From NCBI GenBank assembly GCA_963796105.1, contig CAWCKJ010000003.1, positions 96,001 to 160,000 on the forward strand: a DNA stretch of 64,000 nt. Reading direction: 5' to 3'. Position 1 is the first letter of the stretch, and each line of letters begins with the position of its first letter. The position numbers were made by a program, and so were the translations under genes. This document shows positions 1 to 64,000 of this stretch, one piece after another. The DNA comes from a candidate division FCPU426 bacterium (lineage in GTDB: Bacteria > Oederibacteriota > Muellerivitia > Muellerivitales > Muellerivitaceae). The notes beneath the pieces are model-generated. The model made no database searches and was not told the origin of the DNA. It saw nothing but the letters and a program-made list of their open reading frames with translations.

Positions 1-1
1 G

Positions 2-331
2 TTCGTCACCACGAACTTTTCGCTTACTTACTTCATTGTGTCGGGAGAAATCGAGAACGCTGGTATCTCAGCCTGGCTCGCCGTGCCGGAATGCGAGGGC
101 ATGAGCGTGCTTACGGCCTGGGCCGCGGGGAAGTTCAACGGGACCCGTATTGCCCAGTTCGTCAAGGAAACAGGCTTCGAGGCCCAAGTGGACACCAGGC
201 AAATCGTTATTCCGGGTTACGTTTCCACGATCTCGGGCGAGCTTGAGGAAAACCTGCCCGGTTGGAAAGCCTTGGTGGGGCCCCAGGAAGCCGGCGACAT
301 CGAAAGCTTCGTTAAATCTCGGTTACATTAA
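2..331 (+). CDS. acsC: Corrinoid iron-sulfur protein large (gamma) subunit, 5'-truncated by window edge
   Basis: Frame from nt 2 reads FVTTNFSLTYFIVSGEIE...EGMSVLTAWAAGKF...IVIPGY...GPQEA, the conserved AcsC/CdhE C-terminus; followed by an AcsV-type gene. Confidence 0.9.
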   Translation, partial: FVTTNFSLTYFIVSGEIENAGISAWLAVPECEGMSVLTAWAAGKFNGTRIAQFVKETGFEAQVDTRQIVIPGYVSTISGELEENLPGWKALVGPQEAGDIESFVKSRLH

Positions 332-348
332 TAGACGAAAAAACTGAA

Positions 349-569
349 TTCACCACAGGTTCCTTCGGAACCGCAGAGGCACAGTAAAAACTCTAAAAGC
401 AAAATCTTTAGATTTTGATATTAAGTAGTAATGAGATTTGCTTTATAGAACGATTATTTTGCGTCTTGGAATCAGCGTTGAAATATTCGTTCTTTAAATT
501 ATTCGTTGGTTAAAATGGCGAAATTGTAAACTGTGCTCTCTGTGGCCGCCATAGGCGGCCCGTGGTGAA
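349..569. repeat. Paired inverted REP/MITE-like element (RCCACRG family), copy A
   Basis: Left end TTCACCACAGGTTCCTTCGGAACCGCAGAGGCACAGT (349-385); inverted right end ACTGTGCTCTCTGTGGCCGCCATAGGCGGCCCGTGGTGAA (530-569); AT-rich interior. Confidence 0.8.
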
Positions 570-578
570 AGGCTTTTT

Positions 579-2234
579 ATGCCGAAGGTCACTTTCTTTC
601 CTGGCGGGCAGACCGCTGACGTGCCCGTGGGCGCCACGATCATTGACGCGGCGAGGCTTTCCGAGGCGACGGTGGAAGCTCCCTGCGGGGGGCGGGGGAC
701 CTGCGGCGGATGCCTGGTCCGCCTGGTTTCGGGTTCCGTGGACCAATCCCTTGCCCCGTCGCTACCGGCCTATACCCTTGAGGAAGGCTATGTTTTAGCC
801 TGTCATTCCAAGGTCAAGGACCAGGATGTCACTGTTTACGTTCCGGAATTCCATGCCCTAGAGGGAGGGCCCATCCCATCCTCCTCCGACGACGCGGGAC
901 TCATTGAGGATGGTCTCTTTCCAAACGACATGAAACCCTTGGGTGCGGGTGAGTATGGTGTGGCCATGGATTTGGGCACTACCACCGCCGCGGTGAAACT
1001 TATCCGCCTCAAGGACGGCAAAACTCTTTCTTCTTTTGTGGATTACAACTCTCAGGTCAAATGCGGTTCAGACGTGATTTCCCGTATGGAATATGGGCGG
1101 AAACCTGGAGGCCTGCGGGAGTTGAATCGCCGGGCGCTCAATACCCTGAACAAGCTGATCCAATCAGCGGCCAAACAGGCGGAAATCCCCACGAGTGAAA
1201 TATCCTCGGCGGTTGTAGCGGGAAATCCCACCATGATTCATATGCTTTTAGGAAAAGACCCCAACTATCTCAGGCAGGATGTTGAACCTATTGAAATCGC
1301 CAATTTGCAATTAACCGCGGGTGAGATCGGATTTTCCATCGCTCCGGAAGCGCCTGTTTATTTACCCCCGGCCGTGGGGAACTACGTGGGAGGCGATGTC
1401 ACAGCGGGAATGCTTTGTACCCAATTATCCCAACCTTCGGGCAAATTAAGATTGTTAATTGATATCGGAACCAACGGGGAAATCGTGATCGGGGACGGCG
1501 GGTTTTTCATGTCCTGCGCCTGCTCAGCTGGGCCTGCCTTCGAGGGCGGGGGATTGACCCACGGCATGAGGGCCGCTCCGGGGGCCGTGGACAAGGTCGA
1601 GGTGGATTCCAAGACGGGAAAGGCAACCTTCACCACCATTGGGAACGAAAAATCCCGCGGGATATGCGGTTCGGGGGTATTGACCCTTCTGGCTGAGCTT
1701 TATCAAAAAGGTCTGTTGGACTCCGGCGGAAAGTTCAACCTGGAATTGAATTCGCCATACATCAAGACCGTGGGCCGCAGGGCGAAATACATAATCGCGC
1801 CGGAATCAGAAACAACTTTAGGCGAGGATTTGACTCTCAGTGAGGTGGACATTGAAAGTGTCTTAAGGGCCAAGGCGGCGGTTTATGCGGCTTGTTCTCT
1901 TCTACTTGCGAGAATCGGTGCATCTTTTAATGATTTGGACCGCATCTATATCGCGGGTGGTTTCGGCCGGACGCTTGATTTCGAGAAGGCCGTCACCCTA
2001 GGTCTCCTACCGGATGTCTCGCGCGACAAGTTCCGTTATATCGGCAATTCGTCCCTGACTGGGGCCTCGATGGCATTAGTTTCGGAATCGTCCCGAAATA
2101 AACTACAGGAACTCCTACCCCTGATACAGTATTTGGACTTGAGCAACGAATGCCATTATTACGAGCATTACACTGCCGCACTTTTCATTCCTCACACGGA
2201 TCTGCGTCTATTCCCCTCTGTTAAACGGCATTAA
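579..2234 (+). CDS. acsV: ATP-dependent reductive activator of corrinoid proteins (ASKHA/DUF4445) with N-terminal [2Fe-2S] domain
   Basis: CGGRGTCGGC...LAC ferredoxin motif; DLGTTT, GSDVISR, VGGD, DIGTNGE, CSAGPAFEG, GICGSG, IAGGFG, GNSS; next to acsC. Confidence 0.88.
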   Translation: MPKVTFFPGGQTADVPVGATIIDAARLSEATVEAPCGGRGTCGGCLVRLVSGSVDQSLAPSLPAYTLEEGYVLACHSKVKDQDVTVYVPEFHALEGGPIPSSSDDAGLIEDGLFPNDMKPLGAGEYGVAMDLGTTTAAVKLIRLKDGKTLSSFVDYNSQVKCGSDVISRMEYGRKPGGLRELNRRALNTLNKLIQSAAKQAEIPTSEISSAVVAGNPTMIHMLLGKDPNYLRQDVEPIEIANLQLTAGEIGFSIAPEAPVYLPPAVGNYVGGDVTAGMLCTQLSQPSGKLRLLIDIGTNGEIVIGDGGFFMSCACSAGPAFEGGGLTHGMRAAPGAVDKVEVDSKTGKATFTTIGNEKSRGICGSGVLTLLAELYQKGLLDSGGKFNLELNSPYIKTVGRRAKYIIAPESETTLGEDLTLSEVDIESVLRAKAAVYAACSLLLARIGASFNDLDRIYIAGGFGRTLDFEKAVTLGLLPDVSRDKFRYIGNSSLTGASMALVSESSRNKLQELLPLIQYLDLSNECHYYEHYTAALFIPHTDLRLFPSVKRH

Positions 2235-2378
2235 CGAATATTTGAAAACCTTGTTGAAGCAATTTGAAGACCCTAAAAATGGCTCAAATTTTTCAATTAA
2301 ATGGTGGTATATTCTTTTTGGCAGAATTAACCCGCTCAGAATGATTTATAAAAGATAGGTTATTTTTCAAGGAGCTGT

Positions 2379-5300
2379 ATGAAATTGGCCGAGCGTTTCA
2401 AAACCCTTCCGAAATTTTCATTCATAACAACGTTCTTTTTGTTCCTTCTTTTTGGACCATCGCTAACAAACGCCGCTCCTGTCCGCGGTATGACAGGCGA
2501 TCTTTGGGCTGATCTTGTGATAGGACAACCTGATTTCGGCGAGCTGAAGCCCAACGAAGCCACCAGCCAGCAAGTGTTTATCCCCGACGGTGTCTATGTG
2601 GACCGTGTCTCCAACCCGCAGAGATTATATGTGTATGATTCCGGCAACAACCGGATACTTGGTTTCAGCGACATCAATCGCGCCCTTTTCCAGGATTATC
2701 CGGCCAACACGAGCCTCTGCCTGGGATCCAACCAGAGCGCCACTCCGTTAGGCGCGGATATCGTTCTGGGCCAACCGGATTTCACCCATACCTCCTGCAA
2801 CGGGGACTCGAATTTCCAGAACTATCCCGTGCCCAACCAGCCCAACGCCTCCTGCTTTTGCACCAGCAGCGTGGAGGGTCTTTCCCCCCTGGAAGGGGGC
2901 GTGGGCGCGAATATGGCGGTGGATAGCCAGGGCAATCTCTATGTTCCGGATTACATCAACAACCGGGTTTTAAGATATAACGCGCCGATCACCAGCACGG
3001 AGCCAGCTTCTTATGTCTGGGGACAAGGTAACAACCTTTCCAATTTCACGAGCGGTTATAACCAATGCGGCTCACCCACCTCCACCAGCTTTTGTTTTAG
3101 TTCCTCCAATGCCCGTGTGGCGGGGGTAGCGGTGGATTCCCAGGGAAACCTCTGGGTGGCGGACGCTGGCAACAACCGGGTTTTGAGGTTCCCGTCAGTG
3201 GGCGGCGTGCCTCAGGCAAACGCCGACCTGGTGCTGGGTCAAACCGACATGAATTCCAACACCCCGGCTTCCAGCCTGAGCGACTCGAGCCATATGACCG
3301 ATCCCATCGCGGTTCGGGTAGACGCTTCCGGGAACGTTTTTGTGGCGGATGATCCCCCCAATCCGAATCCTAATGTCTGCCTTTTTCACGGAAGAATCCT
3401 GGTTTATAAGGCCCCTGTAATATCCGGAATGGCGCCAAGCGGACTTTTAACCGACTACCTGTCCTGGACCATGGGAATGGAATTCGACCCCCTCTCAGGC
3501 GGTCTCTGGGTAAGCGATTTTTGCAACCATCAGATCATTCTTTTCAATGTCAACTTGACGGCCAATCCCATCACATTCCAGCCCGTGAAGGTTCTGCTAA
3601 GGGATCGCCCCTCCCTCACGGGATCGGATGCCCTGCCCACCTCCGGGGACGGGCCCAATTTCATATACAAAGACGGCGGCACAATTGCCTCATACAATGT
3701 GGACCGGGCCTGGGGAGGAATCGGGCTGGACCAAGCTGGTAATGTTTACGTGAGCGGGGTAACGCCGATGCAGGATGTCTGGCGCTTTCCAGTTCCCATT
3801 CCCACTATCCCGCCCGCTTCCACCGGCGTCGCGCGTTCGGCGGACGTCGCGGTTTTCAAACCAGCGCAAGCCTCCATGGACAATAAAATTGGCCTCCGGG
3901 GTTTGGAGGGAATCGATGGGATCGGCGTGGCCGCGACCGGGAGCCAGCTTATTGTCTCGGATGAATGGCACTTGAGGTACTGGAACATGCCCACTGGTCC
4001 CACAGGCCTTACCAACGGCCAGCCCTGCGATGGTTTTGCCGGAACGACCAGTTCCCAGTATTTTTATGACATTTATCCGACCTATGGACGCATCCGGGAG
4101 GACCAAGCCGCGCCCCAACAGCACCTATGGCAAGTACGAAATAACTCGTCGAACGCCGCATTCCTCCAGGTTTACAACCTGCCCTTGACGCCATGGGAAT
4201 CCGCGGTCCAGACGCTCACATCGCCCATTTCCGTCTTGGGAGTGGGGACTTTGAACTGGGGGGCTGTCATGGGATTCAACCCGGATCCGGATGGCACCCA
4301 CCTTTGGTTGACTGATACGGCCAACAACCGGGTATTGCGGGTACGAAACCCACTGACCAACCCGGTGGTGGATATCATCCTGGGGCAAACGGGTCTTGGG
4401 GGGACGGCCTGCAACCAGGGGTTATCGAATCCCACTGCATCCACTCTTTGCCTGCCAGGGGCGGTGAGGTTGGATCACCATGGAAACCTGTATGTGGCCG
4501 ACCATACCTTGGAGGCCAGCGGGAACTTCCGGACCTTGCGCTGGAACGCCAGCCAAATACCGGCGGCGCCATCGGCCTGTGTTTTCGGCATCGCGGCCAC
4601 GGCTGTTTACGGAATGGGAGGGAGTTTCACGACCACCTCCTGCAACAACTCTGTCGGGGAATGCGGTCCTTGGGAGCCCAGCTTTACTTCTGACGATAGT
4701 TATATGGTGATGGGAATGAATGGTTATATCGGCTCGCGGTTTCCTTTAGTTTTATCGACTCCTGAAAATGGGGATGACCCTGTTGCCCACTTAAACGATT
4801 ACGGTTCCATGTATTTCTCTTCCACCTTCGATCCCCAAGACAATCTCTACATCGCGGACCTGGACCGGGGAAGGGTTCTCATATATTTGAAACCCTTCGG
4901 GACGCCGGGCCCGAGTTTTACCCCAACTATTTCACCGACCTTAACCATTAGCCCCACCTTCACGCCTACCGGAAGCCATACCTATACCCCGACCTTGAGC
5001 CCGACGATCACCTGGACTCCCGTGCCCAACTGCTGTGTGGCGGCGGGCAATTGGACCAGTCCCACCTTGACTCAGGCGACGGGCGTCGCGGTTGACATGA
5101 GCCGGGACCGGGTTTACATCGTGGACCGGGGCACGGGGACCCTATACGCCTATAATTACAACGGTTCACCCATAACATCCTTTGGGACGAATGGCGCGGT
5201 AACAGGTCTGCAGGCTTTTATCGTGGCGGTGGGGACCTGCGCTTATGACGGCGTTTATATTGTCCAAAGGAGCACCGCAGGCGACGTCATCAAGTTGGAC

Positions 5301-6620
5301 GTGAATGGGAACACGGTTTGGACCAGTCCGTCCACGGGCGGCGGGGGGAATCGAAGCATCAATGTTGACGCTTCCGGTACGGTTTACGTGTGCGCGGATA
5401 ATGGTTCTATTTTCCTGATGGACAACTCAGGAACATTGCGGAATACCCTAACGGGCTATGGATTCAACGTGCCGACAGGCACCTTGAAAGTGGGCTCGAC
5501 GCTTTACGTGGATGACACATCCAACAACCGGATCGTGAGCCTGCCCCAGACTGGAGCTTATACCTATGGAACCGCGAGCGTGGTGGCGACCCTTACGAGC
5601 CCCTACGTTTTGACCTCGGACCTGGCGGGAAATTTCTACGCGGCTTGCAGCAATACCAATAGTTACAGCATCTACAACAGCGGGTGGGTTTTCCAGCAGG
5701 CCTGTACCAATAGCTCTCTCTTTTCAGGGGCTTTCGGGATCGCGGTGGATGAAACGGGCGCTATTTATGTGGCGGGACAAGGCTCAACATCCGTGGCGAA
5801 AATGCAGACTTGCATCAATCAACCGCCACAACCCACTTGCCCTCCGAGCGCGACCCCGACCGGCACCTTGAGCCCCTCTGTGACACCGACTCTCACGAAT
5901 ACCCCGACGTTGACCAATACGCCGTCTCCTTCGCCGACAAATACCTTCACTCAAACCCCGACATGGACCCCAAGCTTTACCGCGGCAAACACACCCACCA
6001 ATACACCAACACCGACTTATACCCCGACGTTTACGCTCTCCGGCACTCCTACGGATACCCCCACTATCACGAACAGCCCCACGCCCTGGCCGACGGGCGT
6101 TCCCACCTTTACCACCACTGATACTCCGGCGAATACCATGACGGGAACCTCAACATTTACGCCAACGATCACGCCGACGCCTTCTTATACGGACACTCCG
6201 TCGCCCACTGGAACTCCTACACCTTCGCCGACGGTCACGCCTACTTGGACGCCCACTGACATTCCGACTGACACTCCTGTCCCCACGAGCACATCTACCT
6301 CAACAGAGACGTCGTCACCCACGTCCACCTTCACGCCGACCCCCACTTGCGGGATCAGCCTGCTTTATCCCAATCCCGTTCGGGATGGCCATGGGGTTTC
6401 CTTCAATTACTCGTTTGATCGGCAGGAGCCTTTGGATGTGAAGGTCTTCACAGTGGCCTTCAGGAAGGTGTTTGACTCAAGCCAATTCGTCAAGGGGGCG
6501 GGAACCATCTCCTGGAACCTGACTGATAATGGGGGCAAACACCTGGCCAACGGTCTGTATTATGTCGTGATTCAAACGGATCAAGAACGATTCATACGAA
6601 AACTGCTTATCGTCCGCTGA
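2379..6620 (+). CDS. Large secreted NHL-repeat beta-propeller protein with Thr/Pro-rich linkers and T9SS-type-A-like C-terminal domain
   Basis: Signal peptide; repeated ADxVLGQ and VDSQGNLxVxDxxNNRVLR units; (TPT)n tracts at ~4900-5030 and ~5820-6350; C-terminus YPNP...FTVAFRKV...LANGLYY...RKLLIVR. Confidence 0.8.
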
Positions 6621-6669
6621 AGGCTTTTTTCCTACGGTTAATGAATACATTGTCCGAAAAACCTGGTAA

Positions 6670-6678
6670 TGCTAAAAT
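6670..6678 (+). promoter_or_regulatory. Putative extended -10 promoter element
   Basis: TGCTAAAAT (TGn + TAAAAT), separated by 6 nt from ATG 6685. Confidence 0.35.
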
Positions 6679-6684
6679 TCAACC

Positions 6685-7881
6685 ATGTTTTCGCGACTTC
6701 ATTTATCCATCGCCTTCGCGGTATTAATGGCGTGCTTCGGGGTTTCGGCCCCGGCTGGCGCGCAATATAGCGGTTCCCAGTTCAGCCTCAGCCTGGACGG
6801 GATGTTCCAGTGCGTGGTTCCTCCCTCACCCTATTCCGCGAACGGCCAGACTTACGGCATCGGCGCCGGCGGCAATGCCTTTTTCGACTGGCGCCCCTTT
6901 CAATTCATCTCCATCGGAATCGGCGGCCAATATACCTATTTCACCGGTAACAGCCCCTTCAAGTTCAGCAATGCCAATGTCGGGGGGCGTCTTTTCCCGT
7001 TCGGCACGAGCCCCGCCGGTGAGTTTTACCTTCAGGGCGGGTATGGGAAAAACCTGTTGACCCAGTCCCTGGACGGAGTGTTCCCGGGGGATTATCACGG
7101 TTACGGCTGTATTGGATATAGGTCCTTTATTTCTCCCAGCGCCGCCATGGACCTAGGTCTGCAATACGACTATGACCCTCCCTATACCGCCCCTCTCCAG
7201 GCGGCCAGTTTCAAGGTGGGATTGACCTTTCTTTTTGGAAGGACGGATTGGCGCTCGGCTAAGCCTATCACCGCACTGAAACAAAACACCGTTGAGGATG
7301 ATCTCTGGAAAAAGTCCTCGACCTACGCCTGGCAGGCGGGGGACAACCTCAGGTCGGTCTCTCAAAAACTTTATGGGGACCCGGCTTTGTACCCCTTGAT
7401 CGTGGATGCCAACAAAACCGCGACGGCCCATCCGGACCAGATCAAACCCGGAACCCTGCTGACGATTTCCTCAAAACCTTCGGGTTCTGAGGATGTCACG
7501 GCTTTGCGGTCGAAATCCGAAAAGCAGGTGGATTACGTCAAACTGGCGAAGATCAGCGAACTTCCCATGATCCGCAGGCTGGCAAGATGGAACGGCGCCA
7601 GCACCTACAATTGGAAAAAAGGGGATACCCTCCAAAAGGTCGCCAAAAAACTTTACGGAAACGAGGACCTTTATCCATTGCTGGTGGACGCAAACCAGAA
7701 ACATTTGATCCTTCCGGCCAATCTGGTTCCGGGAACCCGGATCAAGGTGCCGAAACCGAATTCGGAGGAACTTGATAAAATCCAAGTGAAGGGTTGGTCG
7801 TTCGATCCCTATATTTTTTGGAGGAATGTCACCGCGAATCAAGCGGAACATATGCCGATCAAGCAACATTCCTTCCATTGA
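6685..7881 (+). CDS. Outer-membrane beta-barrel protein with two C-terminal LysM-like domains
   Basis: Signal peptide (APAGA|Q); Gly/aromatic alternating strands ending VGLTFLFG; two repeats of YxWxxGDxLxxVxxKLYGxxxLYPLxVDAN...PGTxxxI/V. Confidence 0.72.
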   Translation: MFSRLHLSIAFAVLMACFGVSAPAGAQYSGSQFSLSLDGMFQCVVPPSPYSANGQTYGIGAGGNAFFDWRPFQFISIGIGGQYTYFTGNSPFKFSNANVGGRLFPFGTSPAGEFYLQGGYGKNLLTQSLDGVFPGDYHGYGCIGYRSFISPSAAMDLGLQYDYDPPYTAPLQAASFKVGLTFLFGRTDWRSAKPITALKQNTVEDDLWKKSSTYAWQAGDNLRSVSQKLYGDPALYPLIVDANKTATAHPDQIKPGTLLTISSKPSGSEDVTALRSKSEKQVDYVKLAKISELPMIRRLARWNGASTYNWKKGDTLQKVAKKLYGNEDLYPLLVDANQKHLILPANLVPGTRIKVPKPNSEELDKIQVKGWSFDPYIFWRNVTANQAEHMPIKQHSFH

Positions 7882-8002
7882 TTTTTTTCCCATTTGAACC
7901 TTTTAAGACGACCCGCGAATGGTTTGGATTTAACCTGGGATTCGTAGAAATTTCTTGTTGCGGAAGCGTTGGAATTATCCCTGTTTCAAATAAGGATGAA
8001 GA

Positions 8003-8758
8003 ATGAGAACCAGCCTGTTCATTTTGCTATCCGCTTTTCTTTTGCCGCTCGGGGCCCTCGCGCAGGAGGAGCACGCGCCTGTTTTGGGGTTGAATCTCGA
8101 CCTGACGGGCCGGGGCGCCTACGCTGGTAATGGAGGGCCGTCCCTGGCGGGCGGGGCCGGATTGAAAGCCTTCGGCGATGTCAGACCGTTGGATTTTCTC
8201 TCGATTGGCACAGGATTTGATTTCGCCGAATATCCCGGTAATGGTTCCTGGCAGGTCCTGACTTGGAACCTGGGGGTAAGGATTTTCCCATTGTCCGGCA
8301 TGGAACAGAACAAGGGAACGGAGTGGTACCTGCAAGGGGAAGCAGGATTGAATTTAACTGGATCAACCTTGGAGAAACATTGGCCTGGTACAGGCCTGGT
8401 GGAGTTGGGGATGGGCTTCAGGTCCTTTGTTTTAGGGCCGGGCCAAGCCCTTGATTTTGGGGCCTTCTACGATTTTTACACTCCATTCGCCAATCCTTTG
8501 CAGGCAGTGGGTATCAAGGCTGGAATGACTTGGCTCTTCGGACAGGAAGCAGTCTCAACTCCAACTCCTACTGCCACACCAACTGCGGTAAAGACAACCT
8601 CCATAAAACCCACCCCGGCCTTGACCCCAAAAGCTGCGAAAAAACCCGTAAAAATTGATTATAAAAAACCCCGCCATCGGATTCATAAAGATGATCTGGG
8701 AGATGGCGAAGAGATCCCATTGCCTGCGGCCACTCCCTCCTCTTCGGATTCCCAATAA
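8003..8758 (+). CDS. Outer-membrane beta-barrel protein with Pro/Thr/Lys-rich tail; paralog of the barrel in 6685..7881
   Basis: Signal peptide (ALA|Q); shares AFxDxRPxxFxSIGxG, GxRxFP, ExYLQGxxGxNL and PLQAxxxKxGxTxLFG with the upstream gene. Confidence 0.68.
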   Translation: MRTSLFILLSAFLLPLGALAQEEHAPVLGLNLDLTGRGAYAGNGGPSLAGGAGLKAFGDVRPLDFLSIGTGFDFAEYPGNGSWQVLTWNLGVRIFPLSGMEQNKGTEWYLQGEAGLNLTGSTLEKHWPGTGLVELGMGFRSFVLGPGQALDFGAFYDFYTPFANPLQAVGIKAGMTWLFGQEAVSTPTPTATPTAVKTTSIKPTPALTPKAAKKPVKIDYKKPRHRIHKDDLGDGEEIPLPAATPSSSDSQ

Positions 8759-8787
8759 GCCCAAAAGCCATTCCCGCGGGAGAATAA

Positions 8788-9321
8788 ATGGAACATATCA
8801 GGTGGGTTCTTTTTGGCGTCGGTTCCGCCGGGATCGTTTATTTTTCCTGGTGGCTTTCGATCAGGGAAGGGCGCTACCACGGTATCGCCCGGTTTTTCGT
8901 CTTTGAGGGAATCCTGGCCACGATCCTTTTGAACGCGCCGGTCTGGTTCATGAATCCCTGGTCGGTACGTCAAATCGTTTCCTGGGTCCTCCTCTTCGGC
9001 TCCCTGATTCCCGCTTTATATGGGTATTTGCTCCTGAAAAAAATGGGGAAGCCCACGGGAAATTTCGAGAACACCTCCCGTCTGGTTATTACCGGGATAT
9101 ACCGTTATATTCGACATCCACTTTACGCCTCATTGGTTTGGTTCGCTTGGGGGGCTTACCTGAAGGATATCAACGGCTTAACCAGTCTTTTGGCGGCCAT
9201 GAACACGATAGCCCTATTTCTAACGTCTAAAATCGAGGAAGGGGAGATGCTGGCCAAATTCGGGGATGAATATAGGGAGTACATGAAGAAGACCAGCCGT
9301 TTCATCCCAGGAGTTTTCTAA
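8788..9321 (+). CDS. PEMT/ICMT-family membrane methyltransferase
   Basis: LVITGIYRYIRHPLY and EEGEMLAKFGDEYREY...RFIP motifs; several TM segments. Confidence 0.85.
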   Translation: MEHIRWVLFGVGSAGIVYFSWWLSIREGRYHGIARFFVFEGILATILLNAPVWFMNPWSVRQIVSWVLLFGSLIPALYGYLLLKKMGKPTGNFENTSRLVITGIYRYIRHPLYASLVWFAWGAYLKDINGLTSLLAAMNTIALFLTSKIEEGEMLAKFGDEYREYMKKTSRFIPGVF

Positions 9322-9356
9322 AACATTAAAAAGTTTATTTGTATCATCTGTGTTAA

Positions 9357-10529
<1,173 letters not shown>

Positions 10530-10666
10530 GCATTGATTTTTCGTCGAGATGCACTTTAAACGAAAATCCGCTTATTTACGCCATTTGATGGCTACGTTTT
10601 CGAAGAATTCCCACCTTTCTTCTTAAAACTATAAAATATTGGAACTTCAAAATAATTGTCCGCCAA

Positions 10667-10692
10667 TGGTTCGAGTCCAACCCGGGGAGCCA
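10667..10692 (+). other. Isolated tRNA 3'-end fragment (tRNA-Asn type), probable att-site remnant
   Basis: TGG-TTCGAGT-CCAAC-CCGGGGA-G-CCA = T-loop, T-stem 3' strand, acceptor 3' strand, G73 and CCA; no D or anticodon arm upstream. Confidence 0.7.
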
Positions 10693-10748
10693 TATGCCAC
10701 CTTATGGCCTGAGCTGGAATCGACCTTGGTATTTATCGACTTGGCCTC

Positions 10749-10862
10749 TTGCCCAGAGCTTGGGCAAAATCCACTTTTTCGCGAAAGTTTTGTCCAGACT
10801 CTAGATAAAATTGACGTGAATTTTAGCTTATGGCCATAGATTTGTCCCGCGGCGGGACAAAT
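10749..10862. repeat. Cluster of three related palindromes
   Basis: TTGCCCA-GAGCT-TGGGCAA (10749-10767); imperfect TTTTGTCCAG-ACT-CTAGATAAAA (10788-10810); ATTTGTCCCGC-G-GCGGGACAAAT (10840-10862). Confidence 0.7.
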
Positions 10863-10877
10863 AACCCCCTTAGGATC

Positions 10878-10959
10878 GAATCGCGCAACTTTTTCGGAAT
10901 CGCGCAAGTTCGAATCGCGCAACTTTGGGGAATCGCGCAATAGGTTCTGATTCGCGCAA
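10878..10959 (+). repeat. Five direct copies of 11-mer GAATCGCGCAA
   Basis: Copies start at 10878, 10897, 10912, 10930 (exact) and 10949 (GATTCGCGCAA). Confidence 0.9.
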
Positions 10960-10996
10960 CATCCCAGGTTCCAATCTTGCAGGTGGAAAACCAATA

Positions 10997-11023
10997 TCCA
11001 CCACAGGGACTCAGAGACTCAGC
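10997..11023 (+). repeat. RCCACRG-family left terminus (8-bp trimer form)
   Basis: CACCACAG GGACTCAG AGACTCAG; same start as the 349 and 14281 copies but without the hairpin. Confidence 0.55.
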
Positions 11024-11060
11024 TTTGGTCCTGATTTATTGAAAAAATAACCCCTCCATG

Positions 11061-11300
11061 CCAACAGATGTTCCCAGTAATGTGGGCGGGTTATCTCCCA
11101 TGTCGCCGGAAATGTGGGCGGTTTATCTTCCTTTCCGGCAGATGTTCCTAGGCATGTGGGCGGGTTATCCTCGCTTCCCAACGGATGTTCCCAGCAATGT
11201 GGGCGGGTTATCTCTCATGTCGCTGGAAATGTGGGCGGTTTATCCCCCTTTCCGACAGATGTTCCCAGGTATGTGGGCGGTTTATCCTCAACTCCCGACA
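11061..11300 (+). repeat. Higher-order tandem repeat: two ~117-bp units, each with three ATGTGGGCGGKTTATC cores
   Basis: Cores at 11080, 11112, 11154, 11197, 11229, 11271 (spacings 32, 42, 43, 32, 42). Confidence 0.9.
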
Positions 11301-11337
11301 GCAATTTCGGTTCCGTTTAATGGGTTAGCTCCCCTTG

Positions 11338-11767
11338 CCGGTATTTCCGTCGGCTACCCAGGATAACCTGGTGACACCTACCGGCATTTTCGTCGGTAAG
11401 CTGGGATAACCTGGTGACACCCACCGGCATTTTCGTCGGTAAGCCGGGATAACCTGGTGACAGCAACCGGCATTTTCGTCGGTAAGCCGGGATAACCTGG
11501 TGACACCCACCGGCATTTTCGTCGGTAAGCCGGGATAACCTGGTGACAGCAACCGGCATTTTCGTCGGTAAGCCGGGATAACCTGGTGACACCTACCGGC
11601 ATTTTCGTCGGTAAGCCGGGATAACCTGGTGACACCTACCGGCATTTTCGTCGGTAAGCCGGGATAACCTGGTGACACCTACCGGTATTTTCGCCGGTAA
11701 GCCGGGATAACCTGGTGACACCTACCGGTATTTCCGTCGGTAAGCCAGGATAACCTGGTGACAGCAA
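11338..11767 (+). repeat. Tandem array of ten 43-bp units (satellite-like, not CRISPR)
   Basis: Consensus CCGGCATTTTCGTCGGTAAGCCGGGATAACCTGGTGACACCTA; GGATAACC at 11361, 11404, 11447, 11490, 11533, 11576, 11619, 11662, 11705, 11748. Confidence 0.97.
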
Positions 11768-11849
11768 CCGAGGTTTCCGTTGGCCGGGGTCGGTATTTCC
11801 GTTGGCTGGAGTCGGGGTTTCCGTTGGCTGGCGGCCGGATTTTCGCCGT
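11768..11849 (+). repeat. Degenerate 22-bp tandem tail of the 43-bp array
   Basis: TTTCCGTTGGC at 11774, 11796, 11818, plus degenerate TTTTCGCCG at 11840. Confidence 0.8.
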
Positions 11850-11851
11850 CC

Positions 11852-11880
11852 ATCCCATGTATCCCCTGAATCCGTGGCGA
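11852..11880 (-). repeat. RCCACRG-family right terminus (9-bp trimer form)
   Basis: ATCCCATGT ATCCCCTGA ATCCGTGGC; reverse complement shares GCCACGGATTCAGGGGAT exactly with 13010-13027. Confidence 0.75.
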
Positions 11881-11928
11881 AAATTCTTTATCCTTAAATT
11901 TGGCAGTGGTTAGTCAATGACTGAGTGT

Positions 11929-12864
11929 TTAAGACCTCAGGCGGCCGGAATCCTTTTCTTCACGGAAGCTTTGGTAGGTTTTGCAGATACCTTCCTCCAA
12001 GCCGATCTTGGCCTTCCAGCCCAGGGCGGTGAGGCGGGATACATCCAGGAGCTTGCGGGGAGTGCCATCGGGTTTGGAAGAATCCCAGACCACCTTACCC
12101 TTGAATCCGACAGCGGCGGAAACCAGGTTAGCCAGGTCCTTGATGGAAACATCCTCGCCTACCCCCACGTTCACCCAGTCCGGCGGGTTGTCGAGGCCTA
12201 ATAGGAAAGCGCAGGCGTCGGCCAGATCGTCAACGTGCAGGAACTCCCGCTTGGGAGAGCCCGTGCCCCAAAGGGTTACGTCCGGCAATCCCTCTGTTTT
12301 GGCCTTGTGGAACTTTGAGATCATTGCGGGAAGCACGTGGGAATCCGTCGGATGGTAGTTGTCCCCGGGCCCGTAAAGGTTGGTGGGCATGACGGAATGA
12401 TATAGAACCCCGAATTGGGAGCGGTAATGTTGGCAGAGTTTCAAGCCGGCGATCTTGGCGATGGCGTAGGCCTCGTTGGTCGGCTCCAGGGGGCCGGTCA
12501 AGAGGCAGGATTCCGGCATGGGCTGGGGAGCGTGCCGGGGATAGATGCAGGAGCTTCCCAGGAACAAAAGCCTTTTAATGCCGGCTTGGAATGATCCCTC
12601 GATGCAATTCAAGGCGATAATCAGGTTCTCCCGGATGAAATCAGCCGGATAGCTCTCATTGGCCAGGATACCGCCCACCTTGGCCGCCGCCACAATGACC
12701 GCGTCCGGTTTTTCCTTCAGCAGGAAATCATGGGTTTTCTTCTGGTCCTTGAGGTTCAATTCCTTGAAGGTGCGCAGGAGAAGTTGGACTGATTTGTCGC
12801 CAGTGTAACGGCGCACTAACGCCGAACCCACCATTCCGTTATGGCCCGCGATGAATAGTTTCAT
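11929..12864 (-). CDS. fcl: GDP-L-fucose synthase
   Basis: [39 protein letters not shown] motifs; next to gmd. Confidence 0.96.
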
Positions 12865-13006
12865 GGATGATCCTTAGACCCGGTAGGGCGAAAATGTGTT
12901 TATAAAACTATTTCATAACTGCCCAAATAGAACAAAAAACTCAGAAACAAATATTTAAACAATTAAGAATACTTAAACCCGAAAAACTTCAAACAAAACC
13001 AAGTCC

Positions 13007-13175
13007 TTTGCCACGGATTCAGGGGATGCAGGGGGATAGACCCAAAAAAGCTTTATACTTATGTTTTTTTAAATTCCATTAATCCCATGTATGCCAGCCT
13101 TCTATAAAGCTTTTAATGTGGCTGGTATGATACCGATCTCATTATGTTTTTGTGGATGATCGGCATATCCGTGGC
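13007..13175. repeat. Paired inverted RCCACRG-family element between gmd and fcl
   Basis: GCCACGGAT (13010-13018) ... ATCCGTGGC (13167-13175); internal stems 13091-13099/13120-13128 and 13130-13138/13158-13166. Confidence 0.75.
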
Positions 13176-13209
13176 TAAGTATTATTTTGGACAGTGTAGT
13201 ATTTTTTAA

Positions 13210-14250
13210 TTAAGAATCCCTTTTCTTTTCGCGAACGGCCAATTCAAGGTCGTGATCCACCATGCGGCGGATCAACTGCTGGAAAGAAGTCTCGTTCCGC
13301 CAGCCCAGCGCCCGTCTCGCCTTGGAGGAATTGCCCCTTAGGAAATCCACCTCGGAGGGGCGGAAATACATGGGGTCGATTTTCACGTATTTCTTCCAGT
13401 CCAGCCCCGCGTAGCCGAAAGCCTCCTCCGCCATCTCCCGCACCGAATAGGCCTTTCCGGTCGCGACAACGTAATCATCCGGCTTGGGTTTTTGGAGCAT
13501 GAGCCACATGGCCTTGACGAATTCCTTGGCGTCGCCCCAGTCGCGCTTGGCGTCCAGGTTGCCGAGGAACAAGTCTTTTTGGAGCCCGACCTTGATCCTG
13601 CCCACGGCCCTGGTGACTTTCCGGGTCACGAAGGTTTCGCCCCTCCTTTCGCTCTCGTGGTTGAAAAGGATGCCGTTGGAAATATAAAGGCCGTAGGCCT
13701 CGCGGTAGTTCTTGGCCGACCAGAAGGCGTAAAGCTTGGAGACCCCGTAGGGGCTTCTGGGATGGAAGGGGCTGGTTTCGGTGTAGCCGGATTTGGGACA
13801 GTCCATGCCCCCGTAAAGTTCCGAACTGCTGGCCTGGTAGAAGCGGGCCTTGGGACAAGCGCCCCTCATGGCCTCCAGGAGCTTGAGGGTTCCCACGCCG
13901 GTTACCTCGCCGGTATATTCCGGCTGGTCGAAGGATACCCTTACATGGCTCATGGCGCCGAGGTTGTAAATCTCATCCGGCAGAATCTTGGCCAGGAGCT
14001 TGAAGAGCCCCGAGGAATCGGAAAGGTCGCCGTAATGGAGAAAAAACCTGCGGCCGTGGACATGGGGATCCTGGTAGATATGGTCAATGCGCCCCGTGTT
14101 GAAAACAGAGGAGCGCCGGATGAGGCCGTGCACTTCATAGTTTTTTTCCAGGAGGAGGTCAGCCAGCCAGGAGCCATCCTGGCCCGTAATACCGGTCACG
14201 AATGCCTTGCGGATTTTTTTTGTCTTACCGGCCTTACCGCTATTTTTCAT
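13210..14250 (-). CDS. gmd: GDP-mannose 4,6-dehydratase
   Basis: [44 protein letters not shown]; start placed at ATG 14250 with GGAG RBS. Confidence 0.96.
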
Positions 14251-14280
14251 TTCATCCACTCCGCTTATAAAAATCAAATA

Positions 14281-14317
14281 TCACCACGGGTTCTTTCAGA
14301 ACCACAAAGGCACAGTA
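14281..14317 (+). repeat. RCCACRG-family left terminus with covarying hairpin
   Basis: TCACCACGGGTTCTTTCAGAACCACAAAGGCACAGT; hairpin GGTTCT-TTC-AGAACC versus GGTTCC-TTC-GGAACC in copies A and B. Confidence 0.8.
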
Positions 14318-14521
14318 GGGAAAAGCTTCAATATTTTGTTGCCTAAAATCCAGCAACAACTTACTTCGGTGCAAAGCCCCACTGTTTAAAGAAGTGATGT
14401 TGTTAGAGCTTACTAATATTAAAGAACGATTAGAAGGTGGTAAAGCTGCATCATTTTACCTTAAAAAGGATTTATCTGCTCATAAGTTCAAATTTCGAAA
14501 CCGGAGGATTCGAATTATTTT

Positions 14522-16909
14522 TTATGCGGTTAGGCCCAGACGGCGGAGAGGTGCGGACAAACGAGGCCGGATTAGGGGCCAAACGCTGCAAAGTATTGCC
14601 AGGAGTACCCAGAAGGCAAGCGTAACCGCCGAACAAACATAAAGAAGGACAGGTTTGTAATCCATCCTCACCAGGTGTTTTCCAGGTTTATCCAGAACTA
14701 CGGCCCTGAAGACGCCGTCCGCCCTGAGGATGGGTTTTTCCACCCCATCCACTGTGGCCTTCCAGTAAGGGTAATAGGGATCGGATAGGAAGAGGATGGC
14801 CGCCTGACTAGTTTGACAGGATATTTCAACGCTCCTATTCCCGTAATGAGTGATATCGGCAGGCCCGAGATAGCCTTTGTTCCATTGGGGCCTTTCTACG
14901 GGAACTTGTTCCAACATCACCTCGTTTCGGATATCTAGACTTCCGGTTTGAATGACGTTGATGGCATTTGCCGGATCAGAAACGAGGATATATCCGCCCA
15001 CTAGGAAAGCCCTGGGAAGGGCCTTGGTATTCACGACGGTATTGTCCATGAAGGGTTTCCAGCGTTCCGTGGGATGGCCGTACAAGGTGGGAGTGTAAAG
15101 ATATTTGAGGCTTACTAAGTCCGAAAGGGGAGTGTCCCAATTATCGCGCATGGCTTCCAAATAGCCATAAGCTTCCCGAATAATAATGGCGTAGGTGAAG
15201 GTGCTAATAAGCTGGGAAACTTTGCTGAATAATTCGAAATCGGAGTTGTATCCGGATTGGACCCGGGGATAATTTTTATCCTCCAGGATTTTAGGCCAGG
15301 CTTTTCCGGGAAACATCGCGCGGCCTTTTAAAAAATAATCCCGGTCCGCTGTTTTTACGAAACCAATGTCGTATTGCCAAAGGTCCCCGGCCGTATCCGC
15401 CAATAGGAGAACCTGGAGGGTTGCAGCGAGGGCCAATACCAGTCTCCTTTTACCAAGCGAGAACACTTTTAAGCGGTGATTCCAGAGATCGACCAATTCA
15501 TTTAGGGAAAGACCCGCAGCGCAGGAAAGGCAAAAGAGGGACAAGAGCATGATCCGGGCTACGCTTCGGTTATGGGAAAAGCCCGGGAAATAATCGTAGA
15601 AAAACTGAAAAACCCGGTGGGTGAGGGGAGTGGAGTCCGCCATAGCCAACAGGGTGAAAAGAACGGTCAGGAGCCAGAACCACCCGATCATCAGTTTGCG
15701 CCTGACGAGGAACAAACCGCATACCGCCAACAAAATGGGAATCAGGCCCATGTAAGTCGCCATCTCGTGGTAACCCCAATGGCCAGTGACTTCGTAAGTT
15801 CGATCCTGGGGGGAGCCCCTGAAGAAAGGATCGATAAAATACCGAAAGTTCCCCAGGTTCGTGAAGTCCGTCATAATGTCTTTGTAAGTCCAACCCCAGC
15901 GGTTGCTGAGCCTAATGAACTGCCAGGAGGGAATCCAGAGGCAGGGGGATAATAGGGCGGAAAGAAAGGAAACTGAAACACCGCCCAGGATGAGTTTCCA
16001 AAAGCTGATTATTTTCCGGAACCAAAAGATGAGGAGGAAAAACCCGATCATCATGAAGGAGTAAAAGGTCATCTGGGGATGGCCTTCCAGGATTTGAAGG
16101 CCCATCAGGATTCCGGCGATTGCCAAGCGCGAAATTTTAGAGTCCTCGCAATAGCGCTTCAGGAAAAACAAAACCAACGGGAACCAGGAAGCGGCCCAGA
16201 CCATGTTGATTCCCCCGGCGTAGGCGTGGGCCAGGAAAAAGCTGGAGAAGGCGAAGGCCATCCCGCCCAGGAAAGAACCCCAGACCCCGCCTCCCAAGGT
16301 CCTGATGAAAAGATAAGTCCCGAAAGCCGCGAGGAATAAATGAGCGAAACTGACCCAGGTCATGGCCCAGGAGAGGGGGAGGAAAAAGTAAAGCAGTGAA
16401 AAAGGGGAAAAGACCGAGAGGTACATGGTTTCTGGAAGGGGCTGGCCCAGGCTGGCGAAGGGTTCCCAAAGGGCGGGATCGCCCGACTTGAGGCTTTCCA
16501 CCCAGAAATGACGGAATGGATAAACGAAGCCCATGTCCTGGAGCCCCCAAACCTCGCGGGGATGGCAAAGGGGTTCCCAAAGGATCGCCGTGATGAAGAG
16601 GAGATACAAAACCGCCGCGAGGAAAGAGGCGCTGTCCCTTATGGCGACCGGCTCATTTTCGGGATTGAACGGTTTTGCGGGGACTACCCCTGCTTCTGAA
16701 AACTCAGGGGAGGTTTTATCAGGCATGCGGAGTCCGAGTAGGGTATACGCGCCCAAGACCAGGATCGTAAGAGCCAATAGAAAATACAGGCGGTTGTGAA
16801 GGGGGGAAGCGATGAAATACATGTATTGGGCGGCCAGGAACAAGAAACAAACGCCCCAATAGGGATATTGGACAAGGAGAGGGTTTTGGGATCGTGGATT
16901 TCCGTTCAT
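14522..16909 (-). CDS. YfhO-family GT-C membrane glycosyltransferase
   Basis: LWEPxxxLGQP, FSPF, GHPQ, many TM helices; C-terminal ALPRAF...LSDPYYPYWKATVDG...RADGVFRAV. Confidence 0.82.
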   Translation of the reverse strand: MNGNPRSQNPLLVQYPYWGVCFLFLAAQYMYFIASPLHNRLYFLLALTILVLGAYTLLGLRMPDKTSPEFSEAGVVPAKPFNPENEPVAIRDSASFLAAVLYLLFITAILWEPLCHPREVWGLQDMGFVYPFRHFWVESLKSGDPALWEPFASLGQPLPETMYLSVFSPFSLLYFFLPLSWAMTWVSFAHLFLAAFGTYLFIRTLGGGVWGSFLGGMAFAFSSFFLAHAYAGGINMVWAASWFPLVLFFLKRYCEDSKISRLAIAGILMGLQILEGHPQMTFYSFMMIGFFLLIFWFRKIISFWKLILGGVSVSFLSALLSPCLWIPSWQFIRLSNRWGWTYKDIMTDFTNLGNFRYFIDPFFRGSPQDRTYEVTGHWGYHEMATYMGLIPILLAVCGLFLVRRKLMIGWFWLLTVLFTLLAMADSTPLTHRVFQFFYDYFPGFSHNRSVARIMLLSLFCLSCAAGLSLNELVDLWNHRLKVFSLGKRRLVLALAATLQVLLLADTAGDLWQYDIGFVKTADRDYFLKGRAMFPGKAWPKILEDKNYPRVQSGYNSDFELFSKVSQLISTFTYAIIIREAYGYLEAMRDNWDTPLSDLVSLKYLYTPTLYGHPTERWKPFMDNTVVNTKALPRAFLVGGYILVSDPANAINVIQTGSLDIRNEVMLEQVPVERPQWNKGYLGPADITHYGNRSVEISCQTSQAAILFLSDPYYPYWKATVDGVEKPILRADGVFRAVVLDKPGKHLVRMDYKPVLLYVCSAVTLAFWVLLAILCSVWPLIRPRLSAPLRRLGLTA

Positions 16910-16963
16910 TTTTCCGCGGCCCTTACGCTTCGGATGAGAACAACATTGAAAGGAAAATAAATG

Positions 16964-17392
16964 TTAATTTGAGGGAGTATCTGGATCGCCCGTGTCACCG
17001 ATATCCTTTCCGTTTTCGTCCAGCATTTTCTCGATTTGATTATATTGATCGATTGAAAAGTCCTGCCTGCCGTTTTCTTTCATCCACTCATATTTTTGTT
17101 TCGTGATGCTTTTAATTGCTTCCCTTAGGGTTTGGGTCTGGGCGTCGGTGATCCTGCCGGCCCTCTGGGCATCCGTGATTTTTTGGCGCTGGGCGTCTAT
17201 CCGTAATGTGACCTTGTAAAGATTGGGCCTGGTGGAGGGGATAACGGGTATTTTCCCTTTTTTCCCATTGTGTTTAACCGGTGTCGGCGTTTTTTGGGGG
17301 GCTTGAGTGGGAACTGGGGTGGGATCGGCTTGAACGAGGCTGGCGCTGAATAGCAGAACTGCCCCGAGTATTGTTATGTATATTGCCTTCAT
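16964..17392 (-). CDS. Secreted small helical hypothetical protein with Pro/Thr-rich N-terminus
   Basis: ATG 17392 preceded by GGAGG; signal peptide (VQA|D); PTPVPT linker; amphipathic helices. Confidence 0.65.
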   Translation of the reverse strand: MKAIYITILGAVLLFSASLVQADPTPVPTQAPQKTPTPVKHNGKKGKIPVIPSTRPNLYKVTLRIDAQRQKITDAQRAGRITDAQTQTLREAIKSITKQKYEWMKENGRQDFSIDQYNQIEKMLDENGKDIGDTGDPDTPSN

Positions 17393-17481
17393 TTTTCCTC
17401 CAACGAGGTTCTTAAAAACCATTATGGCATATCATCCGGCTTTTGGGCTTTCAAGGGGAAAAAGCCGGAAGCGGGCATGGC

Positions 17482-17490
17482 TGTTATAAT
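17482..17490 (+). promoter_or_regulatory. Putative extended -10 promoter element
   Basis: TGTTATAAT just upstream of ATGs at 17494 and 17503. Confidence 0.45.
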
Positions 17491-17502
17491 GACATGCGGC
17501 TT

Positions 17503-19560
17503 ATGGACAAGGCCACATCAATCGATTTTTCTAAAAGGGAAACTTTGGGAAATCCTTCCGAGAGCGGAATAAAAACGTCGCAAAGGGACCGGCGTTTGTT
17601 TTGGTTCCTGGCCCTCCTTCCGGTTTTCCTGACCTTTTTGGCTTACCTGCCTTCTTTAAGCAACGGTTTCGTCAATTGGGACGATCCGGACAACATCCAG
17701 AACAACCTCCATATCCGATCCCTGGACGCCTCCTCTTTGGGCTGGATGCTCAGTTCCTTCTACCAGGGCTTTTGGTTTCCCCTAACGCTCTTTTCCCTCG
17801 CCCTGGATTACGCCATCGGGAGTTTGAACCCTGGGATTTACCACCTTCACAGCCTTCTCTTGCATTGCCTGAACACCTTCCTATTCTTTCTTTTTTGCTC
17901 GCGGTTTTTGACCTTAGCTCGGAGAGCCTCGGGGCTGGAAAATAGGACCGATGCCGGCGGCTGGGTGGTGAAATCCTCTTTCCTGGCCGCGCTCTTTTTC
18001 GGACTGAGCCCGGTCCATGTGGAAACGGTGGCTTGGGCGACTGACCGAAAGGATGTCCTCTGCGGGTTTTTCTACTTGGGCTCCCTCCTGGTTTACGTGG
18101 ATTACGCTTCAAGCTCGAAAAAGTGGAAACTATATGCCTGCCTCGGTCTTTTCCTGCTCGCGCTGATGTCCAAACCCATGGCCGTGACCCTTCCCCTTGT
18201 TTTTCTTCTGCTGGACGCCTGGCCCTTCAAGAGATTTGGAATAAAGGCTCTCTTGGAGAAATTCCCATTTTTGGCTGCTTCGGCGCTGGTCAGTTGGATG
18301 GCTCTCTTGGCTGAGAAACAGGTGGGTGCCATGCCGAGCGTCGAGGAAATTCCCTTTATTTACAGAATCGCTAATTCGCTTCATTCGATATTTTTTCATT
18401 TGTGGAAAATGATCGTCCCAGTGGATTTGACCGCGCTTTATCCCTTGGCGATCCATACGGAAATCGCTTCATTGAGGAACTTGGGCTTGCTGATCCTGTT
18501 TTTGTCGATTTCCTGGCTTTGCTTTTATGGCCGAAAGAAATGGCCCTTTCTGAGTTTGGCATGGCTGGGCTATTTAGTCATTTTGGCGCCTGTCTCAGGA
18601 CTTCTTCAAGTGGGCGGTTTAGCCGCCGCGGACCGTTACACTTATTTGACCTGCCTTGGGCCTTTTATTCTTTTAGCCTCAGGGATCGGGGCACTTGTTT
18701 CAAATCGAAACAAAATCACCGTCGTTGGGACTGTGGTCCTTGTATTTTTGATGGGCATGGGGACGATCAGGCAAGCCGGGACATGGAAGGACTCCGTCTC
18801 CCTTTGGGAAAATGTCCTGAAAATATATCCCGGCCTTTCCGGTGCGGCCTATTCCAACCTGGCACTGGCCTATGAAGGCGCGGGCAGGGGAGAAGAGGCC
18901 CTGCGCGCGAACGACCAGGCCTTAGCGCTTAATCCCCGCTCCGCCCATTTCCATGATCAAAAGGGTTTTCTTCTTTTCTACAAGGGGATGACCACTGAAG
19001 CCATTCAGGAGTTCAAGACGGCGATATTATTGGATCCCAAACAAGCCACGGCGCACAGGAACCTGGCGAACGCCGAATTGAAAACCGGGAATCCCCAGGA
19101 CGCCGAAAAAGATTTTGAGACGGCTGTCGAGATTGATCCTGGATTGGCCGACGCCCATAACTCCTTGGGCGCCCTATACCTGAGCCGAAATCAAAAAGAC
19201 CAGGCTCTCTCGGAGCTCAACCAAGCCCAAGCCTTGGAGCCTGAAAACATGAAATACTTGTTGGACTTGGCTTATGTTTACCAAAAATACGGGAAGTACG
19301 ACGAGGCCATTGACCTGTTCAAGCGCGGGATCGAGTTAAATCCGGGGCAGGGGGTTTATTATTTGGACCTGGGGATCGCTTATTACTTGAAGGGAATGTA
19401 CCAGGAGGCTTCCGAGCAATTGAAAAAGGCCTCCGAGCTGGAACCGAAGAACTCGGATATTCTCCGGAAACTGGGATTGGCCTACGCGCGGTTGGGGAAA
19501 AAAGACTTGGCGGTCGAGACCATCCGGAAGGCCATGGCTTTGGAAGCGGCAAAGCCTTAA
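17503..19560 (+). CDS. TMTC-like GT-C protein O-mannosyltransferase homolog with C-terminal TPRs (start uncertain, 17443-17503)
   Basis: FVNWDD acidic loop, PLT, PVHVETVAW..RKD, SKPMAVTLP, ADRYTY, WKDSVSLW, then about seven TPRs. Confidence 0.8.
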   Translation: MDKATSIDFSKRETLGNPSESGIKTSQRDRRLFWFLALLPVFLTFLAYLPSLSNGFVNWDDPDNIQNNLHIRSLDASSLGWMLSSFYQGFWFPLTLFSLALDYAIGSLNPGIYHLHSLLLHCLNTFLFFLFCSRFLTLARRASGLENRTDAGGWVVKSSFLAALFFGLSPVHVETVAWATDRKDVLCGFFYLGSLLVYVDYASSSKKWKLYACLGLFLLALMSKPMAVTLPLVFLLLDAWPFKRFGIKALLEKFPFLAASALVSWMALLAEKQVGAMPSVEEIPFIYRIANSLHSIFFHLWKMIVPVDLTALYPLAIHTEIASLRNLGLLILFLSISWLCFYGRKKWPFLSLAWLGYLVILAPVSGLLQVGGLAAADRYTYLTCLGPFILLASGIGALVSNRNKITVVGTVVLVFLMGMGTIRQAGTWKDSVSLWENVLKIYPGLSGAAYSNLALAYEGAGRGEEALRANDQALALNPRSAHFHDQKGFLLFYKGMTTEAIQEFKTAILLDPKQATAHRNLANAELKTGNPQDAEKDFETAVEIDPGLADAHNSLGALYLSRNQKDQALSELNQAQALEPENMKYLLDLAYVYQKYGKYDEAIDLFKRGIELNPGQGVYYLDLGIAYYLKGMYQEASEQLKKASELEPKNSDILRKLGLAYARLGKKDLAVETIRKAMALEAAKP

Positions 19561-19643
19561 GTATGGAAATTGTTTGCCTCTTTAAACAAACCCTTTAAAA
19601 CCCTATAATTTCCAGCTCTATTTACATCAAAGACGAAGGAACT

Positions 19644-20759
19644 ATGGTTATCCCGGATAAGCCTAAAAAAAGAAAATTCTCCAAGATCGGCGGCATCCAA
19701 TTGAGCCGCAGGACCCAGGATACCCACTTGGCCGGGTCCGAGGTCCTGATCACGCCCAAGCAGGTCCGGGCCCACCTTCCGGGATCACGCCTGGCCTATG
19801 AGACAGTCCTGAGGACCCGCAAAGAGGTGGAGGCCATCCTCGACCGCAGGGAGCGCCGCCTGATCGTGGTGGTCGGACCCTGTTCCATACACGACCCCCG
19901 AGCAGCCTATGAATACGCCTCGAAATTAAAAAGGCTTGCGGGAATGGTCCGCTCCACCCTGCTGGTGATCATGCGGGTTTATTTCGAGAAACCCCGCACC
20001 ACCGTGGGCTGGAAGGGGCTCATCAACGACCCCGACATGAACGATTCCTTCCATATCGAGAAGGGGATCCTCCTGGCCAGGCGGCTCCTGCTGAGGTTCG
20101 CCGACATGGGCCTTCCCACCTCCACCGAGGCTTTGGACCCCATCATTCCCCAGTACCTCGCGGATTTGATCAGCTGGTCCGCCATCGGGGCCCGCACGAC
20201 CGAATCGCAGACCCACCGCGAGATGGCCAGCGGCCTTTCCATGGCGGTGGGATTCAAGAACGCCACCGACGGGACCATCCAAATCGCGTTGAACGGGATC
20301 AAGGCGGCAAGGACATCCCACCATTTCCTGGGCATCAACCAGGACGGCCAGACGGCCGTCTTCAGGACCACCGGCAACTCCTACGCCCATATCGTCCTGC
20401 GGGGAGGGGACAAACCCAACTACGACCCAGCTTCCATTGCCGCCTGCGAAAAGGCCCTGAGACAGGCTGGCCTGCCCGCCAATATCGTGGTGGATTGCAG
20501 CCATGGGAACTCCAACAAGGACTACAAGCTCCAACCCAAGGCTTTCGACCAGGTCATCCGCCAAATCGAGAAGGGGAACGAATCGGTGGTGGGCTTGATG
20601 CTCGAGAGCAACCTGCATGAGGGCAGCCAGCCCCTCGTCAGGGACCGCTCCAAGCTGAAATACGGGGTTTCAATTACCGACGCCTGCATCAATTGGGTCA
20701 CGACCGAGGAACTGCTCTTGTCGGCCCATAAACGCTTGAGGAAATTGTGGAACCGTTGA
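19644..20759 (+). CDS. DAHP synthase, class I alpha (AroF/G/H type)
   Basis: GPCSIHD, RVYFEKPRTTVGWKGLIND, IGARTTESQTHRE, DCSHGNS, SITDACI. Confidence 0.96.
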   Translation: MVIPDKPKKRKFSKIGGIQLSRRTQDTHLAGSEVLITPKQVRAHLPGSRLAYETVLRTRKEVEAILDRRERRLIVVVGPCSIHDPRAAYEYASKLKRLAGMVRSTLLVIMRVYFEKPRTTVGWKGLINDPDMNDSFHIEKGILLARRLLLRFADMGLPTSTEALDPIIPQYLADLISWSAIGARTTESQTHREMASGLSMAVGFKNATDGTIQIALNGIKAARTSHHFLGINQDGQTAVFRTTGNSYAHIVLRGGDKPNYDPASIAACEKALRQAGLPANIVVDCSHGNSNKDYKLQPKAFDQVIRQIEKGNESVVGLMLESNLHEGSQPLVRDRSKLKYGVSITDACINWVTTEELLLSAHKRLRKLWNR

Positions 20760-20786
20760 GCTGAGGTTCCTGCTGTTATTTTAAAC

Positions 20787-21419
20787 GTGAGGGAAAAAAT
20801 GGTTTCTTTCCCGTTTGTCCGATGCACCACCGGCTGGTTCGTCGAGCTTTACTTCCGGCCGGAGACTCCCGGGGTCGAAAACATCCCGAAAACCGGACCC
20901 TGCATCATCGCCTCCAACCACGCCAGCAACCTCGACCCCTATATGCTTGGGTACACGATCAAGGAAAGGGAGCTGTATTTCATAGCCAAAGAGGAGCTTT
21001 TTCATAACCCGATCTTCGGCTGGATCATCCGGATGAACAACGCCTTCCCGGTGAAGAGGGGCCAAAGGGACCTGGAGGCCATCCGGAAATTCCATGATTT
21101 CATCCAAACCGGGAAACCCCTGGCAATTTTCATGGAGGGGACCCGCACCCATGACGGCAACCTCCAGCCCCCCAAGAAAGGCGCGGGAAGGCTGATTTAC
21201 GACGCCAAGGCCCCCGTCATTCCCACCTATATCGAGGGGACCTACCAGTCCATGCCCCGGGGCGGTATTTTCCCAAAAAGGGCGCGAATTAAAGTCCACT
21301 ACGGTCCGCCGGTCCCCTTGGATGACCTTTTCGCGGCCCCATCCGAGAAGCCCACTTACATCCGGATCGCGGAACGGGTGATGGAGCATATCGCGAAATT
21401 AAAACCCAAAACAGCCTGA
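20787..21419 (+). CDS. plsC: 1-acyl-sn-glycerol-3-phosphate acyltransferase
   Basis: NHASNLD (HX4D), AKEEL, FMEGTR motifs; upstream of rpsA. Confidence 0.88.
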   Translation: MREKMVSFPFVRCTTGWFVELYFRPETPGVENIPKTGPCIIASNHASNLDPYMLGYTIKERELYFIAKEELFHNPIFGWIIRMNNAFPVKRGQRDLEAIRKFHDFIQTGKPLAIFMEGTRTHDGNLQPPKKGAGRLIYDAKAPVIPTYIEGTYQSMPRGGIFPKRARIKVHYGPPVPLDDLFAAPSEKPTYIRIAERVMEHIAKLKPKTA

Positions 21420-21728
21420 TTTCATCCTACAGCCGTCGATCCATTCATTCCAATGCCATCCCTATCATGAACTCCTGGCGATTTCTTGACCTGATGTGGA
21501 GATTTTCCCTCGTGCCTCTAAAACGTTTTGAAAAAATCCCACCTATGCGTCTTTAAAATCAACGCGTGATTCTAGGAAAAAGCTGATCCTTTCCCTGCGC
21601 GAATAAACCCCTTTTGACCGGGAATTTAAAACGATTAAACCCTTTTTAAGGGCTGAAAAGGTACCACCAGCCATTCTCCTGGTGTAGAATAACCGCTAAA
21701 TTTCATCCCCCTGCCGGGGAGCAAGAAC

Positions 21729-23465
21729 GTGAGGAAAACCATGACGGATTCACCCATTCAAGAAATGACAATGGAAGAACTTTTAAGCTCCGAACAGCGG
21801 GTCGCCCGGGGCCAGGTAGTCACGGGCCAAATCGTGAAAATCGGGGCGGACGATATCGTGGTGGATATCGGCTACAAGACCGAGGGAATCATTCCAAGGG
21901 CCGAGTTCCTGGATATCGCCGGGGAGCTCACGGTCAAGGAGGGCGACAAGGTCGAGGTTTCTGTGGAGCGCATGTCGGATTCCAACGGGAAGATGCGCCT
22001 CTCCAAACGCAACGTGGACCGAAGCAGGGTCTGGCAGAACCTGGAGGAGACCAGCCATTCCGGGGGCGTGATCAAGGGCAGGGTGGTCAAGAAAGTAAAC
22101 GGCGGATGGCGCGTGGACATCGGTACGGTGGAAGCGTTCCTTCCGGCCAGCCAGGTTACCCTCCAAAAGGGGCCGGAGGAAGAGGACCACCTGGAGAAAA
22201 TCTACGAGTTCAAAATCATCAAGCTGGACCGGGCCCGCACCAACGTGGTGCTTTCCCGCAGGCCTGTCCTGGAAATGGCCAGGGACGAGAACCGGATCAA
22301 GAGAATCTCCGAGATCAGTCCCGGGGACATCCTTGAAGGCAAGGTGAAAAACCTGGTCAGCTACGGCGCTTTCGTTGAGTTGAGCGGGGTGGACGGCCTC
22401 CTGCATATCGCGGACCTGGACTGGGGAAGGGTCAACAAGGTCGAGGATTTCGTGAAGCCCAATACCACCATCAAGGTCATGGTGCTCCAGGTGGATAAGG
22501 AAAAAGGCAAAATTTCCTTGGGTATCAAGCAGATGACGCCTGATCCCTGGACCGACGCAGACAAGAAATACCGGGAAGGGCAGATCGTGGACGTGGAAGT
22601 GACCCACCTGGTGGATTACGGCGTTTTCCTGAAGACGGAGGACAACCTGGAAGGCTTCTGCCACATGACGGAGCTGACCTGGTCGAAGAAACCGAAAAAA
22701 CCCTCGGAGATCCTGAAGCAGGGGGAAAAGCGGCAGGCCCAGATCATCGAGATCGATTTCGAGAAGCGCAAGATCAACTTCAGCTTCAAACGCCTGGAAA
22801 AAAGCCCCTGGGAAAACGTCTCGGCCCATTATCCCATCGGCTCCAATGTCCAGGCCACCGTGACCAACACAGCCGAGTTCGGGGTTTTCCTGGAAATCGG
22901 GGAGGGCCTGGAGGGCCTCCTGCACCAATCCGACATCACCTGGGACAAGAGGGTCAAGAACCCCCAAAAGGAATACAAGGCCGGGCAGGTCCTCACGGTT
23001 AAAGTCCTGGCCATTGATACCGAGAAAAAGAGGATATCCCTGGGGTTGAGGCAGGTGGAGGGGGACCCTTGGGACAAGGTCGAGGAAAAATACCAGCCAG
23101 GCCAGGTGCTGACCGGGAAAATAGCCCGAGTCGTGGAGTTTGGGGCTTTTTTGGAGCTGGAAAAGAACATCGAGGGGCTGATCCACAAGACCGAGATATC
23201 CAACCCGCCTCCCAAAAAGACCGAGGACGCCTTAAAACCGGGGGACGAGGTGACCTTCAAAGTCGTCTCAGTCGATACAGGAAAGCGGCGGATCGGATTG
23301 AGCATCAAGGCCTTGGCGAAAGCGGCCGGTCAAAAGGATGCTAAGGAAGGCGAGGCGCCGAGCGAGGAGCATGTGATTCACCACAAGACCAACGCCTTCC
23401 AGAAGATGCTCAAAAAATTCCTCAAGAAGGTCAAGACTGAGGAAGACGATGACGACGATTATTGA
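21729..23465 (+). CDS. rpsA: 30S ribosomal protein S1
   Basis: Six S1 domains (DIGYKTEG, AFLPASQ, YGAFVEL..VDGLLH, FGVFLE...EGLLH, FGAFLE...EGLIH). Confidence 0.97.
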   Translation: MRKTMTDSPIQEMTMEELLSSEQRVARGQVVTGQIVKIGADDIVVDIGYKTEGIIPRAEFLDIAGELTVKEGDKVEVSVERMSDSNGKMRLSKRNVDRSRVWQNLEETSHSGGVIKGRVVKKVNGGWRVDIGTVEAFLPASQVTLQKGPEEEDHLEKIYEFKIIKLDRARTNVVLSRRPVLEMARDENRIKRISEISPGDILEGKVKNLVSYGAFVELSGVDGLLHIADLDWGRVNKVEDFVKPNTTIKVMVLQVDKEKGKISLGIKQMTPDPWTDADKKYREGQIVDVEVTHLVDYGVFLKTEDNLEGFCHMTELTWSKKPKKPSEILKQGEKRQAQIIEIDFEKRKINFSFKRLEKSPWENVSAHYPIGSNVQATVTNTAEFGVFLEIGEGLEGLLHQSDITWDKRVKNPQKEYKAGQVLTVKVLAIDTEKKRISLGLRQVEGDPWDKVEEKYQPGQVLTGKIARVVEFGAFLELEKNIEGLIHKTEISNPPPKKTEDALKPGDEVTFKVVSVDTGKRRIGLSIKALAKAAGQKDAKEGEAPSEEHVIHHKTNAFQKMLKKFLKKVKTEEDDDDDY

Positions 23466-23623
23466 ATTGGACGCTTGTTAAAAGCCGGCCGGCGCGGGTA
23501 ACCAGGATGCTTGGTTCGCGAGTGAAAGATCGTTTCGGAGGCTCGTTCTCCGCGCGTCGGCTTGGGCCGGATGGTTTGACGATGACGGTAGCAGAAATTC
23601 CCGCGAAAAGTACCCACCGTTCC

Positions 23624-26600
23624 ATGAAAATGAACAATAGAAAGACTAACGTTGAAAAAAAACGGGCCGCGATACCGCGCGGGATTTTTTTCTGCGGACT
23701 GCTTCTTCCGATTTTAATCCTTTCCATTCCCGTCATCCTCTCGGCGGCCGGCATCGAGGCTCCGAAGCCATTGGAGGAGGGGAGGGCTCTCCTGAAAGCC
23801 AGGGCCTACCACCTAGCCATGGAGCGGTTTCTCCTGGTGGAGGAAAAAAGCGAGAGTTCCCTGGAAAGGGCCATGGCCCTGAGATTCATCGGGGAAACCG
23901 AGTTCCGCGAGAAGGATTACGCGGCCGCTTACCAGGCCTACCAACAGTCCCTCCGCCTGAACCCCCTTTTTACGGGGGCCTTGGCCCTGGAGTTCAAATC
24001 CGCCGTCGCCTTGGTTTACCTCAAGAACTATCCCACGGCCGTCTCGAAGTTCCAGGAACTGGAAAAGAAGGCCTATGAGCCAAACTCCCTCTCCGACTTG
24101 TACTTTTGGGAGGCGGAATGCCATTTTCAGCTGGAGAAATACGACCTGGCGGGCGAGAAATACGGAAAGATCCTGAAGGACAATCCAGGCTATCAGTATC
24201 GGGACCTCGTGCGTTACCTCCAATCCTGGTGTTTCTTCCAGCAGGAGGATTACGACAAGGCCCTGGAAGGATTCCACCAGACCCTGGGCTCCACGGGCGA
24301 CAAGTCCCTCAAAAAACTGGCTTTGTTCCAGACCGGGGAAACCCAGTTCCGGATGGGCCGTTACTCGGACGCGGAGGGAACCTACCAGGAATTCCTGAAG
24401 AATTATCCCGATGACTTTCTAACCGTGGCGGCCCTTTACGGCCTGGGCTGGGTCTTCGGCAAGGAGGAGGACCATGAGCAAGCCGCCAAGAGTTTCGAGA
24501 AGGTCATTTCCGAATATCCCGACCACCCCCTGGCGCCCTGGGCCGCCGTAAGGGCGGGAACCGAGCAGAAGGCCCTGGGCCTTTTGGACAAGGCCCGGAA
24601 GGACTACAACTGGGGGCTGGATTCCTCCCCGGACCAATCACCGGCGGACCTGCTGGAATACGGCCTGGGATGGCTGGATTACGCGGACCAGAAATTCTCC
24701 GACGCCGGGAAACATTTTTCCGCGGTTGAGCATTTCCCCCAGGGAAGCGCCCTGAAGTGGGACGCGGCCTACCTGGAAGCGGGATGCCTTTACCAGGACG
24801 GCAAGTTCGACGAGGCCAGGGCGGATTACGGGAAGCTGAGGAGCCAGGCGCCCGCCAACCTCTCCGCAGACGCCGCCTATTGGGAAGGCTGGTGCGATTA
24901 CGCCAACGGCAAGTTCGACCTGGCTTTCGAGCAGTTCCGGCGTCTTTCCAAAACGGCACAAGGCGAGCTCCAGTCCCGGTCCCTCTGGGCGTCCGCGGAA
25001 ACGGCCTACCAGCTGCAGAAATACGATGAGGCCTCCAAGCTTTACGAGGCGGCCATGGAAAGCCATCCCTCGGCCACCATCACCCAGCAGTGCTATTCCG
25101 GCGTGGGTTGGAGCCTGTTCCAGGAGGAAAAATTCGAGGAAGCCCTGGCCCAATTCAAGAAAGCCGCACAGAAAAACCCCGATTCCCCCCTGGCGCTGGA
25201 GGCCCAGATCCGCTGCGGGGATTGTTATTACAATCTCCACGATTACGAGAAGGCACGGGAGTCCTACCAGAAGATCCTCGACGGGAAGGCCGGACCGCCC
25301 TACTCGCTCGACGCGGGGGAACAGCTGGGATGGTGCGATTACCGCCAGGAAAAATACCAGCAGGCCATCTATGACTGGGCCCTCCTCCTGAAAAAGAACG
25401 GCACCGAGGACCGACAGGCCCGCCTCACCTATTGGACCGCCTGGGCCTACTTCCGGGAAAAGAGGTTCCAGGACGCCCAGGAGGAATTCCAGAAAGTCGA
25501 GGCGGATTTTCCCAAGGACCCCCTCGCCCCCGAGGCCCATCTCCGGTCCGCCGACTGCCTTTTCAACCTCAAGAAGTTCAAGGAGGCTAAGGAAGCCTAC
25601 AAAAGCTTCCTCGCGGCTTATCCGGACCACTCGCTCCTTCCCGACGCGCTCTACGGACTGCAATGGTCCGCGGATAAGCTGGGCGAAAAGGGAGAGGTCA
25701 ACGCGGCCGCGGGGGAGTTCCTGGAAAAATTCCCCGCCAGCCGCTACGCCCCGGACGTTCAGTACCGCCTCGCGGACAGCCTGTTCCACGACCAGAAGTT
25801 CCCGCAGGCCGTCGAGGCCTTTAGGACACTCCTGAAAAAGTACCCGGACAGCACAGAGGCGCCCCGGGCCCTCTTCTGGCTGGGCGAGGCCCTCGTAAAG
25901 AACGACCAAAACGCGGAGGCTTTCCCGGTATTCCAGGAACTGCTGAAAAAGTACCCGGAGGACCCCCTGGCCCTGGAGGGGCAGTTCAGCCTGGGATCGC
26001 TGTATTTCGAGTCCAAGAACTACGCCAAGGCCCTGGAAACCTACACCCGTATTTTCCAGAACTACCCGGACCACCGCCTGGCCCCCCACTCCCTCTTCAA
26101 CAGCGCGGTCTGCGAGAACAAGATCGGGCACCCGGACAAGGCGCTCCAGGATTTCAAAATGCTCATGACGGACTATCCCCTGGATCCCCTGGCCCAGGAG
26201 GCCGGCATGAACGCCGGCATCCTGCTGGAGAACCTGGGCAAGCTGGACGAGGCCCTCAAGGCCTACGAGCTTTGCATGAAATCGCCCGACGAGAAACTCG
26301 CGGTGGAGGCGACCTACTACCACGCCGGGATTTTAAAGAAGCAGAAAAAATACGCCGACGCGGTGCAGGAATTCAACAAGATCACCCTGGATTACCGCAA
26401 GGAGAGCCAGTGGGTGCTGGTTTCCTTCGCCGCCATGGCGGAGTGCTATGAGCAATTGAAGGAGTATGACAAGGCCGCGTCCACCTACCGCCGAATCCTG
26501 AAATACACCAAGGTCAAGCAGTACACCACGGCAACCCTGAAACGCCTGAAGGCCCTGGAGCCTTTCTTGAAAAAGAAACCCAAGAAGGCCGTGAAACACC

Positions 26601-26632
26601 ATGCCGCGGCCCCGGCGGGGGATGCCCCATGA
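23624..26632 (+). CDS. Giant periplasmic TPR protein (BamD/CpoB-type repeats), ~1000 aa
   Basis: Basic N-terminus plus hydrophobic signal from ATG 23624; many repeats like YPDSTEAPRALFWLGE, YPDHPLAP, FPKDPLAPEA; stop overlaps next start (ATGA). Confidence 0.85.
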   Translation: MKMNNRKTNVEKKRAAIPRGIFFCGLLLPILILSIPVILSAAGIEAPKPLEEGRALLKARAYHLAMERFLLVEEKSESSLERAMALRFIGETEFREKDYAAAYQAYQQSLRLNPLFTGALALEFKSAVALVYLKNYPTAVSKFQELEKKAYEPNSLSDLYFWEAECHFQLEKYDLAGEKYGKILKDNPGYQYRDLVRYLQSWCFFQQEDYDKALEGFHQTLGSTGDKSLKKLALFQTGETQFRMGRYSDAEGTYQEFLKNYPDDFLTVAALYGLGWVFGKEEDHEQAAKSFEKVISEYPDHPLAPWAAVRAGTEQKALGLLDKARKDYNWGLDSSPDQSPADLLEYGLGWLDYADQKFSDAGKHFSAVEHFPQGSALKWDAAYLEAGCLYQDGKFDEARADYGKLRSQAPANLSADAAYWEGWCDYANGKFDLAFEQFRRLSKTAQGELQSRSLWASAETAYQLQKYDEASKLYEAAMESHPSATITQQCYSGVGWSLFQEEKFEEALAQFKKAAQKNPDSPLALEAQIRCGDCYYNLHDYEKARESYQKILDGKAGPPYSLDAGEQLGWCDYRQEKYQQAIYDWALLLKKNGTEDRQARLTYWTAWAYFREKRFQDAQEEFQKVEADFPKDPLAPEAHLRSADCLFNLKKFKEAKEAYKSFLAAYPDHSLLPDALYGLQWSADKLGEKGEVNAAAGEFLEKFPASRYAPDVQYRLADSLFHDQKFPQAVEAFRTLLKKYPDSTEAPRALFWLGEALVKNDQNAEAFPVFQELLKKYPEDPLALEGQFSLGSLYFESKNYAKALETYTRIFQNYPDHRLAPHSLFNSAVCENKIGHPDKALQDFKMLMTDYPLDPLAQEAGMNAGILLENLGKLDEALKAYELCMKSPDEKLAVEATYYHAGILKKQKKYADAVQEFNKITLDYRKESQWVLVSFAAMAECYEQLKEYDKAASTYRRILKYTKVKQYTTATLKRLKALEPFLKKKPKKAVKHHAAAPAGDAP

Positions 26633-28464
26633 ACCATTCCCGTTTTTTCCTCCTTGAGAGTCTCCTGACCCTCGGGCTTTTACTGGCAGTTCCGTCTTTT
26701 TTAACGGCGCAGAAAACGGACGCGGCCGCCGCCCCCGAGACGGAAACCATTCCCGCTGAACCGGCCTCCCTCTCACAGCCCGTGACGGCGCCGGCGGAGG
26801 GGATCCCGGGAAGCCAGGCCCCCGGCCCCGGACAAAAACCCTCCCAAGGGGAGGGGGAAAAAGCCCCTGCGCAAAGCCGCCCCACGGCGGTTCCCGAGTT
26901 CGCGCTGCCGGAGGTGGTGATTACGGGAGAGAACGAGCTGACCATCGGGGCGAACCGTTTGGACCGGAAAGAAAACGACGTGACACTGGGAACCAGGGAC
27001 TTGACCGGGTTCGAGCGGACTTTCAACGACCTTCCCGGCTTGAACAAGACCTTGACCGCCCTTTCCACCGAGGAGGCCGGCCCCTCCAAGAACACCGCGC
27101 TGGTCCTTCACTTGGGCGGAGGAATTCCTGACACTTACGGGGGATGGGGTCTTTTCGGCCAAGAATTCAAGGGACTGCAGTACCTGCTTTCGGGCTATTA
27201 CTCCAACTGGGGAGGCCAGTCCGCGGGAACGGGCCTCGACGGGGACCAGAAAGCCGGAGGGGAATTGGGATTCCAGATTTCCCCGAGGGGCTCTCCCGCG
27301 ATCAAATTGACCGCGGGATACGACAGGGTGGACGCGGAACTGCCTTATCAGAATTCCATCCGGGAACTGCATGAGGGCTGGAACTTCGGGGGAAGCCTGG
27401 ATTGGAGGCTCACCAGCCTGTTCATGGGCCAGGTGAAAATTACCTACCGGGACATATCCTTGAACTGCTTAGAACCTCGTCCACTTCCCCTTCTTCAACT
27501 CCAAACCAACAGCACCGGGGAGCTGGAAGGCGCTTTTAAGATGACAGCCGACGATATCGGCCCTTTCCTGAGCCGGTTTGTCCTGGACGCGGGGGGCCGC
27601 CACGCTTCCTCCGATTTCCCGACCGCCTGGGAGACCAGCTATGACTGGGGCTGGGCTGGTTTCCAGGCCGATTTCAAGGCGGGAGAAACCCTGGATCTCG
27701 TCGCGAAACTTCAGGCCCAGGGAGGCGGTGGATTGGACCTGCCGTTGAACCTATATCCGGTGGCGGACCTGAATTGGAGGGTCTTTGAGAGCAGCAAACT
27801 CGACCTCTACTGGAAAAGGGACCGCTACATCGACGGAATGAGCAATAATTTCCTGGGGACCGAGCACATCAGCCTATGGGGAGGTTTCCCTTCTCCCACG
27901 GAAATAACCGACGAGTGGGGCGGACGCCTGACCCAAAAGCTCAACGAGAGGTTCATCCTTTCATTGGCAGCCTCCACAGCCCTGATCAACGGATACCATG
28001 AGTGGTCGGATCTCAAACCTGGAAACCCGGATTACATCCAAACCTATTCCACGCTTAATCAGGTCCGGATTCAAAGGGCGGGGCTCGATATCCAATGGAA
28101 TTTCGCCAAGGATTACCAGGCCGCGGCTGCCTTTCAATGGACCGGATCCGAAAACACCGGGGGGGACGGGAAGAACCTGACGAACCTGCCGGCCGGCAAG
28201 GGGGTCCTCTCCATTTACCGCGGAAACGAGAAATTGGAGGCGAGGATGGAATTGGAACTTGCGTCCAGCCGCAACGCCTATGACACGGGGAGCGCGATCC
28301 TGCCGGCCTACGCGGCATTGAACCTGGACGCGGCCTACCATTGGACCAAGACCTTCTCCCTCTGGTTGAAAGGCGACAATTTAACGGGAACGGACTATGA
28401 GCTTCAGCCTGGATATTCCGAGCCCCAGTACCATCTCCGCGGAGGGGTGGAAATCATCTTCTGA
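26629..28464 (+). CDS. Outer-membrane beta-barrel, TonB-dependent-receptor-like
   Basis: Signal peptide; Pro-rich linker; TonB-box-like LPEVVITG; TBDR-like end LPAYAALNLDAAY...GDNLT..Y...GY...LRGGVEIIF with terminal Phe. Confidence 0.72.
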   Translation: MNHSRFFLLESLLTLGLLLAVPSFLTAQKTDAAAAPETETIPAEPASLSQPVTAPAEGIPGSQAPGPGQKPSQGEGEKAPAQSRPTAVPEFALPEVVITGENELTIGANRLDRKENDVTLGTRDLTGFERTFNDLPGLNKTLTALSTEEAGPSKNTALVLHLGGGIPDTYGGWGLFGQEFKGLQYLLSGYYSNWGGQSAGTGLDGDQKAGGELGFQISPRGSPAIKLTAGYDRVDAELPYQNSIRELHEGWNFGGSLDWRLTSLFMGQVKITYRDISLNCLEPRPLPLLQLQTNSTGELEGAFKMTADDIGPFLSRFVLDAGGRHASSDFPTAWETSYDWGWAGFQADFKAGETLDLVAKLQAQGGGGLDLPLNLYPVADLNWRVFESSKLDLYWKRDRYIDGMSNNFLGTEHISLWGGFPSPTEITDEWGGRLTQKLNERFILSLAASTALINGYHEWSDLKPGNPDYIQTYSTLNQVRIQRAGLDIQWNFAKDYQAAAAFQWTGSENTGGDGKNLTNLPAGKGVLSIYRGNEKLEARMELELASSRNAYDTGSAILPAYAALNLDAAYHWTKTFSLWLKGDNLTGTDYELQPGYSEPQYHLRGGVEIIF

Positions 28465-28518
28465 GTTTATCGAGCCTGATTTGAAAAAAAGAGAACGGCT
28501 GGGTGTAAGGTCCGACTT

Positions 28519-28878
28519 TTAAGGGACTGCCGTGACGGGGGATTTGGCCTCGGTACCTTCAGTGGGGAGTCCCGCTTCCGACCATTCCAGGATGCCTCCG
28601 GGATAGTTCTCCGCCTGCATGCCTTGCTCCTTCAATACCACGGCAGCGTTGTGGCTCGACAGGGAATCCGACCGGCTGGCGCCGTAGGTGATGAAGAACC
28701 TTCCCTTGCCGTATTTTTTCTCAACGGCCAGCACGAAGCTCCGGACATTCTGCCCGAAGGCGATGAAGTCCGATCCCTTGATGTGGAGTTTCTCAAAATC
28801 GCTTTTGGGAAGGACGCCCAACAGCACCGTGTTGGCGTTTTTGAGTTTTTTTAAAACTGTTTCCTTCGACATGGCCAT
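28519..28878 (-). CDS. Single-domain rhodanese-like protein lacking the active-site Cys
   Basis: FEKLHIKGS, ITYG (usually YC), YPGGILEWSEAGLPTE. Confidence 0.75.
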   Translation of the reverse strand: MAMSKETVLKKLKNANTVLLGVLPKSDFEKLHIKGSDFIAFGQNVRSFVLAVEKKYGKGRFFITYGASRSDSLSSHNAAVVLKEQGMQAENYPGGILEWSEAGLPTEGTEAKSPVTAVP

Positions 28879-29126
28879 GCTCCGCCTCTTTCCCCAACCC
28901 TCACCCCAATGATTCTAGACCTTTGCGGGGAAATTAGCAGAAGAAAGAGAAAATAAATATGCGTGTCGGGCGGGCCAATAGGCCGGGTTTTCCCGATTTG
29001 AGCCGGAGGGATCCAACCCGGTCCAGGGTACGGAGGGGTCAGGTTTACCCTGGAGCGTTATGCGGTGGTTGTGCTACCCTTGACGGGTTGGTATAGGCCT
29101 TTCGTTTTAATTTCCGGGAGGGTTCA

Positions 29127-29741
29127 ATGGCGCAAGATTTTTCTCTTTTCGAGGTGATCTCAAAGGGCGGGTGGACCATCGGCTTTTTGTTCCTCATGTC
29201 GATCGTGGTGTTCGCCGTTCTTTTCGAGAGGCTGAGCTTTTACCGCAAAAACCTGAGGGGGCGCGAGGAGGTCCTGGCGGGCCTGGAATCCTTCCTCAAC
29301 AAGGGCAACCTTCACGAGAGCCTCGAAGCCTGCGACCGGGACGGGACATTCCTGGCCAAGGTGGTCCAGGCGGGATTGAGGGCGAAACTGGAGAAGACAG
29401 GGCCCTCGGAATGCATGGAACGGGAGGCCAAGATACAGCTTTTAAGGCTGGAAAAACGCCTGCCCCTCCTGGCGACCATCGGAAGCACCGCCCCCTTCGT
29501 GGGATTGTTCGGGACCGTCCTGGGAATCATCAGGGCCTTCCGCGATTTGGCCGCCGCCAACAGCGGGGGAGCCGCGGTGGTGTCCCAAGGGATCGCCGAG
29601 GCCCTGGTGGCCACGGCCTCCGGACTCTTCGTGGCCATCACCGCCGTGTTCATCTATAACTGGTTCCAAAGCAAGATCAACGCCATGGCGCTGGAGGCGG
29701 AAATCGTGGTCTCGGAAATAGCCGAAAGGCTGGGGGCCTGA
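29127..29741 (+). CDS. MotA/TolQ/ExbB proton channel protein
   Basis: LATIGSTAPFVGLFGTVLGIIRAF...GIAEALVATASGL. Confidence 0.95.
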   Translation: MAQDFSLFEVISKGGWTIGFLFLMSIVVFAVLFERLSFYRKNLRGREEVLAGLESFLNKGNLHESLEACDRDGTFLAKVVQAGLRAKLEKTGPSECMEREAKIQLLRLEKRLPLLATIGSTAPFVGLFGTVLGIIRAFRDLAAANSGGAAVVSQGIAEALVATASGLFVAITAVFIYNWFQSKINAMALEAEIVVSEIAERLGA

Positions 29742-29744
29742 GAC

Positions 29745-30221
29745 ATGGAATCCCGCCTCAGGCCCAAGGCCAAGCTGATGTCCGAGATCAACATGGTGCC
29801 TTTCACCGACGTGGTTCTGGTTTTGCTGGTGATCTTCATGGTCACCACCCCTTTCCTGTTCCAAGGCGCCTTCCAGGTGAAGCTTCCCAAAGTGGCGGCG
29901 CCTTCCCCGAATCTGCCTGAAACCTTCACCATCACGATCGCCCAGGGGGACAAGGTTTACGTCAACGACAAGGAAACCAGCATGGACGACCTCCAGGGCA
30001 AGTTGAAGGATTTGATCGCCCGGAAACCCGGATCCCTGGTCATGATTAACGCCGACAAAAACGTGTCCCACGGGACGGTCATGGGCGTCATGTCGGAGGC
30101 TTACCAGGCTGGAATCACAAAGGTGGGGGTGGCTGTCGAGATCGCGAATAACCCGGGGGCGCCCGTTACCGCGGGTATTCCACCAGCCAATAGGGCCCAA
30201 GCCCCCGTATCCGTGAAGTAA
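29745..30221 (+). CDS. ExbD/TolR family protein
   Basis: EINMVPFTDVVLVLLVIFMVT with conserved TM Asp; INAD motif. Confidence 0.95.
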   Translation: MESRLRPKAKLMSEINMVPFTDVVLVLLVIFMVTTPFLFQGAFQVKLPKVAAPSPNLPETFTITIAQGDKVYVNDKETSMDDLQGKLKDLIARKPGSLVMINADKNVSHGTVMGVMSEAYQAGITKVGVAVEIANNPGAPVTAGIPPANRAQAPVSVK

Positions 30222-30270
30222 CAGCTGTTCAATCAGCCGGGAACCGGCTTGATTTCATGAGGAATGACAG

Positions 30271-31047
30271 ATGGACCGTGAGTTTCAAAAATCCATTTTT
30301 TACTCGGCCCTGTTCCACGCGCTTCTCTTCCTGATTTTTTTCCTGTTGTACCGTTCCTTCATCCTGGTGCGCACGCCCCTGCTGATGGACCTGACCCTGA
30401 TCGGGGAAATGTCGCAAGGCCAGGGCATGGGATCGCCGGCGCCCCACGCGGGAGCGGAACCAGGCCAAATGCCGCCGGCCCAAACCGCCGGTGAATTCTC
30501 GACCCCCCGGAAGGAAGCGGCGAAACCCCCGGTCCCGAATCACGAAAAACCCGAAGCCGCGGTTAAAAAGCCCTCGAAACCCAAGCTTCATTCCGGGAAC
30601 GCCAGCTCCGAATCCTACCTTGAAAGTTTGGAAAAGAAAGCCCCCATCGGGTTCAACATCAAAAAAGACGTCACTGGCGATATCAAGACCACCGCCGGTT
30701 TGGGCCAGGCAGGCGTGGCGGGGACTCCCGAAGGGAACCCCCAAATCGAGGGGGAACTGGCGGCCAGGAGCATCAAGCGCAGGGTGAATCCGGCCTACCC
30801 GGATTGGGCCAAAAAGCAGGGGATTGAGGCCACTGTGCGGTTCCATTTGACGGTGATGCCCAACGGTTTGTTGAAGGATGAACTGGATCTCGAGCAGACC
30901 TCGGGTTACCGCGAACTCGACCGAGTGGTGTACGAGGCCCTGATCCAATGGGAATTCGAGCCCCTGCCGCCGGAATTGCCCCAGGTGGACCAGTCCGGAA
31001 TCATCACCTTCACATTCAGCCTCAATAACGCCTCCTCCTTCCCATGA
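30271..31047 (+). CDS. TonB/TolA-family energy transducer
   Basis: N-terminal TM with SALFH (SHLS-type), Pro/Lys-rich linker, TonB_C domain PAYPDWAKKQGIEATV...SGYRELD...WEFEP. Confidence 0.9.
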   Translation: MDREFQKSIFYSALFHALLFLIFFLLYRSFILVRTPLLMDLTLIGEMSQGQGMGSPAPHAGAEPGQMPPAQTAGEFSTPRKEAAKPPVPNHEKPEAAVKKPSKPKLHSGNASSESYLESLEKKAPIGFNIKKDVTGDIKTTAGLGQAGVAGTPEGNPQIEGELAARSIKRRVNPAYPDWAKKQGIEATVRFHLTVMPNGLLKDELDLEQTSGYRELDRVVYEALIQWEFEPLPPELPQVDQSGIITFTFSLNNASSFP

Positions 31048-33149
31048 TTTATTTTTTGCTCGCGGGCGGGGCCCTTTTTTGGACCGGGTTGGCCCTGACC
31101 GCCTCGGCCCCGGGCATCGTTGGCGGGGACGCCCCGGAGTTGACCAGCGCGGCCTTCCATTTGGGCTCGGCCCACGCGCCAGGCTACCCCCTCTACGTGG
31201 CCCTGGTGAGGATCTTCCTTCAGATGCCTCTCGGGACCCCCGCTTTTCGATCCACCTTTTTTTCCATCTTGGTCCAGGGCGCAGCTTTCGTCATTCTAGC
31301 CCATGCCCTCAAGAACCTGCCAGGAAGCCGGCTGAGGGAAGGAGAAAGATGGGGCCTGGCGTTCCTGATATCCTGCCTGGTCATGTCAGGCCCACTGGTT
31401 TTCCACCAGTTCCTAAGTCCCGAGGTGTTCGCTCTCCACTTTTTTTTCATCGCCCTATTCCTGCTCCTGGTTTTCAAAAAGGATTCACTCGGTTTTCTGG
31501 CCACCGCTTTTGTTTCGGGCGCGGCCCTCACCCACCAGCATTTGGCCCTGCTGGTTCTCCCGGCCTTATTGTGGAATTACCGCTCCTTCCTTGGAAGACC
31601 CAAGACCCTTCTTTACGGGATTTCGTTATTCCTGTTGGGACTATCGGTTTACCTTCTTCTCCCCCTGCGGGCTGTCCAGCATCCATTGGCAAATTGGGGG
31701 CATCCGGATAATTTCCGACAATTTCTCTACCATCTGGGAAGGACCCAATACGGCGGAGACATTACCGGCGGAAAATTCATGAACGGCCTCCAGCTTCTTT
31801 GGCTCTATCTCAAGGATTATTTCCGTGAAATATTGGGATTGGGACTGCCCCTGGTTCTACTAGGTCTCTGGATAGGTTACCGTAGATTTAGTGTTGCCTA
31901 TTGGATCGGGTTCTCAACCCAATTCCTGTTGCTTCCTTTCCTGATCCGGGCCCCGAATGATCCTGAGAATAATTTCGTCAACGGGGCTTTCCTCACCCCC
32001 GCCATTCTTTGGTTTTCCCCGCTCCTGTTCCTGGGATTGGAATGGGCCTATGAAAAGGCGGGGAAGTTCCGTTTTTGGGCGACAGCCCTTGTGGCCTTGC
32101 AGGTCCTCATCGGCGCCGGCATCACCTTCGGCGAGAAGGATTCCTCCAGGAATCTCGCGGTGGAGGACGTCGGGAGGGATATTTTCAGGCAGATGCCGAG
32201 ACGGTCTGTTCTCTACAGCGAGGGCGACGCCGTGACCTTTTCCCTGGCTTATTTAAACCTGGTCTTGGGCCTCAGGCCCGACCTGGATCTTTTCGACCGG
32301 ACGGGGGGGCTTTTCAAGGATCTGTACCAGCTTCTGGATTACCGGGGGAGTCCAAGCGTCACTTTGGATTACCTGGTCGGCAAGGAAAGGGCTTACGAGT
32401 CGATTCGGCAACCCGTGGACATCTATTACAGCGAATCCACCTATTCACCAGGCAGGGCCCTGACGATGACCGGTTTGCTTTTCAAGGTCACGGAGGGGAA
32501 TATGGGTTTGGGCCCGATGGACCTTTGGAACGGCTTCCGGCCTCCCCGGATAGAAAGGCGCCATGATTATTTCTCGAGGGAAACAGGGGCAAGGTACTTT
32601 CTTTTCAAAGCATCCTGGGACCTGGACCAGGCCAAGAACCAGGCTTATTATCAGGCGGACATGGACCGGCTCGGGGAACTGACCTTCGATAATTACAGGC
32701 TTCTCGTGAACGAGGGATTAGTCGAGAGCGGCCACGGTAGGACGGACCAGGCGGTGCTGGACTATGAGAAGGCCATCGAGATCACGCCGGATGCCTCCCT
32801 GGCCTGGGTTGACCTGGGCATTGTCGCACACAAACAGGGGCGCGTCGCGGATGCGGTGAGGTACTACCGAAAAGCCGTGGCCCTGGAGCCCTATAACGCT
32901 GTCTACCACATCCACTTGGGTTACGAGTATTACCAAAACGGACAAGCCCAGGAGGCCATCGGGGAATGGGAAACAACCAGGAGGATTGATCCCTCGAACC
33001 CCGAGGCCTATCACAACCTGGGCCTCATTTACATGAAGACCAATCCGGAATACGCCGCCCAGATGATCCGGCAATTCCTGGGTATATATCCGGGTGCGGG
33101 GGACCGACCTGCACTTGAGAAATGGCTCGCGGCTCAGCCCGCCCAGTAG
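31044..33149 (+). CDS. DUF2723 / TMEM260-like GT-C glycosyltransferase with C-terminal TPRs
   Basis: GDAPEL...LGSAHAPGYPLY signature, EVFALH, YLLLPLRA..P..NWG, GDAVTF; TPRs at the C-terminus; start overlaps tonB stop. Confidence 0.82.
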   Translation: MIYFLLAGGALFWTGLALTASAPGIVGGDAPELTSAAFHLGSAHAPGYPLYVALVRIFLQMPLGTPAFRSTFFSILVQGAAFVILAHALKNLPGSRLREGERWGLAFLISCLVMSGPLVFHQFLSPEVFALHFFFIALFLLLVFKKDSLGFLATAFVSGAALTHQHLALLVLPALLWNYRSFLGRPKTLLYGISLFLLGLSVYLLLPLRAVQHPLANWGHPDNFRQFLYHLGRTQYGGDITGGKFMNGLQLLWLYLKDYFREILGLGLPLVLLGLWIGYRRFSVAYWIGFSTQFLLLPFLIRAPNDPENNFVNGAFLTPAILWFSPLLFLGLEWAYEKAGKFRFWATALVALQVLIGAGITFGEKDSSRNLAVEDVGRDIFRQMPRRSVLYSEGDAVTFSLAYLNLVLGLRPDLDLFDRTGGLFKDLYQLLDYRGSPSVTLDYLVGKERAYESIRQPVDIYYSESTYSPGRALTMTGLLFKVTEGNMGLGPMDLWNGFRPPRIERRHDYFSRETGARYFLFKASWDLDQAKNQAYYQADMDRLGELTFDNYRLLVNEGLVESGHGRTDQAVLDYEKAIEITPDASLAWVDLGIVAHKQGRVADAVRYYRKAVALEPYNAVYHIHLGYEYYQNGQAQEAIGEWETTRRIDPSNPEAYHNLGLIYMKTNPEYAAQMIRQFLGIYPGAGDRPALEKWLAAQPAQ

Positions 33150-33257
33150 CTCATCGACCCCGGCGGATGCCGCGCTTAACCCCAGCGATTCCACCTGAAT
33201 CCGCTTTTCATAAGGCGCCATTGATTTCCGGCAATGGCCGCTTTAATCCTTGTTCTG

Positions 33258-33266
33258 TGTTAAAAT
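33258..33266 (+). promoter_or_regulatory. Putative extended -10 promoter element
   Basis: TGTTAAAAT about 30 nt upstream of ATG 33296, which has an AAGGA RBS. Confidence 0.35.
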
Positions 33267-33295
33267 AACCGCCTTCATCACAATTAAGGAACGAC

Positions 33296-34234
33296 ATGGC
33301 CCGGATCGCAGCGGTTTTCCCCAATGAAGGATCTCAATACGTGGGCATGGGCAAGGATTTTTACGCGAAATCCCTGACCGTGCGCAAATACTACGACGAC
33401 ACGGAGAAACTCCTGAGCTCGAAGATTGCGAAGGTTTGCTTCCTGGGGCCCAAGGAGGAACAGGACAAGATCCTGAACGCCCACCTGGCCACCTTCGTGA
33501 ATGAAGTGGCTTTTTTTGAGCCTATCGTGCAAAACCGCAGGAAACCCGAGCTTTTAACCGGTGTGGGCGTGGGGGAAGTGGCGGGCCTGGTTCTGGGGGA
33601 ATGCCTGCCCTTCATTAATGCCCTTCAGTTTGTGGTCAAGAGGATCCCGCTTTTGGAGGTTTTCGCTGCGAAACACGGCGGCGGCTCCATTTCCATCATG
33701 GGAATCACCCTGGAACAGCTCCAACCTCTTTTGGCCCGGGAGGAGGGGGAAATCACCATCACGCATTATCTCGCCCCGGATACTTTCATCGTATGGGGGC
33801 CCAAGGATGCCGTAGGCTCCCTCCAGGCTGAATTGCAGGGGGTAAAGGGTCTCAAGACCAATCCACAGCCTTCCAGGGGTCCGCTCTTTACCCCTCTTGC
33901 CTCTGAGCTTGAAGCCGGCTTGGGGAAACTGCTGGAGGAGTGCCTGGGTGACGTGAAGCTGAAGAATCCCAAAATCGCCTTCGTGTCCTGCGGGGACGGG
34001 GAAAGGATCGGAACCCCGGAAAACGTAAGGGATGTCCTGGTCAAGCAATATTCAAGGCCGGTCCAATGGGTCCAAACGGTAAAAGCCGTCATTTTCCAAG
34101 GGTTTCGGAGCTGGGTGGAGGTGGGCCCGGGCCGGACCTATGTCTCCATGGTGAAGAAAATCGACGTGGATACCCGCATCACCAACGTGGAGGATATGAA
34201 GAGCCTATCCCTCATGGTGAAGTTGACGGGATAA
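33296..34234 (+). CDS. FabD (malonyl-CoA:ACP transacylase)-like protein with degenerate active site
   Basis: FPNEGSQYVGMG, Q...PVQW, EVGPG retained; GHSLG replaced by GVGVG; AFH replaced by PLF. Confidence 0.75.
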   Translation: MARIAAVFPNEGSQYVGMGKDFYAKSLTVRKYYDDTEKLLSSKIAKVCFLGPKEEQDKILNAHLATFVNEVAFFEPIVQNRRKPELLTGVGVGEVAGLVLGECLPFINALQFVVKRIPLLEVFAAKHGGGSISIMGITLEQLQPLLAREEGEITITHYLAPDTFIVWGPKDAVGSLQAELQGVKGLKTNPQPSRGPLFTPLASELEAGLGKLLEECLGDVKLKNPKIAFVSCGDGERIGTPENVRDVLVKQYSRPVQWVQTVKAVIFQGFRSWVEVGPGRTYVSMVKKIDVDTRITNVEDMKSLSLMVKLTG

Positions 34235-34239
34235 CGAAA

Positions 34240-34716
34240 ATGAAATTATTAGCGGGACTCATCCTACTCTTCTCCTCCGCCCTCGCGGTTTACGGGAAAG
34301 ACAACACTGACCTGGCCGCCCAGAACCAAATGGGAAACCAGATCAACCTTCCCTCGATGATTACCAGCCCGACGGAAACGCCCACTCCGGTGGTTCATAG
34401 GACTCCCGTGGTCACGAAACCCGGAATCAGCGTCATTCCTAACCCCGCCCGAGGAAAAAAATTGTCTTTCCGGATCATGGCCCCTTCCCTGAGCAAGGCC
34501 TATATCCGCGTTTACGACCGCAATTTCGACCCCGTGACTGTTTTGGTGCAGGAAGGGGAGCAGCTTTTCGACGTGATGTGGAACCTCCAAAAGGTGCCGG
34601 AAGGCCCCTACTATTACCAGGCCCAGCTGGATGAGAAGCGCGGCGGCAAGGTCACCAAATTCCAGATGCAAAAATTCGCCGTGATCAAAGACGAGGATCC
34701 GGAGGAAAAACCATGA
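34240..34716 (+). CDS. Small secreted protein: Thr/Pro linker plus CTD-like Ig domain
   Basis: Signal peptide from ATG 34240; PTETPTP; PNPARG...IRVYD...WNL...GPYYY...KFAVIK. Confidence 0.65.
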   Translation: MKLLAGLILLFSSALAVYGKDNTDLAAQNQMGNQINLPSMITSPTETPTPVVHRTPVVTKPGISVIPNPARGKKLSFRIMAPSLSKAYIRVYDRNFDPVTVLVQEGEQLFDVMWNLQKVPEGPYYYQAQLDEKRGGKVTKFQMQKFAVIKDEDPEEKP

Positions 34717-36143
34717 CCCTTCCCGAGGTCCTGATCGTTGGACGGCCCAATGTTGGAAAATCCACCCTTTTCAACCGTTTGATCGGCAGAAACATCGCCC
34801 TGGTGGACGGACAGCCCGGGTCCACCCGCGACCTGAAGAGCATGGAGGCTGAGTGGAACGGTACGTCCTTCCTTTTGACCGATTCCGGAGGTTGGGTCCC
34901 GGGAGAGAAGGAATCCATCGCGGCGAAAGTGGGGGCCATGCTGGAGATTAAAATCCGCCAGGCCACGGCCCTCTTGCTGGTGGTGGACGGCTCGGAGGGA
35001 TTGACCCAGCCGGATGAAATCATCGTGCGGCACCTGAGAGAACTCAACCTTCCGACATGGCTGCTGGTCAATAAGGCCGACCAATTCGAGAAGTGGGACG
35101 AGACCCTTTCGGATTTCAGGCGTTTGGGATTCGAGAATTGTTTCCCCCTTTCCGCTTCCCATGGTATTGGACTCGACGATTTCCTTGACAGCCTGGTGGA
35201 TTTCCTGAAACGGGAAAATTTACCTGAAAAGGACGAAAAGGAAGAGAAAAAGCCCCTCAAACTCGCCTTCCTAGGGAAACCCAATGTCGGCAAATCCTCC
35301 CTGGTGAACGCACTCTTGGGTGAGAATAAACTGCTCGTGGACGACCTGCCAGGAACGACCCATGACGCGATTCCCCTCATCCTGGAAGTCGGGAACGACC
35401 CCCTGGTCCTAGTGGATACCGCGGGAATCAGGGCCACCCAAAGGCAGGACAGCCGCATCGAGGAACTCAGCGTCCAACAGACGCTTTATGAGCTTCAAAC
35501 CTGCCAGGTGGCGCTGTTTCTCCTGGATGGGGAAAAGGGGATCACCCACCAGGACGTCTCCATCGCCCGGATCCTCCAGCAGGCTTTCCGCCCCGTGGTC
35601 ATCCTGATCAACAAATGGGACATCCACCCCAAGGGAGCGGAACAGGCCAGGGCCGAGAGAATCACCCACAGGGAGCTGAGGACGATCCAATTCGCCCCCA
35701 TCCTTTTCATCTCGGCGAAAAACGGACAAGGATTGGACAGGATCCTGCCCTTGGCCTCCGCCGTATATGAGGAAAGCCTCAAGAAAGTACCCACGGCCCA
35801 GGTCAACAACGCCTTCCAGGACGCGGTGGCCAAGCAACAGCCGCCCTTCAAGAAGGGAAACCAGGTGAGGTTCTTTTACGGGTACCAGCGCCAGGGACAT
35901 CCCCCAGCTTTCGAGGTTTTCGTGAGCCATCCGGAGAGTATCACTCCCTCCTACCTCCGCTATCTGGAGGTGGAACTGCGCAAGTCGGTGGGAATGGAAT
36001 CGACTCCCTTGCAGATCGTTTTGAAGGCGAAAAGCGACAAGCACGGTTTCAAGAAACCTTCCTACAAAAGGAATTTCGACCCGAATGTCTCCCGCAGGAA
36101 AAAAAGGCTCGCGGGAGAAAGGAAAAAAAAGGAAAAACGATGA
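34713..36143 (+). CDS. der: Ribosome biogenesis GTPase Der
   Basis: Two G domains (GRPNVGKS/DSGG/NKAD and GKPNVGKS/DTAG/NKWD) plus KH-like end; der-plsY-gpsA synteny. Confidence 0.95.
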   Translation: MTLPEVLIVGRPNVGKSTLFNRLIGRNIALVDGQPGSTRDLKSMEAEWNGTSFLLTDSGGWVPGEKESIAAKVGAMLEIKIRQATALLLVVDGSEGLTQPDEIIVRHLRELNLPTWLLVNKADQFEKWDETLSDFRRLGFENCFPLSASHGIGLDDFLDSLVDFLKRENLPEKDEKEEKKPLKLAFLGKPNVGKSSLVNALLGENKLLVDDLPGTTHDAIPLILEVGNDPLVLVDTAGIRATQRQDSRIEELSVQQTLYELQTCQVALFLLDGEKGITHQDVSIARILQQAFRPVVILINKWDIHPKGAEQARAERITHRELRTIQFAPILFISAKNGQGLDRILPLASAVYEESLKKVPTAQVNNAFQDAVAKQQPPFKKGNQVRFFYGYQRQGHPPAFEVFVSHPESITPSYLRYLEVELRKSVGMESTPLQIVLKAKSDKHGFKKPSYKRNFDPNVSRRKKRLAGERKKKEKR

Positions 36144-36748
36144 GTTTACTTCTTTCCTTATTTGGCTCCTATTTGTTGGGTTCCATTCCGTTCGGTTTCT
36201 TGGCGGTGAAACTCGCCAAGGGCATCGACGTCCGGACCCAGGGGAGCGGGAACATCGGAATGACCAACGTATGGAGAGTGGCTGGCGCGCCTTGGGGAAT
36301 CTTGACCCTGCTCCTGGACGCCTCCAAGGGAGTACTGGCAGTCTGGCTGGGGCGTCATTTCATCCCCCAAAGCGAAATGGGTGGCGTCCTTTGCGGCCTA
36401 TTAGCGTTGGTTGGAAATGTTTTCAGCCTATTCATGAAATTTAAAGGCGGTAAAGGGGTCGGGGTGAGCGTCGGTGTTTTTTTCAGCCTACTGCCCCTGG
36501 AAAGCGCCTTCGGCACGGCTGTATTCCTGTTGGCGCTTTTAATCTGGAGGATGATTTCAGCCGGAAGCCTCCTGGGGTTCACCGCAATGACCCTTTTGAC
36601 TTTTTATTTTCAAAGGGGTTTGACTTGGTTGTCCGGATTGGCTTTGACCGGAGCTTTGGTTGTTTGGTGGTCCCACCGCCAAAATATACGCCGCCTTTTA
36701 AACGGTACCGAGAGTAAAATAAGCGGAAAACATAAGGGGAGAACTTGA
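36140..36748 (+). CDS. plsY: Glycerol-3-phosphate acyltransferase PlsY
   Basis: YLLGSIPFG, GSGNIGMTN, DASKG, FKGGKGV, HRQNIRRL. Confidence 0.95.
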   Translation: MSLLLSLFGSYLLGSIPFGFLAVKLAKGIDVRTQGSGNIGMTNVWRVAGAPWGILTLLLDASKGVLAVWLGRHFIPQSEMGGVLCGLLALVGNVFSLFMKFKGGKGVGVSVGVFFSLLPLESAFGTAVFLLALLIWRMISAGSLLGFTAMTLLTFYFQRGLTWLSGLALTGALVVWWSHRQNIRRLLNGTESKISGKHKGRT

Positions 36749-36752
36749 CCCA

Positions 36753-37748
36753 ATGAGAATAGGCATATTAGGAAGCGGAAGCTGGGGAACGGCATTGGCT
36801 TCGCTCCTGCAAAAATCCGGTCATGAGGTGAACCTCTGGGCCTTCGATCCCCGGGAGTTCCAAACCCTCATTGATACAAGGGAAAATCCGCTCCTCCCTG
36901 GCGTGCTTTTGAGCCCGCGAATCAACATTACTCATCATCTCATGGATGCTTTAAAGGGCCGGGAGGGAATTGTCGTAGCAGTGCCTTCCCACGCCGTCCG
37001 GGCGACGGCTGTTCAGGCGGCCTTGAATTGGCCTCATTCGGGTTGGGCGGTTTGCGTGAGCAAAGGCCTCGAAATGGATTCCAGGTTGACGTTAAGCCAG
37101 GTTCTTCGCCAGTCCCTTCCGCCTGGAACGCCCATCGGAGTTTTATCCGGACCAAGCCACGCTGAGGAGGTTTCCGTTGAAATGCCGACGACCGTCGTGA
37201 CAGCCTCACCTGACCCCCGGCTTGCCGAGAAGATACAACAAGCCTTCCACACGGATTATTTCCGGGTCTATACCTCCCAGGATATCCTCGGCGTGGAATT
37301 GGGCGGTTCCCTCAAGAACGTCATCGCGATCGCGGCCGGAGTCCTGGATGGGATGGGATTGGGAGACAACACCAAGGCGGCCCTGATGACTAGGGGCCTT
37401 TATGAAATTACCAAGGTCGGGGTCGCGCTGGGCGCCAAGGCCCAGACTTTCGCGGGCCTCGCCGGTATGGGGGATTTAATTGTCACCTGCATCAGTCGGC
37501 ACAGCCGTAACCGATTCTTGGGAGAGAAAATCGGGAAGGGAATTCCCCCAACCCAGGCCATGCGGGAGATGACGATGGTCGCGGAGGGCGTCAATACCTC
37601 CAAGGCCGCCTTGGAAATCGCGCGGGAATTGGAAGTGGAAGTCCCCATTACTCGGGAGGTATACCAGGTCCTTTTCGAGGATAAACCGGTCCGCGAGGCC
37701 ATCTCCAGCCTCCTGACGAGGTCGGCCAAGCCGGAGAGCCTGATTTAA
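36753..37748 (+). CDS. gpsA: NAD(P)H-dependent glycerol-3-phosphate dehydrogenase
   Basis: GSGSWGTAL, SKGLE, LSGPSHAEEV, KNVIAIAAG, GDLIVTC.S.HSRN. Confidence 0.96.
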   Translation: MRIGILGSGSWGTALASLLQKSGHEVNLWAFDPREFQTLIDTRENPLLPGVLLSPRINITHHLMDALKGREGIVVAVPSHAVRATAVQAALNWPHSGWAVCVSKGLEMDSRLTLSQVLRQSLPPGTPIGVLSGPSHAEEVSVEMPTTVVTASPDPRLAEKIQQAFHTDYFRVYTSQDILGVELGGSLKNVIAIAAGVLDGMGLGDNTKAALMTRGLYEITKVGVALGAKAQTFAGLAGMGDLIVTCISRHSRNRFLGEKIGKGIPPTQAMREMTMVAEGVNTSKAALEIARELEVEVPITREVYQVLFEDKPVREAISSLLTRSAKPESLI

Positions 37749-37756
37749 GGAAAAAC

Positions 37757-38047
37757 ATGAAACGCAAAGATATCCTGAAGCAGCTGACCCGCTTGGGTTT
37801 GACCAAACACCAAGCCCAAAAGGCCGTCGATGGTTTTTTCCGGTCCATCACGGACGCCTTGCGGGAGGGGAAAAAAGTTTCTATAGTGGGTTTAGGCAGC
37901 TGGGAATGGAAAAGACGGCCGGCCCGGCCGGCCCGAAATCCCAGGACTGGAAAGGTAGTCCAGCTCAAGGAACGTAAAACGCTTGTTTTCAAGCCCAGTC
38001 AATTGATCAAGAATAAGTTGAACGCCCGTCCAGAACCGCGAAAATAA
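37757..38047 (+). CDS. HU/IHF-family DNA-binding protein (IhfA-like by synteny)
   Basis: ARNPRTG...FKPS; IHF-MerR-tRNA-Pro arrangement. Confidence 0.9.
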
Positions 38048-38063
38048 ACCCGGAGGATCCTGC

Positions 38064-38555
38064 TTGGACGAAAAGCTTTTTTATACCATCGGGGAAGTTT
38101 CCAAATACGTTGACGTCAAGCCCTATGTCCTCCGCTATTGGGAAACGGAATTCCGGAAGCTGAACCCCCAAAAATCGGTCACGGGCCAGAGGACCTATCG
38201 AAAAAAAGACATCCAGATGGCCCTGACTATCCGGCGGCTGCTTTACGAGGAAAAATACACCATTGCGGGAGCTATTCAAAAACTCGAGGAGCTTGAAAAT
38301 GAGGGTTTGGATTCCTTTATCCCCCCCGTGGATGAAACGCGCCAAGTTGAAGAGGCTGGCTCCGAGGCGGCCGGGGTTTCAGTGGAAGAAAAAACCATTC
38401 CGGGGGAAGCCGAAAAAGCGGGAATAACACTTGAAGAAGCCAAAGGCGAAGCGGTAAAACCGCGTGGGTCCGCCCGGCCTCCGGAAAAAATAAGGGAACT
38501 ATTCACGCTGATCGCCGAGACGAAAAGCATCCTGGAAAAATATCCGGCGCTCTGA
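38064..38555 (+). CDS. MerR-family HTH regulator
   Basis: FYTIGEVS...VLRYWETEF...GQRTY...[12 protein letters not shown]. Confidence 0.9.
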
Positions 38556-38718
38556 GTTTTCCTGCGAATAACACCCTTTTTCTTGAAGAAGGTTATTTTT
38601 GGGCCTATAGTATGCATCCCATCGGGGGTAGTGGTTTCTTTTCCCTTTTTGGGCTAAAAATCCGCCGTTTTGGGGTTAGGGACCAAGAAGATGTGTTCGT
38701 CCCGGGGGTATCTTTGGG

Positions 38719-38795
<77 letters not shown>

Positions 38796-38839
38796 GGATA
38801 TCGAGGTTAGTTCACTCTAAAAGATTTTTGGTCGGTTAT

Positions 38840-38916
38840 CGGGGCGTGGCGCAGCTCGGTAGCGCAGTTGCATGGGGTGCAAAAGGTCGCAGGTTCAAAT
38901 CCTGCCGCCCCGACCA
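38840..38916 (+). tRNA. tRNA-Pro (GGG)
   Basis: CGGGGCG/CGCCCCG acceptor stem; anticodon loop ATGGGGT; TTCAAAT T-loop; ACCA end. Confidence 0.93.
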
Positions 38917-39081
38917 TTTTTTTCAAGTGAGTTTTATTCATTTTTTTAGTCGTCCCTAGTATTCAATTCTTCTCCAAAACCGCAATTCCGGCCATTTATT
39001 CTTAATGAGTCAAAAATAATCCATCCCCGTTCAAAAAACTGACAAAACAAGCTCGCTTTTTGCATTCAAAGGAGTCGATTC

Positions 39082-39357
39082 ATGGTGAAAGGACTTTCGG
39101 CGATCGCCCATGGAAGGGTCCAGGGGGTTGGTTTCCGTTATTTCGTGAAAACAATGGCGGATAAGCTCGGTTTAATGGGATGGGTTCGTAATTCAGTGAA
39201 TGGGACGGTTGAGGTCCTAGTGGTTGGAAACCCGCCTGATTTGGAACGTTTTTTGCATGAAATAGAAAGGGGGCCTGTGGGTAGTTGGGTGGAAAAGGTG
39301 GATTATCAATGGATTGTGGAACCCCCGATTTTAAGGAGTTTTAACATTAAGGATTGA
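39082..39357 (+). CDS. acyP: Acylphosphatase
   Basis: GRVQGVGFR and GWVRN...GTVE. Confidence 0.93.
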
Positions 39358-39359
39358 AA

Positions 39360-40331
39360 ATGGCTAAAAAAAATAAATTAAAACTCAACCTCAAATCCAA
39401 TTCCCGGAAAATTCGTAATTCCCCCCTAGTCCCAGCCGCTGAAAGATCCATCAAAAAACAAGCCCTGGTTTTCAAGAGCGAGAGAGTCACCACCGACAGC
39501 CTCAAACTCTATTTCCGGGAAATATCCAAAGTCCCCCTGTTGAATGCGAGCGAGGAAGTGTTTCTCGCCAAACGCATTGAAAAGGGCGACATGAAAGCCA
39601 AACAGAAACTTATCGCCTCGAATTTGCGCCTAGTTATCAACGTGGCCAAAAGGTACATGAACCAAGGGCTGGCTTTCCAGGATCTCATCGAGGAGGGAAA
39701 CCTGGGCTTGATCAAGGCCAGCGAGAAATTTTCCTGGCGGCGGGGATTCAAGTTCAGCACCTACGCGACCTGGTGGATCCGTCAGGCTATCACCCGCGCC
39801 CTTTCCAACCACTCCAGGACCGTCCGGGTCCCGGTCCACGTATCCGAGGACATCAATCGTTTCAGCCGAATCTCAAGGGATCTCATCCGTAAATTGGGAA
39901 GGGACCCCAGCCTCCTGGAACTCTCCAAAGCCGCCAAGCTTAAATTCGACAAGATCCATAAACTGCAGACAATGGGTTTAAGGGACATATCACTTGATGT
40001 CCCGGTGGGGGATGAGTCCAATTCCAAGTCTGTCGGTGATTTCATTGAGGATCGGTCCAACAACAGTCCTGCCCAGAACGTCTTCGACCAGCTTCGGAGC
40101 GAGAAACTAAAGAGGCTGATCCAGACCCTCAATGAAAAGGAACAAATGGTTATCCTGATGCGTTTCGGCTTTGACCGGGACCAGCCGAAAACGCTGGAGG
40201 AAACCGGGAATATCCTTGGGGTCACCCGGGAACGCATCCGTCAAATAGAGGAAAAAGCCCTGCAAAAAATCCGTGTTCTGATGAAATCCCAAAACCAAGA
40301 ATATCGTGAACTTTTGGACGAATTTGTGTAA
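39360..40331 (+). CDS. Group-2 (RpoS-like) sigma-70 factor
   Basis: [10 protein letters not shown] (region 1.2), [32 protein letters not shown]...TRERIRQIE; no region 1.1. Confidence 0.9.
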
Positions 40332-40401
40332 TATTGGTCCCCGGTTAGCCTTTCCCGCCTTAAAATCATAAATAAATTAAAAACTTAGGAAAAGGTGTGT
40401 T

Positions 40402-40914
40402 ATGGAACTGAAGAATTTTATCCGGGATATCCCTGATTACCCCAAGAAGGGGATCGTGTTCAAGGACATTACTCCCTTGCTGGGCGATCCCAAAGCGTTC
40501 CAATATTCCATCGAACAAATGGCAGAGCGTTATCAGGGAGCCGATATCAAGACAGTCGTAGCCATGGAATCGAGGGGATTCATTTTCGGAGGCGCCTTGG
40601 CGGACAAGCTGGGGGCGGGATTCGTGCCGGTCCGCAAGCCTAAGAAACTTCCCTGGAAGACCTACCAGGAAACCTATCAATTGGAATATGGGACGGACAC
40701 CCTGGAAATGCACCAGGACGCCGTTTCCGCCGGGGACAGGGTCTTAATCACGGATGACGTCCTTGCGACCGGAGGGACCGCGGCCGCAGCCATTCGGCTT
40801 GTGGAAAAAGCCGGGGGAAAGGTGGTAGAGGCCTGTTTTCTCATCCACCTGGGTTTCCTAAACGGACAGCAAAAATTGAAAAGCATACCCTTCTTTTCTA
40901 TAATCCAGTACTGA
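40402..40914 (+). CDS. apt: Adenine phosphoribosyltransferase
   Basis: PKKGIVFKDITPLL, ESRGF, LEYG, DDVLATGGT. Confidence 0.96.
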   Translation: MELKNFIRDIPDYPKKGIVFKDITPLLGDPKAFQYSIEQMAERYQGADIKTVVAMESRGFIFGGALADKLGAGFVPVRKPKKLPWKTYQETYQLEYGTDTLEMHQDAVSAGDRVLITDDVLATGGTAAAAIRLVEKAGGKVVEACFLIHLGFLNGQQKLKSIPFFSIIQY

Positions 40915-40948
40915 TCCCGTTTTTCCTCCCCTAGGGGTAGAGGCGGAC

Positions 40949-41025
40949 GCCCTCGTAGCTCAGTTGGATAGAGCGACCCTTTCCTAAAGGGTAGGTCACG
41001 CGTTCGATTCGCGTCGAGGGTACCA
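40949..41025 (+). tRNA. tRNA-Arg (CCT)
   Basis: GCCCTCG/CGAGGGT acceptor stem; anticodon arm ACCCT-TTCCTAA-AGGGT; TTCGATT T-loop; ACCA end. Confidence 0.95.
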
Positions 41026-41031
41026 TCGGAT

Positions 41032-41064
41032 GAGGCCTTCCCGGAAGGGAAGGCTTCGTTTTTT
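41032..41064 (+). terminator. Intrinsic terminator after tRNA-Arg
   Basis: GAGGCCTTCCC-GGAA-GGGAAGGCTTC followed by GTTTTTT. Confidence 0.85.
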
Positions 41065-41090
41065 ACATCATTTCATTTGAAAGGCGATTT

Positions 41091-41786
41091 ATGACAAGCC
41101 CGCTGCAATCCTTGCCCGATTTACCATCGGAAAAACCGTCTGCAAAATGGCTGACCTGGGCCAAAAACCACCAGGAAATAGTCGCCGTCATCGGAATCCT
41201 GATTATCCTCCTGTGTGTGGGGATTCCCTATTACCTCCACAGCGTCGAGCAGGGAGAAAAAGACGCGATCTCTGCCTTGAATCTCGGCCAATACTATCTT
41301 CACTCACCCATTGATCCGAAAAACGGCCCATTCAAAACCAATCAGGAAAAGGACCAACAGGCCCTTCAGGCTTTCCAAAGAATCACGACGGATTATTCGG
41401 GGACAAGGGCCGCGAAGATTGCCCGGTTTTACGTGGCAAAGTGCCAATTCTTCCTTGGCCAATTCAATCTAGCTTACGCCAGTTTCGACTTGGCGGCTCA
41501 GGAACTCAAGGACTCCCCCTTGGGAGAGGAATCCTATCTCGGTAAGGTCCTTTGCCTGGAATCTCAGAATCAATGGACGCAGGCCATCACCCTTCTGGAA
41601 ACCCGCCTCAAGATCAAGCCCGACAGTTTTCTCGTTCCAGAGCTGCGGTTAAGCCTGGCCAGGTCCTACCTCAAGACCCAAAACAGGCAAAAAGCGGAAG
41701 AGATCCTCAGCCAAACAGCGGAGAACTTCAAGGACTCCGATTGGGGAAAAGAGGCCGCGAGGCAGTTGGAGGCCTTGAAATCTTGA
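41091..41786 (+). CDS. Membrane-anchored TPR protein (YfgM-like)
   Basis: Single N-terminal TM followed by TPR helices. Confidence 0.7.
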   Translation: MTSPLQSLPDLPSEKPSAKWLTWAKNHQEIVAVIGILIILLCVGIPYYLHSVEQGEKDAISALNLGQYYLHSPIDPKNGPFKTNQEKDQQALQAFQRITTDYSGTRAAKIARFYVAKCQFFLGQFNLAYASFDLAAQELKDSPLGEESYLGKVLCLESQNQWTQAITLLETRLKIKPDSFLVPELRLSLARSYLKTQNRQKAEEILSQTAENFKDSDWGKEAARQLEALKS

Positions 41787-41809
41787 CGGGGATTTCGAGA
41801 ATCGCTTCA

Positions 41810-42979
41810 TCACCCCTGGATGCTGGATAGAAAATGGATCAGCCTTTTGATTCCCTCCTCGAAAATTTCCTTTTCGGGCAAGAGGCTGATGACCAGGAAA
41901 AATCCAGATGAGAAATCGTAAAAACCCCCAGGCTGAACCAGGACTCTTTCCTTCTCCAGCAATTGAACGATGAAATCCTCTTCGCTGAGGGGACAATTTT
42001 TTAATTCCACCAGGGAGTACCATCCCCCTTCCGAAGGCCAAAGCGTAGATGTGGTTTCTTGGCCTTTTAGGCTACTCACCAAGTGGGATCGGTTTTTTAA
42101 AACACGGTCTAAAAGCTGTTTTTGAAACGAAGGGCCTATTTCCAATAGTTTTTTCAGCCCACATTGAACAGGCGTATTGACCGAAAGATATGTGTCCGCG
42201 ATGAGTTCAAGCCTGTTCCGGCATTCCCGCAATAGGTCCTCGGGCCCCTGGAGGGTGATCCAGGAGAGTTTCAGTTGAGGCAGACCCAAACTTTTCGATA
42301 GGCCGCCAAGCCTAAAGATGAGCGTATCGGAATTGTCGGGTTTGAAGGGCGGAGCCAGGGTGTAGCCATATTCGGAAAAAACCTCGTCCAGAAGAAGGGG
42401 AATTCGTCTTCTTTGGCATAAACCGGATAAGAATTGATAATCACCGGGCTTGAGAAAACTTCCGGTGGGATTATGCGGGTTCACGAATGTGACCAACCTG
42501 GTATTGGTTTGAACAGCCGCTTCCAAGGCCCCTCGATCTAGGGGCCAGCCTGATTTCGGAAGGAGGGGATAGGGAACCGCCAGTAGCCCATCCATACGGG
42601 TCAAGTGTTCCATCAAGGGATAACCGGGGTGTGGGATTAGGATATTATCGCCCGGGTCAGCCAGAAGTTTAAAAAGGTAGGAATAAGCCTCGCTGGTGCA
42701 GGAAGTTAAAAGGATATTTTCTGGCTTAGCTTTTTCTCCGCGTGCATTGAGGTAGGCCGCTAAATCCTCCCGGGCCCTTAAAAGACCGAAGGGATGGGGC
42801 TCATAAACCATCCCGGACGGATCCTGAAGAGCTTTCAAAATGTCGTTCGGAAAACTCAATCCGCATTGGGTGGGGTTGGATTGGGTCAAATCCAGGAAGC
42901 CCGTCAGGCTCATTTTTTCCGTATGAGCGGCGATTTTGTTTTTGGATAAATCCTCAGGCGTACGGTTTGAAAAAAACAT
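41810..42979 (-). CDS. PLP-dependent aminotransferase, class I/II
   Basis: NPHNPTG, DEVF, GLSKSLGLPQLKLSW (PLP Lys). Confidence 0.9.
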   Translation of the reverse strand: MFFSNRTPEDLSKNKIAAHTEKMSLTGFLDLTQSNPTQCGLSFPNDILKALQDPSGMVYEPHPFGLLRAREDLAAYLNARGEKAKPENILLTSCTSEAYSYLFKLLADPGDNILIPHPGYPLMEHLTRMDGLLAVPYPLLPKSGWPLDRGALEAAVQTNTRLVTFVNPHNPTGSFLKPGDYQFLSGLCQRRRIPLLLDEVFSEYGYTLAPPFKPDNSDTLIFRLGGLSKSLGLPQLKLSWITLQGPEDLLRECRNRLELIADTYLSVNTPVQCGLKKLLEIGPSFQKQLLDRVLKNRSHLVSSLKGQETTSTLWPSEGGWYSLVELKNCPLSEEDFIVQLLEKERVLVQPGGFYDFSSGFFLVISLLPEKEIFEEGIKRLIHFLSSIQG

Positions 42980-43126
42980 TCACCCACCCTGGAATTGTGG
43001 TTTAGGATGCTGGTTAAAGGTTCCTGAAAGCCGCTTCAAAAATGGATTGGGCACCGGGCATCGGCCCGCTTATGCATGAGTTTCCTGACAAAAAAAGATA
43101 TTTCGGTGTTGAATCGGAATTATTTC

Positions 43127-43753
43127 TTAACGAGCCTTTGGATATATGGAATAAGTGTAATTCAACTTGGCCTTGGCCAGGGTGATATTGTTGATGGCGT
43201 TAATCACGTCCTGCGCGATGAAATTTCCCTCTACCGGACATCGTTTTTCCTTGAGCGCGAAGAGTGTAATGGTGTAATGGTGCAGCCTCTCGTCATTCCA
43301 TGCCGGTCCGGGTCCGTCATAGCCGAAGTAATTTCCCTCCATGTTCGCATTGCCTTTGAACCAGTTCGTGTAATCGTTCAATCCCTGGCGCGTTCCCCGG
43401 GGCCCCCCGGGTCCCGGCTTGCCTTTAACCGTCACTTCCTTGCTGAATTCCCCCGATTGGATAGGTGAGCCCTTAATGGGGATATCTACCAAAACCCAAT
43501 GGAAAAAGTTGACGCGTGGAAAATCAAATGGGATGGTTTTATCGGTTTTATTCACAAATTCCTTACTTGCTGGGGCGTCAAGATCCTGGACGATTAAAAC
43601 CAGGGTTTTTGTCTCAGGGGGAAGATCTCCCCAGGCAAGGTGGGGGTTTCGGTTTTTCGACAAAGCGGCGTGCTGGGTGGAATGGGGCATCAAAAAAGTG
43701 AAATCCGGACGAATTTGGGAACCCTCGCTAAAACTATCGCTCCAAAGTTTCAT
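43127..43753 (-). CDS. YbhB/YbcL (PEBP) family protein
   Basis: NPHLAW, DLDAP, FFHWVLVDIP, GYDGPGP...HHY. Confidence 0.9.
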   Translation of the reverse strand: MKLWSDSFSEGSQIRPDFTFLMPHSTQHAALSKNRNPHLAWGDLPPETKTLVLIVQDLDAPASKEFVNKTDKTIPFDFPRVNFFHWVLVDIPIKGSPIQSGEFSKEVTVKGKPGPGGPRGTRQGLNDYTNWFKGNANMEGNYFGYDGPGPAWNDERLHHYTITLFALKEKRCPVEGNFIAQDVINAINNITLAKAKLNYTYSIYPKAR

Positions 43754-43928
43754 AAGTCCTCCAAGACTTTACTCGATAAAATTAACAAGCTTTTTATAAA
43801 TACAGCCTGAAAACAAAAGGCCGATGAAATGCGACGATGGATTTTAACATCAAAGGCCCTTCTTTCTCATAAATGAATTGAAGCGGAATTTGATTCTAAA
43901 GGCATTATTCGTGAAGGACTATCTAATA

Positions 43929-45572
43929 CCTGAATTTTGCGCCTAATAAAAAAACCATCTAGGAAACCATTATAGGATAAGGGTTGCGAAGCCAACTCAT
44001 CCTAAAAGAGGGTCCCCCAGATGGTGAAACGTCAAGATACGCCTCAGAAATCAAACCCGCAAGTCCAGAAAAAAGCCAATCGAAACGGGAGAATCGCGCC
44101 CAAGATTACGGCCAATACTCCCGTAGGTATTTGCGAAGACCGCCTAACAGCTTTTGGCGGATTGTTGGCATTGGCGAAGATGTTCGACCTTCTTGATTTT
44201 GAGCGGGAATTCAAAAAACACTATGCCGCACCTAAACGCCTTCCGAATTTGGGCCACTACCGGATGGTAAGCGGCATCCTAATGCTTCTTTTCATCGGGT
44301 TCCAAAGACTTGGCCATTTTGCCTACCTGCGGGGTGAGGTCATGCTGTGCGGTTTACTGCGGGTTCCCTTGTTGCCGGTAGTGACAACTTTTTGGAGATA
44401 CCTGAGGTCGCTGGGGATCGGGCAGTCGGCATCGTTGCTGAATCTGAGTGGGGCGTTACGGGCCAAGGTTTGGGGACAGGTGAAATATGCCCCCAAGAAG
44501 GTGGAGATCAACATCGATACCACCACCGCAACGGTCTACGGAAATATCGAGGGAAGCCGAAAAGGATACAACCCCAAGCACCGGGGCAAGAAGGGACTGA
44601 GGCCCATTCTGTGTTTTCTCCAGGAAACCCGGGAATATTTGTGCGGAACCCAAAGACGCGGAACCACCCTTAGTTCTGAGGAAGTGGCCCGCCAAATTAG
44701 ACAATTCCGGCGACTCTTGCCGTCCTGTGTCCGGACGATTCTGGTGCGCGGTGACGGTGAAATGATCGGCTGGGAAAGCGTGAAAGCCTGTGAAAAAGAA
44801 GGGTTTTCTTTCATCTTCGGGAACAAGCGGCATGACCCGCCTTTCACGAAAAAGGGTTGGTACCGCCATGGAGAACACGAATACAACGAATGTGTCCATC
44901 AACCCATAGGCTGGCAACAACCAGTCCGGTTTGTGGCGATGAGGACGCTGGATGAAAAAGCGCGGGAGAAACAATTGAGCCTTCCTGAAATGGAAGGATA
45001 TGTCTACCGAATCTTCGCGACCAACTGTCTGGGAGCACCCCATCGGGTGGTTGAGGAATACGACCTGCGCGCGGATGTGGAAAACCTGATTGGTGAGGCG
45101 CAACGGGAGGGGTTATTAGCAATTCCCTCTAAGAGTTTCCAAAGCCACCATGCTTTTTTCCAGATCGTGATGCTGGCTTACAACCTCTGGAGGTGGATGA
45201 AACTAATGGTGGGCCATTGTGGAAAAGAAAAGCGACCGGGAAAGAAGCCACAGGAGAAGGAACAGATCACCATGCCGGACCATACCCTTCGGATCGCACG
45301 TTTGAAGATGCTCTTTGTAGCCGCCCGAATCCAGTATCACGGCCATCGGGATGTGGTGAGGTATTCAATCCATGATGATAGGACAGCGGGCCTATTGGGT
45401 TTCCTCAAATACCTTGATCGAAAACGATTGGAAAGACCCAGGGCGGCCTAGAAGTGGCTTGGTGCAAAAAATTCTTTGCACATAAGTTCACTTCTGATGA
45501 AAATGGCCACTGTCGGGTCCCGATTCAGGCCGATCTGGCCACGGAATCGGTAAACTCGGTGCAAAATTCAGG
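43929..45572 (+). mobile_element. IS1380-family insertion sequence, 1644 bp, apparently intact
   Basis: IRL CCTGAATTTTGCGCC (43929-43943) and IRR GGTGCAAAATTCAGG (45558-45572) match at 14/15; flanking TAATA duplication at 43924-43928 and 45573-45577. Confidence 0.92.
44021..45451 (+). CDS. IS1380-family DDE transposase
   Basis: LTAFGGL, IDTT...YG..EG...GYNP, VRGD, Y..RADVENLIGE, LAYNL. Confidence 0.9.
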   Translation: MVKRQDTPQKSNPQVQKKANRNGRIAPKITANTPVGICEDRLTAFGGLLALAKMFDLLDFEREFKKHYAAPKRLPNLGHYRMVSGILMLLFIGFQRLGHFAYLRGEVMLCGLLRVPLLPVVTTFWRYLRSLGIGQSASLLNLSGALRAKVWGQVKYAPKKVEINIDTTTATVYGNIEGSRKGYNPKHRGKKGLRPILCFLQETREYLCGTQRRGTTLSSEEVARQIRQFRRLLPSCVRTILVRGDGEMIGWESVKACEKEGFSFIFGNKRHDPPFTKKGWYRHGEHEYNECVHQPIGWQQPVRFVAMRTLDEKAREKQLSLPEMEGYVYRIFATNCLGAPHRVVEEYDLRADVENLIGEAQREGLLAIPSKSFQSHHAFFQIVMLAYNLWRWMKLMVGHCGKEKRPGKKPQEKEQITMPDHTLRIARLKMLFVAARIQYHGHRDVVRYSIHDDRTAGLLGFLKYLDRKRLERPRAA

Positions 45573-45790
45573 TAATATAAAGGGAAAAAAGCTAGAGGCG
45601 GCTAAACCTCCAGAAGGGATTCAAAGTCAATTCGGCTTTTGGATAAGATGCGAGGGATTGATTATACTTTCACCATGGGGTGGGTAGGTCATCCCGTTGT
45701 TTGCCATTGACCCGAACTTTATTTGAATCCGGCGGTACGGCTTGTCCCACTCCGGCCTCGAATCGGAGATACTTTGAAAAGAAGGCTTTA

Positions 45791-47701
45791 ATGCTTCGTG
45801 TAAAACTACTGCTGACTATTTTTACACTTATTGCCCTTGCCGCGTTAGGATTCGGCGCCATCCATGCCGAGGAAAATGGATCTCAAAAAAAATCCTACGC
45901 GAAGTCAGCGCCGGGCCATCCGAATTTCGCACCTGGGTTGGTGGTTTTGGAACTGAACAAGGGAGCGGATTTGATGGCGGCTCAACATGAAGTGGAATCC
46001 CTTGGCTACAAGGTCAAGCGCGCCTCCAAATGGAGCGGGACCCTGGTGGTTCAGGTTCAAGCCGGAGAGGAACTTCAATTTGTTGATTATTTCAAGAATC
46101 ATTTCCTTTTTAGGAGGGTCTTGCCGGACTATCTCGGCGTTCCGGATGTGACAAATTACGTACCGTTCTCCTACCCGAATGATCCCGCCTATTCGGCGAA
46201 TGCCAGCAGTTCTTCAGGTCAAAACGATTGGTATTTGAACCAAGTGGGAATAGACGAAGCATGGAACGATCCTGATCCCTGGATGTCCAATGCGTCCAAG
46301 GGTCGATCTAGCGCCGTCATTGCCATTGTTGATACCGGTATCAATCTCGTCCATGAGGATGTAACTTCTCATTTATGGAGGGATCCCGGTAGCGGGAATC
46401 TCGGCCACAACTTTGTTGATGCATCAACGAGCATTTCAGATGTGTCTGGGCACGGCACTTATGTCACGGGAGTGGCTTCTGCTAATACCGACAATGCCCT
46501 AGGAGGGGCCGGCTTTTGCGTCAACTGCACGGTGATGGTTTTAAGGGCCAGCTCGGACGAGACCGCAAGCGATTCAGTGCCGTTTGCCGACGCCATCAAT
46601 TACGCTGTGCAAAACAAAGTCATGGCCATTAATCTGAGCTGGTCTTTTCCGCCCGGCACATTTCAAACCTACTGCGCCGACGCTTGGAAGGCGGGAAGCC
46701 TTGTGGTGTCCAGCATGGGAAATTCGGGCGACAACACCCAATACAGTCCCGCTGGGGACACGAACGCGTTGGGGATCGGCGCTACCGAGCCCGCCGGGAA
46801 CCTGTCTCCCTATTCTTCATTTGGGGCCTGGGTCGGAATGTGCGCGCCGGTAGGCCAAATCGCCAATGGGGACGGGGTGTTTACGGATGGGGTCACCTGC
46901 GGTTCAAACCCATGCGGGGATCCTTGCACAAGTTGTTATGTGGTCGCGGACGGAACGAGTTTTGCCGCTGCGCAAGTCAGCGCCATGGTCGCCATCCTGG
47001 CGGATTTGGGTCTGTCCAACGACGACATCGTTAACCGCCTCTATAAGACAGCTGAACATCTGGGCGCTTCCTATCCCAATACCCTGACCGGCTGGGGAAA
47101 TTTGAACGCCTACCGCTGCTTGGCTTCTTGCAGGCCGCCATCGTCCCTGACCGCTGTGGTTTCCTCAACCGGGGTGAGTCTTGCGTGGAATCCCCCCAGG
47201 ACCATCGCTTTCGCGACCAGCGAATATATTATTCTGCGTTCAACTGTCCCGGGAGGGCCTTACATTCAAGTGGGTCAAACGTCCAATGGGAACACCACTT
47301 CCTTCATCGACCTGAGCGCGATGACAGGGAAGAGTTATTATTACGTTGTCAAAGCCGTGGATAGCCAGCAATTGCAGACTCTTCCCTCGAATGATGTGTT
47401 ACTCATCGACGACGGGCCGTCTTATCCATTCTGCCCGGTTCTTTTTCCCAACCCACTCAAAGAAGCCTCTCCCTCGTGGATTTATCTGTCGGGCAAGAGT
47501 TCTGGGTCCATTCAGGTTCAAATATACACAACTGCATTTCGAAAAGTGAACGAGGTTTCTCTTTCAATCGGGGAGTCGGGTAACTACGGGCCATTAGAGC
47601 CGAAGGATTGGTGGAACAAACCATTGGCTAATGGTCTTTATTATCTGCTTATTACAGGAGAGGGAAAACATTCGCTCCGGAAATGGCTTATCATTAAATA
47701 A
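45791..47701 (+). CDS. Secreted S8 subtilase with FN3 domain and T9SS-type-A-like C-terminal domain
   Basis: Signal peptide from ATG 45791; triad IVDTG / GHGT / GTSFA; FN3 (LAWNPP...YYYVVKAVD); CTD FPNP...YTTAFRKV...LANGLYY...RKWLIIK. Confidence 0.88.
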   Translation: MLRVKLLLTIFTLIALAALGFGAIHAEENGSQKKSYAKSAPGHPNFAPGLVVLELNKGADLMAAQHEVESLGYKVKRASKWSGTLVVQVQAGEELQFVDYFKNHFLFRRVLPDYLGVPDVTNYVPFSYPNDPAYSANASSSSGQNDWYLNQVGIDEAWNDPDPWMSNASKGRSSAVIAIVDTGINLVHEDVTSHLWRDPGSGNLGHNFVDASTSISDVSGHGTYVTGVASANTDNALGGAGFCVNCTVMVLRASSDETASDSVPFADAINYAVQNKVMAINLSWSFPPGTFQTYCADAWKAGSLVVSSMGNSGDNTQYSPAGDTNALGIGATEPAGNLSPYSSFGAWVGMCAPVGQIANGDGVFTDGVTCGSNPCGDPCTSCYVVADGTSFAAAQVSAMVAILADLGLSNDDIVNRLYKTAEHLGASYPNTLTGWGNLNAYRCLASCRPPSSLTAVVSSTGVSLAWNPPRTIAFATSEYIILRSTVPGGPYIQVGQTSNGNTTSFIDLSAMTGKSYYYVVKAVDSQQLQTLPSNDVLLIDDGPSYPFCPVLFPNPLKEASPSWIYLSGKSSGSIQVQIYTTAFRKVNEVSLSIGESGNYGPLEPKDWWNKPLANGLYYLLITGEGKHSLRKWLIIK

Positions 47702-47876
47702 AGACGTTTAAAGCTGTTTGCATTGAGATTCTCAAAGGAAAGTTTTAGAAAGGGAATAGAGAGGGAAATGGAGAGATTGGAAAAAAGCTTAAGCATTTGA
47801 CACAAGTCGTTGAAACTCACCTGGAATTATCAAGGAATGAGAGAGAAAAAAACAAACTAGAAAGGAAAAAAACGAT

Positions 47877-48101
47877 TTAAATTCCTTCGAAAAGTTTGTT
47901 AATCGGGCAACCCAAGGCTTTGTGGATCTTGACAACGTTCTTGAGCGTAATGCTTCTTTCGCCGCGCTCCACAAAACCAATAAAGTTCGCCGCCAAACCA
48001 GCCTTGTCGCCCAAATTTTCCTGGGACCAACCATGCATTTTACGGTTTTTGCGGACGTTCTCCCCGAATTTAAGAATGATTTGCTTATCTGTTTTCTTCA
48101 T
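47877..48101 (-). CDS. XRE/Cro-C1 family HTH regulator
   Basis: FGENVRKNR...SQENLGDKAGL...IGFVERGERSITL. Confidence 0.88.
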   Translation of the reverse strand: MKKTDKQIILKFGENVRKNRKMHGWSQENLGDKAGLAANFIGFVERGERSITLKNVVKIHKALGCPINKLFEGI

Positions 48102-48411
48102 GTGTAAATGCTAAGACTTCCCACCGAGTGATATCAACTACCTAGAAGTATTATTTAAAAATTAAACCCGCGAATTTTTACCTTATCTGAGTAATTTAAA
48201 AACCCATAGTCCGATGAATACTAGTTTCATAAACAAGTCGCTTTTTGTAACCTGTTAAACTAGATTCATTAAGAATATGAAAAAAACATTTTGGCTTCAT
48301 TTGATTTTTTACCTTCCTAAAATCATTTTCCGGAGTTTTCCGCGCCTAGAGGTCTACTGGATTTTAGACCTCATCCTGTAGTGTTTTAAATCGTTGAAAT
48401 AAGATGTTGCT

Positions 48412-48429
48412 TGATAGGTTGACCTATCA
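48412..48429. promoter_or_regulatory. Palindrome with perfect 8-bp arms, candidate operator
   Basis: TGATAGGT-TG-ACCTATCA between the divergent XRE and Zn-ribbon genes. Confidence 0.5.
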
Positions 48430-48492
48430 GGTGCAAGATACCTTTACCTGCCATTTCCTTTAACGGACTGGCATGTGAAGGAGTAAAGCCAT

Positions 48493-48765
48493 ATGAAATC
48501 CGTTAGATATCCAGAAACTATTTTCTGCGAGGAGTGCAACGGGCATACTCGAATGGTGGACTGTCGGGTTTTGAGCCGGAAATCCAAGGGAAAAACACAA
48601 GTCGAATTTGATTGTGTTTGCGTGGATTGCGGCCACCGTGAATCAGTCGCTAGGGACGCTGAGTATCTCCATTTCAGCGAAAGGGAATTTTGCGCCGCCA
48701 AGGGCCTGCCTGATTTCAAGAACAGGGCCAAGGGTGCTGGAGTTGTTTTTATCCTTCATAAATAA
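48493..48765 (+). CDS. Small Cys-rich (zinc-ribbon-like) hypothetical protein
   Basis: AAGGAG RBS; CEEC...CVCVDCGH motifs. Confidence 0.6.
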   Translation: MKSVRYPETIFCEECNGHTRMVDCRVLSRKSKGKTQVEFDCVCVDCGHRESVARDAEYLHFSEREFCAAKGLPDFKNRAKGAGVVFILHK

Positions 48766-48929
48766 TATTTTCTGCGTCACCTGAGAAAGACCCCTGCCTT
48801 CTTGTGAACACGTATCAAGAATCCCGGATGTAGAAACTTGTTCGCTATCACGCTCCCGATGGACAGTGGGACATGGGGAGGAGGGCAAACGAAGGCGCAC
48901 TCCTCGGTGGAAGTCCTTGGGATAGTGCC

Positions 48930-49670
48930 ATGAATTCCTACGGAGAAGCTTTTTCGGCGTTTTATGACGACCAATTCGGGAATTACTCTGAAAAGGCCGC
49001 GCCGATTCTTCTGCGTTTTTTCTCAAACCTGATACTCTCTAAAACAATTCCCGAGATCTTGGACCTGGGCTGTGGAACCGGACGGATCGCTTTTCATTTC
49101 CTGGAGGCGGGTTATTCCTTCACGGGCCTTGATCTCTCCTCGGATATGCTTGACCTTGCGCGCGCGCGTTGCTCGCACTTGTTGGCGGGCCGGAACGCGA
49201 CATTCCTTCAACAAGACATTTCGGGATTCTATCTAACAGACAGTTTCGGGTTAGTCCTTTCTACTTATAACGCCGTCAACCATTTGGAGGGTGCGAGGAA
49301 TCTTCAGGAGTGTTTCCAATCAGTTAGACCATGCCTGGTTAAAGGTGGTTGGTTTATTTTTGATTATCACACGATAAAAGGGCTCGAGCAATGGAGCGTT
49401 TCTGAAACCTCCCATTTTGACAAAGGAGAGTTGAAAACATCAGGAATCTTCTACGCAGAAAAAGGGTTGGCGCTTTTGAACCTCAAGGGTTCCTACGGAG
49501 GTTCGAGCATTGATGAAACTTTCCAAAACTTTTCGATTCCCTTAATAGAGCTGAATGATCTTCTGAAAAGTGGGGGCTTTAACAGGATAGTTTATTCCAA
49601 GATGGATGACCTGGGCGCAGTTGTCGAGGAACCAGTCTGCGAAAACCGAATCGTAGTAATGGCCTCCTAG
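48930..49670 (+). CDS. Class I SAM-dependent methyltransferase
   Basis: ILDLGCGTG, GLDLSSDML, QDI, NAVNHL, GGWFIFD; start moved to ATG 48930. Confidence 0.9.
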   Translation: MNSYGEAFSAFYDDQFGNYSEKAAPILLRFFSNLILSKTIPEILDLGCGTGRIAFHFLEAGYSFTGLDLSSDMLDLARARCSHLLAGRNATFLQQDISGFYLTDSFGLVLSTYNAVNHLEGARNLQECFQSVRPCLVKGGWFIFDYHTIKGLEQWSVSETSHFDKGELKTSGIFYAEKGLALLNLKGSYGGSSIDETFQNFSIPLIELNDLLKSGGFNRIVYSKMDDLGAVVEEPVCENRIVVMAS

Positions 49671-49755
49671 AATCGGAAATATTCCGGGAGTTAAATGAAT
49701 TTTTCTCATTATTTTTCGATTAAAATAACATCTTCTCCATTTAGTCGGAAAGGAA

Positions 49756-50697
49756 ATGATTATTTATCTGGGAAGCCAAAAAATGTCGAAACCCCTCTCG
49801 GGATTCGGCGGTTATATTCAACTCTTGACCCGCGCTGTTGGTTTGGCCTTAAGGCATTCTGCCGGCCGGCCCCGGGCCTATAAGAGGCTGATCGCGAGCT
49901 CGCTCGCGTTCAAATCGGTGCTCGCCCTAGTGCCAGTTCTCGCCATCCTCATGGCGGTTCTCGCGGGAGAGGCCTTCACCGAAAAACGAGAGGCTATCCT
50001 CGACCGGATCGTGGATGTGATTTATCCCGTCGATAACCTCGATAACGACAAGACCTTGGACCCGTCGGAAAAGCAAAACCTAAGGGAAATGAACCAGGTG
50101 GGGAAGAGGCAGATTCGACGCTCTATCAAGAAATTTGCTGAACATTCGAAAAAGGTCGGCTGGACCGGTTTGTTGGCTTTCGCGGTGGTGGTGTTTCTTT
50201 TGCTGCGAGACGTTGAAACGTCCTTTAATTTTCTTTGGGGGGTGAGCCGTGGAAGACCTCTTCCTTCTCAGTTCGTAAGGCATACCCTATTGTTTCTGGT
50301 TGGTCCGTTGATGCTGATCTCCGTCATGACAATGAAAGATTGGTTCCATGGCTGGGGGATCGTCAAGCCCTTCTGGAATGGGTGGTTCCTTTCTGTCGGA
50401 GTGCCATTCGTCTTTCTCTGGGCAGGATGCGCGGCCATGTACGCCTGGATTCCCAACGCCAAGGTCGGCCGAAAAGCGGCATTGTCCGCGGGGTTCCTAG
50501 CGGCTTTTCTCCTGGAGGTCGGACGGCGGGGGATGAACTATTACACGGTTCATGTGATGGATCATTCGAAGGCCTACGGGGCCCTTTGGACTTTTCCGGT
50601 CATTCTCCTATGGCTTTATGTTTCCTGGACACTGATTCTCTTCGGCGCCGAGGTGTCGTTTTACCTCCAAAATCCACCCTCGCCTGGGAATCATTAA
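49756..50697 (+). CDS. YihY/BrkB-family membrane protein
   Basis: ASSLAF...LVP, ETSFNFLW, IPNAKV, YGAL..FP..LLWLYVSW...LFGAE. Confidence 0.88.
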   Translation: MIIYLGSQKMSKPLSGFGGYIQLLTRAVGLALRHSAGRPRAYKRLIASSLAFKSVLALVPVLAILMAVLAGEAFTEKREAILDRIVDVIYPVDNLDNDKTLDPSEKQNLREMNQVGKRQIRRSIKKFAEHSKKVGWTGLLAFAVVVFLLLRDVETSFNFLWGVSRGRPLPSQFVRHTLLFLVGPLMLISVMTMKDWFHGWGIVKPFWNGWFLSVGVPFVFLWAGCAAMYAWIPNAKVGRKAALSAGFLAAFLLEVGRRGMNYYTVHVMDHSKAYGALWTFPVILLWLYVSWTLILFGAEVSFYLQNPPSPGNH

Positions 50698-50729
50698 ATT
50701 GCAGGGTATCTATATTTCGGGGTAACCAT

Positions 50730-51629
50730 TTGCGGAAAATCACAATTTTTATCTTTTTTGCGGTGCTTTATGTACTTCAGTCTGCTGGGGCCGCCCAGGA
50801 GGAGGTACGATACCTTGTTTCATGCTCACTGAATGTATCAGCCGACAGTGTCTTAAATATTTACCTGAACAACCATCTTGTGGACCGGGTTTCCCATATG
50901 AGTGTTTTAACCGGACCTCAAACCATCATCAGCCGTCCCTCCAGCCTCTGCTTTTTCCAGCATGAGAATATCCTGGCGTTTGAACTGGCGGGCCCGGCTT
51001 TCCGACCGGCTCTGGCATATGAAACCTATGGGTTCGCCTATTCGATGGATTTGGTATTCTCTGACGGCAGCCGCAGGGTTCTCACCAGCAGTGAAAGGAA
51101 CCAGCATTTAAGTCTGTATCTCCAGGACAAATTGATAGGAAATCCCCGCGACTGGGAAACCCTTGAATTCAACGAATCTGGATGGCAGATTCCCTATACA
51201 TCCGCTTCCATTCCGGGGCTGCCTGAAGTATGGAACCAGCAATCTGGCATTCCTGCAGGTTATCTTTCGGCATCCAAGAAAGTTCCCTTGGGAGAGGGCG
51301 GTGGTGACCGCCAACTTTTTCGCAGGAAATTCCTGCTGGAAATGGCCCCGGCGCCGCAATGCGGGGAATCCAAAACCGCCGCTAATCTTTTTATTTCTTT
51401 CGAGGAAGGGCCTGGAATTTACAAGGTTGAGATCCTGGACATGGAGGGCAGGCACATCAAGACGCCTTTTCAAAAGAAAGTGGTCAGAAAAACAAACGCT
51501 TGGGTTCCCTGGGATGGAAAAAACGAGAAGGGGGAACCGGCTTCCTCTGGAACCTACCAAGCCGTTTACACCAAGGACGGATCCCCCTTGAGAACCACCG
51601 ATTTTACCATCGACATGACGAATCCCTGA
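50730..51629 (+). CDS. Secreted protein with putative jelly-roll/lectin-like domain and FlgD-Ig-like C-terminal domain
   Basis: TTG start gives signal peptide (LRKITIFIFFAVLYVLQSAGA); SADxxxxIYLN...ENILAF...DW...FNESGW; VEILDMEGRHIK...WDGKNEKGEPASSGTY. Confidence 0.6.
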   Translation: MRKITIFIFFAVLYVLQSAGAAQEEVRYLVSCSLNVSADSVLNIYLNNHLVDRVSHMSVLTGPQTIISRPSSLCFFQHENILAFELAGPAFRPALAYETYGFAYSMDLVFSDGSRRVLTSSERNQHLSLYLQDKLIGNPRDWETLEFNESGWQIPYTSASIPGLPEVWNQQSGIPAGYLSASKKVPLGEGGGDRQLFRRKFLLEMAPAPQCGESKTAANLFISFEEGPGIYKVEILDMEGRHIKTPFQKKVVRKTNAWVPWDGKNEKGEPASSGTYQAVYTKDGSPLRTTDFTIDMTNP

Positions 51630-51666
51630 AGGATGAGTTGGCGGGAGAGGCCTCTGGGTGAACGAC

Positions 51667-52956
51667 TTATTGGGAATCTTTGCGCAGGGACAGCGCTAGA
51701 AAACCCGCGATAAGAAGTGTCAGGGCCAGGACTAGCATTCCGTTTTCGAAGCGGTGGGTGGCTTCCCTGACGATTCCAATGATGTTGGGCCCGACGAATC
51801 CGCCGATATTTCCCACGGAATTAATCAAGGCGATACCGCCCGCTGCCGCCCTGCCGCTTAAGAATACCGTGGGCAGGCTCCAAAAGGGTCCCAATGTGCT
51901 CCAGATTCCCGTGGCTGTCAGGCAAAGGGTGAGGAAGGCCAGCAGGGGATGGTTTTGCTGGAATAGGGCGCCCAGCAGGAGCCCCAGGCAGGCGCTGAAG
52001 CATGAAACTGCCACGTGCCAACGGCGTTCCCCCGATTGATCCGAATGATAGGCGACCCAGACCATTCCCGCAGAGGCGCAAAGGTAAGGGATGGCGGACA
52101 AAAGGGCTGCGGTTGTGTTATCGAGCCCCGAGAAATTCTTCAAGATTTGGGGCAGCCAGAAGGCTACTCCGTAAAAACTGATGATGATTGAAAAATAAAG
52201 AAGGCACAACTTCCAGACCCTAGGGTGCGCCAGGGCCTCTCCCAGTTTCAAAGGATGCCGGTTTTGAAGCTCCCGGCGCTCCCGATCCATGGTTTCCTCC
52301 AGCCATTTTCTTTCATTCTGGGACAACCATGAAGCGTTTTTCGGCCTGTCGGTCAGGTAAAAATAAGTCACGAAGCCCAAGATGAAAGAGGGAAGTCCTT
52401 CCAGAAGAAAAAGCCATTGCCAGCCCTGCAGGCTCCATGCACCCCTCAAGCTTAAAAGGAACGCGGAGAGAGGACCCCCAACAACACCTGCTAGGGCAGT
52501 GGAAGTCAGGAAAAGCACGAAGGCCCTGGCCCTTTCACGGGCCGGAATCCAGAAGGTAAGGTAGTAGAGGATACCTGGAAGGAAGCCGGCCTCCGCGGCT
52601 CCCAAAAGAAACCGGAGGGTATAAAAAACCGAGGGGTTTTTCACCCACAACATGCTACAGGAGAGAATTCCCCAGGTCACCATAATGCGGGTGATCCAGA
52701 GACGGGCACCGACTTTTTCCAATATTAGGTTGCTGGGGATCTCGAAAATCACATAGCCAATAAAAAAAACACCGGCCCCGAATCCATAAACCGCGTCGCT
52801 GAACCCCAGGTCCGTCTTCATATCCAGCGCCGCGTAGCTGATGTTGAAACGGTCCAGGTAATTCAGGATATAACAGAGAAATAGAAAGGGAATAAAACGC
52901 CGCTGAACTTTCGACGGGATGTTTGATAATATATTCGATGGACTTTGGTTTTGCAC
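51667..52956 (-). CDS. MFS transporter, anion:cation symporter (TtuB-like) family
   Basis: YLDRFNI, FEIPSN, RFLLGAAEAGFLPG, GWQWLFLLEGLP, INSVGNIGGF. Confidence 0.93.
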   Translation of the reverse strand: MQNQSPSNILSNIPSKVQRRFIPFLFLCYILNYLDRFNISYAALDMKTDLGFSDAVYGFGAGVFFIGYVIFEIPSNLILEKVGARLWITRIMVTWGILSCSMLWVKNPSVFYTLRFLLGAAEAGFLPGILYYLTFWIPARERARAFVLFLTSTALAGVVGGPLSAFLLSLRGAWSLQGWQWLFLLEGLPSFILGFVTYFYLTDRPKNASWLSQNERKWLEETMDRERRELQNRHPLKLGEALAHPRVWKLCLLYFSIIISFYGVAFWLPQILKNFSGLDNTTAALLSAIPYLCASAGMVWVAYHSDQSGERRWHVAVSCFSACLGLLLGALFQQNHPLLAFLTLCLTATGIWSTLGPFWSLPTVFLSGRAAAGGIALINSVGNIGGFVGPNIIGIVREATHRFENGMLVLALTLLIAGFLALSLRKDSQ

Positions 52957-53056
52957 AATTCCCCGAAACCTTTGACTGACTAGAGGATAGCCCCCATTTT
53001 AGCAACCCCCGCCGCGAGGCGGTAATTCGGCAGGCGATGGAAAAACGATAACTTTC

Positions 53057-54571
53057 ATGAAGAAACCATTATCTTATGTGTCACGAAACCCCAATTACAA
53101 TCCAGATAAACTGTATCTTCTGTTTTGGCTCCTATTCGTGCTCGGGTGTTTGGCTTTAACATCCGTCGAATTCATTCCTCTCTTCCAACGCCTTATCTGC
53201 CCTTTCCAGGTGAATCAAGGAGAGGCCATTAATGTGGAGTTTTCCAGGGTATTATCCAGGGGGGAGGGCTTATATCATGACCCTAATATCAGCCCTTACT
53301 TGCACGCCGCCTATCCTCCGGTTTTTCCGATCCTTGAAGACTGGCTTTCCAAGGGTCTACCGGGTACATGGTTTCCTGGAAGATTGCTGGCGTTTTCCGG
53401 CTATCTGGGCTGCGCCCTGGCGTTGCTGGTGTGGGGATGGAGCAAGGGACCCATCGCTCCAGCTGCGGGATTGGCGGTCTTGTTTCTTCTTTCCCCTACC
53501 TGGGCCGCTTGGGGAACTATGGTCCGGGTGGATTGTTTCGTAACCGCCATTGTTTTTATTTCATTCCTGCTTTTGAAAAAAGCGGATCGGTTAAAACTTG
53601 AAAACTGGAAAAAATTATTTCTTCTGATCACTGCGGGTTTTCTTACTGCGCTGGCTGTCTTTTGCAAACAACCCGCAATCACTCTTGTGATCGCCTTTGG
53701 TTTGACCTGCCTCCTTGAAAAAAAGTGGAAGGATTTTTTATGGTTTGGGGCAGCCTTCGGAATTCCTTCTCTCTCGTTGGTTTTCTATCTTCAGGACAGA
53801 TCACAAGGATTTTTTTGGAAGCAAACTGTCCTTTGGGTTTCCAATTATGGCTTCCAGCCTGACCTTCTGGTTTATTACTTGAAAAACAGCTTCATGCCTG
53901 AATGCGGGTGGCTTCTGGCAGGTGTGATCCTGACTTTTTTGTTTAAAAAAACATCCCTCTTCACCGAACTACAAACGCTGATGGCCCTCTTGACTGTTTT
54001 AGGTTTAGCCCATAAAGCCAGCGCGGAAAATTATTACATGGGATTTATTTTGTTCGGTCTATTTTTCATAGGAGAAGGGTGGCTGGGTTGGGAAAAGGGT
54101 GTTCCTCGGGATTTGGAGGGGAAATTGCGGAAAGAGGATGAATCGCCGATTAGGATTTCTTTATACACAGGTTTTCTTTTCCCTATGATCCTCATTGCGG
54201 GACTTATTTCCTTCAATCTCGGTCCGTGGCCTCGTGTTCCATCTGCTTATGAAACTCAGTCCAAGGAAGAGGTTTTGACCCTCTACCGCCAACCTGGGGA
54301 GTATTTGGCCTTGGATTTGGACCTTTTGGTGATGGCGGGAAAGCGGATTTTGGTCCAGCCGGCTGAATATACAGGTTTGGTGGAAAAAGGATTATGGAGT
54401 TCCGCTCCGCTGGTTCGGGATATCCGGGCTAAAAAATTTGCGACCATTGAATTGTACGACATCCCGAGGCAATACTTGCTTCCGAATGAAGTGACGGATG
54501 AAATCAATCTTTCCTATCGGGTGTTTTTAACTAAGTTCGGCCGTAAGTGGTATATCCCCAAAAAAGATTAA
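53057..54571 (+). CDS. Polytopic membrane protein, probable GT-C (ArnT/PMT-like) glycosyltransferase
   Basis: GE...LY...YPP, GRLL, RVD, KQ motifs with about 11-13 TM segments. Confidence 0.65.
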   Translation: MKKPLSYVSRNPNYNPDKLYLLFWLLFVLGCLALTSVEFIPLFQRLICPFQVNQGEAINVEFSRVLSRGEGLYHDPNISPYLHAAYPPVFPILEDWLSKGLPGTWFPGRLLAFSGYLGCALALLVWGWSKGPIAPAAGLAVLFLLSPTWAAWGTMVRVDCFVTAIVFISFLLLKKADRLKLENWKKLFLLITAGFLTALAVFCKQPAITLVIAFGLTCLLEKKWKDFLWFGAAFGIPSLSLVFYLQDRSQGFFWKQTVLWVSNYGFQPDLLVYYLKNSFMPECGWLLAGVILTFLFKKTSLFTELQTLMALLTVLGLAHKASAENYYMGFILFGLFFIGEGWLGWEKGVPRDLEGKLRKEDESPIRISLYTGFLFPMILIAGLISFNLGPWPRVPSAYETQSKEEVLTLYRQPGEYLALDLDLLVMAGKRILVQPAEYTGLVEKGLWSSAPLVRDIRAKKFATIELYDIPRQYLLPNEVTDEINLSYRVFLTKFGRKWYIPKKD

Positions 54572-54716
54572 GGGTATTTTCAACCTGACAAGTGAAGAGT
54601 TTGGATCGGTTTTTCTTATTTAGATTTTCATCTTTTCTTGGATACTACATTTCCAAATCATTTTGAATGAGTTTGAAAAGAAAATTTATAACTTTAAAGC
54701 CCGTTTTCAATGGGAT

Positions 54717-54725
54717 TGTTATAAT
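54717..54725 (+). promoter_or_regulatory. Putative extended -10 promoter of the glycogen genes
   Basis: TGTTATAAT about 50 nt upstream of ATG 54777. Confidence 0.45.
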
Positions 54726-54776
54726 CTTGGCTCATCCTTTGGTTAACAACGACAAATAAAGGAGTTTTGAGGGATC

Positions 54777-57230
54777 ATGCCAACTGCGCTCGTTATTCAT
54801 GGACATTTTTACCAGCCGCCCCGAGAAAACCCCTGGACAGGGGTGGTCGACGACCAGCCCAGCGCCCAACCCTTTCCCAATTGGAATGACCGTGTTTACT
54901 ATGAATGCTATAGGCCCAACGCATTCGCCCGGGTATTTGACTCCAAGTCGAATCGAATCGAAAGCATCGTCAATAGCTACGAGTCCCTCAATTTCAACAT
55001 CGGGCCGACGCTCCTTTCATGGATGGAGAAATACCATCCCCAAACCTACCTGCGCATCCTTGAGGCGGACCGTAACAGCCTGAAGCGCAACGGGGGACAC
55101 GGCAACGCCATCGCCCAGGCCTATAACCACGCCATCCTTCCCCTTTGCAACGAGGCGGACCGGGTAACGCAAGTGAAATGGGGGATCGCTGATTTCAAAT
55201 TCCGTTTCCGCAGGGAACCGGAGTCCTTGTGGCTATCCGAGACAGCCTGCGACGATGCCACCCTTTCAGTCCTGATTGATAACGGTCTTAAATACGTTAT
55301 TCTTTCACCGGAACAAGCCCAAAGGGTCCGGCCACTGCCGGGCGGAGATTGGCACGACGTTTCCCGAAACGATTTCGATACGGGCGTGGCTTACCGCTAC
55401 TTTCACAGGGATGGGTCCAGGCGTTTCATCGACCTATTCTTTTACGACCCGGAAATCTCCCGCGGAATTGCTTTCGAGGGTGCTCTGGTAACCAGCCAGG
55501 CTCTTGTGGACCGCATCGCGCGGACGTCCAAAGGCGATGGAAGGATTGTCCACGCCGCCACCGATGGGGAATCCTACGGCCACCATACCAAATTCGGCGA
55601 TTTAAGCCTAGCTTACGCCCTCAAGGTGGAAGCAGCAAACCGCGACTATTGGGTCACCAATTACGGAGCTTACCTGGAGAAATATCCGCCAGTTCAGGAG
55701 GTGGAGATTAAAAGAGGCGAGGATGGCCTAGGCACCTCCTGGAGCTGCGCCCATGGGGTGGGCCGATGGTTCCGTGATTGTGGCTGCCAGACCGGGGGCA
55801 AGGAAGGCTGGAACCAGGTTTGGAGAGGCCCCTTAAGGAAAGCCTTCAACCATATCCGGGACAAAGTGAGCGGTTATTTCGAGGCGGAGCGCGGGAAGCT
55901 TTTCCTGGATCCCTGGGCGGCCCGCAACGATTACATCCAATTGGTCCTGAATCCCCTGGCATCCCGGGAGGAATTCCTGGAAAAACACGCGGGGAGGAGC
56001 CTTTCCTCCATGGAGCAGGTGAAGGCCTTGGCGCAATTGGAAATCCAGCGCAACTCCATGTTGATGTATACAAGTTGTGGGTGGTTTTTCTCAGAGATTT
56101 CCGGTATTGAGGGTGTCCAGGTCATGAAATACGCCGCCCGGATTTTCGACCTTATGAAGATCCTTGACGAGATTTCCCCTGAAAACGAATTTTTGGCCAT
56201 CCTGGGACAAGCCAAAAGCAATTTTCTGGAATTCGGTACAGGCGCTGACGTTTACCACCGCTTCGCCGAGTCTAGCCGCGTGACTCCCCAGGGCGTGGTT
56301 GCCCATTTGGCTCTTTCTTCGCTGGTCACTCCGGTGCCTGATGAGGGGGAAGCCGGGGGTTACTTATACGAGATAACGAACCCGGTCCGGGAACAAAGGG
56401 GCAGGTATACGCTCATGGCGGGCCAGGTCCGCCTCAAGGAAGCCATGGTCCATCAAGAGTTCGGCTTCGCTTTCGCGGGAATCCACTTGGGGGGCATCGA
56501 TTTTTACGGTGCAATCAAGCCTTTCTTGCCCCCAGATCTATTCCGGAAATCCTCCCGTAAATTGGTGGATATGTTCAATATCTTATCCCTCCCGAAACTT
56601 CTTCGCCTGCTTCAAGAAGAGTTCGGGCCAGAAGAATTTGGGGTTGAGCAGATCCTGCCGGAGGCCCGAAAGAAAGTCTTCCAGGAGGTGTTTGGAAGCC
56701 TGGTGGACCGGTTTTCCGAGCAATATGTCCGCTTGTATGAGGAAAACCGCCGGAACCTGGAAATGCTCCAATCCGTCGGGTTCGAGCTTCCCAAGGAAAT
56801 CCAAGCGGCGGCAGAATTCACCTTTGGAAAGCTTTTTGAGGAGGAAATCCAGAAACGGGAATGGTTCAAGGACCCGGAGGCCTACCGAAGCCTGATCGAA
56901 CTCGCGGACGAGGTCACCCAGCACGGTTACCGCATTGACCGGTTCGTACCCCAGCACACGTTCCGTAACCTTTTAACGGAAATCGTGGACAACGCTGTGA
57001 CCGAGCCGAATGAGGATAACGTAAAAGCCGCCCTCGCGGTAGTGCAGATAACGAAAAAACTGGGACTGGATTATAATCTTTACCTCGCCCAGGAGGCGGT
57101 ATTTGAGGCAGCGGAAAAATCCCTGGAATTCGAGAAACTTATGGAGATTTCAGATTTATTGAATCTTCGAACAGATCTTCTTTTGGAAAAAAACACGAGG
57201 ATCAAAGAAACACTTCGCCCCACGGCTTAA
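54777..57230 (+). CDS. GH57-family glycoside hydrolase with DUF3536
   Basis: HGHFYQPPRENPW, WLSETA, ATDGESYGHH, SWSCAHGVGRW, MYTSCGWFF. Confidence 0.92.
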   Translation: MPTALVIHGHFYQPPRENPWTGVVDDQPSAQPFPNWNDRVYYECYRPNAFARVFDSKSNRIESIVNSYESLNFNIGPTLLSWMEKYHPQTYLRILEADRNSLKRNGGHGNAIAQAYNHAILPLCNEADRVTQVKWGIADFKFRFRREPESLWLSETACDDATLSVLIDNGLKYVILSPEQAQRVRPLPGGDWHDVSRNDFDTGVAYRYFHRDGSRRFIDLFFYDPEISRGIAFEGALVTSQALVDRIARTSKGDGRIVHAATDGESYGHHTKFGDLSLAYALKVEAANRDYWVTNYGAYLEKYPPVQEVEIKRGEDGLGTSWSCAHGVGRWFRDCGCQTGGKEGWNQVWRGPLRKAFNHIRDKVSGYFEAERGKLFLDPWAARNDYIQLVLNPLASREEFLEKHAGRSLSSMEQVKALAQLEIQRNSMLMYTSCGWFFSEISGIEGVQVMKYAARIFDLMKILDEISPENEFLAILGQAKSNFLEFGTGADVYHRFAESSRVTPQGVVAHLALSSLVTPVPDEGEAGGYLYEITNPVREQRGRYTLMAGQVRLKEAMVHQEFGFAFAGIHLGGIDFYGAIKPFLPPDLFRKSSRKLVDMFNILSLPKLLRLLQEEFGPEEFGVEQILPEARKKVFQEVFGSLVDRFSEQYVRLYEENRRNLEMLQSVGFELPKEIQAAAEFTFGKLFEEEIQKREWFKDPEAYRSLIELADEVTQHGYRIDRFVPQHTFRNLLTEIVDNAVTEPNEDNVKAALAVVQITKKLGLDYNLYLAQEAVFEAAEKSLEFEKLMEISDLLNLRTDLLLEKNTRIKETLRPTA

Positions 57231-57245
57231 TAGAAAGAGGAAAAA

Positions 57246-59465
57246 TTGCCCCCGCGAAAAAAGAAAAACCAAATTGAAACAAAAAATACCAAATCTTCAA
57301 GTTCCGACTTGGAGCGTTTAGTCAACCTATCCCACCGCGACCCTCACTCCATTCTTGGCATTCATCCCGTTCCAGAAGGGGTTTTCATCCGGGTTTTCCG
57401 GCCTGAGGCCAAGTCCATTTCCGTTTTGCTGGGTAAGAGGGAAATCCAGCTCCAACCCATTGAACCCAAAGGATTGTTTGAGACGCTGTTGCCCGGGGAA
57501 AAAGAATTTCCTCCCTATCGTGTCAGGGCGGAATATCTTGGCGGAAATGTTTTCGAATATTGGGACCCCTACGCTTTCTGGCCCACCTTGGGTGAATTGG
57601 ATTTGTTCCTTTTGGGCGAGGGAAATCACGAGAGACTTTATGAAAAAATGGGAGCGCACCCCACACGTTGGCAGGATGTCGAGGGGGTATCTTTCGCGGT
57701 CTGGGCGCCCGGCGGAAAAAGCGTCAGTGTGGTTGGGGATTTCAACGGCTGGGACGGTCGTCTGCATATGATGCGGTGTCTGGGAGTGTCGGGCATTTGG
57801 GAAATTTTCATACCAGAACTTCCGGCAGGCACCATGTACAAATACGAGATCCGCACGCCTTCGGGCGACATCCGCATGAAAGCTGACCCTTACGCCTTCG
57901 CAACGGAAGTGCCGCCCAAGACGGCCTCGGTCGTGCACAAGACTGCCTTCCATTTTAATGATACTGTATGGATGGAGAAACGGAAGAAGAGCGACGCCCT
58001 CCGGGAACCTATGTCCATCTACGAGTTACACCCGGAATCCTGGAGGAAAGTTCCCGAGGAGGGCAACCGTTCCCTGACCTATCGAGAAATGGCTTTCCAG
58101 TTGGCCGATTACATGAAGGAAATGGGTTTTACCCACGTTCAACTCATGCCGGTTATGGAGCATCCATTTGGGGGGTCCTGGGGTTACCAGGTGACCTCCT
58201 ATTTCGCGCCCACCTCACGGTTTGGAGATCCGGACGATTTCAAGTTTCTGGTGGACCACCTGCACCAAAACGGCATAGGGGTTCTCTTGGACTGGGTTCC
58301 AGCTCATTTCCCCAAGGACGATTTCGCCTTGGGCCGATTTGATGGCACCGCCCTTTATGAGCACATTGACCCCCGCCAGGGGGAGCATCCGGATTGGGGT
58401 ACTTATGTCTTCAATTTTGGGCGAAACGAGGTCCGCAACTTTTTGCTGTCCAGCGCTCTTTATTGGCTTTCCGAGTACCACGTGGACGGCTTGAGACTGG
58501 ACGCCGTGGCCTCTATGCTTTACCTGGATTACAGCCGCCAGGATGGGGAGTGGGTCGCCAACAAGTATGGAGGAAACGAAAATCTGGAAGCCATCTCCTT
58601 CCTCAAGCGCCTCAACGAATTGGCCCATGCCCAATTTCCGGGGGTGCTGATGATCGCCGAGGAATCCACGGCCTTTACGGGTGTGAGCAAGCCGACCTAT
58701 ACGGGCGGTCTGGGATTCGGATTCAAGTGGAACATGGGATGGATGCATGACACCCTTTTCTATTTCAGCCGGGACCCCATTTACCGCAGGTATAACCACA
58801 ACAATCTCACCTTCGGTTTCCTCTACGCTTGGAGCGAGAATTTCATTCTGCCTCTGTCTCATGACGAAGTTGTTCATGGAAAATGTTCCCTCATCGACAA
58901 GATGCCGGGGGACCGATGGCAAAAATTTTCGGGTCTCAGGTCGCTTTTCGGTTATATGTGGGCGCACCCAGGCAAGAAGCTCCTATTCATGGGGGGCGAG
59001 TTCGCCCAGTTCTATGAGTGGAACCATGAACAAAGCCTGGATTGGCATTTGACCCAATGGGCGGACCATTGGCGTATGCAGGACTATATGAAGGATTTGA
59101 ACCGCATCTACAAGGAAAACCCGGCCCTCTGGGAGGCGGATACGGACCCCTCCGGATTCCAATGGGTGGATGTCCACAACGCCAACGAAAATGTAGTGGC
59201 ATTTTTAAGGAAATCCCCTAAAACCGGGAGACAGTTACTCTGCATCGGAAATTTCTCGCCGGTTCTCCGTCATGGTTACCGAGTGGGCTTGCCGAAGTGG
59301 GGGTATTACAAGGAAATCCTGAATTCTGATTCCGCTCACTATGGCGGAAGCAATTTCGGCAATGGGGGAGGGGTGCAATCCGAGGATATTTCCTACCAAG
59401 GGATGCCCCATTCCGCCATTGTGTTCCTCCCCCCCTTGTCGATCTTGTGGTTTGAGGCGCCCTGA
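57246..59465 (+). CDS. glgB: 1,4-alpha-glucan branching enzyme
   Basis: [45 protein letters not shown]. Confidence 0.97.
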
Positions 59466-59514
59466 TCAGGTGTTTGAATTTGACCTTAATTCAGTTCATC
59501 CATTGGAGCAAAAA

Positions 59515-60120
59515 ATGAAAAACAAAATATTAATTTGTTTATTGTTTTCAATTCTTTTCATTGCGATCGCAGGACTATCCCCGTCAGAAAACGACTCGCG
59601 TATTATCGTCAAGCTTGGGCATAACTCGGCAAACGAGGAACAAAGAACAGCTTCCCTGTACCTGGTTTTCAAAGGGGACAAAAGCGACAGCATGATCGCT
59701 GTTGATTTAGAAAGAGAAACCCGTTTCTATGCCGAGGTTTGGGATGATTTGTATCTGCAAGTCACAACCGAGTCAAGTGACGATGGCATTGAAGCCTACC
59801 ATTTCGCTTTTTCAAAGGATGAGGCGGGCAATGAACCGGCAGCATTAAAAGACTCGAAGGATAAAGGGACATTGAGAGTGCTAGCTGCAGCGGATTTTAG
59901 GACGGTGGAAAATTCCTCAGCTCGCGTCTTGAAACCGGGTCCTGGAACCCCTGATGACCCCGGGGCCTTTCGATTGATTCATTATGGCGGTTTTGACGCC
60001 GAAATCAGAGTTCTTGAATTCAATATTGCCGGTGCGATTCCCAAAAAGAAACCCTATTTTAAATCACTATCTTGCATAGTCGGGATTACCGAGAATAATC
60101 AAAAAACATTGGTTAAATGA
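59515..60120 (+). CDS. Exported hypothetical protein
   Basis: GGAG RBS; N-terminal hydrophobic segment MKNKILICLLFSILFIAIAG; no recognised family. Confidence 0.6.
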   Translation: MKNKILICLLFSILFIAIAGLSPSENDSRIIVKLGHNSANEEQRTASLYLVFKGDKSDSMIAVDLERETRFYAEVWDDLYLQVTTESSDDGIEAYHFAFSKDEAGNEPAALKDSKDKGTLRVLAAADFRTVENSSARVLKPGPGTPDDPGAFRLIHYGGFDAEIRVLEFNIAGAIPKKKPYFKSLSCIVGITENNQKTLVK

Positions 60121-60211
60121 TATTCCTTTATGTGTGTGGGTTATAAAGCCATTCCATTTGAATCTTATATATAATGATCCGTTTTAAATCCGAATTAAGA
60201 AGGTTGACACT

Positions 60212-61321
60212 ATGAAACACAATTCCTCCATGAATTCTGAAAAACAAAAAAATACAAGCAATAAAGGAACCGCGGAAAAAACGATCCTTCAACGGGAATT
60301 GGACATGTTCCACAGGATCATCGAGGGCATGAGGGAGGAGCTTTCCTACGTGGATCTCCTGAAACTCACAGTCACCTGCGTCTGCAAGGGATTGGGCTAT
60401 GACCGGGCCGGAATTTTCTTGGTGGAACCAGGTGGGAAGAGTATCGCGAGGGCCATCGGAGTTGACGCCAAAGGCCGGTTCGAGGTCGGGCATGACCATG
60501 TGGATCCTCTTTTAAATAAAAAGGGTTTCAGCACTTTTTCGGATTTGGTTTACGGCTATAAAAAGTATTTCTATACCGCCAACCTGCTCAAGCTTTATCC
60601 CGATGCCAAGGGTGTCGAGAAAGGCGTGACCTGCAACGCGAATGTTCCGATTTCGATGGGAAAGAAACGAATCATAGGTGTTCTGGCCGTGGATAACCTA
60701 TTCACCCAACGTCAACTGACCCTCAAGGATATCGGCTCCCTCATGAATTTCGCGACCCAGGCGGGGATGGCCATTGAGACTATCCGACTTCATGAGCAGG
60801 TTCGCGAGCTTTCGGTTACCGACGGTTTGACAAGGATTCACAATCGGAGGTATTTCGAGAGGTTCCTGGAAGATGAGGCCGCGAGAAGCAAGCGGTATAA
60901 CCGCGCCTTCAGTCTTCTTTACCTGGATGTGGACCATTTCAAAAAAATCAACGACCATTACGGCCATCCAGCCGGCGATGAAGTGCTAAAATTCATCGCA
61001 TTATTTTTGCGCGCTGACCTTCGAACCATTGATGTGGTAGCCAGATTAGGAGGGGACGAATTCGGCATCATTCTTCCCGAAATACATCCGGAGGGGGCCA
61101 TGACGGTAGCCCAGCGGCTTCATCGGAAGATTGCAGAAGTCCACCTGCCAGTGGAAGCGATGGTGAAAGACCGGAAAAAGATCACACTCAGTATTGGATT
61201 AGCCACTTTTCCGGAGAATGCCTCTAGCGCCGAGGAATTGGTCAAGATGGCGGATAAGAGCCTCTACAAAGCCAAGACCTCCGGCCGAAATCGTGTTGGA
61301 CCTTTTATTAGGAAATCCTGA
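60212..61321 (+). CDS. GAF-domain diguanylate cyclase
   Basis: GAF (IIGVLAVDN), DGLT..HNRR, DVDHFKKIND.YGH..GD, RTID I-site, RLGGDEF. Confidence 0.93.
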   Translation: MKHNSSMNSEKQKNTSNKGTAEKTILQRELDMFHRIIEGMREELSYVDLLKLTVTCVCKGLGYDRAGIFLVEPGGKSIARAIGVDAKGRFEVGHDHVDPLLNKKGFSTFSDLVYGYKKYFYTANLLKLYPDAKGVEKGVTCNANVPISMGKKRIIGVLAVDNLFTQRQLTLKDIGSLMNFATQAGMAIETIRLHEQVRELSVTDGLTRIHNRRYFERFLEDEAARSKRYNRAFSLLYLDVDHFKKINDHYGHPAGDEVLKFIALFLRADLRTIDVVARLGGDEFGIILPEIHPEGAMTVAQRLHRKIAEVHLPVEAMVKDRKKITLSIGLATFPENASSAEELVKMADKSLYKAKTSGRNRVGPFIRKS

Positions 61322-61465
61322 GAACCCACTGATCCTTTTTGGCCGGCTTACTTGTCGGCAATTACCCGCTTTACTCGATGGCAGAGGTCCCTTGGCTTAG
61401 TAGCAGGTTGCGGGGTGGGTGGGTGGCCCCTATAATGATGCCGTTTATTAAAATTTCTAACCAAG

Positions 61466-62323
61466 GTGAATATGAAAGTTAAGCATCTGAAGAGTGTTAA
61501 GAAAACAATTTTAAAGAAGGAATCCAAATCGGCTTGGGAAAGGGTTCAATTGGCCCGGAATTCCCAACGCCCCTTTACGGGAGACTATATTCCGCGTATT
61601 TTCACGGATTTTACCGCCATCCATGGGGATCGGGCCTTTGGGGATGATCTTGCTATCATCGGCGGTTTCGCTTACCTGGAAAGCCAACCGGTGGTGGTTT
61701 TGGGCCACCAAAAAGGCCATGACACAAAAGAAAATCTCCGCCGGAATTTCGGGATGCCTCATCCTGAAGGATACCGAAAGGCCCTCCGAATCATGAAATT
61801 GGGTGAGAAGTTCAAAAAGCCCATCATTTCATTCATTGATACGGCTGGGGCATACCCTGGCATTGGTGCTGAGGAACGTGGACAAGCCGAAGCTATCGCC
61901 CGTAATCTATTTGAAATGGCCAAACTCAAGGTTCCCGTGATCTCGGTCGTTCTGGGAGAAGGGGGAAGCGGGGGAGCCATCGGAATCGGGGTGGCTAACC
62001 GGGTTCTCATGATGGAAAACGCCTGGTATTCGGTCATCTCCCCGGAAGGTTGCGCGGCCATCCTTTGGGATGATCGGGAGAAAATTCAGCAAGCCGCCGA
62101 AGTGTTGAGGCTGACCGGAATGGATCTTCTTGATTTGAAAGTAATCGATGAGATCATTCCTGAACCCCATGGAGGAGCGCAGAACAATTTTGACGAAGCG
62201 GCGTACCAATTGAAAAAATCCCTTCTGAAGCACTTGTCAGTTCTCACGAAAATGTCACCGACGGAACTAGAGGCTCAAAGGTACCAGAAATTCCGGGCAA
62301 TCGGTGTTTTCAAGGAAAAATAG
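61466..62323 (+). CDS. accA: Acetyl-CoA carboxylase carboxyltransferase alpha subunit
   Basis: [60 protein letters not shown]. Confidence 0.96.
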
Positions 62324-62363
62324 AAATTTAAAAAACTACCCACTTTAAAGGTTTCGGCGTTTC

Positions 62364-63089
62364 ATGATCCCCAGCCTTAAATCATTTTTTGTGTTTTTTT
62401 TAATGTTCGCATTATTCTGCCTTAACCCATTAACCTCTTGGTCTAAACCCCGGATTGTCCTCTTCGCCGCGCACGGCGGGTCGGAAGCAGGTGTGAAATC
62501 CGGTTCGGAATTGGAAAAAGACTGGAACTTAAAGATGGCTCTAACCCTTCAAAAATCCTTCGAAACAGCAGGGTTTGAGGTGGTGATGATCCGAAAAGGG
62601 GATCAAACTATTCCCCCTGAAAGATGGGTCAACCAAATTAATACTTCCCAGGCTTCCTTGGCCATCATCATTCATGCCGAAAGGGAATGGACGGGTAAAA
62701 TCACAGGCCCACTTCTGGTGGTGGAGCCGCCATCACGTTCTGATGCCGGCGAGGAGGGCGTCCAGAAATGGGGAGCGGTCAATATGACCCAATTCAGATC
62801 AAGCCTTAAACTAGCGAGGGCCATCGGACAAAAATTAGGTGTGAATTTGGCACTCAATAACCTTTCCGATACCAGGACCCTGGCTGGCGAAGCCGTCTCT
62901 CCGGAGGGAAGAATTTTCTGTGTGCCCCATCAAAGTTTGAGATGGCTGACTATTCCCTCGGTGGTATTGACACCTTTATTTTTAACATCCTCCCAAGATA
63001 TTAGAATGATGAGCCTTCAAAGTGGCGTGCAGTCTTTTGCAACGAATACGGTTTCTGGGACTATGGATTTTCTCCGGATTAACCCGTGA
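62364..63089 (+). CDS. Amidase_3 (N-acetylmuramoyl-L-alanine amidase)-like exported protein, catalytic Glu apparently lost
   Basis: AAHGG, EKDWNL, IHA retained; PSVVLTPLFLTS in place of PAVLVExGFLSN. Confidence 0.7.
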   Translation: MIPSLKSFFVFFLMFALFCLNPLTSWSKPRIVLFAAHGGSEAGVKSGSELEKDWNLKMALTLQKSFETAGFEVVMIRKGDQTIPPERWVNQINTSQASLAIIIHAEREWTGKITGPLLVVEPPSRSDAGEEGVQKWGAVNMTQFRSSLKLARAIGQKLGVNLALNNLSDTRTLAGEAVSPEGRIFCVPHQSLRWLTIPSVVLTPLFLTSSQDIRMMSLQSGVQSFATNTVSGTMDFLRINP

Positions 63090-63784
63090 CAAGACCCCCG
63101 AAATCAAAGGACCAGTTAAAACTATTCCGCAACGACACCGGCAATATGGGCGGCCTTAATCAAGAAAGACTTGGTATGGACGTTGAAAAAACCAACTCGA
63201 ATTTTAAAATCATCTACTTCGCGTTTCTGTTTTTGGTTTTTATTCTCGGATCATGGATTATTGTTCATTACGCAAAACGTTCGGACGTGAAAGAAACTAT
63301 TGCCAGTCCGGCGCATGACAATAAACTCTATGAACCGCAGGATAAACTTTGGTCTATCTTGGTCAAGGAAGTGGATACGGAAAACGGAAAGGCCTCTAAT
63401 TTGCCCGTGACCATCCGGCGGAGTAAAACCCGGTATAGCCAGATGAAACAGGCTGTGTTGGCTTTTATCCATGGACCTAGGTCCGGAAAATTCCAGGTGC
63501 CGGTTCCGGAAGGCGTTGATATAAACGAGTTTTATGTAACCCGTGAGGAAATCGCGGTGGTGGATTTAACCTTGTCGAATGTTAAAAAGGAAGAATTCGG
63601 CTTTTACGAGGAGACCCTATTTGTCCGGGGCCTGATTGAGACTTTGAGCAGGAACTTTTACGAGATCAAACAAGTGAAAATTTTAGTGGATGGTCAAGAC
63701 GCCCCGACCCTTTGCGGGCATTATGCATTGGGAACCGCTGATAGCGCTTCGGCGTCTTTCACCGCCGGAAAAGCGGCTCGCTAA
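63086..63784 (+). CDS. GerMN-domain membrane-anchored protein
   Basis: TM segment; L..GP, AVVDL, E...V..L..TL, VKILVDG...TL.GH; follows an amidase gene. Confidence 0.8.
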   Translation: MTRPPKSKDQLKLFRNDTGNMGGLNQERLGMDVEKTNSNFKIIYFAFLFLVFILGSWIIVHYAKRSDVKETIASPAHDNKLYEPQDKLWSILVKEVDTENGKASNLPVTIRRSKTRYSQMKQAVLAFIHGPRSGKFQVPVPEGVDINEFYVTREEIAVVDLTLSNVKKEEFGFYEETLFVRGLIETLSRNFYEIKQVKILVDGQDAPTLCGHYALGTADSASASFTAGKAAR

Positions 63785-63849
63785 AATATTGTTTCCGCCG
63801 TTATGTTACGGCGCTTTAATCTAAACCCGAGATCAGGTAATGAGGAAAA

Positions 63850-64000
63850 ATGGATATGGAACAGGAAAATGAAAATAATTTACCGTCGGCTTATAACCCC
63901 GCGGAGGTGGAAAACCGTTGGTACTCCCTGTGGGAAAGCTCCGGCGATTTCACGGCATCCACCACTTCCGAGAAACCAGCCTTTTGTTTGGTGATTCCTC
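63850..64000 (+). CDS. valS: Valine--tRNA ligase, N-terminus (runs off window; not in ORF track)
   Basis: GAGG RBS; MDMEQENENNLPSAYNPAEVENRWYSLWESSGDF...AFCLVIP matches the ValRS start that precedes PPNVTG. Confidence 0.85.
   Translation, partial: MDMEQENENNLPSAYNPAEVENRWYSLWESSGDFTASTTSEKPAFCLVIP

Follow-up and report, generated by a model that had tools for sequence, protein, structure and literature searches.

The question raised by this locus is why secreted proteins that are otherwise unrelated end in the same domain of about 90 residues. The window, i.e., the whole stretch of 64,000 nucleotides analysed here, comes from a candidate division FCPU426 bacterium. The explanation preferred here, which is held with good confidence, is that the shared tails mark proteins for export by a reduced type IX secretion system (T9SS), in which SprA and PorV-family carriers are kept and no Gld/Por motor, ring or PorU sortase is detectable. 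Sequence comparisons and structure models suggest that about 120 tagged proteins are likely exported by this stripped-down, motor-less route.

C-terminal domains in the window

Two unrelated proteins of the window, and probably two more, terminate in a domain for which the fold of a type IX export tag is predicted. The first is an NHL protein (2379-6620, + strand; 1413 aa), a predicted secreted cargo with a signal peptide, NHL/beta-propeller domains, a long Thr/Pro stalk and a C-terminal domain (CTD), which has a close paralogue at C4:1177376-1181614 in the same genome. Its CTD (6348-6617, + strand; 90 aa) is type A-like and belongs to the TxAFRKV class (LLYPNP...FTVAFRKV...KHLANGLYY...RKLLIVR). 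The second is a subtilase (S8; PF00082, E 1e-32), for which the open reading frame spans 45680-47701 and a start at 45791 is likely; the protein (45791-47701, + strand) has a signal peptide, an FN3-like stretch and a CTD, and the catalytic D, H and S motifs were all seen by inspection. The subtilase CTD (47426-47698, + strand) is also type A-like and of the TxAFRKV class (LFPNP...YTTAFRKV...KPLANGLYY...RKWLIIK) and matches a dedicated CTD profile with E 3e-20. In BLASTP of the whole proteins, the sole significant alignment between the two was in the final 93 columns (31% identity, E 6e-10) and the next-best one had E 0.25, so the similarity is confined to a tail of ~90 residues. The preliminary description of this DNA had reported this shared tail, and the motifs it quoted are all present where it had placed them.

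Library scores of the two tails are borderline. The NHL tail scored 28.2 bits against PF18962 as an isolated tail (cut-off 27) and 22.9 within the whole protein, and 21.3 bits against TIGR04183 (cut-off 23); the subtilase tail scored 14.8 bits against PF18962.

The other two proteins, which like the first two were given signal peptides by eye, are not ordinary cargo. The protein at 34240-34716 (+ strand), located between fabD and der, consists of a signal peptide, a short Thr/Pro linker and a divergent CTD, and has no passenger domain. It gave no Pfam match at E<=0.05 and none to PF18962 or TIGR04183; the dedicated profile matched it with E 5e-9, and it extends 8 residues beyond the usual domain end. 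Among the 31 genomes of the family, 24 hold an orthologue at E<1e-16, with fabD adjoining in 12 of 12 loci and der in 11 of 12. The protein at 50730-51629 (+ strand; 299 aa) ends in a FlgD-Ig/CTD-like domain that matches the dedicated profile with E 1e-16 but could be a FlgD-type Ig domain only, and its status as cargo is uncertain; it has neither the PNP start nor the basic last strand, and two paralogues end in the same atypical way. FlgD_ig was its only library match (23.8 bits, cut-off 27). As for the four CTD carriers listed in the preliminary description, the NHL protein and the subtilase stand, 34240-34716 carries a CTD with no passenger, and 50730-51629 is a weaker, FlgD-like case.

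Genome-wide occurrence of the tag

The motif TxAFRK[VI] occurs 19 times among 20,170 six-frame ORFs of the genome, every time inside the final 120 residues. An iterated CTD profile found 123 C-terminal domains across the genome, in proteins that take up 9.1% of its DNA, and none in reversed ORFs, as compared with 19 PF18962 matches, 16 of them above cut-off. The TxAFRKV class makes up 34 of the 123 and is one of four motif classes, which together hold 83 domains; the other 40 are unclassed. Thr/Pro/Ser stalks are present in 98 of the 123 tagged proteins vs. 72 of 2586 other ORFs. A crude hydrophobicity test for signal peptides was passed by 94 of the 123, and also by 1146 of 2642 control ORFs. 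Among the tagged proteins, at least three resemble membrane-bound anti-sigma factors rather than cargo.

Genes of GT-C-like glycosyltransferases had a CTD gene no more than 500 bp away in 7 of 36 cases, as did 42 of 565 controls (p 0.02), an association too weak to claim them as members of the system.

Fold and predicted carrier binding

The model of the NHL CTD (pLDDT 95.7) is a seven-strand Ig-like sandwich like the solved type A CTDs of Bacteroidota T9SS cargo (PF18962, TIGR04183), i.e., PorU 6ZA2, PorZ 5M11, NucA 8GLK and mirolase 8QB1. When it was compared with 48,161 chains, T9SS CTDs took ranks 1-3 (Z 11.7-10.0), with the PorU CTD as best match (Z 11.7, rmsd 2.2, 88 aligned), followed by the CTDs of NucA (Z 10.1) and mirolase (10.0); the PorZ CTD reached 9.8, and generic unrelated Ig domains reached up to Z 9.9. 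The top three matches in Foldseek were PorZ and PorU. The beta-sandwich fold on which the earlier interpretation depended is thus predicted. The tag resembles a type A CTD in its terminal position, length of ~90 residues, PNP start, G-x-Y, basic last strand and predicted all-beta sandwich. On the other hand, the tags here fall mostly under library cut-offs, form four local motif classes, usually follow Thr/Pro stalks, and are longer than the usual type A CTD, with a form like that of PorU/PorZ and a W-D-G/L-x-D insert.

An alternative, which is considered very unlikely, is that the tails have no role as export signals and are FlgD-type Ig domains of the ordinary kind, by which periplasmic or surface proteins are anchored or stabilised. 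In the search of the PDB with the CTD sequence profile, FlgD chains came 3rd to 5th (E 3e-7); moreover, similar domains occur on the anti-sigma-like proteins and on periplasmic extensions of some barrels, and FlgD_ig alone matches 50730-51629. However, PorU was the best match of the same profile (E 1e-10), T9SS CTDs thus outrank FlgD by sequence as well as by fold, and the tails are strictly terminal on unrelated passengers.

An export tag, as preferred here, is also supported by the modelled complex of PorV and the NHL CTD, which scored 0.76 (best of three controls, 0.00), with contacts agreeing in at least 98% between runs and a partner pLDDT of 83. Among solved complexes, 116 of 157 reach the mark passed by this pair, as do 2 of 215 mismatched pairs; complexes of PorV with a CTD have already been solved, and the pass may stem from likeness to them. 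In the prediction, the tag, folded as a CTD, attaches to the extracellular loops of the conserved stand-alone PorV (C3:696897-697853), and the TxAFRKV motif forms part of the contact.

SprA pore and PorV-family barrels

It was correctly noted before that the window holds no por, spr or gld genes; a single copy of sprA is located 52 kb past its end. This SprA scored 207.6 bits against TIGR04189 (cut-off 200) and gave no match to PF14349; its profile matched 6H3I in the PDB with E 6e-47. In a structure search with a model of the last 1200 residues, SprA chains came first (E 6e-38 to 8e-32, next match 3e-6), with a superposition that covers half a barrel only (rmsd about 15 A, TM 0.47). A scan of the genome contigs with a single-sequence query found no SprA, and one with an alignment query did. 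By inspection, skp was placed 7 kb upstream of sprA.

Twenty PorV-like barrels were found in the genome, all outside the window. Fourteen of them are above the NF033709 cut-off and none passes the PorV equivalog (best 75 bits, cut-off 250). The score against PF19572 was 37 bits (cut-off 27), and the PorV profile matched chain F of 6H3I with E 1e-24. Many of the barrels have FN3, TPR or OmpA-like extensions, and no twin-cysteine tails as in SprF/PorG are evident in their cysteine list. A CTD gene is directly upstream of 10 of the 20 barrel genes, while 118 of 2586 control genes have a CTD gene within 500 bp; the ten linked CTDs are all among the 40 unclassed domains and none is among the 83 classed ones.

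The barrels also match UPF0164, a family known from Treponema, a genus that is not known to have a T9SS, and this match would favour the FlgD-type interpretation of the tails. Against it stand the coupling of CTD genes to PorV barrels, the modelled PorV-CTD pairing and the distribution of the pore: in the phylum, whose genomes are labelled Goldbacteria or Firestonebacteria, full-length SprA is present in 92 of 99 genomes. In the same phylum, CTDs were found in 99 of 99 genomes and PorV in 58 of 60.

By analogy with the Flavobacterium system, cargo of the reduced T9SS would cross the inner membrane by Sec and then fold; the folded cargo would enter SprA from the periplasm, bind a carrier tag-first and exit via the lateral gate. 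A general tier would comprise the 83 classed cargoes including the NHL protein and the subtilase, which are followed by no barrel gene and would be served by a general carrier. In a cognate tier, the ten cargoes with atypical tags, whose genes directly precede their own barrels, would remain anchored on these barrels. Without a sortase, the tag would be neither cut nor exchanged for A-LPS.

Cognate pairs of cargo and carrier are known, i.e., type B CTDs with PorP/SprF, PorZ-PorQ and PorU-PorV (excerpts of PMC12618676 and PMC10202324). The present arrangement, with cargo genes directly before their own barrels and unlinked cargo on a general carrier, is similar, but unlike in type B CTD-PorP/SprF pairs, the linked barrels are of the PorV/PorQ family and their cargo partners carry type A-like tags.

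Searches for motor, ring, sortase and plug

GldL, GldM and GldN were not found in this genome. In the phylum, GldM was found in 0 of 99 genomes and GldN in 0 of 60, with no match in any control genome for either; GldL was found over cut-off in 0 of 60, with one weak match (E 7e-4) and no working positive control. The positive control for GldM consisted of six Bacteroidota plasmid records, which gave no match and may not carry the gene. PorP (0 control matches, and none with a PorP-like query vs. plasmids) and Plug (PF17116, 0 of 36, 0 control matches) were not found either. For the PorU sortase, PF01364 (C25) matched neither this genome nor any of 32 genomes of its own order, but did match 8 of 99 across the phylum, and the search can therefore detect it. 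PorZ was not found; in 38 of 38 matches the PorZ model aligned to the CTD part only.

These negatives could also mean that the T9SS is complete and that its GldK/L/M/N energy chain has diverged beyond models trained on Bacteroidota, which appears improbable. Divergence is evidently large, as SprA is barely over its cut-off and missed by PF14349 and the PorV paralogues are far below their equivalog; the GldM and GldN searches gave no match in any positive control; and structural work, as excerpted, shows that in F. johnsoniae the GldLM motor is needed for release from SprA (PMC10994853). However, the mature chain of the main PorV contains no cysteine and the protein lacks a periplasmic tail, in contrast to the disulfide grip of partners by the Bacteroidota track described in an excerpt of PMC12635249. 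Of the 20 sprA neighbourhoods, 9 hold lptFG, in 13 the next gene encodes a CTD protein, and a motor-like operon is seen in none. Furthermore, GldK carries an FGE-sulfatase domain, which is easy to detect, and the four FGE-sulfatase proteins of the genome are ordinary ORFs of 271-517 aa in scattered loci, ruled out as GldK by size and context, with no K-L-M-N-like neighbours by inspection.

A candidate energiser operon

Under the reduced T9SS, carrier and cargo might be pulled from the pore by the product of an operon at 23462-31047, the best candidate found. It encodes a TPR protein (23462-26632, + strand; 1056 aa), an outer-membrane barrel related to TonB-dependent transporters (TBDT; 26629-28464, + strand; 611 aa; profile matches to Cir, YncD and BtuB, E 1e-11 to 1e-7), an ExbB/TolQ proton channel (29127-29741, + strand; PF01618, E 1e-33), ExbD/TolR (29745-30221, + strand; PF02472, E 9e-30) and a TonB/TolA-like force transducer (30271-31047, + strand; PF03544, E 7e-12). 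The TPR protein scored 152.6 bits against NF052312 PorW/SprE, under the cut-off of 250 and under the YbgF model; 53 of 60 good genomes in the phylum hold a single strong match to it. The TBDT-like barrel gene follows the TPR gene in 20 of 20 loci, and the order of all five genes is kept in 18 of 20 loci from 13 families. Three other ExbB/ExbD sets were set aside as energisers, each being beside a large receptor-like gene.

This phylum-wide operon is new here as a candidate energiser of release, a role that is put forward tentatively. The fuller version, in which a pre-gliding T9SS used a Ton-type motor in place of GldLM, the operon pulled loaded PorV off SprA and the 20 PorV paralogues sorted ~120 uncut cargoes with no sortase, is equally speculative. 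About even weight is given to the alternative that there is no dedicated motor: empty carriers would bind to SprA and leave it by diffusion once loaded, and the operon would be a separate envelope machine, e.g., a Tol-Pal substitute or an importer. TolB_N is absent here and from 40 of 44 genomes (both proteobacterial controls matched), so a Tol-Pal substitute would be needed; the operon barrel is TBDT-like; the main PorV is directly upstream of the operon in no more than 4 of 20 loci, which belong to two families, the operon adjoins it in 1 of 30 main-PorV loci, and the two are ~570 kb apart in this genome; and each cargo may just stay on its own barrel, given the many cognate anchors. However, three of the four genomes with TolB_N (G006, G014 and G017) retain the TPR-barrel genes, and cargo is trapped on the F. 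johnsoniae pore once the motor is removed (PMC10994853, in the same excerpt). Unlike Tol-Pal, in which tolB and pal accompany tolQRA, the operon had no recognisable tolB or pal beside it in 20 loci. This alternative bears on the energy step only and is compatible with the reduced T9SS.

Comparison with known systems

The T9SS of Flavobacterium johnsoniae and Porphyromonas gingivalis comprises SprA/Sov, PorV, the GldLM motor, the GldKN ring, SprE, Plug and PorQUZ. The system here is similar in SprA, PorV-family carriers, type A-like tags and skp near sprA. It differs in that GldL/M/N, PorU, PorZ, Plug and PorP were not found, most of these searches having no working positive control, in the shorter SprA (1697-2248 aa in 20 loci) with FN3-like N-terminal domains, and in the number of PorV-like barrels. 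According to the preliminary description, a new variant would be supported by many CTDs in the absence of the Gld motor, and the results agree with this. Its proposal of a lineage-specific route, possibly a divergent or minimal T9SS, holds as regards a motor-less and sortase-less variant, although the CTD itself is ordinary type A-like and not lineage-specific in kind. The pattern of SprA and CTDs in the absence of GldM repeats across the phylum, which does not belong to the Bacteroidota, and a Bacteroidota-related genome with a full canonical T9SS is not what was found.

No report of a T9SS in this phylum was among the literature matches listed, and supplementary distribution tables could already list it. 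'T9SS' is not mentioned in the Goldbacteria paper (PMC7031533), and no paper among those searched names type IX secretion and PorV together with Elusimicrobia; one that mentions both T9SS and Elusimicrobia does not, in the passages available, describe this system. Excerpts of two reviews state that T9SS genes do not occur beyond the FCB superphylum (PMC11285876) and that CTDs track core components (PMC10202324), and a 2025 paper, as excerpted, infers an origin of T9SS within the gliding machinery (PMC12635249). Nearly every genome of the phylum retains SprA, PorV and dozens of tags, tagged proteins take up 9% of the DNA in one of them, and neither motor nor sortase was found; this speaks for a pore, carrier and tag that can function, and may have arisen, independently of gliding. 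The energy source of release and the holding of cargo without PorU become testable questions, and heterologous display of large folded proteins would be a suitable use for a small SprA-PorV system. McBride and Zhu in 2013 reportedly found sprA without gldKLMN in Rhodothermus and Salinibacter.

A motor-less SprA-PorV is already in print for Ignavibacteria: Ignavibacterium and Melioribacter have SprA-PorV-Plug without any other T9SS protein, according to an excerpt of PMC11705866. The present system is similar in having pore and carrier without the other proteins; however, those genera are FCB members with Plug, while here a whole phylum outside that list is concerned and Plug gave no match. The excerpt gives one sentence and no cargo count, whereas here the count of tags in a genome ranged from 10 to more than 52.

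Shared C-Terminal Domains

The four C-terminal stretches in the preliminary description (6348-6620, 34240-34716, 47432-47701, and 50730-51629) were all recovered on inspection of the sequence. Its claim of a common tail on unrelated proteins was borne out by the NHL protein (2379-6620, 1413 aa) and the subtilase (45791-47701), whose similarity is confined to the final 90 residues (31% identity, E 6e-10; next-best alignment, E 0.25). In the genome surveyed (4.98 Mb, 16 contigs, 96.8% complete), the count of the TxAFRKV motif proposed there, made with TxAFRK[VI], gave 19 occurrences among 20,170 ORFs, every one inside the last 120 residues. With a profile seeded with 29 motif-bearing tails and iterated to convergence, the C-terminal domain (CTD) was located at most 20 residues from the end in 123 proteins, including all four in the window, and no reversed ORF was matched. 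The set also contains a handful of fragments and no fewer than three proteins resembling anti-sigma factors, so the true number of cargoes is somewhat below 123. The library model PF18962 matched only 19 of the 123, 16 of them above its cut-off. Stalks rich in Thr/Pro/Ser were present in 98/123 tagged proteins vs. 72/2586 others.

The CTD beta-sandwich fold, on which the preliminary description had made its claim depend, agrees with the predicted structure, whose top structural matches are T9SS CTDs. The NHL tail, modelled from an alignment of 44 tails, is an all-beta domain (pLDDT 95.7), and a structural search of 48,161 solved chains placed T9SS CTDs at ranks 1-3. The best match was the PorU CTD (Z 11.7, rmsd 2.2, 88 residues aligned); NucA (Z 10.1), mirolase (10.0), and PorZ (9.8) also matched, and unrelated Ig domains reached Z 9.9 in the same search. 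Foldseek returned PorZ and PorU at the top, and a PDB sequence search with the tail profile ranked PorU first (E 1e-10), NucA second, and FlgD third. The NHL tail is therefore predicted to be a type A-like CTD in the longer form that PorU and PorZ share, and FlgD is closely related to it.

SprA Pore and PorV-Like Carriers

SprA and PorV had been named as parts to look for, and both searches were productive. One SprA was found, 52 kb beyond the window (C3:212289-218342, 2017 aa; TIGR04189, 207.6 bits against a cut-off of 200). A profile of 17 homologues matched F. johnsoniae SprA (6H3I) at E 6e-47, the match between profile and structure lying in the N-terminal half. When the C-terminal 1200 residues of the ORF were modelled (pLDDT 79), a long series of strands resulted, and SprA chains were the top fold matches (E 6e-38 to 8e-32; next fold, 3e-6), aligned at TM 0.47 and an rmsd of about 15 A. 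Immediately after sprA lies the gene of an FN3-rich CTD protein (C3:218356-223212, 1618 aa). The next gene encodes a CTD protein in 13 of 20 sprA loci, which suggests a putative translocon partner.

The iterated search of the genome yielded 20 PorV-like barrels, 14 of which exceeded the PorV/PorQ family cut-off and none of which came near the PorV equivalog cut-off. Ten of the barrel genes come immediately after a co-oriented CTD gene; among controls, 118/2586 were at most 500 bp from one (p 7e-9). When the tags were sorted into four motif classes by our own regular expressions (TxAFRKV 34, YNSAGE 19, PNIS 18, VWAYPNP 12), all ten barrel-linked tags fell among the 40 unclassed CTDs and none among the 83 classed (p 6e-6).

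The main PorV is a stand-alone barrel (C3:696897-697853, 318 aa). The order's 17 other good genomes each encode a single strong orthologue (E<1e-100), and the barrel is matched at E<=1e-20 in 58/60 genomes of the Goldbacteria/Firestonebacteria-labelled phylum. PorV was the sole match to its profile in the PDB (E 1e-24). The modelled complex of the main PorV with the window NHL tail scored 0.76 (best of three controls, 0.00), with contact agreement of at least 98% and a partner pLDDT of 83; 116 of 157 solved complexes reach this mark, as do 2 of 215 mismatched pairs. The modelled interface on the tail comprises residues 4-10, 34-41 (FTVAFRKV), 64-70, and 81-90. As PorV-CTD complexes have already been solved, the score for this complex, with the main PorV as the only barrel modelled, shows likeness and not binding. 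Two PorV-like gene pairs are situated by the flagellar locus (C3:423845-427589 and C3:401381-404943), one pair having no CTD gene nearby.

Components Not Found

Searches for PorU and the Gld proteins, also proposed earlier, gave no match in the genome, either with PF01364 (PorU) or with the Bacteroidota-trained models TIGR03517 (GldM), PF19841 (GldN), and TIGR03513 (GldL). PorP (PF11751) was likewise unmatched, and matches to the PorZ model in the genome were confined to CTDs. Four FGE-sulfatase ORFs considered as GldK are at scattered loci and not GldK-like by inspection. Across the phylum, CTDs were present in 99/99 genomes (10 to at least 52 apiece) and SprA in 92/99 (58/60 good genomes). 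C25 (PF01364) was found in 8/99 genomes, none in the host's order, and Plug in 0/36. With the Bacteroidota-trained models, GldM was found in 0/99 genomes and GldN in 0/60, and a single GldL match (E 7e-4) was obtained in 60. These absences should be read as not found with Bacteroidota-trained models, because the GldM search matched in no genome tried, controls included. Since motor, ring, and sortase were not recovered, the system is classed as a T9SS variant rather than a canonical member. The tail is a real feature and a probable T9SS sorting signal.

Candidate Energy Source

Four ExbB/ExbD sets are present in the genome; three adjoin large receptor-like genes and the fourth lies in a window operon (23462-31047) encoding a TPR protein (1056 aa), a TBDT-like barrel (611 aa), ExbB, ExbD, and TonB. 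Of the 60 good genomes, 53 carry a single strong match to the TPR gene. In 20 of these loci, picked to span 13 families, TPR was always followed by the barrel and all five genes were in order in 18; of the other two, one had no motor genes there and one was at a contig end. A main PorV orthologue lies 80-140 bp upstream of the TPR gene on the same strand in 4/20 loci, from two families. ExbBD and TolQR share their organisation with GldLM (PMC10202324), which makes the replacement of GldLM by this operon plausible. As an energiser, the operon is nevertheless a doubtful candidate: its link with PorV is limited to two related families, appears in 1/30 loci chosen by PorV, and is absent in the host genome. 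Alternatively, it may stand in for Tol-Pal, since TolB_N is missing from 40/44 genomes, the control genomes being matched. The Atlas clusters nearest to the operon barrel come mostly from Rhodothermota and 'Spirochaetota'; members of the phylum under study also bear the second label. In three genomes of one family (G012, G014, and G015), the TPR matches each carry 1-2 in-frame TGA codons near the match end, which may reflect either read-through beyond the stop or a different genetic code.

Proposed Mechanism

By analogy with F. johnsoniae (PMC10994853 and PMC10202324), cargo would cross the inner membrane by Sec and enter SprA, where its CTD would bind carrier loops before a sideways exit. The gene pattern of linked vs. 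unlinked tags suggests two tiers, in which classed tags would share a general carrier and the ten other cargoes would use private barrels, many of which have FN3, TPR, or OmpA-like extensions. This would parallel the two cargo types, A and B, of Flavobacterium (PMC12618676). As no PorU was found, the tag would stay on the cargo uncut, and the cargo could be either released whole or held through tag-barrel contact, which would resemble PorZ on PorQ. The whole route, from Sec export to tag-barrel retention, is inferred.

Lineage

Named records with this SprA (40 loci) are labelled Ca. Firestonebacteria, Ca. Goldiibacteriota, 'Spirochaetia', or unclassified. NCBI places Goldiibacteriota under candidate phyla, not FCB, and Goldbacteria have been linked to the FCPU426 cluster (PMC7031533). 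Judged by these labels, the phylum falls outside FCB. In previous studies, Ignavibacterium and Melioribacter are reported to possess SprA, PorV, and Plug but none of the remaining components (PMC11705866), T9SS is stated to be absent outside FCB (PMC11285876), and its origin is inferred from gliding (PMC12635249). No description of T9SS in this phylum was found in the largely non-subscription literature searched.

Atypical CTD Proteins and Other Observations

Two of the four window proteins are weaker cases. The protein at 34240-34716 consists of a signal peptide, a Thr/Pro linker, and a CTD, with the passenger absent. Its orthologues (E<1e-16) occur in 24/31 genomes of the family; fabD adjoined it in 12/12 loci examined, der was downstream in 11, and the same genomic place is kept in a second family. 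It appears to be a housekeeping component or a minimal substrate of the system rather than ordinary cargo. The last domain of the protein at 50730-51629, a possible cargo, is of FlgD type and lacks both PNP and the basic final strand; two paralogues end in the same way.

Three loci (C4:1229567-1233603, C12:79965-84307, and C12:90566-93555) each bring together an anti-sigma-like membrane protein, whose periplasmic end is CTD/FlgD-like, a PorV-TPR barrel, and a cargo bearing a CTD. The first two also contain an ORF for an ECF sigma factor (split into two ORFs at the second, C12:83748-84307), and one is presumed at the third. These loci could possibly represent cell-surface signalling built of T9SS parts.

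Immediately after the NHL cargo (6685-8758) are two possible small outer-membrane anchors: first a protein of 398 aa, with two LysM domains and an N-terminal half that resembles a barrel, and then one of 251 aa, in which a similar barrel-like region is accompanied by a Thr/Pro tail. Four multi-pass proteins in the window (14522-16909, 17443-19560, 31044-33149, and 53057-54571) are of GT-C type, two being YfhO and TMEM260-like by Pfam and the remaining two presumably so. They have 36 paralogues genome-wide and are candidates for glycosylating Thr/Pro stalks; their linkage to CTD genes is weak (p 0.02). The 72 stalk proteins without a CTD (e.g., C3:243155-246780) include 45 with a lipobox-like cysteine, from which a putative second, lipoprotein route to the surface is suggested. 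An IS1380-family transposase (44021-45451) lies immediately upstream of the subtilase, and ORFs sharing its N-terminal sequence occur at no fewer than three other sites. The ORF at C12:89444-90409, with ~13 near-identical 23-residue repeats, is probably a DNA repeat array.

Follow-up and report, generated by a model that had tools for sequence, protein, structure and literature searches.

A predicted plug-less barrel of the TonB-transporter fold, encoded with a giant TPR protein and a probably dedicated Ton/Tol-type motor, as a candidate machine of the bacterial envelope

The window analysed here is a stretch of 64,000 nucleotides from a candidate division FCPU426 bacterium (assembly GCA_963796105.1, 96.8% complete; contig CAWCKJ010000003.1, positions 96,001–160,000 of the forward strand). 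Directly downstream of rpsA lies a row of genes (Table 1) in which every open reading frame of the preliminary description was recovered in place, and profile matches confirm the succession of exbB, exbD, tonB and a DUF2723-TPR gene. The TPR and barrel genes overlap, in keeping with the translational coupling that had been proposed, the stop codon of the one and the start codon of the other sharing an ATGA at 26629–26632; tonB overlaps the DUF2723-TPR gene through an ATGA of the same type at 31044–31047, and the small antisense gene behind the barrel proves to be a rhodanese. The unit as first delimited (23624–33149) contains the five core genes, those for the TPR protein, the barrel, ExbB, ExbD and TonB, but its limits are too wide because the glycosyltransferase and rhodanese genes are insertions that vary among relatives. 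The latter is present in one of 20 relatives and is seen only in the source genus, while the glycosyltransferase follows tonB in only five of the 19 relatives with DNA beyond tonB and has 11 paralogues in the genome, and we no longer regard it as a part of the machine. A promoter and terminator scan of the locus gave results at chance level. A small gene lies near the row at 34237–34716; considered as a CTD protein, it was matched neither by TIGR04183 nor by a CTD profile built from the genome.

Table 1. Genes of the locus, in window coordinates.
Feature	Position	Strand	Status
Giant periplasmic TPR protein, 1002 aa	23624..26632	+	core part
22-strand TonB-transporter-fold barrel, 611 aa	26629..28464	+	core part (fold predicted)
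Rhodanese-like gene, antisense	28519..28878	-	insertion, outside the system
exbB: ExbB/TolQ-type motor subunit, 204 aa, three hydrophobic segments	29127..29741	+	core part
exbD: ExbD/TolR-type motor subunit, 158 aa, Asp22 in transmembrane helix	29745..30221	+	core part
tonB: TonB-like arm, 258 aa	30271..31047	+	core part
TMEM260-like (DUF2723) membrane glycosyltransferase with C-terminal TPRs, 701 aa	31044..33149	+	variable neighbour

Both structure models predict a barrel of 22 strands at residues 156–610, with 435 residues at a pLDDT of 90 or more, and the C-terminal residue is a phenylalanine. A fold search with the model returned TonB transporters as the best matches (BtuB with a Z of 22.7 and an rmsd of 3.4 over 415 aligned residues), and NCBIfam yielded no family specific to the barrel. 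A TonB-box-like sequence, PEFALPEVVITG, occupies residues 89–100 and includes EVVITG at 95–100; the motif PxFxLPEVVITG is kept among 84 barrel homologues, with G100 present in all of them and P94 in 80. The tail after the box is modelled as unfolded up to about residue 155 (pLDDT below 50 at residues 86–149 in both models), and it is still unfolded when the alignment is deepened from 52 to 84 rows. Because EVVITG ends at residue 100 and the first modelled strand begins at 156, the gap is about 55–60 residues, close to the approximately 70 first estimated. From the box to the end of strand 1 there are 54–75 residues in all 84 homologues, compared with 117–120 from box to plug end in canonical receptors, a figure covering the 9 of 19 that the pattern used could parse. 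The Pfam Plug model matched none of 35 family members and both of two canonical controls. The plug described earlier as shorter than normal is thus not a canonical plug, and the barrel is one without a plug domain, in which a tail of 54–75 residues, predicted to be unfolded, stands in the plug's place. We also considered whether the barrel is BamA or LptD and rejected both, as the fold is of the TonB-transporter type and the genome has separate BamA and LptD-like genes; nor is it an LptD stand-in, since a long ORF with LptD_N lies beside an lptF-like gene, and we note that neither LptD barrel model found a match in the source genome.

The hallmarks of a Ton/Tol motor are all present: a three-helix ExbB/TolQ protein, the membrane aspartate of ExbD/TolR, and an arm with a Ser-x3-His helix and a TonB_C domain. 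In this arm an N-terminal helix carrying Ser12-x3-His16 is followed by a conserved short strand, a Pro/Gly-rich linker, and TonB_C at residues 173–251. All four motor paralogues in the genome score best against the tolQ/tolR models, all below cut-off, and the higher tolQ/tolR score of the motor described here is uninformative as a sign of Tol identity because the three ordinary Ton operons score alike. Each of these other three exbB-exbD-tonB sets lies beside a plug-bearing transporter, which, together with the kept gene order, suggests that the present motor is likely to be dedicated to the plug-less barrel.

The TPR protein has a signal-peptide-like N-terminal segment without a lipobox, and its repeats are of the CpoB/BamD type, as had been proposed, with the strongest conservation at residues 600–720. 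It exceeds the cut-offs of the YbgF/CpoB model (298 bits; cut-off 90) through eight repeated stretches and of the BamD model (189 bits; cut-off 81) likewise through repeated stretches, but falls below that of a 263-position CpoB model. A complex prediction of barrel residues 86–611 with one half of the TPR protein (residues 545–985) gave a score of 0.00 (mark 0.32), and we count it neither for nor against binding.

Synteny in relatives had been set beforehand as a test, and the five-gene order is kept in all 20 loci of relatives, mostly close ones, and in the majority of the 28 loci drawn from other families. The TPR gene stands directly upstream of the barrel gene in all 20 of the former and in all 26 of the latter that include upstream DNA, and exbB is immediately 3′ of the barrel gene in 26 of the 28. 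Of 78 genomes of the phylum, at least 74 contain the barrel, in one place per genome; its flanks differ but lie among core genes, and the compared loci show neither a consistent uptake neighbour nor a consistent catabolic or ABC neighbour. No peptidoglycan-binding partner is fixed in the operon across loci. Of 46 loci, 9 have a gene with a SpoIID domain no more than 3.2 kb from tonB, and in three of these the two genes abut. The missing plug, the single place per genome, the phylum-wide synteny, the core-gene flanks and the three other Ton operons with plugged transporters together bear out the earlier view of a housekeeping, energised envelope machine rather than an ordinary uptake receptor. 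The Atlas lists clusters of similar appearance in Rhodothermota and Spirochaetota. Our search of the literature found no description of a TPR-barrel-ExbBD-TonB system.

TolB and Pal were each found above cut-off in none of 41 genomes (controls, 2 of 14), and TolB_N in 0 of 22 within the family. The absence of tolB and pal first noted at the locus extends, at cut-off, across the whole of the source genome, which also has no TolB_N domain; its best Pal match reaches 80 bits against a cut-off of 125, in a 467-aa frame. Matches to TolB_N do occur in 14 of the 78 phylum genomes; the four inspected are proteins of 329–497 aa, around which no motor or gene of Pal size was recognised within 1.5 kb; three adjoin glycosyltransferase-like ORFs, and we read all four as not being TolB. 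Two phylum genomes contain the barrel together with a Pal-like lipoprotein just below cut-off. The parts of a 2025 survey drawn on here (PMC12204202) report that tol-pal loci are missing in Bacteroidetes and that further stabilising systems are to be expected.

Likely counterparts of the TPR-barrel pair in Bacteroides thetaiotaomicron are BT2816 (TPR) and BT2817 (a ‘TonB-dependent receptor’), the link resting on architecture: a secreted TPR protein of about 1000 aa and, immediately after it, a barrel of 540–595 aa that lacks a Pfam plug and shares the C-terminal pattern NLL...GY. This arrangement is seen in seven of seven Bacteroidota loci, and further pairs are WP_237924153.1 and WP_237924155.1 in B. 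finegoldii and WP_005859277.1 and WP_008772738.1 in P. distasonis. Unlike the phylum loci, none of the seven has exbB, exbD or tonB nearby, and sequence similarity is low. The Bacteroidota TPR proteins score 183–298 bits, versus 148 for the best other TPR protein of the source genome, while the barrels score 41–94 bits against the barrel profile, values that fall within or under those of that genome's ordinary transporters (48–114); a profile-profile comparison gave a probability of 99.6, for the barrel only. PG1651, a possible orthologue, is listed as a TPR protein; BT_2844, also considered as one, is ruled out as a lipoprotein with a different N-terminus.

Published data on B. thetaiotaomicron mention the pair as a localisation marker or a table entry only. 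BT_2816 and BT_2817 fractionate with the outer membrane (LFQ 10.51 and 10.64, versus 9.33 and 9.19 in the inner membrane), and BT_2816 is listed as being of the signal-peptidase-I type (PMC6222051, Table S1). In the portions of a fitness study used here (PMC8121099, including Tables S2 and S3), the two genes have a co-fitness of 0.80, rank 1 in both directions, which may in part reflect polar insertions between neighbours. Both show a mild requirement on heparin, on arabinogalactan and with 350 mM NaCl, and they are the only genes common to the heparin (20) and arabinogalactan (14) lists, each of which includes nutrient-binding outer-membrane proteins of its own locus. Besides the pair, a glycine betaine/proline permease alone scores negatively at 350 mM NaCl, and with aspartate as nitrogen source the need is confined to BT2817. 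In the same portions no phenotype specific to bile salts or antibiotics is called for the pair, nor a specific defect on most glycans tested, a ‘specific’ call requiring little effect in most experiments. Published tables have both genes as non-essential, so an essential role in outer-membrane biogenesis is unlikely, at least in this species. Both the outer-membrane location proposed for the TPR protein and the mild phenotypes common to the pair are carried over from this likely orthologue.

Our best explanation, held tentatively and at somewhat below an even chance, is that the five genes encode one envelope-spanning machine whose task, in the niche of Tol-Pal, is a force-dependent maintenance of the outer membrane and not the uptake of a single nutrient. 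Driven by the proton gradient, the ExbB/ExbD-type motor would act through a TonB-like arm of its own, which would tug at the TonB-box tail of the plug-less barrel; the giant TPR protein would dock on that barrel, and the job would be upkeep under osmotic or mechanical load, as performed by Tol-Pal elsewhere. The lack of TolB and Pal matches over cut-off, the CpoB-like TPR protein and the SpoIID-domain genes near tonB fit that niche. The outer-membrane location, the co-fitness and the common mild phenotypes of BT2816 and BT2817 also count in favour of this explanation. As in Tol-Pal (TolQ-TolR-TolA-TolB-Pal-CpoB), there is a motor of the same family, a TPR protein with CpoB-like repeats in the operon and a housekeeping placement, and a short box would be gripped and pulled by a TonB/TolA C-domain; unlike Tol-Pal, the partner is an integral barrel, TolB and Pal have no match over cut-off, and the TPR protein has about four times the length. 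Leaky outer membranes are usual in Tol-Pal mutants, whereas the likely B. thetaiotaomicron pair has no specific bile-salt or antibiotic phenotype, and this speaks against the upkeep reading. So do the want of a fixed peptidoglycan-binding partner, the two genomes with a near-cut-off Pal-like lipoprotein, and the architectural nature of the Bacteroidota link, with barrel scores that overlap ordinary transporters and no motor genes in the seven loci; an anchor role also leaves the retention of a full 22-strand lumen unexplained.

That open lumen, paired with a long TPR protein, is the plan of known exporters, and one rival, though rather unlikely, is an energised export or quality-control device: the TPR protein would be a periplasmic conduit holding cargo, TonB would draw the tail from the lumen, and cargo would pass or be extracted, so that other outer-membrane proteins such as transporters and surface lipoproteins are helped to reach or keep their place. 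BcsC, PgaA, AlgK-AlgE, Slam and the SprA-SprE pair of type IX secretion all combine a periplasmic TPR scaffold with an outer-membrane barrel, but their barrels differ (14–18 or 36 strands), they are not known to have a TonB box or ExbBD-TonB, and no polymer synthase is linked to the operon here. The BamD match and, in the fitness data used, the benefit of the pair on two unrelated glycans, each with its own outer-membrane proteins, agree with export, while the genome's own BamA, LptD-like gene and SprA, the lack of a linked cargo gene, and the dispensability of a pair without a specific defect on most tested glycans do not. Were the exported proteins CTD-tagged or glycosylated, with the machine for instance replacing the GldL/GldM motor of the SprA translocon, one could cite, in the genome, an SprA match above cut-off and 114 ORFs with a terminal CTD-like domain, SprA-like genes in 73 of 78 phylum genomes, and no GldM in 41 genomes or GldL in the source genome (both searches run without a positive control). 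We nevertheless consider this version, also raised in the preliminary description, improbable. The TPR protein scores 153 bits against PorW/SprE, below the cut-off of 250, and SprA, the CTD proteins' own translocon, is a separate gene of 2017 aa some 90 kb away, so that the barrel and TPR protein are not SprA and PorW/SprE themselves; B. thetaiotaomicron likely has the pair and has no SprA or CTD match; and the glycosyltransferase is absent from 14 of 19 relatives. Co-occurrence in the phylum cannot decide the matter because both systems are near-universal there.

A reduced-plug importer of small solutes (ions, osmolytes or amino acids), with the short tail acting as the gate and a TonB of its own supplying the energy, is also unlikely, slightly more so than general export. 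With the Ton system (ExbB-ExbD-TonB with BtuB, Cir, FyuA or OprC) the locus shares the 22-strand fold, the TonB-box-like strand near the N-terminus, the C-terminal Phe, the TonB_C arm with its Ser-x3-His helix and the ExbD aspartate; it differs in having no plug, a fixed giant TPR partner, and one place per genome among core genes without uptake context. Bacteroides ‘Type S’ lidless transporters, TonB-transporter barrels with a small or absent plug, import short fructans, and the part of that report used here (bioRxiv 10.1101/2025.11.13.688124) describes them as glycan importers found via neighbouring carbohydrate enzymes and mentions neither a giant TPR protein nor a dedicated motor. The company of the glycine betaine/proline permease at 350 mM NaCl and the need for BT2817 alone with aspartate, both from the fitness data drawn on above, would suit import. 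It leaves unexplained the fixed 1000-residue partner, the single-copy retention across the phylum and the lack of a consistent catabolic or ABC neighbour, and an unplugged pore would let small solutes through without energy.

If the upkeep reading is true, a TonB-transporter barrel has been put to new use, and the operon is a phylum-wide candidate for outer-membrane maintenance and constriction in bacteria without Tol-Pal. More broadly, and with still more reserve, it is possible that the operon represents a third branch of Ton/Tol systems, in which a plug-less transporter barrel and a periplasm-spanning TPR protein form a force anchor or protein conduit that maintains the outer membrane in many diderms without Tol-Pal, Bacteroidota included, and that might in addition drive SprA in genomes without GldLM. 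If export is its function, it would join the small number of known TonB-powered export routes. The naming of BT2816/BT2817, which is new here, takes the question out of uncultured genomes and into B. thetaiotaomicron, a standard model for genetics, for which tagged constructs and fitness data already exist.

ORF reading of the window reproduces the layout given in the preliminary description, with a TPR gene, a barrel gene, a small antisense gene, exbB-exbD-tonB and a DUF2723-TPR gene at the same coordinates (see table), and with ATGA overlaps at two junctions, TPR/barrel and tonB/DUF2723. The order TPR-barrel-exbB-exbD-tonB is widely retained. A narrow barrel profile has matches in 30 of the 41 genomes first searched, and the order is intact in all 20 of the matching loci that were fetched (18 from the same family, one from the same order, and one from another family). 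With a broader profile, a hand count among the matches listed finds one that extends into the box region, in a single place per genome, for at least 74 of 78 phylum genomes, with one match running over two frames and one over two contig ends. The TPR gene also precedes the barrel in other families, in all 26 of 28 loci that have upstream DNA; exbB directly follows the barrel in 26 of these 28, and tonB is found in 26. The exceptions are one locus without a motor within about 9 kb, one with three inserted genes, and one with exbB only. The loss of synteny in relatives that the preliminary description named as a refutation is thus not seen.

Features of the window, with coordinates and strand
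Feature	Coordinates	Strand	Basis
Secreted protein ending in CTD (1413 aa)	2379-6620		
Second membrane protein with C-terminal TPRs	17443-19560		by eye
TPR gene	23624-26632	+	ORF reading
Barrel gene	26629-28464	+	ORF reading
Rhodanese gene	28519-28878	antisense	ORF reading
exbB	29127-29741	+	ORF reading
exbD	29745-30221	+	ORF reading
tonB	30271-31047	+	ORF reading
TMEM260-like (DUF2723)-TPR gene	31044-33149	+	ORF reading
Small secreted protein	34237-34716		
Transposase-like ORF (476 aa)	44021-45448		
Secreted protein ending in CTD (673 aa)	45680-47701		

The barrel has kept its TonB box and lost its plug, because the box is conserved, Pfam Plug finds no match, and the spacing from box to first strand is short. 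Among 84 aligned homologues G100 of the box is present in all and P94 in 80, whereas the tail that follows is conserved within the close family only. In all 84, 54–75 residues separate the box glycine from the end of strand 1, as compared with 117–120 from box to plug end alone in canonical receptors (9 of 19 parsable), and Plug matches none of 35 short-tailed family members but both of two canonical controls; the barrel previously described as short-plugged therefore has no canonical plug. The protein is without a Pfam match and has only a faint siderophore-receptor score. AlphaFold2 models from 52- and then 84-sequence alignments have 22 strands over residues 156–610, with 435 residues at pLDDT ≥90 in the second and residues 86–149 below 50 in both; the best Foldseek matches are the TonB-dependent transporters Cir, PqqU, PirA and OprC, and comparison with BtuB gives Z 22.7 and rmsd 3.4 over 415 residues. 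The barrel gene that runs over two frames (G065:C11:172812-174474) reflects either an assembly error or a pseudogene.

Three hydrophobic segments are seen in ExbB and Asp22 lies in the helix of ExbD, while the tonB-encoded arm has Ser12-x3-His16 plus a TonB_C domain; these motifs recur throughout the phylum. Higher tolQ/tolR model scores were rejected as a sign of Tol identity and are uninformative, because the three other motors of the host, each adjoining a plug-bearing transporter, score likewise; a fifth MotA/ExbB match is flagellar. The TPR protein and its homologues have a signal-peptide-like segment without a lipobox. In Ton and Tol systems the motor and arm grip the box and then pull, and by analogy they most likely do so here; since the barrel offers no plug to unfold, the force would bear on the short tail fixed to it, and it likely carries the periplasm-spanning TPR protein. 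The operon would work like a Ton/Tol machine, yet it departs from TonB-dependent transporters in its plugless barrel and from Tol-Pal in TolB and Pal, neither of which scores above cut-off in any of 41 genomes (two control genomes do match), extending the absence already remarked in the window; TolB_N has no match in 22 other genomes of the family. Two genomes of another family have, besides the barrel, a lipoprotein resembling Pal that scores 120 and 114 bits where the cut-off is 125, which we count against strict replacement of Tol-Pal. The host has BamA, and a divergent LptD-like gene near G000:C3 703580 (L126) is missed by both Pfam LptD barrel models.

The flanks of the operon differ between genomes, with rpsA, fabD, rsfS, rph and a UvrD-type helicase among the core genes seen there. 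A DUF2723 gene follows tonB in only five of 19 relative loci with DNA there, and the host has 11 TMEM260-like paralogues, so that the glycosyltransferase, earlier counted as part of the machine, is better regarded as a co-transcribed neighbour; the rhodanese gene is present in one of 20 relatives. These 11 genes suggest heavy protein glycosylation in the host; the window also has a second TPR-tailed membrane protein, of TMTC-type glycosyltransferase appearance. In nine of 46 loci, which are kin and not independent, a gene with a SpoIID domain is found no more than 3.2 kb from tonB, and in three it abuts tonB; at L086, L087 and L102, from three families, the gene next to or overlapping tonB is a TPR-SpoIID fusion. 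Upstream of the TPR gene, peptidoglycan-binding neighbours are not fixed among relatives, and five loci (L037, L040, L042, L046, L047) have a LysM-like lipoprotein (labelled by eye) and/or a small OmpA-domain lipoprotein inserted after rpsA. Most relatives have the small secreted protein, whose C-terminal part is conserved, encoded between fabD and der, and it is matched in 10 of 20 loci; it is CTD-like by eye and matches no CTD profile. The transposase-like ORF, with same-ended copies at C4:1605955 and C2:237525, is a multicopy insertion element.

A TPR search gave matching records from Bacteroides finegoldii, Parabacteroides distasonis and Phocaeicola massiliensis, and in these three and four metagenome loci a TPR gene of about 1000 codons is followed by one for a 540–595-aa barrel (7/7). 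TPR profile scores are 183–298 bits, as compared with 148 for the host's best other TPR; barrel scores (41–94) are not above those of ordinary transporters (48–114), and family membership therefore rests on architecture. Three scanned barrels have no Plug match, and no exbB, exbD or tonB lies near these pairs. The B. finegoldii genes run ahpF-ahpC-NUDIX-TPR-barrel. The B. thetaiotaomicron ahpC is BT_2812, with BT_2816 coding for a secreted TPR protein and BT_2817 for a 'TonB-dependent receptor'; the published BT_2817 primers match both ends of the B. finegoldii barrel gene. In the accessible proteomic data BT_2816 (listed as signal-peptidase-I type) and BT_2817 are outer-membrane-enriched (LFQ 10.51 and 10.64, versus 9.33 and 9.19 in the inner membrane; PMC6222051), and their similar levels agree with a TPR protein held on the barrel. 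In the available tables of PMC8121099, both are absent from the essential-gene table and are mutual top co-fitness partners (0.80, which polar effects could inflate). Fitness drops mildly and specifically for both (−1.2 to −1.7) when cells grow on arabinogalactan or heparin or in 350 mM NaCl, and for BT2817 also with aspartate as nitrogen source. They are the only overlap of the heparin (20 genes) and arabinogalactan (14 genes) lists, each of which holds its own locus's nutrient-binding outer-membrane proteins, and with a glycine betaine/proline permease they form the three negative rows of seven under salt; these tables list neither bile nor antibiotic phenotypes, such conditions having been screened.

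As the role of the operon we tentatively favor maintenance of the envelope when it is under osmotic or mechanical load, because of its single-copy retention, core-gene placement, lack of TolB/Pal, CpoB-like TPR, SpoIID neighbors, and the mild salt and polysaccharide phenotypes. The missing barrier phenotype and the retained lumen leave room for protein export or quality control, a less likely role, and for small-solute import through the barrel, for which importers with a reduced plug offer a precedent (bioRxiv 10.1101/2025.11.13.688124, as far as its accessible text goes); we regard import as unlikely. The export of CTD or glycosylated proteins, entertained in the preliminary description, is quite improbable and the least likely of these readings; SprA and CTD have no match in B. 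thetaiotaomicron, used as a control genome.

A full-text literature search, with subscription papers largely outside it, found no description of the operon; BT2816/BT2817 appear in the main text of the papers found as a localisation marker only, and the available part of a survey of such motors (PMC12204202) does not describe this one. The host, a non-Bacteroidota genome, has a full-length SprA above cut-off outside the window (G000:C3:212289-218342, L113); 73 of 78 genomes of the phylum carry SprA-like genes. The host also has 114 ORFs ending in a CTD-like domain, while GldM (41 genomes) and GldL (host genome) were not found in searches in which no positive control matched. Elsewhere in the host (G000:C3:11461-16012, C4:199566-201944, C4:351009-355680, C7:50627-53086) there is a family of barrel-like proteins of 740–820 aa, rich in aromatic residues and alike at their C-termini, some of them encoded in tandem pairs. 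For the plugless machine itself, BT2816/BT2817 of B. thetaiotaomicron, its likely counterparts, provide a testable relative.
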